This document shows positions 1 through 33,000 of a stretch of 33,000 nt of DNA, in pieces. The translations under genes were made by a program, and so were the position numbers. The stretch is taken from sequence record PP355768.1; one strand, given 5' to 3'. Numbering within the stretch: the first letter of the stretch is position 1; every line of letters begins with the position of its first letter. The notes beneath the pieces are model-generated. The model searched no databases. It was given only the letters and a program-made list of their open reading frames with translations, and was not told the origin of the DNA.

Positions 1-1
1 C

Positions 2-262
2 ATATTTCGTAATTATCGCAAATATTTCGACACTGTAGCAGAAAACTATCTTTTACAAACATATTACATAAGTGGAGCTCCTAGACCAGAAGAATTAGCA
101 TATATTCTTTATGGAAATAGTCAGCTGTACTGGATTCTTTTAATGTGTAATAACGTATATGACCCGTTTAGAGATTGGATTAAAACCCAGGATGCATGCT
201 ATCAATTTGCACAACAAAAATATGCAGATGTAGGTGGAGACCAAATACTCTATCACGTGGAT
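2..262 (+). pseudogene. 53: Baseplate wedge protein gp53, internal fragment (5' end outside the window, 3' end replaced at a junction)
   Basis: Frame 2 reads IFRNYRKYF..YYISGAPRPEELAYILYGNSQLYWILLMCNNVYDPF..KYADVGGDQILYHVD, matching T4 gp53 motifs (PRPEELA, LYWVLLM, GGDQIVYHV). Not in the ORF track because it has no start codon. Confidence 0.9.
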
Positions 263-316
263 GACTTTGTTAAATCCGGTCTGTCTAAATTAATGAAAGA
301 AATAAACAACTTTTAA
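263..316 (+). pseudogene. rnh: RNase H, last ~17 codons, joined in frame to the gp53 fragment
   Basis: FVKSGLSKLMKEINNF* matches the T4 RNase H C-terminus. It is followed by dsbA-33-59-32, the T4 gene order. Confidence 0.85.
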
Positions 317-326
317 GGTGAATATA

Positions 327-599
327 ATGGCTAAGAAAGAAAAAGAGCAAGTAGTATTTGATGAAGCAGTACACGGACAGGCTCTGCGAGATATGATTAA
401 GGAAGCCTCAGGTAATAAGCTAAAAGCAGAAAGCTATCTTGAGCTTAACAAAGACATTAAAGACCGCGCCAAGAAAGAGCTTGGTGTAGAAGGCAAATTA
501 TTTAATCAGCTGCTTGCCCTGTTCCATAAAGGTACACGCGATCGTTACGAAACTGAAAAGGACGAAGTGGTAGAAGCTTATGACTCTATTTTCGCTTAA
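327..599 (+). CDS. dsbA: Double-stranded DNA-binding protein DsbA
   Basis: MAKKEKEQVVFDEAVHG..ELGVEGKLFNQLLALFHK resembles T4 DsbA; lies between rnh and 33; ATG at 327. Confidence 0.92.
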   Translation: MAKKEKEQVVFDEAVHGQALRDMIKEASGNKLKAESYLELNKDIKDRAKKELGVEGKLFNQLLALFHKGTRDRYETEKDEVVEAYDSIFA

Positions 600-879
600 A
601 GATGAGGGGGACACATCCCCCTCCGAATCCATTAACCAGCTGCTAGATAAGCAAGCTAATGGATTTGCTATCGAATCTATGGTAACAGAACTTGGAATGG
701 GGTATCTCGAGGCAACGACACAATGGCTAGAAGAAAATTCTATTCCTGAGGGAAACTTCAGTAGATATATTCCACCTGCAATCATAGAAAAAATTATGTC
801 AGAAGCGTTAGAAGAAAATATGCTTCGACCATCATTTAGTCAAACACATAAAACGAATAGTCTGGATTTTTTATTATGA
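580..879 (+). CDS. 33: Late transcription co-activator gp33
   Basis: GMGYLEATTQWLEENSIPE..KTNSLDFLL, typical gp33 core and acidic-hydrophobic DFLL tail. Confidence 0.93.
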   Translation: MTLFSLKDEGDTSPSESINQLLDKQANGFAIESMVTELGMGYLEATTQWLEENSIPEGNFSRYIPPAIIEKIMSEALEENMLRPSFSQTHKTNSLDFLL

Positions 880-1259
880 TTCGTCTACGCATGCCCCAAA
901 ACAATAATAGATACGTTAACGGTAAGAGCGTTTATCTTTTATATTTAATGAATATTTACTACTTTGCTAAGAAAGTTAATGTAGATAAGCTTCATGATAT
1001 TTTTGAATATAATGAGAAAGTCGGAACATCTTATGTGTTCAAACTTCTTCAGTCAAACGTTATATCTTTCGAGACATTCATCATGCTTGACTCGTTTTTA
1101 GATATAATAAATACACATGATACTGCAACGGATAACTTAGTTTGGAGTAATTACTCCACTAAATTAAAAGCTTATAAAAAACTTTTAAACGTTGACGGTG
1201 CTGAAGCTAAGAAACTCTTTATTAGCATAATCAAATCTTGTAAAGAAATTAGTATATAA
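876..1259 (+). pseudogene. 59: Helicase loader gp59 with an in-frame internal deletion of ~90 aa
   Basis: The N-terminus (MIRLRMP..GKSVYLLYLM) is joined at ~950/951 directly to the C-terminal part (NIYYFAKKV..FKLLQSNVISFETF). 127 aa versus 217 aa for T4 gp59. Confidence 0.88.
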
Positions 1260-1269
1260 TTAATCTATC

Positions 1270-1297
1270 GTCCAGTTGCAAGGACCCATGTTGCAAC
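1270..1297 (+). promoter_or_regulatory. H-type RNA pseudoknot in the gene 32 leader (autogenous translational operator)
   Basis: GTCC(1270-73) A GTTGCAA(1275-81) GGAC(1282-85) CCATG TTGCAAC(1291-97): two interlocking stems with a 1-nt loop 1, followed by an A/T-rich tract up to the ATG. Same architecture as the T2/T4 gene 32 pseudoknot. Confidence 0.85.
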
Positions 1298-1326
1298 AAC
1301 AACTGTTAAATTAAAAAGGTAATCAT

Positions 1327-2013
1327 ATGTTCAAGCGTAAAAATCCTGCTCAACTTCAACAACAACTGGCTGGTCTGAAAGGTGGTTCTTCTTTCTCTAA
1401 CGAAGATAAAAACGAATGGAAACTGAAGACCGATAATGCTGGTAACGGTCAAGCAGTAATTCGCTTCCTGCCTGGTAAAGCTGAATATAAGCTTCTGAAA
1501 CGTAAAACTTCTTTCTGGTCTAACATCCTGGTTATTAAAGACCCGGCTAACCCAGAAAACGAAGGCAAAGTATTCAAATTCCGTTTCGGTCAGAAAATTA
1601 TGGACAAAATCAACGCGATGGTTGAAGTCGATGTTGATATGGGTGAAACTCCGGTTGATGTAACTTGTGTGTATGAAGGTGCAAACTTCGTCATGAAAGT
1701 TAAGAAAGTCGGTGGTTTCCAGAACTATGATGAATGTAAATTCCTTGGTCAGTCCGAGATTGCAAACATCAATGATGAAGAAACTCAGAAATTCCTGACC
1801 GAAAATATGGCTGACCTCAGCGAAATTGTGGCTCCATCTCAGTTTAAATCGTTTGAAGTTAACGAAGCCAAATTTAAACAGATTATGGGTACAGCAGCTC
1901 TTGGTGGTGCCGCGGCCAAAGCAGCAGCCCAAGCCGATAAAATTGGTGATGACCTGGATTCCTTTGACAAAGACCTGTCTGATTTTGAATCCAAACCGAC
2001 CTCTTCTCGTTAG
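1327..2013 (+). pseudogene. 32: Single-stranded DNA-binding protein gp32, with the zinc-binding subdomain deleted in frame and the acidic C-tail truncated
   Basis: [18 protein letters not shown] is joined at ~1479 to [13 protein letters not shown]; the His/Cys Zn-ligand region of T4 gp32 is absent. Ends at ..KPTSSR* where the gene 7 block begins (~2010). Confidence 0.92.
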
Positions 2014-3649
2014 CATAGAAATCATTCTTGCGTGCTTCAAAGAAACGGACGACAGCGTCACGAGCGTCTTTACTCAGATAAATGTTGCGTTTATAAACTT
2101 CTGACCACAGATATTCCCATGCATTTTCTTCGCGAGGATATTTGTTCTTAACAAGATTAACGAGACTGTTGTAATGTGTTCCATTTCCATCCGAAAGGAA
2201 TTGGAGATAGTACTTACAAAAGTGCTCAAAATTACTATCTTGTAGCAAGTAACTATCCGGCATCATTTTAGTAAGATACGGACGTAAATCTGGGTCACGT
2301 AAGCCTGGAGTATGTTCAGGAGTCCAATCTTCTTCACGGGTTTGGTTCTGCAGAAACGCCTTAAACATTACATCAGTTGGTTTCCAGTTAAGCGTTACCT
2401 GGTCACGAACACGATAATCGAATGCATAATAACCTATCAGCTTTCCATCTGGCTCGTGAAACATGATACCAGAAGCATACTGCAAAAATCCGTTAAATGA
2501 AACCGGAGGGCAATAAAACGTTGCGTCGCCTTTATCCCACACTTCCGAAAGAATGCGCTCGGTAGTTCCCTGTGCTGCTGTATCTACTCTTTTCTGATAA
2601 AGAATATCATTATAAATGACAACTGCATGGTCAGCTGTACTTATCCAGCATCTGTTGCCTTCACGAGCCATCCAGACAAACCAAGGTTCAGCATAAAACC
2701 TCATAGGTCCAGGAACAAATGTTTCCCATCTTGAAAATTCATCTGCTCTGAAACTCATCATGTGATAATGCTTATCAGAGTGATACTGAATTGGGTTAAC
2801 ATTTTTAACTGCGGTAGAAATTAGTTCTGGATATTTCGTCTCAAGCTCAATATCCTGAGCGTACTCTGTTGTCTTAAAATTAGCTGATGAAAAGAATATT
2901 TCCTTTCCGTCAGTTGACATAGAAGTCCATAAATGCTCTATACGACGTTTTTCTTCATCTGTATTACCGAATACACGTTTCCATGTATTTGTGTCTTCTT
3001 GATAAACATAGACGCCTTTAGTAGCAGAATCCACAACATTCCGTGGGTCTGTTGGGTCTAATCCTAAGGTTTTAACTTCCCCGGTAATAAGGGCAAAGAT
3101 TTTGCCTCCAACGGAATCCATTTTAAAGCATACAGATTTAGGATTGCCTGTTATATGAGATGCTTCTTTTTCGAACACCTTTTCACCAAATGTAGGGCTT
3201 AAAGGGTCAGTATCTATTGGAGCATCTTTTAATTTAACTTTACGGACAGTGTCTTTTGCAACAACATACAAATAGTCGTCATTGCAGGTAAACGCTTCAG
3301 CATATTTGGTAACGTCAGCAGGCAATGATGCATACGTTCCGAATAACTCTACTTCAAAGCCAAGCTTTAACTGGTCTCCCAATTTAGCAAATGTAACTTC
3401 GTTATCGCTGAACTTAACCTCGTTTGATGACCAGCGCACGTCAGATGATTTCCTTCCGTAAAAGATTTTATCATATCCTAAAACATAAGAAGTAGTTTTA
3501 GATTGATAAATGACTACTCGTGAAACCGGATTTCCGACACGGTCATTAAATAACTGAACGTATTGCCAATTCTGTCCTTTATCATTTGATACTTTAACCA
3601 TATGTTGGAATCTTTCAAACAGATACAAAATTCCGTCTATTTCTCCGAT
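2011..3649 (-). pseudogene. 7: Baseplate wedge initiator gp7, central fragment
   Basis: ILYLFERFQ..KVSNDKG..DPDLRP..WEYLWSEVYKRNIYL..RFFEARKNDFYA matches T4 gp7. The ORF-track tail after DFYA is read-through into the antisense of gene 32. Confidence 0.92.
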
Positions 3650-3693
3650 AGCTTATGAATTCGTAAGCTGGTGACGAACGGTGCAATTGTCAT
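3646..3693 (-). pseudogene. 7: gp7 first ~16 codons, out of frame with the central fragment
   Basis: The ATG at 3693 overlaps the gp6 stop (ATGA). It reads MTIAPFVTSLRIHKLS (T4: MTVKAPSVTSLRISKLS), then jumps ~170 codons ahead in another frame. Confidence 0.85.
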
Positions 3694-3900
3694 TGAGTAA
3701 TAGGCTCCAATTTAATAGTTGTGTATTGAGGACGAAGGTCATTCTCAAATACGATAAGTGTTCCATCGCGGGCGAAGACGATATCCTGGGTAGGAGTAGA
3801 ATAAAGCTCAATACTCTGGTCTTCAAACTGAAGAGGATCGGCTCCAATAGCTCCAAGGCTCCAGTAAATATTATCACCATAATAATCTACTTCACCGATT
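3690..3900 (-). pseudogene. 6: Baseplate wedge gp6, C-terminal fragment
   Basis: KIGEVDYYGDNIYW..IELYSTPTQDIVFARDGTLIVFENDLRPQYTTIKLEPITQ* matches the T4 gp6 C-terminus; not in the ORF track. Confidence 0.88.
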
Positions 3901-4108
3901 TTTTGAAATTAGTACGAATAGCTTCATCAACAGAGTTATCAATGATTTCATCAATCAGTTTGATAATACCAGGAACATACTTTACTGATTGGAATTTACC
4001 AAAAAGAAAACGGTCATGCGCTTCAAACGCAGAACTACCAATGTACATTCCGCTACGCTTAATGATATGTTCTCGGTCACTCAGAATTTTAATTTCGTTC
4101 TTAATCAT
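3901..4108 (-). pseudogene. 39: DNA topoisomerase II large subunit gp39, N-terminal ~70 codons
   Basis: MIKNEIKILSDREHIIKRSGMYIGSS..KLIDEIIDNSVDE (GHKL ATPase start). Broken in a T6 run at ~3900. Confidence 0.93.
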
Positions 4109-4138
4109 TACATTTCCTCGGTTAGTGAAGGAATTATA

Positions 4139-4507
4139 TCAACTATTGATTATAGCAAGTAATTCTTCTTTGATATACATCAATTTACCAAGAACCTCAT
4201 GGCCTCCTTTAACCGCTTTATACTCTGGGTATCGTGGCCGCTGTCGTTCAAACATAGTCCATTGAGCATCACTAACGTTAGCGTATGCATATCGAGAATT
4301 TCCGTAGTACTGTTCAATCCGGTACTCGTTGTTTTCATTAAGTGAAATCCACTCTTCACAGACCTCATAATATTTCTGCATCCAAATAGTACGACCATTC
4401 ACGTCATTGATTGGCCACCAAGCAAACCTGTATTTTCCAATAGCCCGCTCTACCATTTTTAACTGTCGTTTAGCACGCCTTTGCGCAGTTGTCATTCCAA
4501 TAATCAT
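4139..4507 (-). CDS. Hypothetical early protein
   Basis: 122-aa ORF with a GAGGAG RBS, downstream of an early-type promoter; no family recognised. Confidence 0.7.
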   Translation of the reverse strand: MIIGMTTAQRRAKRQLKMVERAIGKYRFAWWPINDVNGRTIWMQKYYEVCEEWISLNENNEYRIEQYYGNSRYAYANVSDAQWTMFERQRPRYPEYKAVKGGHEVLGKLMYIKEELLAIINS

Positions 4508-4533
4508 AATATTCTCCTCTGGCCAACAAGACT

Positions 4534-4563
4534 ATAATACCAAAACACGATGTCCATGTAAAC
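4534..4563 (-). promoter_or_regulatory. T4-type early promoter
   Basis: Minus strand reads GTTTAC (4563-4558) .. TGG TATTAT (4539-4534), upstream of the 4507 ORF. Confidence 0.7.
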
Positions 4564-4567
4564 AACT

Positions 4568-4587
4568 AAATGACCCGAAGGTCATTT
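4568..4587 (-). terminator. UUCG-tetraloop hairpin, likely intrinsic terminator
   Basis: AAATGACC TTCG GGTCATTT immediately after the 39.1 stop. Confidence 0.7.
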
Positions 4588-4834
4588 ATTCATAACGAAT
4601 TGTGCTGTTCTTGAGAAAAAGCCCTGAGCACACCGTTCCGTTAACAGGTTTTCCTGTTGGCCCAATAGCCGTAAAGCCTGTGTGCTGAAAATCATCCTCT
4701 GAGCAAGAAAAGAACTTATATCCAGTGATTTTGATATCAGTAAATCCCGCGTTATCTAACACGCGAGTTGCGTTATCAGCGTCAGTGCATCCAATCATCA
4801 TGAAGGCAAGCGCTGTAATTAAAATCTTTTTCAT
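4586..4834 (-). CDS. 39.1: gp39.1-like lipoprotein
   Basis: Signal peptide with lipobox (MIGC), then TDADNAT..FQHTGF.AIGPTG..GTVCSGLF as in T4 39.1. Confidence 0.85.
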   Translation of the reverse strand: MKKILITALAFMMIGCTDADNATRVLDNAGFTDIKITGYKFFSCSEDDFQHTGFTAIGPTGKPVNGTVCSGLFLKNSTIRYE

Positions 4835-4920
4835 TTTAATTTAACCCTATAAGTTATATTACCTACTTTAATAACCCGGATTTCTCCGGGTTTCATGGTA
4901 ATGCGTGCTTTAGTTCCCAT
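4831..4920 (-). CDS. 29-aa micro-ORF (MGTKARITMKPGEIRVIKVGNITYRVKLK)
   Basis: Its start overlaps the 39.2 stop (TGATG) and its stop overlaps the 39.1 start (ATGA), consistent with translational coupling at both ends. Confidence 0.6.
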   Translation of the reverse strand: MGTKARITMKPGEIRVIKVGNITYRVKLK

Positions 4921-5096
4921 CAATAATCACCGCTCTTTAATCCATCGTAGTGAACTGCCGGTGCAGAAACTACTCGCTTCATTTGACCTTCACACTTAGG
5001 GTTAAAGCAGTTAACAGTGTAGTCACGATGAGAAATTTTACGCATAATTTCTATCTTTTTTCCACAGACTTCACACTTGTAATCATACATTGGCAT
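4920..5096 (-). CDS. 39.2: FmdB-like zinc-ribbon protein (gp39.2-like)
   Basis: MPMYDYKCEVCG..C.NPKC..MKRVVSAP; two CxxC-type pairs. Confidence 0.85.
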   Translation of the reverse strand: MPMYDYKCEVCGKKIEIMRKISHRDYTVNCFNPKCEGQMKRVVSAPAVHYDGLKSGDY

Positions 5097-5418
5097 TAAC
5101 AGCATCCTTCCATTTTTGTGTTTTGACTACGATTTGCTCATTCAGCGCACGAGTAACCATCATGGAGATTTCATCATCTGATACATGCGCATCATCTTTA
5201 TGACGATTTCTGAAATGAAGCCAAAGTGCATCTACTACACAGTTAATAACATCTGCGCACTCGCCTTCAAACTCTTCTTTCTGCCGCCATGGACGATTAA
5301 TCCAATCACACATTTCTCCAGTTTCTGAAGAAAGTTGCAGCATGACATTCCCAATGCTACGATTAGGAATAGGATAAGACAGTTTTGATGCTTCAAAAAT
5401 AGGAGCTAAATTTAACAT
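5083..5418 (-). CDS. MazG-like nucleotide pyrophosphohydrolase (putative)
   Basis: Helical protein with SSETGEMC (ExxE) and EGECADV (ExxD) motifs of all-alpha NTP pyrophosphatases. Confidence 0.6.
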   Translation of the reverse strand: MLNLAPIFEASKLSYPIPNRSIGNVMLQLSSETGEMCDWINRPWRQKEEFEGECADVINCVVDALWLHFRNRHKDDAHVSDDEISMMVTRALNEQIVVKTQKWKDAVNANV

Positions 5419-5777
5419 TGATATGCACTCTGCAGTGCTGCAATAGCAGCGATTGCTTGACCACGGTTATGAATAGAAAGATTCATAACCAAATCGGTTG
5501 GAATTACATTCGCAGAAGTTCCAACTTCAGTAAAGTATTTGAATTCGCTATCAAAAATTACAAGGTCTTCACCGCCGACTTCATCGCATTCTGTGCCATT
5601 AGCCCACATAATTCCGGATACTCTATTATTTTGGTAGTCAACTTTAGTAACAGTAAAACTCCCGCCATTTTCATAGAGTTCAAACACAAAGTCTTCATTA
5701 ACCTCATAGCGTGAAGAAAATTCTTCTTCAGCTTCATCATTGACGAATTTGTACTGTACGCCTTCTTTAAAATTCAT
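5412..5777 (-). CDS. goF: GoF (comC-alpha)-like mRNA metabolism modulator
   Basis: N-terminal F.EG..YKF..EEEF and C-terminal L.IHNRGQAIAAI..LQ pattern; lies next to cef as in T4. Confidence 0.6.
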   Translation of the reverse strand: MNFKEGVQYKFVNDEAEEEFSSRYEVNEDFVFELYENGGSFTVTKVDYQNNRVSGIMWANGTECDEVGGEDLVIFDSEFKYFTEVGTSANVIPTDLVMNLSIHNRGQAIAAIAALQSAYQC

Positions 5778-5992
5778 TACACAATCTCCATGTATTCTGG
5801 GCCATCAACTGTGATTACACGAGCAAAGGTACGAACTGGGACAATATCACCATGGTTCGCGAATACATACAACCAGGTCCAATGCTCTTCTTTACCGAAG
5901 GTTTTCTCTTTCTGAACGACGATTAAGTCCGGGTTGAACAGAATGTCTTCAAAAGCTTCGGCAGTAATTTTTACGGTGTTTTCAGTTTTCAT
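5777..5992 (-). CDS. cef: Cef, modifier of suppressor tRNAs
   Basis: MKTENT..EAFEDILFNPDLIVVQKE..YVF resembles T4 Cef. True start at 5992 with a GAGGAG RBS; the ORF-track extension is gene 23 antisense. Confidence 0.8.
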   Translation of the reverse strand: MKTENTVKITAEAFEDILFNPDLIVVQKEKTFGKEEHWTWLYVFANHGDIVPVRTFARVITVDGPEYMEIV

Positions 5993-6036
5993 GTTATTCT
6001 CCTCAGTAGTTGATAAGATAATAGTACCACATCCTT

Positions 6037-6813
6037 CGTCAGCTGAAAGCACAGTATTCAATCGAACTGGCTCAGGACCTCCGCGCTGTTCACGGTATGG
6101 ACGCTGATGCTGAACTGAGTTCAATCCTGGCTACTGAAATTATGCTGGAAATCAACCGTGAAGTTGTTGACTGGATTAACTACTCCGCTCAGGTTGGTAA
6201 ATCTGGTATGACCCAGACTGTTGGTTCTAAAGCCGGTGTATTCGACTTCCAAGACCCGATTGATATCCGCGGTGCTCGTTGGGCAGGTGAAAGCTTTAAA
6301 GCTCTGCTGTTCCAGATTGACAAAGAATCCGCTGAAATCGCTCGTCAGACCGGTCGCGGTGAAGGTAACTTCATTATCGCTTCCCGTAACGTAGTTAACG
6401 TACTGGCAGCTGTTGATACCAACGTATCTCCGGCAGCTCAGGGTCTGGGTCGTGGTTATAATACCGACACCACTAAAGCAGTATTTGCTGGTGTTCTGGG
6501 TGGTCGCTACCGTGTATACATCGACCAGTATGCTCGTCAGGATTACTTCACCATCGGTTATAAAGGTGCTAACGAAATGGATGCTGGTATCTACTATGCT
6601 CCGTATGTTGCACTGACCCCGCTGCGTGGTTCCGATCCGAAGAACTTCCAACCGGTCATGGGGTTCAAAACCCGTTACGGTATCGGTATTAACCCGTTCG
6701 CCGATTCTGCTGCTCAACAGCCGAAAGGTCGTATTACCTCTGGTATGCCTTCTATCGTCAACTCTGTTGGTAAGAATGCTTACTTCCGTCGTGTATGGGT
6801 TAAAGGTATCTAA
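6037..6813 (+). pseudogene. 23: Major capsid protein gp23, C-terminal half only
   Basis: RQLKAQYSIELAQDLRAVHGMDADAELSSILATEIMLEINREVV..KTRYGIGINPF..YFRRVWVKGI. Begins at a junction (~6036) that cuts the cef promoter region. Confidence 0.96.
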
Positions 6814-6822
6814 TACCAATAA

Positions 6823-6843
6823 GGGAGCCTTCGGGCTCCCTTT
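6823..6843 (+). terminator. Intrinsic terminator after gene 23
   Basis: GGGAGCC TTCG GGCTCCC TTT. Confidence 0.88.
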
Positions 6844-6858
6844 AGTTGTTTTAATGGA

Positions 6859-6866
6859 TATAAATA
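6859..6866 (+). promoter_or_regulatory. T4 late (gp55) promoter
   Basis: TATAAATA upstream of gene 24. Confidence 0.85.
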
Positions 6867-6894
6867 AACTTATAAATCCACAGAGGAAAGCGCA

Positions 6895-8052
6895 ATGGCT
6901 AAAATCAACGAACTTCTGCGCGAGTCAACTACAACGAGTAGCAACTTAATTGGTCGCCCTAATCTCGTTGCATTAACGCGCGCAACCACTAAATTAATCT
7001 ATACTGACCTCGTTGCTACACAGCGTACTAAACAGCCTGTAGCAGCGTTATATGGCATTAAATATCTTAACCCAAATGGTGATTTGACATTTGCAACAGG
7101 TGCAACCTATGCAGGTCAAATCGGTGCCCCGGAACGTGAGTCAATTGAAGAACTCACTATGGCGAATAAAGATTCTTTTAATAAAGATGACATGTTTAAG
7201 TACCAGAACGTAGTCTTTAAAGTGCTTAAAGACGGGCCGTTTACTGGTACAGCTGAAACCGACGAATTTGGAATTGTATCTGAAGCAGTAGCAGCTAATA
7301 ATATTCGTATGATGTCAGATGCTGCAGTCACTGAAAAATTCGAAGGACCTGATTCAGACCCAATCACCGAAGCCAGTTTTAAAATTGATAAATGGCAAAC
7401 AGCTGTTAAATCGCGTAAGCTTAAAACAGATTTAACTGTAGAATTAGCTCAAGACTTAGAAGCTAACGGGTTCGATGCTCCAGAGCTTATTGATGATTTA
7501 CTTGCTACTGAAATGGCAGAAGACATTAATAAAGACATCCTGCAATCATTGATTACGGTTTCTTCTCGGTTTAAAGTAACTGGTGTATCCGATAAAGGTG
7601 TATTAGATTTAACTAAGCAGGATTCTGCTCCGGAACAAGGTCGTACTCTGTATCGTTTCATTTGTGAAATGAATTCAGCAGTTCAACGTAATACTTCTTA
7701 TTCTGGCACCTACGCAGTAGCATCTACTCGTTGCGCGGCGGTACTGGCAGCTTCTGGTTGGTTAATGCAGAAGAACGATGGGACTATTCCAGAAAACGCA
7801 TATGGCATTCTGAATAACGGCCTTCCACTGTACTGTGATACTAACAGTCCGATTGATTACGTTATTGTTGGTGTTAAGGCAGAATTTGGTGGGAAGGAAA
7901 CTGTAGGTTCATTATTCTATGCGCCATATACCGAAGGATTGGATGAGGACGAAGCTCGTGTGATTAATGCTGCGGATATGGATAAGATGGCAGGAAGAAG
8001 TCAGATGTCTGTTATGCTTGGTGTTAAGTTACCTAAGCTGATTGCGGACTAA
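6895..8052 (+). pseudogene. 24: Capsid vertex protein gp24 with an in-frame deletion of ~40 aa near the C-terminus
   Basis: MAKINELLRESTTT..YAPYTEGLD is joined at ~7944 to EDEARVINAADMDKMAGRS. The segment containing LLVRYALSANPYT in T4 gp24 is missing; 385 aa versus 427 aa. Confidence 0.88.
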
Positions 8053-8054
8053 TT

Positions 8055-8312
8055 CAAGTTAGCTGTTCCAATAAAGCTTTCGTATAAAGCAGTATTACTA
8101 AATTGCTGTATGTAAAGCGTGTTATATGCTAATAAGTCTAATAGCACGTTTAAACGCGAACCAGCAAAATCAAAGTCCTGAAACTCTTTTTGACCGCTAA
8201 GCCAGTTAATAAGCTGATTTTTAATTTCGTCGAATGTTGCTCCAGTAAATGCGTCTGGGATAGCGTTTGCAGTACGCGTTAACTGATAATTTAAAGGTTC
8301 TTTAATAGCCAT
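8055..8312 (-). pseudogene. 6: Baseplate wedge gp6, N-terminal ~86 codons
   Basis: [49 protein letters not shown] overlap with the 5.4 stop; cut next to the gene 24 stop. Confidence 0.92.
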
Positions 8313-8605
8313 TAGTGTATGAATACCTTTGAGCTTGATTGCGCGACAGTGTCGCCACAAGAAATTGGATCGGCCATTTGAACAGCTTTTTTGCCTGTTA
8401 CAAATACCTTGGATGTGCGAGGTTGAACAACTCCTCCATGCGTATCATGAGGGTCAACCGTCTTGGTGTGTGGGGTAATTGAGTCGCCATCAACTAATAC
8501 CGCTATTCCACCAGTGAATACTTTACTTTGTGTAGCATTTACTTCTGTCGGAGGATACGCACTATGCCCGGCAGTTAAGCATTTATTAAATGATAGTCCA
8601 GCCAT
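8312..8605 (-). CDS. 5.4: PAAR-repeat spike tip protein gp5.4
   Basis: TAGH..YPPT..HT....[15 protein letters not shown]: PAAR fold with His/Cys metal ligands. Confidence 0.92.
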
Positions 8606-9109
8606 TTAATTCCCCGCATATACATAAGCACGAAGCTGGTCGCCCCATCTACTCCAGTTGCCTTTAACTGTTTGAGAGTAAATCTTTTGCTTTTTATGTT
8701 CTGTTATGATTGGAGCGCTAGAACCTCCGGATGAACCTCCAGACGATTCTTCTGTCACTGTATATATTATCTCAACTGTATAGGTAAATGTCTTCTCTAG
8801 TGTTCTGGGGGCTTTCCACAAATATAAATCAGCAGTTTTTGGATTAGGTAAATCCTCCCACGCTGAAGCGGACTTTAGCTCATCGCCTTCACGGTATTTA
8901 AGCACATCGTTTCCAAAAGTAAAAACTGAGTTATAATTACCTTTATAATAGGTTTCAGACACAGAGATATCAGATACTGGTTGATAGTCGATAATATTTA
9001 TTGATTTTAATGTTTCGTTGGTAGATAATTGAGCAGTAAAGTACTGCTCAACGTATTCACCTTCTATTACTTCGCGTAACGTGGTATTAATAGGAAGTAT
9101 ATCAGCCAT
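8606..9109 (-). CDS. 5.1: gp5.1-like conserved baseplate-region protein
   Basis: MADILP..LYLW..KIYSQTVKGNWSRW..LR.YVY; lies between 5 and 5.4 as in T4. Confidence 0.85.
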   Translation of the reverse strand: MADILPINTTLREVIEGEYVEQYFTAQLSTNETLKSINIIDYQPVSDISVSETYYKGNYNSVFTFGNDVLKYREGDELKSASAWEDLPNPKTADLYLWKAPRTLEKTFTYTVEIIYTVTEESSGGSSGGSSAPIITEHKKQKIYSQTVKGNWSRWGDQLRAYVYAGN

Positions 9110-9111
9110 GA

Positions 9112-9849
9112 TTAACCTACATCAATTCGTGAACCATCAACAGTGTATTGACCTTGGGCGATTGAGCTCATAGAAGCCATTGTCTCAGTCCAAGCCCCGC
9201 CAACATTCCAATTCACAGTACCTGCTACTTGCCAAGTTAAGTTACCACCGACGGTTACGTCGTGGTTGCCATCTACTTTAGTAGTGGCATCACCGTTGAC
9301 TTGGATATCAGCATTTCCTTCAACGACTATCTTAATGTTACCCTTGACAAAAATAGTACCATCGCCTTCAATAGTTTTGGTTTCATTTCCACGTACATAA
9401 AGCGTGTTATCGCCATCAATTTGCTGTCGACGATTATACATGTTATAATAGGTCTCGTTCCCTCCAACGTTAACCTTCTTATCCCCAGAGATTAAAATAT
9501 TTCCATCGCCCTGAGTCATGTCATATAAATCGGCTACAGTTTTTCTGGTACGGCGTCCATCGGGAGCTACTTCTTCGTATGAACCTGTTGGGTGAACAAT
9601 ACGATAGCGTTCATAGCCAGGTGTATCATCAAACTCTTGGATATGACCTGATTCTGTTTCCATTGTGTGAACATATGGATACTGACCATTATATGAAGAC
9701 TCAGGTTCTTTGAAAAGAATTCTTGAATCTTCCGGAGTCCATGGGTCTTCAGGATTACCTCCAGACTTTGGTTCTACGTAAGCAGCAGACAGGTTTTTTC
9801 CTTCTGGCTTTGGAGCAGGAACTCCATATGATTCCATATTACCCGTTAG
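9112..9849 (-). pseudogene. 5: Baseplate hub/tail lysozyme gp5, C-terminal beta-helix fragment
   Basis: LTGNMESYGV..SRILFKEP..YPYVHTMETESGHIQEFDDTPG..VxGxxxxx repeats..DGSRIDVG. The OB-fold and lysozyme domains are absent. Confidence 0.95.
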
Positions 9850-9902
9850 TTGTGTCGTTTATTATGACTGGAGGATTGCTTTAGTTTAAGGGGCTTTGGC
9901 CC

Positions 9903-10925
9903 CTATACCTTCGCATATTTGTCAAGACGTAATTTAGCCATTAAACCTTGCGATATATTTTGATTAATATAATCCGTTATTTCAGAAGCAGTTGCCCCCT
10001 CTTTCATAATCATATCATTTATATCTTTGCTTTTCCAAGGCGACTTATCCCAGAAAACTACCTTTTCGCCAGCATCTACTAAACGTTTCATACGCTTAAT
10101 TGTATCAGGATGACGAGGTTCATGGTCCATAATCCACGCTCGGTTATCATGGCATGGAACTTGAGCTAAATCTAAAGACCCGCCAGTGATTGCAATAGCA
10201 TTATCAATGAACAATGAATCTATTGGTCCTTCCATGACGAATACGAGTTTTGACTCATCAATAGTGTCGAGACCATAAATTTTGGTCGCGTGTTCGTGGG
10301 CTTTGATTGTGATGTATTTTTGTGGAGCATTCTTTCGTAGTGCTCGTCCTTGAAACGACTCAATCTCTCCTTTCTTGTTGAAGATAGGAATAACCAAACG
10401 TGGTTCGTTCGTCTCATTCTTATAGGTTCCTGGATTAACGGAGTTAACAAGAGAAGGCCATTGGTTAGTAAACCATAACCTTTTCCAAGAAGTGCTTGGA
10501 ATACATCTGGCAGTCACGTATTTAACTATCGGATGTTCCTTAGGAAGTCTATCTAATCTCTCGCAGAAATTAAGTTTTTCTATTACGGGGAGTTTTGCAT
10601 TAATTTTCTCAGACGGTTCTACAGCCTTTGGCTTATCAAAGACCTGCTCCTTTCTTTTCTCAAGAAGATACTCTCGATAGAGGTCAGGTTCATTATCTTT
10701 AAGATACTGTGATAGCCACTTGTTATACTCACAGTTGAAGCAATGACAACGTAATCCTTGGCCTGCATCAAAAATCCAGAATCGGGCTTTATTGATATCT
10801 TTCTGTGAGTCACCACAAATTGGGCAACGGCAGTTTAACTTGAATGTTGAAGATGTAGTAACGTGTCTAAATTTAGGTAGGTGAGATATTGCACGAATTG
10901 CATACTCGTTATCAACCCAAGACAT
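9903..10925 (-). CDS. 61: DNA primase gp61 (appears intact)
   Basis: Zinc-binding RCPICGDS..HCFNC and TOPRIM EGPIDSLF / DHEPR motifs; 340 aa. Confidence 0.96.
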   Translation of the reverse strand: MSWVDNEYAIRAISHLPKFRHVTTSSTFKLNCRCPICGDSQKDINKARFWIFDAGQGLRCHCFNCEYNKWLSQYLKDNEPDLYREYLLEKRKEQVFDKPKAVEPSEKINAKLPVIEKLNFCERLDRLPKEHPIVKYVTARCIPSTSWKRLWFTNQWPSLVNSVNPGTYKNETNEPRLVIPIFNKKGEIESFQGRALRKNAPQKYITIKAHEHATKIYGLDTIDESKLVFVMEGPIDSLFIDNAIAITGGSLDLAQVPCHDNRAWIMDHEPRHPDTIKRMKRLVDAGEKVVFWDKSPWKSKDINDMIMKEGATASEITDYINQNISQGLMAKLRLDKYAKV

Positions 10926-10941
10926 AATATTTCCTCTGGCC

Positions 10942-11127
10942 TTAAACTAATAAGGCCATTTTATCACTTTTTCTTGGCAGCATCTTTATCCGCTTTCGTT
11001 TCTTTGGAAGGGTTTCGGGTCCTTTATTGACAATGTCACCGGAAGTGGTACCTGATGCAATATTCTGTGGATTGCCGCCAGCATCACCTGCGACCATCTC
11101 AGTAACAAACTCTTTGTATGTTTTCAT
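10942..11127 (-). CDS. 61.1: gp61.1-like small protein with a capsid-targeting-like N-terminus
   Basis: MKTYKEFVTEMVAGDAGGNPQNIASGTTSG..VNKGPE matches T4 61.1. Confidence 0.85.
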   Translation of the reverse strand: MKTYKEFVTEMVAGDAGGNPQNIASGTTSGDIVNKGPETLPKKRKRIKMLPRKSDKMALLV

Positions 11128-11142
11128 AGAGCCTCCTACTAT

Positions 11143-11352
11143 TTATTCATGCGTAATACGTAAGCATTTATATGTAGGATACAGCGTCGGAGACATTGAT
11201 TTTGGATTGTCTTTGATAAGCATAAACTGCTTGCCTGTATCTTCACACTTTTGCTTAATCACGGCTTCATCTTTACCAGTGAATGCCATCTTTTCAGTAG
11301 ACATTCCACCTGAACCAGTAGATAGCGCCATTATTAAAACGTACGTAATCAT
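11143..11352 (-). CDS. Small hypothetical exported/membrane protein
   Basis: MITYVLIMALSTGSGG.. hydrophobic N-terminus and two Cys; ATG overlaps the spackle stop. Confidence 0.6.
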   Translation of the reverse strand: MITYVLIMALSTGSGGMSTEKMAFTGKDEAVIKQKCEDTGKQFMLIKDNPKSMSPTLYPTYKCLRITHE

Positions 11353-11639
11353 CCTAAAATCCACTTAACGATGTTGAAGTTATCAAACTGAGCATCACAG
11401 TAAAGAACATAATTCAACTTAAGTGCTGCGCCGTCGTCTTTAAGTTCTGCTTGCACTTCTGTCTGTTTGCTCGGGTCTACGTTTTCAACAATATGACCAA
11501 CATCTGCACGAATCTGCTGAGCTACTTCAGATTCATCAGCGGTCATTGACCATTCGCACAGGTCTTTATCATAGTTGGCCATAGCAGGAACTGCAGAGCA
11601 ACTTGATACTGCGAACACTAAAGCAAGTACAATCTTTTT
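11349..11639 (-). pseudogene. sp: Spackle periplasmic inhibitor of gp5 lysozyme, with start codon and RBS lost
   Basis: KKIVLALVFAVSSCSAVPAMANYDKDLCEWSMTAD..LNYVLYCD matches T4 Spackle; the junction at the T8 run removes the ATG. Confidence 0.88.
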
Positions 11640-11641
11640 TT

Positions 11642-11677
11642 TCCACCAACTGTTGAACCTGCTTTTAAATCGGCCAT
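11642..11677 (-). pseudogene. 36: Long tail fibre distal connector gp36, first 12 codons
   Basis: MADLKAGSTVGG (T4: MADLKVGSTTGG) after an AGAGGA RBS and late promoter, downstream of gene 35. Confidence 0.85.
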
Positions 11678-11700
11678 AGTTTATCCTCTTATATATTTTC

Positions 11701-11708
11701 TATTTATA
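11701..11708 (-). promoter_or_regulatory. T4 late promoter for gene 36
   Basis: TATAAATA on the minus strand. Confidence 0.85.
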
Positions 11709-11710
11709 CG

Positions 11711-11736
11711 AAAAAAGGAAGCCCGAAGGCTTCCTT
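11711..11736 (-). terminator. Intrinsic terminator after gene 35
   Basis: AAGGAAGCC TTCG GGCTTCC TTTTTT. Confidence 0.9.
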
Positions 11737-12871
11737 AATCAGATGTTTCTCTGAACGATTGAACTGGAATAACACCGCTCGGATCGACTTTTGAATTTGG
11801 AAGTTCCATAATCATAGTGGTTCCTCCTTCAACGCCTTTATTCATTCTTACGCCATTCACGCCAAATTCTTGAACAACACTGTTAAGTTTTTCGCTGTGT
11901 GCGGTTTGAACAAATACAAGGTTTTTGATTTTAGAATCACCAACTACGGACGTTTTTGGATATCGTGATACCACAATAGTAAATCCATCAGCGTCTGTAG
12001 GAACAGCGGTAAATCTTTCAAATCTTAGCCATCTATCAGCTCCATTTTTTGGAATTTCTAATGATACGCTTGAAGATAATAAAGATGTACCTTTGAACCA
12101 TCTCAAGTTAGCCCTAGTAGTAGAACCTGCGTCAAGAAGGCTTTTAGATGCATACATATCACACACTAAAAACACCGAATCCCCGGGAGATAATCCATAA
12201 TCAGCGATTTTGCTTATAGATTCATTTTGAACTGGATATCGCTTATATTCATATCCAGTAGAATCCGAGTACTCATTAGTGTCTTCAATGGAACGATAAG
12301 GGCAACCTGTATATCCTACATCGCCAACGTTATCATATACCGTATCTACTTTAGCTCTGGAATCTTCTTTGACTACACCGTCATTTCCGTAAAATGATTC
12401 GATTAATATACGTCCTTTTGCTGCTCCAAGCACTCCAACATAGGCAGAGTTTGGAAATGATTTAGAAAAGTCAGAACCTGGCCAAGAAGCAGACCACTTG
12501 TTTTTAAACCATCTATCTATCAACGGACTGGATTGAAATCGTTCATGCGTCATTATAATATACAATCCCGAAGTTAATCCATTTGCATATTCTACAAACG
12601 CTTTGTTATTAGCGTTGTTATCATCAGTGGTAACATCAAAAGTTTTAAAGTTAATAAAACTATTGCCGTTAACCTGAACGACATTAATCCCCCTCCGTAA
12701 GGAGGAGGTCATATCAAAGGCACCATTAATATTCAATTCTGGCTTATTAGGAACAGCATTAGAATGCGTAGCATAAGCTTTTAGCCAATACTTCACAGAG
12801 TTTGCCTCAGAGAGGATTCGTGTTTCCACGAAATCCTCGCCAAAGGCTGCCATTAAAATTGGATCAGCCAT
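11735..12871 (-). CDS. 35: Long tail fibre hinge/proximal connector gp35 (appears intact)
   Basis: 378 aa between the gene 34 C-terminus and the gene 36 start; MA..MAAFG..LSEANSVKY and the terminal QEFG.NG.RM pattern fit gp35. Confidence 0.85.
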   Translation of the reverse strand: MADPILMAAFGEDFVETRILSEANSVKYWLKAYATHSNAVPNKPELNINGAFDMTSSLRRGINVVQVNGNSFINFKTFDVTTDDNNANNKAFVEYANGLTSGLYIIMTHERFQSSPLIDRWFKNKWSASWPGSDFSKSFPNSAYVGVLGAAKGRILIESFYGNDGVVKEDSRAKVDTVYDNVGDVGYTGCPYRSIEDTNEYSDSTGYEYKRYPVQNESISKIADYGLSPGDSVFLVCDMYASKSLLDAGSTTRANLRWFKGTSLLSSSVSLEIPKNGADRWLRFERFTAVPTDADGFTIVVSRYPKTSVVGDSKIKNLVFVQTAHSEKLNSVVQEFGVNGVRMNKGVEGGTTMIMELPNSKVDPSGVIPVQSFRETSD

Positions 12872-13396
12872 TAATCACCTACCCATTCAAATTTGAGAGT
12901 TTGGTTTGGACGGTCTGGCCAGATTTTAACTGGACCAAGCTTAATCCATTCCAAAACTTCAAGGGTTTTAACCTGAGTTGATACTGAGCTTGGAGCTCCG
13001 ATATCAGCTGCAGTTGGAGGAGTAGCAGACGTGAACACTCGCATCCAATCATCAAACTTATTAAGGTTTGGATTATAAATCCTCATCCACACAGTATGCG
13101 CGAAACGCTTATCCGCAGTTTCGGTTGTCGGAGGATAAGGTGTCCAAAGCTGATAAGTATTGTTTGTAGTTACACCAACTTGAGTTAAAACACCACCAGC
13201 TGCAGTTTTTTCTTCATATCCGGTCACTACTAAAGTGCTTGGGTTAGCAGGGTCAATCGGTGTTCTGATCGGAACCATATAACCACGAAGGCCTTTTAAC
13301 TTAGTAGCGTCTTTAATTTCAACAGTCCAAGAACCTTGTCTTATTACGGTTTCATTCGTTGGCACATACCAGGATTCAGAACCCGTAATGACGATA
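12871..13396 (-). pseudogene. 34: Long tail fibre proximal subunit gp34, C-terminal fragment
   Basis: GYMVP..GYEEK..VFTSATPPTAADIGA..WIKLGPVKIWPD..TLKFEWV, typical gp34 end; TAATG overlap with gene 35. Confidence 0.88.
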
Positions 13397-13399
13397 GCA

Positions 13400-13843
13400 A
13401 TGAAATCGTTACTTGCTGTTATTGTTGCTCTCACGCTGACTGGTTGTCAAATGCCACAAGGTGATATCGTCCCGGCTTCTTCTGTTGGACAGGTGCGAGC
13501 AATTGGCGGTACTGTAGGATACTATCGTGCTAGCAACCAGGTCTCTGCTGAATCGCTCGCGGTTGAGCGTCGGTTGGCGAAAGAAAAAGCTAATCCTAAT
13601 CGTCAGCTATCTGCGATGGAACTCGACATGATTGAGCAGAATAAGCATGAGCTGGAAGAAATTAAGCGTCTGCGTAAAACTCAAAAAGAACGTACATGTA
13701 CTGCTCAAGCGGCAGCAGTGAATGACCAGATTCGTTTAACTGATTTTGCTAACGGCGGATTGAGTTATAATGAGCATAAACAACGTATGGAGCAGTTAAA
13801 ATCTCTCCAAAATCACATCTACAACAAATGCATGTCTAACTGA
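13400..13843 (+). CDS. Lipoprotein, probably imm.1-like
   Basis: MKSLLAVIVALTLTGC lipobox; lies just upstream of an imm-like start and gene 42, as in T4 order. The RBS appears lost at the junction. Confidence 0.6.
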   Translation: MKSLLAVIVALTLTGCQMPQGDIVPASSVGQVRAIGGTVGYYRASNQVSAESLAVERRLAKEKANPNRQLSAMELDMIEQNKHELEEIKRLRKTQKERTCTAQAAAVNDQIRLTDFANGGLSYNEHKQRMEQLKSLQNHIYNKCMSN

Positions 13844-13853
13844 GGAGATTAAC

Positions 13854-13879
13854 ATGGAAGCAGTATTTGGTTTAATCAT
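13854..13879 (+). pseudogene. Probable start of the superinfection immunity gene imm (first ~8 codons)
   Basis: GAGGAG RBS followed by MEAVFGLI; position between the imm.1-like gene and gene 42; followed by an out-of-frame jump into gene 42. Confidence 0.45.
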
Positions 13880-14389
13880 GGTGAAACCCCAGCTATTTGG
13901 AAAGCAATTGCATCCAAACATGGTGAGATTAATTCTAACTATGGCTGGGCAGTTTGGTCATCACAAAACTATTCACAGTTTGCTAACTGTGCAAAAGAAC
14001 TTATCAGCAATCCTGATTCTCGCCGCGGAATTATGATTTATACACGACCTCAAATGCAGTATGATTTTGAGCGCGATGGCATGAGTGATTTCATGTGTAC
14101 TAACAATGTTCAGTATCTGATTCGTGATAATAAAGTTCATGCTGTTGTAAACATGCGTTCTAACGATGTCGTCTTTGGATATCGTAATGACTATGCGTGG
14201 CAGCTCTATGTTCTGGAACAGTTAACCAAACTTCTGAATGCATCAGGTAAAAATTATTCAGTTGGCGACATTATTTGGAACGTCGGGTCTTTGCACGTGT
14301 ATGAGCGTCATTTCTATCTTGTAGATAACTATGCTCACACGGGTGAAACTCATATTGCAAAGAAAGATTATAAAGGTGAATGGAAATGA
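13880..14389 (+). pseudogene. 42: dCMP hydroxymethylase gp42, C-terminal two-thirds
   Basis: GETPAIW..GEINSNYGWAVW..PDSRRGIMIYTRP..DFMCTNNVQYLIR..MRSNDVVFG..GSLHVYERHF; in frame from 13880, with the catalytic Cys region present. Confidence 0.94.
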
Positions 14390-14796
14390 TTCAGTTTGTA
14401 ATTCCAAGTTATAAGCGCGCCGGGGCAGTTACTGCCCTGACTATGTTTCCTGAAGGTTATGTTCCACATCTTGTAGTACGTGAATCAGAAAAAGAAGCAT
14501 ACGAAACTTGGCACGGTCATGCTGCTAAAATCGTTACTGTCCCCGATGATGTTGATGGAATTGCAGGAACTCGTCGTCTGATTACTGAAATGTATGCAGG
14601 ACAACGAATTTGGATGCTTGATGACGATACGACCATTCATCTGACTGAAATTCGTGAACGCGACGATCGCCGTGTTCCACTTGGTGTCGGCGAGGCAATG
14701 AGCCAAGAGGTATTTGATGATATGGTCAAATACGTAGAGACTGCTATGGATTGTGGTTATTATCATGGTCATGCTCGCTTGCCGATTTTCAAAATA
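14386..14796 (+). pseudogene. beta-glucosyl-HMC-alpha-glucosyltransferase, N-terminal half
   Basis: MIQFVIPSYKR.GAV..GIAGTRR..IWMLDDD..AMDCGYYHGHARLPIFKI matches the T2/T6-type enzyme; truncated at ~14796. Confidence 0.85.
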
Positions 14797-15324
14797 CCTC
14801 GGAGAGTATTCCTCCTCGAGGGATTTAAACACTTTCTTATCGTATAGATTAACACATTCTATCCCGTGCCTGCGAGCTATATCAACAGCTACTCTCGTCC
14901 CTCCAGATACACTCCCGCATCTTTTCTCAGGCGCCCAATATAATACCTTATCTACAGGCTCAGTGCATTCTAGGCCCAATACCTGCATAGAATTCCGTGC
15001 GAATAAAGTCTGCACTATCTTCGAGCATTCATCCCAGTACGACGTAACTTCTCTCGCCTTAATGATGCTTTTGATTTTGGCTTCGTTTGATAATTCAGAC
15101 CATACAACAACACCTGTACCAGGAACATGGCCACAAAAGCCAGAATAAGGAATAATCCTACAAGAATTTGACCTATCGTATTTCGCCAACCACGCTTCAT
15201 CTGAACCCGGAGCTCCACCTGAATATGAAAAATGCCCCTCTTCCGAGAGGCGTTGACCTATTGTAGTCATTAGACTCAGAACTCTGCGTGGCGCTTCTCG
15301 TGAACCAATAAGCGCCAATCTCAT
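14797..15324 (-). CDS. SLOG-superfamily (DprA/YpsA-like) protein, last few residues probably lost
   Basis: LIGSR, SGGAPGSD, LFARN and GGT..AV..A....I..VNL motifs of the SLOG Rossmannoid fold. The ORF-track tail after ..EEYSPR is read-through. Confidence 0.75.
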
Positions 15325-16331
15325 TATTCTAAAACCTCATGCCATTTACTACGAATAGTGTTTTGAATTAAAGTAGTGATTTCTTTCTTAACAGCAGAAG
15401 GATTATCAGCGAATAGCATGTCATGACCTTCACGTGCTGCTTCGTTAATGATATCTTTCATAGTCAGACCCATAACACGACCGAAATCTTTAGCAGTTAC
15501 AGTACCAATATGAGACAGAACGTTACTTACACGGTTCCAGGTTACATATTCAGAAAAGATTTCCAGAACACGCTTATCATTCTCGGTGAGTTCAACCTTC
15601 GCTTTAATAGGCTTATCGGATTTAGCCTTCTCACTGAACTTAGAGTTCTTACACTTAATAGCAACACGAGTACCATTATTGAAGAACTTAGGATGAACCG
15701 GCTTAAGAACATAGCCTTCAGCTACGCCAGTTTCAGAAGAAGCCTGCGGACCGAACACATGTTTATTTGCGTGTTCAAGGTCAGTCGTGTTAACAAGTTC
15801 ATTATAGTAATTGACAATAGATTTAAAGTCATTTACATACTGAGATAGCTCGGCAAATGAACCTCGACCAAGAAGTGGAGCCAATTTAAGACCAAGACCA
15901 GTAGCAAACGATTCTACTACATAATCGTCCCAATAAACTTTTTCATTACCGGAATCCGACAGGATATCAAATACGTAGAAATCTTTCTCACCATAATCTA
16001 CGCCTTTCTGAATACCACCGCCAGCAAATTCGCCGAAGATTTGAACAGATACTAAATCCATGGCGTTCAGCATGTTCTGCATCTTAACGAAAGAATCCTT
16101 ATATTTCTTCATGATAATATCATGACCAAAGAAACTTTCACTTTCTAAAATAGGTCCAGTACGCTTAGCCGGAACGATTTCGGTAGGAGTAATAATCACA
16201 CTGAAGTTAGTGCCATGAATCTTCTCACGAGCCACCCACTCAACAGTATGCATATCAAAACCAGCACCGCGAATCTTCTCGATGAACTTACCGTTGTAAT
16301 GATTCTCAAGACTAGAATATTTTGCAAACAT
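15324..16331 (-). CDS. rnlB: RNA ligase 2 (appears intact)
   Basis: KYSSLENHY, motif I EKIHGTNFS, GEFAG, EGYVLKP and AIKCKNSKFSEK; 335 aa. Confidence 0.96.
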   Translation of the reverse strand: MFAKYSSLENHYNGKFIEKIRGAGFDMHTVEWVAREKIHGTNFSVIITPTEIVPAKRTGPILESESFFGHDIIMKKYKDSFVKMQNMLNAMDLVSVQIFGEFAGGGIQKGVDYGEKDFYVFDILSDSGNEKVYWDDYVVESFATGLGLKLAPLLGRGSFAELSQYVNDFKSIVNYYNELVNTTDLEHANKHVFGPQASSETGVAEGYVLKPVHPKFFNNGTRVAIKCKNSKFSEKAKSDKPIKAKVELTENDKRVLEIFSEYVTWNRVSNVLSHIGTVTAKDFGRVMGLTMKDIINEAAREGHDMLFADNPSAVKKEITTLIQNTIRSKWHEVLE

Positions 16332-16341
16332 TATAATTTCC

Positions 16342-16599
16342 TTAGAATGTGATTTTCATAAAGTCAGTATCACCGTTACGCTGGGAACTGGTATAATTTG
16401 TAACAAATCCTTCATCATGCAAATAATTAAGAACACTTGTAATATGTTTCTTAACTAAACTGCTAGGATACATAATTAGCTCACGTTGACCCGCTAAAGC
16501 GGTTTTCTCAATCTGAGTTAATACTTCTTCTTTTGCTGCTGATAATTCTTCTGTGGCTACGTTAATAGCTGTATTAGCCATTCTATCGGCAAGGTTCAT
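16342..16599 (-). CDS. 24.2: gp24.2-like hypothetical protein
   Basis: Size, position upstream of rnlB and ..SQR.G..KITF end. Confidence 0.7.
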   Translation of the reverse strand: MNLADRMANTAINVATEELSAAKEEVLTQIEKTALAGQRELIMYPSSLVKKHITSVLNYLHDEGFVTNYTSSQRNGDTDFMKITF

Positions 16600-16622
16600 A
16601 ATTTTTCTCTCAATAAATAATT

Positions 16623-16925
16623 TATCAGTTAGGTCAAAATGTTCAACGTAAGATTACTGCGCAGAAATACATTTATTCCGGTGAGCAATTACAGCCTGAA
16701 TTACAACGCAACGAAGGAATTATCATTCCTGAGTTCTCTGAACTTGATTTAGAACCAATAAAAAATATTGATGCTCTTGCTGATATTTCTGATGTGCAAT
16801 ACGCAGAAAGCGATGCAATTAATAAAGAAGCCGCTGAATATGTTCATCCGTATTATGTTAATAACGGAAGAGGACTTGAGTCCCCTCCTAAAGCAGATTC
16901 GTTTGATGACGGGTTCTTCGAATAA
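16623..16925 (+). pseudogene. 14: Neck protein gp14, C-terminal fragment
   Basis: [50 protein letters not shown]; not in the ORF track. Confidence 0.9.
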
Positions 16926-16966
16926 ATAAAATAAAGATGGGACCTTTGGGTCCCTTAGGAGAAATC

Positions 16967-17791
16967 ATGTTTGGACATTGGTATAATTCGTCCTTACGCC
17001 GATACATTGTATTGCTTGGAGATTTATTTTCTCATGTACAAATTGCTCGTTGGCGTGAAGACACTGGACTAAAATATATTAAAGTACCTATCACTTATGC
17101 TTCAAAGGAAAAGTTCCTTTCTCAACTCGGAAAATGGACTGCTGTTCAGTCTACCGAGAATAAAGCAAAGATAGAAACTGTTTTGCCAAGAATGAATTTA
17201 CACTTGGTTGATATGCAATACAACGCGATGTATAAAACATCACAGTTGAATAGAACCAAATCATATAAAACCCCTTCAAAAATTACATCTCAGTATAATC
17301 CTACTCCGATTAAGATGATTTTTGAGTTGGGGATTTATACGCGGAACCAAGATGATATGTATCAAATCATCGAGCAAATCGTTCCTTATTTTCAGCCGCA
17401 TTTTAACACGACTATAACTGAACTTTACGACAAAGACACAAGTTTTAACCGTGATGTTAGAATTGTATTACAGTCATTTTCTCCGGATGAAGCTGTTGAT
17501 GGAGATAATATCACTCGTCGTAGATTAGAATGGTCGCTGATGTTTGAAGTCAATGGATGGTTATATCCTCCTGTTGCCGAAGTTGACGGCGAAATTAGAA
17601 CCATTTATTTAGATTTCTTCGCTAACAGCAAAGAGTTAACACCAGAAGGAAATTTTGAATCTGTGGATAGCGAAGTTACTCCACGTGATGTCCAGCACGA
17701 AAATTGGGATGGTTCTAGCAAACAGACGTATTCTCACGATATTCCTATTCCGGTAAATCCGGAGGCTCCTGGACCGAGAGGTGAAAAATGA
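16967..17791 (+). CDS. 15: Tail sheath stabiliser/terminator gp15 (appears intact)
   Basis: [49 protein letters not shown]; AGGAGA RBS. Confidence 0.95.
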
Positions 17792-17958
17792 GTGACTTAC
17801 AATTAGATATGGCTAAATTACTAGACATCGAAGGAATTCCCGGAATAGAAGGGCAAGAAATTCCAGTTTATGAAAAATTAGAATTAGTCGAAGTTAAATC
17901 TAATCCAAATGATCGTAAACCTGACCTCGAAGACGACTATTCTGTCGTTCGTAAGAAT
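17788..17958 (+). pseudogene. 16: Terminase small subunit gp16, N-terminal ~57 codons
   Basis: [35 protein letters not shown], then a break. Confidence 0.92.
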
Positions 17959-17960
17959 CT

Positions 17961-18170
17961 GAATGTGTTGATATATTAGCGCTTGAATTAGATTCAGCAT
18001 TCAGCGATGGAGTAAAAGATTCACGTAGCCCGGCCCAGTGGACAACACTAATAAATCGTAAGGCTAAGAGCATGAAAGATTTATGTGTCAATGCTCCTAA
18101 CGAAAATATATGTTTAATGTATCGTGACCAATTAATGGCTCGTTATATGTCAGGACTATCGTCAAAATGA
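17961..18170 (+). pseudogene. vs: Valyl-tRNA synthetase modifier Vs-like protein, C-terminal fragment
   Basis: [37 protein letters not shown] has the Cys spacing and GLS end of T4 Vs; sits upstream of the tk.4-like gene. Confidence 0.65.
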
Positions 18171-18559
18171 AAAAAGCAGCTATTTTATTATGCTGTGCAT
18201 TTTCAGTTAATGCCTGGGAAAAGCTCCCAGGCTATCCTGAACCTGTACTAGCGGCGCAGGGGACTAAAATAGAAAGCAACGGTCCATTCAAGAACAATAT
18301 TGAAATAGCATTTGTGCCTAGTAGTAGAAAACTGCTAATGTCATTTTATAATTACCAAGATAAAGATGACCAAGTGATAGTTCCACATGTTGAGTATAAT
18401 GCTCGCGGATGTGGAATGCAGAGCGATGGCGTTTCTATTGACGGAGTAATGCACCCTAAAGAACAAGGAGTGCTGAACCCTATCCTTAACTGTAACAATG
18501 CTATATTTTTAAGAGTATACAATAATCTTAATGAATATGCAACATATAAAATTCCATAG
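18167..18559 (+). CDS. Hypothetical secreted protein
   Basis: MKKAAILLCCAFSVNA signal peptide; ATGA overlap with vs. Confidence 0.7.
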   Translation: MKKAAILLCCAFSVNAWEKLPGYPEPVLAAQGTKIESNGPFKNNIEIAFVPSSRKLLMSFYNYQDKDDQVIVPHVEYNARGCGMQSDGVSIDGVMHPKEQGVLNPILNCNNAIFLRVYNNLNEYATYKIP

Positions 18560-18567
18560 GTGAATAA

Positions 18568-19035
18568 ATGATTACTGGATATATTAAGGGTAATATTGTA
18601 GAATTATTCATGAAGCATGAATGCGATATCGCTCATGGGTGTAATTGCTTTACTACAATGGGTGCCGGCGTAGCAGGACAACTTGCTAAAGCATATCCTC
18701 CAATTCTCGATATTGACATCGATGAAGACCGTTATTATGACAACAATTTAGCTAAGCTTGGAACTCATACTCGAGCCATTCACAAAAAAGGCACTGCATA
18801 TTGCTATAATTTGTATACTCAGTATGCCCCAGGTCCAAATGTTGATTACGGCGCAATTTTTAATGCATTCCATGAACTAAATTCTGGTCGTATTGTTTAT
18901 AATCGTCCTCTGTACATTCCAAAAATTGGAGCTGGTATTGCTGGCGGTGATTGGGAACTAATTGAGAAATTAATCAATTTAGCAACACCTGATATTGACA
19001 TTATGGTGGTAGAATATGAAGAAGCTAAAAGCTAA
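18568..19035 (+). CDS. tk.4: Macrodomain protein (tk.4-like; ADP-ribose binding/hydrolase)
   Basis: IKGNI..IAHGCNCFTTMGAGVA..NLYTQY..IPKIGAGIAGGDW macrodomain motifs. Confidence 0.9.
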   Translation: MITGYIKGNIVELFMKHECDIAHGCNCFTTMGAGVAGQLAKAYPPILDIDIDEDRYYDNNLAKLGTHTRAIHKKGTAYCYNLYTQYAPGPNVDYGAIFNAFHELNSGRIVYNRPLYIPKIGAGIAGGDWELIEKLINLATPDIDIMVVEYEEAKS

Positions 19036-19059
19036 ATCCGTCTTGTTAGAGGTAAATAG

Positions 19060-19227
19060 ATGATTACTGAAGAGCAAAAAACTAAACTGTGGCAGTTGAT
19101 TGACGATTATGCAGGTGCCGAGCAAGTAGTAGCTATTAGTGCCATTTACGGAAATGGTCTACCTGAAGAATACGATGAACTCATTCGTTCTAAGAATGCT
19201 ATTTCTGATTTTATGGAGACACTTTAA
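19060..19227 (+). CDS. 55-aa tk.2-like small protein
   Basis: MITEEQKTKLWQLIDDY..ISDFMETL; GAGG RBS; TAATG overlap with tk. Confidence 0.65.
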   Translation: MITEEQKTKLWQLIDDYAGAEQVVAISAIYGNGLPEEYDELIRSKNAISDFMETL

Positions 19228-19250
19228 TGGCACAGCTTTATTTCAACTAT
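19227..19250 (+). pseudogene. tk: Thymidine kinase, first 8 codons
   Basis: MAQLYFNY, the typical Tdk start, at the expected position; then a jump to the tail fibre. Confidence 0.7.
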
Positions 19251-19251
19251 C

Positions 19252-20538
19252 GACACCATGACTGGCGATTTAACTGTTCCTAATTTGCATGCTTCTGGGC
19301 CGGGAACTGCATCAGTATATGTTAATGCTGGAACAGGAAATGCTCATATATGGTTTAGAACAAACACCAATGAACGCGGTGTAATCTGGGCGACGCCTAA
19401 TACCACAGACTTAGGCCAGATCAATATTCGTGCAAAAACTACTGGAGGCACTTCTGCTGGTGATTACAGTTTCCGCTCTGACGGCCGATTTGATGTTCCT
19501 GTAGCAGTTAAAGTTGGTGGAGCAGCAATGCTAACCAAAGACGGGAATATTACCTCTGGTTCGATGTTTGGTGGTAACCTTAACAACTATTTGACTTCTA
19601 TTAAAAACGATATCGTTGCTGGCGATAATAAGCAAGTAAGCAAGACTGGTGATACCATGACCGGTAACTTGACTATTAACGCTAACTTAAAAGTCGAAAA
19701 TCCTAGTGGAACTTTTGTTGATTTAGGTTCAGAGAACTCAGACAAGTACAGCAGATTGACCCTTGCACGTAAAGCTGGCTCTGGTGCTGCCGTAGCAATG
19801 CTTAAAGTTACTCCTGAAGGATACGTGCAATTTGGTTATCAAACCGCAGTTGCTAATCCGTCTCCTACCAAGTACATCCGTGTTAAACCTGATGGTCTTG
19901 ATGTAGAAGGGGATTTAGTTTTTAATCAGACATATCGCGGCACCGAAGAGGCAGTTGATATTTCTGATAAGACTGTTGACCTTAATAGCCTGGTTATTAA
20001 AAGAACCGACCCAGGTACTCGTCAGCTGTATAAATGTGTATCTTCTGGTGGTGGTTCTAAGATAACAAACAAACCTACATCTGATGGTAACTTTGTTCTT
20101 GAAGTTCTGTCTTTACGCAAGGTTTCTGATACCGATTGGTCATGTAGGCAGACCTTTACTACAAAGTTCGGTAATTTAGTTACAACCGATTTAACCGCAA
20201 ACGGAAACGCTAGATTAGTCGGAAGACTGAACCTTGGTTCTACTTCCGCAACCGGTGTATTACGGGCTAATGAATCTGGCGCAGTTGTTTTAGGTTCTGC
20301 TAGTGGTCAAAACATCCACATCAGAGCAGGAAGCCCAGATACTTCTTCTGGTGAAACCCGCTTTGAGCCAAATGGAAACGTTTTAGTTGGCGGAGTTCTG
20401 ACGACTTCAGGAAGCTTGCAAGTAAATGGCGAAGCCACGATGGGCAGAAGCTTGATCGTTTCTCAAAACATAAAGAATACTAACGATAATAGTTTTATTC
20501 TGATGGGAAAAGATTCGGATTTAGGTTTCGTTAAAAAA
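19252..20538 (+). pseudogene. 37: Long tail fibre distal subunit (gp37-like), internal fragment
   Basis: Repeated GDTMTG.L motifs, Gly/Ser/Thr-rich fibre sequence, and GKDSDLGFVKK. Possible further in-frame deletion at ~20166. Confidence 0.75.
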
Positions 20539-20540
20539 TT

Positions 20541-20948
20541 ATGCAAAAATCTCTTCAGGTTCGTCTTGCAAATGACAAGCCTGGTACTAACATGCATCCT
20601 GATGAATTGGCTCAAGCTGGTGATATCGTGCAGTGGTTGCGTAATCAAAAAGACTACATTGATGACGAATTCCGCGAACTGCTGACGTCTCTTGGCGGTA
20701 TGAGTAATGGCGAAAAGGCAGCTAGTGCTGTGTGGAAACCATGGAAAGCTGACCACGTCAAGATGCAGGAAACCTATATCAAAGACCTGTCTGACAAAGA
20801 CCAGCTTGAAATCAAGTTTGAAATGATTGATATCCTGCACTTTGTTCTGAATATGTTTATGGCGCTTGGTCTGGATTCTGAAGAAATCTTTAAGCTGTAT
20901 TATCTGAAAAATGCCGAGAATTTTGCTCGCCAAGACAGTGGTTACTGA
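20541..20948 (+). pseudogene. 56: dCTPase/dUTPase gp56, with the N-terminal ~37 codons missing
   Basis: MQKSLQVRLAN..IDDEFRELLTSLG..EIKFEMIDILHFVLNMF..YYLKN..F.RQD.GY. Confidence 0.94.
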
Positions 20949-21085
20949 TGGCTAAAAGAATATCTAAGCGTCGTTTAAAAATTATCAGAAAACAAAAAGA
21001 AAGGGCCTTAGTATTGGCCCTTCGAGAAGAAATCACTCGAGAAATTGATAAAGAAATATTAAAGGCACTTACAGCAGCTATATAA
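20948..21085 (+). CDS. 45-aa basic protein with a capsid-protein-like helix
   Basis: MAKRISKRRLKIIRKQKERALVLALREEITREIDKEILKALTAAI; TGATG overlap with gene 56. Confidence 0.6.
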   Translation: MAKRISKRRLKIIRKQKERALVLALREEITREIDKEILKALTAAI

Positions 21086-21109
21086 ATACTCCTGTAAACT
21101 AAATAGGAG
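21081..21109 (+). promoter_or_regulatory. Late promoter plus RBS-sequestering hairpin of soc
   Basis: TATAAATA at 21081-88; CTCCTG (21089-94) can pair with TAGGAG (21104-09), the SD of soc. Confidence 0.8.
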
Positions 21110-21115
21110 ATTAAA

Positions 21116-21343
21116 ATGGCTTACGTAAACATCAAAACTTTTGACCATACAACTGCTGATGGTGAAGTTAAAGGTACAGAAGTATCTGTAGCTTTTAAGG
21201 TGTATTCTGATTCACATCGCATTGCTAACGCACAGTATCAGATTTTCCCATCTGAAAAAGCTGCTTATTCAACAGTAGTTGATGATGCTGCAACTTGGGC
21301 AACCACCAACGCGAAAATGTTTGAAGCTAGTGCAGAAGTATAA
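21116..21343 (+). CDS. soc: Small outer capsid protein Soc
   Basis: YVNIKTF..VSVAFKVYSD.H.I..A.YQIFPSEKAAYSTV matches T4 Soc. Confidence 0.93.
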   Translation: MAYVNIKTFDHTTADGEVKGTEVSVAFKVYSDSHRIANAQYQIFPSEKAAYSTVVDDAATWATTNAKMFEASAEV

Positions 21344-21348
21344 AAATT

Positions 21349-21372
21349 AAGGACTCCTCCGGGAGTCCTTTT
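21349..21372 (+). terminator. Intrinsic terminator after soc
   Basis: AAGGACTCC TCCG GGAGTCCTT TT. Confidence 0.85.
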
Positions 21373-21421
21373 ATGCTATACTGGGAATAGTATATTATTC
21401 CTACTAACTGAGGAGAACAAA

Positions 21422-21613
21422 ATGATATGTTATACTAAGCCCTGGTATCAATCACCATTAAAGAAGTCTCATTTTGATTGTTGGTACAGAGGTGTAAGAG
21501 CTGCAGCGTTATTACTAAAAGCTGCGCCTGCTTTAATTAAAGCAAATGATAAATGGTTTGAAGACAACAACATGACTGAAGGAGCTATGTGTGGCAAACG
21601 CAAAAATCTATAA
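21422..21613 (+). CDS. Small hypothetical protein
   Basis: 63-aa ORF with a GAGGAG RBS; no family recognised. Confidence 0.65.
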   Translation: MICYTKPWYQSPLKKSHFDCWYRGVRAAALLLKAAPALIKANDKWFEDNNMTEGAMCGKRKNL

Positions 21614-21627
21614 AGTAAGTTTACACT

Positions 21628-22041
21628 ATATACCATCCATCCAAATCCAGCATCAGTTCTGTTATATGGCGCAGAGTTAGCAACAACAATATCACCAATT
21701 AGAAATGTGCGCGGGTTAGGATATCTTGTATCACCCCAGTCTCTTCTTGGAACAACACAGTCAAGCATAGATGATTCAATTTTGACCGCGCCCATCATAT
21801 TTGTCCAAACATCAACCACACCGTCTTCATTATCGGCCGGGTATGGAGGTGCAAATCCAGGTTCAGATTCGTTATCTGACCATGGAGTGCTTTTACCAAA
21901 TGAAACATACAACGTGTTTTGGTCCGTTCCCGGACCAATTGATTTATAAAATGTGTACATCTTTTCAGTTCTAAACTTAGATGTAATGATAGCACGATAA
22001 ATCGTGCTACGCGTTGAACTTGCTCTTGTTGAATTACTCAT
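21628..22041 (-). pseudogene. 8: Baseplate wedge gp8, N-terminal fragment
   Basis: IYRAIITSKFRTEKM..FAPPYP..PRRDWGDTRYP..GWMVY, then a break. Confidence 0.93.
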
Positions 22042-22807
22042 CAATTTTTACCTGTGTCGGATTTTCAGGATCGCGAGGATTACCTGCATCGTCTTTAAGA
22101 CGTTGGTTAACTAAATCGCGATAATTAGCAAACGTTACTGCTGATTGGTCAAACGTAGGACTTAACGGTTTACGTCGTTGTCCAGGGTTTTGTCCAGCGA
22201 TAACACTATTGTTATTTTCTTGATTATAGTTAGCAGGTAACGGGAAAGGTTCACCAGCTTGAGCACGTGAAGAATACCTAGGCTCATTAGTTATTGGGTC
22301 TCTTTCTATTGTATCATCTGAAGCGATAATAGCAACTCTATCAGGATAAACTGATGGCAGTCCTGCATCCCATTTATAGTTCTTGAGTTTATTTATGATA
22401 GTCTCAACATGCTTCATATTTAAGCCACTATTGATAAACATTGTCAGCAATGTTATACCAATGAAACCGAAACCTACCGGATGAACAAACCTTAATACAT
22501 CGTCGCGGAACCGAGAAGTAGGAAGCTGAGACTTAATTTTCATAACATAGTAAGAACGGCTGCGGTTTATATAATCAATGTTATTACTCAGCATATCCTT
22601 TCCGCGAACCCCTTGAACTATAATGCCTTCAAAGTCAGTACGCTCTGATTTAATTTCCTGGCCTTCAATGAACCGTCCTGATAAGTTATGAATAGTAATA
22701 CGCCACAACAGACGACCATCCCGGTATTCTCTCTCGATATAAGTCACATTACTACGACCGGAAGCAGTATAAATCGTACGACCAACTAAATCGTCAGAAA
22801 TATTTGT
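22034..22807 (-). pseudogene. 7: Baseplate wedge initiator gp7, C-terminal fragment
   Basis: DDLVGRTIYTASGRSNVTYIER..RFVHPVGFGFIGITLL..KDDAGNPRDPENPTQVKIDE*. Confidence 0.92.
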
Positions 22808-22809
22808 GT

Positions 22810-22917
22810 AAATGGAAGAGCGAGTCTTGTTCTAAAGATTGTGATTCTTTAGGACGTTCAGCAGGTGAAGAATATGCTAACCGCATGAGGATACAACTCG
22901 ATAATGAAGTTCAATGA
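22810..22917 (+). pseudogene. rI: Antiholin RI, C-terminal fragment
   Basis: KWKSESCSKDCDSLGRSAGEEYANRMRIQLDNEVQ*: two-Cys motif and position upstream of rI.-1; not in the ORF track. Confidence 0.7.
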
Positions 22918-23290
22918 TTTTGTAAAGGACGGTAAACTTACTCCGCAAGATGAATTCATCGGTTTACTTATGGCGTCTCAGGCGTATTTTCATTCAGCGC
23001 ATTTTGATACCAAATCGTATGCCAGACATAAAGCGTATGAAGTTTTCTTTAACGAGATTCCAGATTTGATAGATGCTTTTGGTGAGCAGTGGTTAGGATT
23101 CTCAGGTAAGAGTTATACACCGGCTTTACCATCGCAGAAAGAGCTGCCAAAGGACACCATTGAAATGCTAGACCTCATTCTGGCTAAGGCCGATGGTATC
23201 TACAAGTCAGTTCCTGCCGCCCTCCAAAGTGTTCTGGATGACATTACAGGTCTATGCTACAAGACTAAGTATTTGTTATCATTGCAGTAA
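22904..23290 (+). CDS. rI.-1: rI.-1-like ferritin/Dps-like protein
   Basis: GLLMASQAYFHSAHF.TKSYARHKAY..DLID.FGEQ.LG..DDITG..KYLLSL, as in T4 rI.-1. Confidence 0.88.
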   Translation: MKFNDFVKDGKLTPQDEFIGLLMASQAYFHSAHFDTKSYARHKAYEVFFNEIPDLIDAFGEQWLGFSGKSYTPALPSQKELPKDTIEMLDLILAKADGIYKSVPAALQSVLDDITGLCYKTKYLLSLQ

Positions 23291-23298
23291 TACCCTCC

Positions 23299-23320
23299 GC
23301 CTCCTTCGGGAGGCATTTTC
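23299..23320 (+). terminator. Intrinsic terminator
   Basis: GCCTCC TTCG GGAGGC ATTTTC. Confidence 0.8.
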
Positions 23321-23325
23321 TTTTC

Positions 23326-23362
23326 AAAAAGTTGTTTACTTCCCTTCATTACATGATACTAT
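23326..23362 (+). promoter_or_regulatory. T4-type early promoter
   Basis: A-tract, GTTTAC (23334-39), 17-nt spacer with TG, TACTAT (23357-62). Confidence 0.85.
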
Positions 23363-23394
23363 AGACATATCAACAACCAAACGAGAAAAACATT

Positions 23395-23720
23395 ATGATT
23401 AAGTTAACTACCGAGCTTCAACCTGGAAAAATCTTTTATCACGTGTGTGGTGTTAATCGCACAGAAACTAAAAGCGGCGAAATAACACGTTACATTGTTG
23501 CTTCAGGCACATATGATGTAGAACTTGGTCTTCGTGGTGTATATTCACGTAAATCTCCTTTCTTCCAAGTGATTTGTGAATATGAAAACTATGCTGGCCA
23601 AACTGAAAGTTATTCAACTGAGCGTTCTGCACATGATATGGGCGTATTCAAGCCAGGTGAAAAACGTTCGGTTCATAATCTTAATCGTGGGTTTTGGACG
23701 CGTGAAGAACTGCAAGAAGA
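23395..23720 (+). pseudogene. Hypothetical early protein, C-terminus replaced at a junction
   Basis: ORF directly after the early promoter; runs into the antisense of vs.1 at ~23710-23721. Confidence 0.6.
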
Positions 23721-24242
23721 TTTATGTTTCTTTAAGAAATTAGCTTTCTCTAGGACATCTGACGCATAAGAGTTTCCCCTTTTGACATTCCATCCTGCAT
23801 TATAACTAGCAAGAGCTTTTCGCATATTGCCGTTATGTATATTTAACCAGTATGAAAGCTCAATATATGCCCACTCCGCAGAATTCCGTCTGGATTTAAG
23901 CATTTTTCTTATTTCAGAATCACTAAGGTTTTTGCCTTCTAATTTAGCTCTGGCCTTAACCGTAGGTAAGTAATTTTGAAATACCCCATAAGAATGATGC
24001 CCCTTTCCTGCTTTTAAATTGGCTCCTGCCGAAGATTCTTTCCATGATATAGCAGCCATTATATATCCTAAGCCGTTATTATCGTATCGGTTATGCGGAG
24101 ATTTTTCCTTTCCGGATTTTTGATATTGTTCACCAAAATTATATGCGTAATGCAAGTTGTCAAGTTGAACATTACTGAAAGTTGGCTCAGACCCAAAGGC
24201 CGTTGAACATAAGGCCATTAGACCGATAAGCGCTTTTTTCAT
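23721..24242 (-). CDS. vs.1: Vs.1 SLT-domain lytic transglycosylase-like protein (last few residues lost)
   Basis: Signal peptide; AAISWKESSAG (catalytic ES), YGVFQN, ALASYNAGW. Confidence 0.9.
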
Positions 24243-24249
24243 GTTTACC

Positions 24250-24549
24250 TCAATTAATGTGTATAACTTTTGTGCTGATTTTACCTTTCAAACGTTTATC
24301 ATTAACGAATGCCATACGACACTTTATGCTAGGTCCTTTTCCTGGTCTTGGAATATCCATGGTAAATCCTAGCCACAGATTTCCATCCGTAATTTCTAAC
24401 CGCATGGGTTTATACTCGATATTTTCATCAATGTCTTTTGGGTCAATTGGAAGCCAAGGCATTGCTAAAAATTCATTAATTTCTTTAAGATGATTAGGAA
24501 TTTTGGAAAGAACAGAGAATACATACTCTTCATCAATTTCACGTAACAA
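24250..24549 (-). pseudogene. regB: RegB site-specific endoribonuclease, C-terminal ~100 aa
   Basis: REIDEEYVF..EINEFL.MP..RLEITDGNLWLGFT..CRMA..RL.GK; the N-terminal third is missing. Confidence 0.92.
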
Positions 24550-24559
24550 GATAATTATA

Positions 24560-25009
24560 TTACTGATTATTTATAGCATTTCTCAAACGATAGAGTTGAT
24601 TACAGAATTCACGCTCAGTCAAAATCGTTTCAGAAATTTTATTTTTGCCCATGCTGTGAGTGAGCGTAGCATTCCGGGTAGCAGCCAAAGCTTTTCTGAA
24701 TCCTTCATTTTTACTAAGTGCATCGTATGCTCCTGTTAGTAAATTCTGATACGCTTCTGAGGCACGGTGAATAGGAACACCTTTCCAATAAAGGGTTTGT
24801 GTTGGCCACCAACGTTTCTTCTTACCTTTAAACTTAGCGGACTTTCCGACTAGTGTACATACATGTGCTTGCATTTCAGGCGAAGAAAATTTGAGGGATT
24901 GCAAGAATCCCTCCATTGATGCACATTCTACGCCATCATAGATAAATTTATGAGGAGCGAAATTACTCAAAGCACATGATGGATATGAACTACCTGAACC
25001 AATATCCAT
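24560..25009 (-). CDS. NADAR/YbiA-family protein (gp30.3-like)
   Basis: PSCALSNFAP..DG..SMEGFLQSLK..LYWKG..ALAATR..LTHSMG..ILTEREF; start at 25009 via TAATG overlap. Confidence 0.8.
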   Translation of the reverse strand: MDIGSGSSYPSCALSNFAPHKFIYDGVECASMEGFLQSLKFSSPEMQAHVCTLVGKSAKFKGKKKRWWPTQTLYWKGVPIHRASEAYQNLLTGAYDALSKNEGFRKALAATRNATLTHSMGKNKISETILTEREFCNQLYRLRNAINNQ

Positions 25010-25490
25010 TACTTTTCCTTCACGTATTTCAACCAATCAACTTTTAATGGGCTTTCTTTCTGATTATACGTAATTCCAACATGGAATGCAACTGGAGCAT
25101 CAGGAATACGAATTTCTTCTTCAATGTTGAAGATTTCTACTTTCTCAAATACTCGCATGAAATCATAGTCATATTCAATTGGATTACCCAACCAAGCCTG
25201 AATAGCATACATAACTTCATTTGAACAAGAATAGTGGTTATCTAAATAAGCATCAAACTCTTCGTCTGTGCAATCATATGCAGGAACATCAACGCCAAAG
25301 AATTTCTTGGAAAATTCAGGAGTTACATACTTCTGTTCAGTGTGAAGTCTTTCAAGAACTGCTTCATGATTATAATCAGCATTTCCCATATACACACGAT
25401 CAGCATCGTTTTCCCAAGTGGTAATTGCCATTGCTAAGCCTTTAGGAATAACTTGTCCAAATTTAAGTAACTCTAAAAAATCGCATTGAA
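25009..25490 (-). pseudogene. Acidic hypothetical protein, N-terminus truncated
   Basis: The frame stays open upstream of the ORF-track ATG (IQCDFLELLKFGQVIPKGLAM..) up to the junction at ~25490. Confidence 0.55.
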
Positions 25491-26039
25491 TACACTAACT
25501 ATGATGAACCAAATCAGAAAAATATGCGTCCTGTCGCTGACGATATTATGATTAAAGTCAATAATATTGCAGCATTTTTTGACGTAATTTATCCGATTGG
25601 CACGATTTATGAAAACGCTCACAACCACGCAAACCCTGCTGACTATATGGGATTTGGGGTGTGGAAGCTTTATTCACAAGGCCGTGTTACTGCTGGTTGG
25701 AATAATGATTCATCTGATCCTTATTTTTCGCGTAACAACAATAACTTAAACGAAAACGGACAACCATCGTTAACAGCAGGTGGAACGGTTGGTGATTTGA
25801 CGTTTACATTAGGAAAAGAACACATTCCTGAGTTAATGTCAAGGGACAAAGTTCTAATTTCAGACCCTGAACATGGCAGCGTAGTTATTGGCGGATGTCA
25901 ATTAGACCCAGACGCACAAGGTCCAGGTTATTCTAAATACCGTGAAGACACTGTTGCAGTAAACAATGGTGTAGTTCCAAATGACATCACTAAAATTCAG
26001 CCAACAATCACCGTTTATCGTTGGATTAGGGTAGGTTAA
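25491..26039 (+). pseudogene. 10: Baseplate wedge/tail pin gp10, C-terminal fragment
   Basis: YPIGTIYENA..NPA.YMGFG.WKL..GWN..GGCQ.DPD..QPTITVYRWIRVG. Confidence 0.93.
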
Positions 26040-26040
26040 A

Positions 26041-26574
26041 ATGACTATTGAAACTAAAACTCGTGAAGGAGCTAAAGTTAATTCAAGATTAACTGCTTTT
26101 TCAGAATATCGTGTAGACCCGCAGAATATCGCGGTGGGAAATAAGGCTCCTATAGGGAGCCTAACCTTTGAACAAATGGATTTAGGAGTTTGGTATCCAA
26201 ATACTGAAGCTGCTATTAATGATTTGATGTCATTACAGTCAGCAGAAATTGGAACTATTATTTGTAATGACACCGGAATATCTCCACAACCAGCACAGCA
26301 AATTACACGCGCTACTTTTTCAGGCGTAGTTTCGTTAGAACCTAAAGAAGACGGCTCTGTCGGTGACCCAGTAATAATTCATATTCTTGGCTTACCAATT
26401 AGAATTGCGAATGGTGATGACTTTGCTGCAGTAGCTACCAGGTGGTATGATAAAGTAAAAGAATTAGAAGCTGTTGGAAAAGTGGTTCAACAAGTTACTC
26501 AATCACCTGCAACTCCTCAATATGTTGATATTATTCATTTAGATTATCAGAACCATAATTTTGAAACATATAAA
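26041..26574 (+). pseudogene. 11: Baseplate wedge/short-fibre connector gp11, C-terminus missing
   Basis: SRLTAF.EY..VG..PIGS..G..YPN..AINDL; follows gene 10. Reads through in frame into 57A. Confidence 0.85.
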
Positions 26575-26592
26575 AATATTAGGAATTCAAAA

Positions 26593-27790
<1,198 letters not shown>

Positions 27791-28509
27791 AATTTTTCAT
27801 CTTTAAAATTTCTTATCATTGACGCATAATCTACATCTGGATATCCAATATTATAAACTTCTTTTCTGAAAGCCTTTCTACCTGGGCAATTTAGCCATTT
27901 CCATATATCAAAAAGCTCATCATAATAATTCCAATGCGGATACTTCCGCTGCGAGATTTTCTGCCCTTTTGACATTTTAAGTTTGGTTTCTTTAGATACA
28001 GTGTGTCCAATTTTTGCTAAACTTAAATTTTTACGATGTGATTTTGTAAAAATTTTTATTTTCCCAGATTCACTCATTTTCTTTCTAGTTTCAAGTGAAA
28101 CGAAAGATTTAGAATGCTTAATAGCTTGTACATGAGTAATAGAAAGTTTTCTACCAGAAAGAGAATCACTTATTTTATTTTTATGTAAATCGGAAAGTTT
28201 TCGTTCTTTCATAGCGTTGCTAAATTTTAATTTAGCACTTTGATATCCGTGCGAAGATACATATCTATTGGTATTATTTCCATTGCACATTTTCCAAAAC
28301 GCGAATATCATTTTATTACTATCATAAACCTTAGTCAATAACCAATGAGCAATGAAATGCTCTCTAGCTGTTAATTTAACTAAATTTGATTTTAAATCAG
28401 TTCCTCCTAAAGATTTTGGAATAACATGATGTATTTCTGTATATCCAGATAAATCTGAGCGGGTTTTTGCCCGCTCAATAAGTTGAAAATAGATTTTTCT
28501 ATAATTCAA
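27791..28509 (-). mobile_element. Free-standing HNH homing endonuclease (MobE-like) with NUMOD3-type repeats
   Basis: EIHHVIPKSLGG..NLVKLTAREHFIAH HNH motif; repeated S.ETRKKMS / LSDLHKNKIS motifs; markedly AT-rich; TTG start abuts the regA stop. Confidence 0.88.
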
Positions 28510-28779
28510 TTAACACCCTATCGTATATTTGGATTTAAGAGTCCATTCATTCTTGCTTTTGAATGAAATAACTCTAAAATTATTCTGCATTTCATGTAGA
28601 GTTTGCCCTCTATTGATGATAAGCAATCCCCACTGTTCCAGTAATTGGGCAATAGAATCACGGCGAGCAATGTCTTCTAAATCAATTGTTACTGGACGTC
28701 CATCAAGTTTAAGCATCTCTTTGAAGTGGACAATATAGTATCGTCCTTGTTTCTGAAGAATATGACATGATTGATAAAT
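28510..28779 (-). pseudogene. regA: Translational repressor RegA, N-terminal ~31 aa missing
   Basis: YQSCHILQKQGRYYIVHFKEML.LDGR..RRDSIAQLL..NNFRVISFK..KYTIG. Confidence 0.94.
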
Positions 28780-28784
28780 ATATA

Positions 28785-28999
28785 TTAATAGCAAAGGCCT
28801 GACCAAACTTAGCATTTAAAGTAGTTCCAGTAGGGCTAGCTTTAAAAGTTTTCCATGCACCTGCTGCGAATGGAACTGAACCATCACCTAACTCTGAATA
28901 TAAATCATCAAAGTTGTTATTAATTTTAAGACCACCTTTACGGAGGTAATCACCAGACCCATCATCTACTGATTGGCCTACTATCAAATTTTGTTTCAT
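28785..28999 (-). pseudogene. 10: gp10, N-terminal fragment
   Basis: MKQNL.VG..VDDGSGDYLRKGGLKINNNFDDLY.ELGDG.VPF.AGAWKT. Confidence 0.93.
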
Positions 29000-29580
29000 T
29001 ATTGAGATACCCCTACGGTCTGTGTAGCAATAACTTTAACTGCCAAACGTGCGTTTCCATAAGATGTTGAAGCTGTGCATATTAAATCTTTCTGCGCGTT
29101 AATAGAGTATGAAATAGAATACATCTTTTCATTTTCAGATGATTCACCGCTTCTTAACACTGCATATTCAGTGTCAAATACTCTTCCGTTTGGCGCTGAT
29201 GAAGTAATAGTCGGGTCAATCATAAGCATGACTTCAGATGATTGCCTTTTGATGGTTTGACCACCTGGATTTGCGCTGAAGCTTAATAACAATTTAACAG
29301 TAGAGTAATCATCGTTATATCCAAGCCGAATATTAATAGGAGAACTCGTTAAATTATATGTAGCTTCTAACGGCGAATATGTGCTGCCAAACATACTTGA
29401 AATTGAATAATCCCAAACTGCAGCACCGTTAGCTTTGACTTCAACACACCACAATTCAATTCTACATCTTGGCGTGTTGATAATCAACTCTCGCGATCCA
29501 TCTTTAAATGCATCTGCTACACCTTCGCCGTTTGTTGTTATTTTTATGGGTCTAGCTTTTGATGCTGAGCCATTACTATT
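28999..29580 (-). pseudogene. 9: Baseplate wedge tail fibre connector gp9, C-terminal fragment
   Basis: NSNGS..VWDYSISSMFG..KLL..EYAVLR.G..RLAVKVIATQTVGVSQ; TAATG overlap with gene 10. Confidence 0.9.
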
Positions 29581-29581
29581 T

Positions 29582-30364
29582 GGTGTTTGGGTATTCAAAG
29601 ATGATATTACAGTTGACGGTGTAGCTGCTAAAATTGAAGTTGTTGAATCCGTTGATGAAATGAAAGAGCGTATCAAGAAACGCTTTAACGTCATGGGATT
29701 AATGACTAACGGCTTAGTTCATGGGAATATTCGTTCTCTGATTATTTCCGGAGCAGCAGGTATCGGTAAGACTTACTCTTTGGATAAAGCATTACAACAT
29801 GCTCATGATACTAACGCTATTGATTACAAATCAGTGAACGGTAAAATCTCAGGAATTGGTTTATACTGCCGTCTTTGGGAATCACGTGAAGCAAATTCAG
29901 TTCTGCTCATTGATGATGTAGATGTATTCTCTGATATGGACATTCTTAACCTTCTGAAAGCTGCTTTGGATTCAGGAGAGAAACGTAAAGTATGCTGGAG
30001 TACTGCATCTTCTTTCTTGGAGGATAAAGGAATTCCTAATGAGTTTGAGTTTGAAGGTACTGTAGTCTTTATCACTAACGTTGATATTGACCGTGAATTA
30101 GAGCGCGGTTCTAAACTTGCTCCACATCTTCAAGCTCTGGTATCACGTTCGGTTTATCTTGACCTTGGTGTTCACACTAATGAAGAGATTATGGTCCGAG
30201 TTCAAGATGTAATAATGACTACTTCTATGTTACAGAACCGTGGGTTAAGAAATTCCGAAGTTATTGAAGTTTTGGAATTTATGAAAGATAACGTAAACCG
30301 TCTGCGTAACGTATCTCTCCGTACCGCACTTTATATTGGTGATTTCGTCGCGACTGACCGTAAA
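29582..30364 (+). pseudogene. nrdC.10: nrdC.10-like AAA+ ATPase, both ends truncated
   Basis: GVWVFK..RFNVMG..Walker A SGAAGIGKT, Walker B LLIDDVD, APHLQALVSRS, LRNVSLRTALY. Confidence 0.88.
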
Positions 30365-30691
30365 ATTAACGTTCGTCGTCTGTTTAACATGCTGAAGAAC
30401 AACATCGGTGATTCTTCTAAGTGGCAGCTGTTCGAGTTAAACGATAACTTTACCCGTTCTTCTTTCCGTATGGAAACAAGCCAATACTTGGCGGGTATTA
30501 AAGCTCTGGGTGGTGTATATGACTTCCGAGTTGTATGTGATACCACGAATAACACTCCAGCAGTTATCGACCGCAACGAGTTTGTAGCGAGCTTCTACAT
30601 CAAGCCGGCACGTTCAATTAACTATATCACTCTGAACTTCGTTGCTACGGAAACTGGCGCAGATTTTGATGAGTTAATCGGACCACAGTAA
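30365..30691 (+). pseudogene. 18: Tail sheath protein gp18, C-terminal ~108 aa, fused in frame to the ATPase
   Basis: INVRRLFNMLK..FELND.FTRSSFR..VCDTTNNTP.VIDRNEFVA.FYIKPARSINYITLNFVAT. Confidence 0.95.
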
Positions 30692-30794
30692 TATGAACCC
30701 CAGGACATTCTGGGGTCATCTAACCTTTAGATGATAAATTATATTACCGCACACTTTAATAGCCTCTACGATGATGTAGTCAATCGAGAGGCTA

Positions 30795-30802
30795 TATAAA
30801 TA
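30795..30802 (+). promoter_or_regulatory. T4 late promoter for gene 19
   Basis: TATAAATA upstream of gene 19. Confidence 0.85.
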
Positions 30803-30818
30803 TCTATAGGAAACAACG

Positions 30819-31175
30819 ATGGAATTAACAGACATCACTCGTGCGTTTGAATCTGGTGACTTTGCACGTCCTAACCTGTTTGAGGTAGAAATTCCTTATC
30901 TGGGTCGTAACTTCAGTTTCAAATGTAAAGCAGCACCGATGCCGGCAGGTATCGTAGAAAAAGTTCCAGTCGGGTACATGAACCGTAAGATTAACGTCGC
31001 CGGTGACCGTACTTATGACGACTGGACTGTTACCATCTATAACGATGATAAACATGAAGTACGTAAGGCAATTATTGCTTGGCAGGCTCAGGCCCACGCC
31101 CAAGGCAATGATATCTCTGGTATGACTCCAGCTGATTACAAAAAGGTTGCTACTGTACGCCAGTTTAGTCGTGAT
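30819..31175 (+). pseudogene. 19: Tail tube protein gp19, C-terminal ~40 aa missing
   Basis: DITRAFESGDFARPNLFEVEI..NRKINVAGDRTYDDWTVT..VRQFSRD, then a break. Confidence 0.95.
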
Positions 31176-31299
31176 TTGTGCACAAATTTTCAAATAATTT
31201 TAGGGAATCTGGAAGGACTTTATGGAGGGTAGAATGGATTTATACAGCTTGGTATATAGAAATGCCCAGACGACCTCTAGAAGGCATCTGGGCTATAAA

Positions 31300-31833
31300 T
31301 TACAGTTTCTTATAATGGCGACCAACATCACCAACGTAGTGTGTCAGTTGCTTCAAACGATTACCGAAATCTTCTGTTTTAGAACTAGTGCTTAAACCAT
31401 ACAGTACTGCATATAAATCAGGGGTATCACGTACGTTAACTTTAGATGCGATTGACGGGTCAACAGATGCAACTACTTTTGCATGGAGTTTAGCAGATAA
31501 TGCCGCAGCTTTTTCGTATGCAGTGTGAACATCATCCCATGCTTTATTCAGTGCTTTAACATCAGCGTCGCTAAGAACAGATGACTTTTTAGCAGCTTTA
31601 GGTTTAGCAGTGCCTGACTTTGGTTTAGTAAAAATTTCACCAGTTACAACCATTGATTTCCATGCGTTTGTAACATCGTTGCCGCGGAATCCAAGTTCTT
31701 TCATATCACGTGCGAATTGGAATCGTGATTCATCGGAAGTATCTTTGTATGAGTATTTTCCAGCTTCCATAGCTGATATAGCCGCAGCTTTAACATCAGA
31801 AGAAGCTTCTATTAAAAATTCTTTAAATTTCAT
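31300..31833 (-). CDS. Putative internal head protein (capsid-targeting-like N-terminus)
   Basis: MKFKEFLIEA start, Lys/Ala-rich, downstream of a late promoter. Confidence 0.6.
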   Translation of the reverse strand: MKFKEFLIEASSDVKAAAISAMEAGKYSYKDTSDESRFQFARDMKELGFRGNDVTNAWKSMVVTGEIFTKPKSGTAKPKAAKKSSVLSDADVKALNKAWDDVHTAYEKAAALSAKLHAKVVASVDPSIASKVNVRDTPDLYAVLYGLSTSSKTEDFGNRLKQLTHYVGDVGRHYKKL

Positions 31834-31868
31834 TATAATTCCCTAAGTAATAGTGTCGATTGCTATAC

Positions 31869-31876
31869 TATTTATA
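31869..31876 (-). promoter_or_regulatory. T4 late promoter
   Basis: TATAAATA on the minus strand, ~35 nt upstream of the 31833 ATG. Confidence 0.8.
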
Positions 31877-31878
31877 CT

Positions 31879-31900
31879 AAAAAGCCCCGTCCGAAGACGG
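31879..31900 (-). terminator. UUCG terminator, 5' arm apparently clipped by a junction
   Basis: CCGTC TTCG GACGG GGC TTTTT; the extra GGC has no partner arm. Confidence 0.6.
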
Positions 31901-31957
31901 CTATTATAGGTGACTTCCACTCACTTGATAAGGGTTCGATTCCCTTTGGATGCTCCA
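31899..31957 (+). tRNA. tRNA-Gly(TCC), 5'-truncated
   Basis: Anticodon arm GGTGA-CTTCCAC-TCACT, T arm AAGGG-TTCGATT-CCCTT, 3' acceptor strand TGGATGC-T-CCA. The 5' acceptor strand and most of the D arm are absent. Confidence 0.85.
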
Positions 31958-32004
31958 AATTGTGACTCGTCGAGAGACGCTCGGTTCTTTTAATAGGAAC
32001 TGAT

Positions 32005-32651
32005 ATGCATTACTATCTTTATAAAATTACAAATAAAATAAATCAAAAGTTTTATATTGGAGTTCATTCTACTTCTAAGTTGGAAGATGGATACATGGGT
32101 TCTGGTAAGAATTTAAAGCGTGCTATTAAAAAGTACGGCAAAGAAAATTTTGAAAAAGAAATTCTCGAAACTTTTGATAATGCTAAAGATATGTATGATG
32201 CGGAAAGACACCTAGTAAATGAAGAATTTATTAAAAGGCCTGATACATATAACTTAAAGCTTGGTGGTGAAGGCGGATGGGACCACATATGTAATAATGA
32301 AATCTTGTCCGAACAACGAAGAACTAATATGTCAAAAGTTGGAAAATCTTGTGCTAATAAACCTTTATCAGATGAGCATAAGAAAAAGATTTCAAAATCA
32401 GTGAAATCCTTGGATTTACCTACATGGAAAGATAATATGGCTGGTAAGCCAAGCGGATTTGCAGGAAAACACCATTCGGCTGAATTCAAGAAAAAGATAT
32501 CCGAATTAAACTTAGCTAGAGTTAGTACAGATGAAAGAGCTTACAGAATGGAAATTTCTAAATTATATGATTTTTCTAAAAGAGGCGAATTATCTAAATA
32601 TGCTAAACACATTGGTGTAAGTCACACTCAAGCAAGAAGAATTTTAAATCA
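32005..32651 (+). mobile_element. GIY-YIG homing endonuclease (SegB-like) adjacent to a tRNA gene; end clipped
   Basis: YLYKITN..KFYIGVH..GYMGSG..E..YN GIY-YIG module, NUMOD-like LSDEHKKKIS and HSAEFKKKIS repeats; AT-rich. The ORF-track tail after ARRILN is read-through. Confidence 0.9.
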
Positions 32652-32678
32652 CATATACACCTCATCAGTTAGTAATAG

Positions 32679-32686
32679 TATTTATA
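32679..32686 (-). promoter_or_regulatory. T4 late promoter for a gene of which only the RBS and ATG (32654) remain
   Basis: TATAAATA, then GAGGTG RBS, ATG and an immediate TGA at the junction. Confidence 0.7.
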
Positions 32687-32700
32687 TAAGTATGTGTTAC

Positions 32701-33000
32701 TTAATCCCAAAGCCATTCGCAGATGCCTTGCTCAATAGTTCTAGCACCAGCTTCGTCCCAGTTATATTCTTCGTCATACTTCAATGCGCGTTTAATTTCG
32801 GCTTTATGAAATAAACGCGGAATCGGCATAGCATAACGGGTCCAACGTAGAGTTTTCCAGAATCCATCGCGCTTTGATTTAGCAATCAGTTTCTTGGCCT
32901 CTAGCGGTCTTTCCCGATTTTCAGAAATACGCAGTTCAACATATTTCTGTTGGGTTTCTTTATCTTTCTGAGTTTTAACGTATTCGTTATAGCTTTTAAT
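32701..33000 (-). CDS. vs.8: vs.8-like protein, C-terminal part (runs off the window)
   Basis: KRDGFWKTLRW..IPRLFHKAEIKRALK.D..YNWDEAGAR..E.G..WD*, resembling T4 vs.8; not in the ORF track. Confidence 0.7.
   Translation of the reverse strand: MKSYNEYVKTQKDKETQQKYVELRISENRERPLEAKKLIAKSKRDGFWKTLRWTRYAMPIPRLFHKAEIKRALKYDEEYNWDEAGARTIEQGICEWLWD

Follow-up and report, generated by a model that had tools for sequence, protein, structure and literature searches.

The 33,000-nucleotide stretch of DNA analysed here, called the window throughout and taken at its full length, raises the question of whether a rearranged virus or a data artefact lies behind its apparently scrambled gene content. The window corresponds, letter for letter, to positions 197045-230044 of PP355768.1, a record labelled Klebsiella phage vB_Kpn_AM_K6 (K6), "complete genome", of 261,044 bp; since it is identical to the public record, nobody shuffled it afterwards. 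Judged by its sequence, the phage in the window is a Klebsiella Jiaodavirus (Straboviridae, Tevenvirinae), 96-99% identical to Mineola (NC_055748.1, 166,130 bp) and vB_Kpn_AM_K5 (K5), and not T4 itself, and 97.8% of the window could be matched to Mineola or K5. The preliminary description had named a reference genome colinear with the whole window as the observation that would overturn its reading of a mosaic; among the 1301 phage records matching bases 1-25000 and the 380 matching the remainder, the whole window occurs in one piece only in PP355768.1 itself. The window is a data artefact and not a rearranged virus, and it is composed as follows:

1..33000, no strand assigned: whole window; 28 Jiaodavirus (T4-like) blocks, 26 of them whole; 27 sharp joins; 8 colinear gaps within blocks

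A join was defined as a place where no alignment runs 25 bases across and where no reference has the two flanks in colinear order; Mineola, the sister record K5 and, for the spanning test, the sister record K4 were used as references. All 27 joins of the window are sharp, with at most 12 unaligned bases each and at most 5 in 26 of them (spanning test, three references), and none is spanned by K4, K5 or Mineola; in addition, reference bases are absent at the eight colinear gaps inside blocks. Among the 26 whole blocks, the median length is 1147 bases (range 594-2134), and the blocks of the window lie on the plus strand in 11 cases and on the minus strand in 14, with the orientation switching at 12 of the 23 testable joins. 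They are drawn from 7 of the nine 20-kb bins of the reference, the median jump on the reference at a join being 35 kb (4-81 kb), and no reference base is represented twice among them. Within blocks the order is colinear, with a median ratio of reference span to block length of 1.002. Such discontinuity is far beyond chance. The mosaic of one T4-like genome that had been proposed is thereby confirmed against the colinear relatives Mineola and K5, as are the normal gene order inside blocks, the derivation of blocks from regions tens of kilobases apart and the flips of orientation at about half of the joins. The approximately 33 junctions reported earlier stand as a count of discontinuities (6, 4, 4, 3, 6, 6 and 4 per 5-kb bin, against 6, 4, 4, 3, 6, 8 and 4 joins and gaps in the present analysis), but about six of them are colinear internal gaps and not relocations.

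The block ends of the window cut 36 protein genes, among them genes for major capsid, sheath, tube, baseplate and fibre proteins, as well as a tRNA-Gly and one annotated terminator, in keeping with the earlier claim that the junctions pass through a tRNA and a terminator; no complete tRNA was found in the window by ARAGORN. From the list of broken genes given in the preliminary description, gp23, 6, 7, 8, 10, 18, 19 and 32 are indeed cut at block ends, but in gp59 the break is an internal gap and not a join. Internal gaps were placed in seven further gene regions of the window, and 25 open reading frames of at least 60 aa run across its joins. Genes lying wholly inside blocks are intact, with proteins 99-100% identical to those of Mineola, and the damage is therefore confined to joins and gaps, as exemplified by the following features:

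9903..10925, minus strand: DNA primase of the T4 gp61 type, the depositor's CDS dnaG_2; 340 aa, no internal stop, 340/340 identical to Mineola, without join or gap
15324..16331, minus strand: intact gene of the RNA ligase 2 type; 335 aa, 334/335 identical to Mineola, without join or gap
16967..17791, plus strand: intact tail sheath stabiliser of the T4 gp15 type; 274 aa, 272/274 identical to Mineola, without join or gap
27172..28509, minus strand: WWS25341.1, the depositor's "hypothetical protein", an open reading frame of 445 aa that runs over a join

WWS25341.1 is an artefactual reading frame. Its match to the homing-endonuclease/regA region in Lion_ER11, Nispero and others (99.5-99.7%) is limited to one part, and that part is a mobD-like homing-endonuclease region, which adjoins regA in other Jiaodavirus genomes. 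A 725-base stretch of low GC, unmatched in K5 and Mineola, was considered as foreign DNA and rejected, as it is a mobD-like homing-endonuclease region that K4 and other Jiaodavirus genomes carry beside regA.

The DNA behind the K6 record is not one molecule. Positions 1-108.8 kb of the record constitute one T5-like (Sugarlandvirus-like) genome, 92-94% identical to the 109-113-kb Sugarlandvirus genomes such as KPN4, with no Jiaodavirus match in that portion and a GC content of 0.455, against 0.393 in the remainder. KPN4 (MN101228.1, 108,916 bp; Demerecviridae, T5-like) has the same genome size and is 93% identical over 95-97% of a 20-kb K6 sample; nothing in the window belongs to Sugarlandvirus, which is relevant here only in proving that two phages are combined in the record. 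The remaining 152,255 bases consist of 154 T4-like blocks (N50 2555 bases, smallest about 77 bases, 70 blocks below 300 bases), of which 96.9% by sequence is matched to Mineola or K5, at 95.9% identity to Mineola and 98.6% to K5. The record contains 153 joins, with no more than 5 unaligned bases at 145 of them. As a side observation, adding 91% of a 166-kb Jiaodavirus genome to a single Sugarlandvirus genome gives approximately 261 kb.

The blocks of K6 are arranged roughly by size. The mean block size per successive 10-kb bin falls from 18.9k through 4.2k, about 3k, 2.1k, 1.9k, 1.3k, 0.77k, 0.58k, 0.29k and 0.19k to 0.15k, block order and length are strongly anticorrelated (Spearman rho -0.94), and the longest non-increasing subsequence comprises 91 of 150 blocks, compared with 36 when the order is shuffled; the window lies in the zone in which pieces fall from about 2.1 kb to about 0.6 kb. 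The order is approximate, with the later block longer at 63 of the 153 steps, usually by 10-30%. Strict sorting by length was rejected, as a dynamic programme requiring non-increasing lengths kept only 41 of 149 joins, a fragile measure; similarly, restoring the bases of internal gaps in order to mimic scaffold length with filler barely helped, and the strict order was not regained. As a result, the sort key was not plain final length, and candidates for it are the number of reads, the length of the scaffold including its filler and a numbering internal to the assembler.

The K6 blocks cover 91.4% of Mineola, exactly once for 98% of the covered bases, and 8.6% of Mineola is absent from the record. 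As in a pasted draft, the pieces are themselves colinear (median span/length 1.002) and almost never reuse a reference base, their orientation is arbitrary (78 plus and 60 minus, with switches at 72 of 137 joins), and stretches are left uncovered where two pieces would adjoin in the true genome: bases are missing between 99 of 137 reference-neighbour pairs (median 82 bases), and exact abutment occurs in only 12. Internal gaps or duplications number 70 in the record, the gaps within pieces being approximately 200-450 bases and the duplications approximately 110-320 bases long. The length of the gap is divisible by three in 24 of 51 cases, somewhat more than one third, so that a few of these gaps may be natural in-frame indels. 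The possibility that the missing bases of internal gaps sit elsewhere in K6 as tiny pieces was rejected, because only 2 of 49 do. The joins of K6 share no 4- or 6-base word, no N occurs in the record, and the idea that a restriction site, an adaptor, a homopolymer or a linker of Ns marks the joins was likewise rejected after none was found.

The sister records place this architecture in context. K4 (288,685 bp) has the same build as K6, with a T5-like genome first, 158 joins and block sizes falling from tens of kilobases to 0.18 kb (rho -0.91), and its joins differ from those in K6. Eleven K6 joins that appeared to be common to K4 were re-examined, and nine of these proved to be wide unmatched zones tested at the midpoint of the zone and not at the join; with K4 added as a spanning reference, all joins of the window are still unshared and sharp. 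K5 shows big blocks early and small ones at its end, a description kept qualitative because its join calls are noisy with three references (29 joins, many of which are probably K5-specific insertions). Nevertheless, K5 reads uninterrupted through 233 of the 250 places where K6 blocks end, and the joins are thus not reproduced in independent assemblies of relatives. In comparison with Jiaodavirus genomes such as Mineola and K5, the T4-like part of K6 has the same sequence content and, within every block, the same gene order, with high nucleotide identity over most of its length. However, the order and orientation of the blocks differ: in place of a colinear T4-type gene order, the record shows 153 joins and the window 27, half of them inverted, and there are 70 internal gaps or duplications, with 8.6% of the reference absent. 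The record is also 261 kb long with a foreign 108.8-kb genome in front, and neither the length of approximately 164-170 kb nor the complete set of essential structural and replication genes of a Jiaodavirus is found in it (261,044 bp; 36 cut genes in the window). Because of circular permutation and terminal redundancy of the T4 type, two records of one phage can look mutually broken; that would, however, produce one apparent breakpoint without inversions, whereas the window has 27 joins in 33 kb, half of them inverted.

K6 is therefore, with high confidence, a set of contigs or scaffolds from a mixed, low-coverage assembly that were concatenated and deposited as one genome. The size-ordered blocks, the once-only use of reference bases and the missing bases between neighbours fit an unordered pasting of separately assembled pieces, in agreement with the earlier view that an artefact was the likely cause, and the size ordering together with the leading T5-like genome points to an assembler's output list. 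In this scheme, a lysate holding two phages would have given a fragmented short-read assembly, the output list of which would have been pasted end to end without spacers. The T5-like phage was presumably sequenced deeply and would have yielded the single 108.8-kb piece placed first, and the T4-like Jiaodavirus was presumably sequenced thinly and would have yielded the approximately 154 pieces placed after it, sorted roughly from large to small and oriented arbitrarily. The internal gaps look like paired-end scaffold gaps stripped of their filler, and the internal duplications look like unmerged overlaps. The block structure, the size order, the once-only coverage, the absence of bases between neighbours and the recurrence of this build in sister records were observed directly; from them we infer the act of pasting (by a person or by software), the assembler and the difference in depth. 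A multi-contig draft laid out as a pseudomolecule shares with K6 the roughly decreasing size, arbitrary orientation, once-only coverage, gaps between pieces and tiny last pieces, as well as the presence of more than one organism in a single file; K6 differs from it in lacking N spacers at the joins, in the approximate nature of its size order and in being labelled the complete genome of a single phage.

Two other kinds of artefact were weighed. A finished colinear genome may have been cut and shuffled in silico, deliberately or accidentally, in the depositors' pipeline or by whoever prepared the window, and the once-only reference bases and random orientation would suit such a process. It is nonetheless very unlikely, because the identity of the window with the public record leaves no room for later shuffling, and because a shuffle should leave exact abutment, whereas neighbouring pairs mostly lack bases, 8.6% of the reference is absent and the bases of the 51 internal gaps are almost never elsewhere in the record; an assembler list is suggested instead by the order of sizes and by the T5-like genome at the front. 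Slightly less probable again are laboratory chimeras (ligation, amplification or chimeric long reads) assembled as such, for which the joins would have existed in physical library molecules. Abrupt joins and random orientation do resemble ligation chimeras. Random chimeras, however, sample a genome with replacement, so that redundant coverage is expected, and here 98% of covered bases occur once only and the window blocks share none; no recurrent site, adaptor or microhomology word marks the joins, the steady fall in size along the record is the product of no wet-lab process, and the same ordered build recurs in K4 with other joins.

Genuine phage DNA that is heavily rearranged or hybrid, be it a defective genome dependent on a helper or a recombinant of T5-like and T4-like phages, is favoured by nothing but the "complete genome" label on the record, and its probability is negligible; equally negligible is the probability that the joins existed in a real molecule in the lysate, whether an extensively scrambled T4-like genome dependent on a helper or a hybrid concatemer of T5-like and T4-like DNA. 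In T4-type headful packaging, approximately 170 kb fits the head and 261 kb does not. Moreover, 36 protein genes are cut in the window and seven gene regions carry internal gaps, the size-sorted blocks have no biological rationale, none of the window joins is common to K4, and the relatives, including the same-laboratory sister K5 at 233 of 250 block-end places, are colinear. The preliminary description is upheld in treating a real scrambled genome as remote only.

The value of recognizing K6 as a pasted draft lies in curation and database hygiene. In the public "complete genomes" K6 (261 kb) and K4 (289 kb), two unrelated phages have been pasted together, and length alone lets these records pass for jumbo phages. 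Both are filed under Straboviridae although approximately 40% of K6 is Sugarlandvirus-like, and their annotations include dozens of "hypothetical proteins" that are truncated or fused. Genome-size surveys, studies of gene order and synteny, protein clustering and read classification are distorted by such records; "Klebsiella phage vB_Kpn_AM_K4" is already given as an abundant species in a virome paper (PMC13589070). Until these paste-up records are marked as unordered drafts, raw-sequence scans will continue to single them out as strange, and there is no biology in the scrambled order to explain.

Window positions 1-25000 and 25001-33000 were each queried by megablast against a database of 50,697 phage records, and only GenBank PP355768.1 covered both queries at 100% in a single piece. 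This record (hereafter K6) is deposited as the linear 'complete genome' of Klebsiella phage vB_Kpn_AM_K6 (261,044 bp, Straboviridae, origin Kerala), and string comparison identifies its positions 197,045-230,044 with the window. The remaining relatives are Jiaodavirus genomes of about 164-170 kb, e.g., Mineola (NC_055748.1), the Roth phages and vB_KpnM_17-11, which align to the window piecewise only, at 97-99.6% identity. The content of the window is ordinary for this genus; its arrangement, however, lacks the colinearity, the length and the complete genes that define a natural Jiaodavirus genome.

The whole of K6 was locally aligned with three references, namely Mineola, which is well annotated and colinear, and the sister records K5 (PP355767.1) and K4 (PP355766.1); a join between relocated blocks was called where none of these references gave an alignment extending 25 b across the place and the flanks were non-colinear on all of them. 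The window holds 27 such joins, all of them sharp, with at most 12 unaligned bases (at most 5 in 26 of the 27), and 26 whole blocks with a median length of 1147 b (594-2134). Orientation switches at 12 of the 23 testable joins, the median jump along the reference is 35 kb, and seven of the nine 20-kb bins of the reference contribute blocks, with zero reuse of reference bases. Eight further discontinuities in the window are internal gaps, where reference bases are absent from K6 inside an otherwise colinear block. The preliminary description had listed 33 junctions, and a comparison by 5-kb bin (6, 4, 4, 3, 6, 6 and 4 listed; 6, 4, 4, 3, 6, 8 and 4 joins plus gaps) indicates that it caught nearly all discontinuities, about six of the 33 being internal gaps and not relocations.

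Of the 54 block ends in the window, 42 lie within 36 protein genes, one in a tRNA-Gly gene, one in an annotated terminator and six outside the listed features, while four are unplaced; seven internal gaps of roughly 100-500 b were also placed. ARAGORN detected no complete tRNA in the window. Genes wholly within blocks are intact in protein comparison with Mineola, as three examples illustrate.

Genes cut and genes spared in the window, with one example of a join-crossing protein
gp37-like fibre gene: three cuts by block ends
gp6, gp7, gp10 and an nrdC.10-like gene: two cuts each by block ends
gp5, gp8, gp9, gp11, gp14, gp16, gp18, gp19 and gp23: one block-end cut each
gp32, gp34, gp36, gp39, gp53, gp1, gp56 and a 57B-like gene: one block-end cut each
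RNase H, regB, rI, tk, vs, a vs.1-like gene, segB and spackle: one block-end cut each
cef, mrh, a glucosyltransferase gene, a DprA-like gene and two hypothetical genes: one block-end cut each
gp59, gp32, gp7, gp24, gp42/imm, the gp37-like fibre gene and one hypothetical gene: placed internal gaps
Primase, wholly within a block: 340/340 residues as in Mineola
RNA ligase 2, wholly within a block: 334/335 residues as in Mineola
gp15, wholly within a block: 272/274 residues as in Mineola
27172-28509, minus strand: deposited protein WWS25341.1, a join-crossing fusion

Open reading frames of at least 60 aa cross joins in 25 cases (at least 150 aa in 15), and they are artefactual fusions. Deposited 'hypothetical proteins' matching them are fusions or truncations that now stand in protein databases. 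At the locus of WWS25341.1 and its surroundings lies a mobD-like homing-endonuclease region adjoining regA, which occurs in K6, in K4 and in some Jiaodavirus genomes (Lion_ER11, Nispero, KLB2 and YP11; 99.0-99.7%), whereas K5 and Mineola lack it. Such variation is ordinary for a mobile endonuclease, and it marks the T4-like phage of K6 as different from K5.

The record as a whole consists of two parts. No Jiaodavirus sequence matches the record from position 1 to about 108.8 kb; the Prokka names there appear T5-like (a split NAD ligase, about 30 tRNAs, nrdA/B/D and a sirtuin), GC is 0.455 versus 0.393 in the rest, and a 20-kb sample aligns over 93-97% of its length, at 92-94% identity, with Klebsiella phages of 109-113 kb, among them KPN4 (Sugarlandvirus, Demerecviridae). 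A whole T5-like genome, lying outside the window, precedes the T4-like pieces in a single 'complete genome' record, and about 42% of a record filed under Straboviridae is Demerecviridae-like. A Sugarlandvirus genome and 91% of a Jiaodavirus genome together come to about 261 kb. The record was annotated by its depositor in Prokka style, with nearly every CDS a 'hypothetical protein', and names such as dnaG_2, thyA_3 and gyrB_2 point to repeated gene fragments.

The T4-like remainder comprises 152,255 b in 154 blocks (N50 2555 b; 78 on the plus and 60 on the minus strand), of which 70 measure less than 300 b, the shortest about 77 b. Averaged over 10-kb bins, block size declines monotonically along the record (18.9, 4.2, about 3, 2.1, 1.9, 1.3, 0.77, 0.58, 0.29, 0.19 and 0.15 kb), and block order correlates with length at a Spearman rho of -0.94. 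The order is approximate, since a longer block comes later at 63 of 153 steps, typically by 10-30%, and adding the lacking bases back to the block lengths did not make it strict; the pieces may have been sorted by their number of reads, by scaffold length including filler, or by the numbering of the assembler. The end of the record (240-261 kb), built of very small pieces, includes one 424-b stretch that none of the three references matches and about 3.7 kb for which K4 alone gives a match. The blocks cover 91.4% of Mineola, with a depth of exactly one over 98% of the covered bases. Most blocks that adjoin in the reference are separated by missing bases, with 99 such gaps of median length 82 b and 12 cases of exact abutment; no N occurs in the record, and no common word, site or homopolymer was found at its joins. 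Inside blocks, 70 colinear discontinuities lie at record positions 108.8-261 kb, including the eight in the window: 51 losses (median 318 b, interquartile range 203-452), 17 duplications in which 108-320 b of reference sequence are present twice, and two of equal length. The length of the loss is divisible by three in 24 of the 51 cases, so natural indels may account for a few of them.

Similarly built are K4 and K5, the two sister records from the same submitters to which the comparison was confined; the series also includes K2 (174,438 bp). K4 (288,685 bp) opens with a T5-like part followed by 158 joins, with mean block sizes of 24, 46, 23, 8.4, 4.0, 2.0, 0.56 and 0.18 kb per 40-kb bin and a rho of -0.91 between block order and length; K5 (174,364 bp) begins with a few large blocks and continues in small ones, and tdk_1/_2/_3 fragments lie at the ends. 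Not one of the 27 window joins is crossed in K4, K5 or Mineola, and the places of K6 block ends are read through without interruption at 233 of 250 in K5 and at 129 in K4. A like build with different joins in each record indicates a data-handling artefact. A literature search found no primary description of this Klebsiella phage series.

The arrangement of the window is not a real biological feature. A genuinely rearranged genome is excluded by its cut structural and replication genes, by blocks ordered by size, and by a length of 261 kb, the capacity of a T4-type head being about 170 kb. If the joins came from chimeric reads or ligation products, genome segments would have been sampled with replacement and irrespective of size; this source is excluded by the once-only coverage and the gradient in block size. 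The cutting up of a finished genome predicts exactly abutting pieces and zero loss; it is likewise excluded, because 8.6% of the reference is missing, gaps separate neighbours, 51 internal gaps occur, and only 2 of 49 segments lost at internal gaps were located elsewhere in K6.

The explanation left is that K6 was pasted together, with no spacers, from the separate pieces that an assembler listed for a mixed sample; the features of such a multi-contig draft that sequence can show are present in the window, the size order as an approximate trend. The pasted units are probably scaffolds, because the losses resemble paired-end scaffold gaps minus their filler and the duplications resemble unmerged overlaps. 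The manner of pasting is inferred from the sequence, and the two phages in the sample presumably differed in sequencing depth.

The importance of this finding lies in curation. The series is already in downstream use: vB_Kpn_AM_K4 is named in a virome paper as an abundant, differentially abundant 'species' (PMC13589070), and the sister record K3 is included in a terminase tree (PMC13072308). K6 and K4 can be mistaken for jumbo phages on length, their single-family label is wrong, and their truncated and fused proteins enter the databases.
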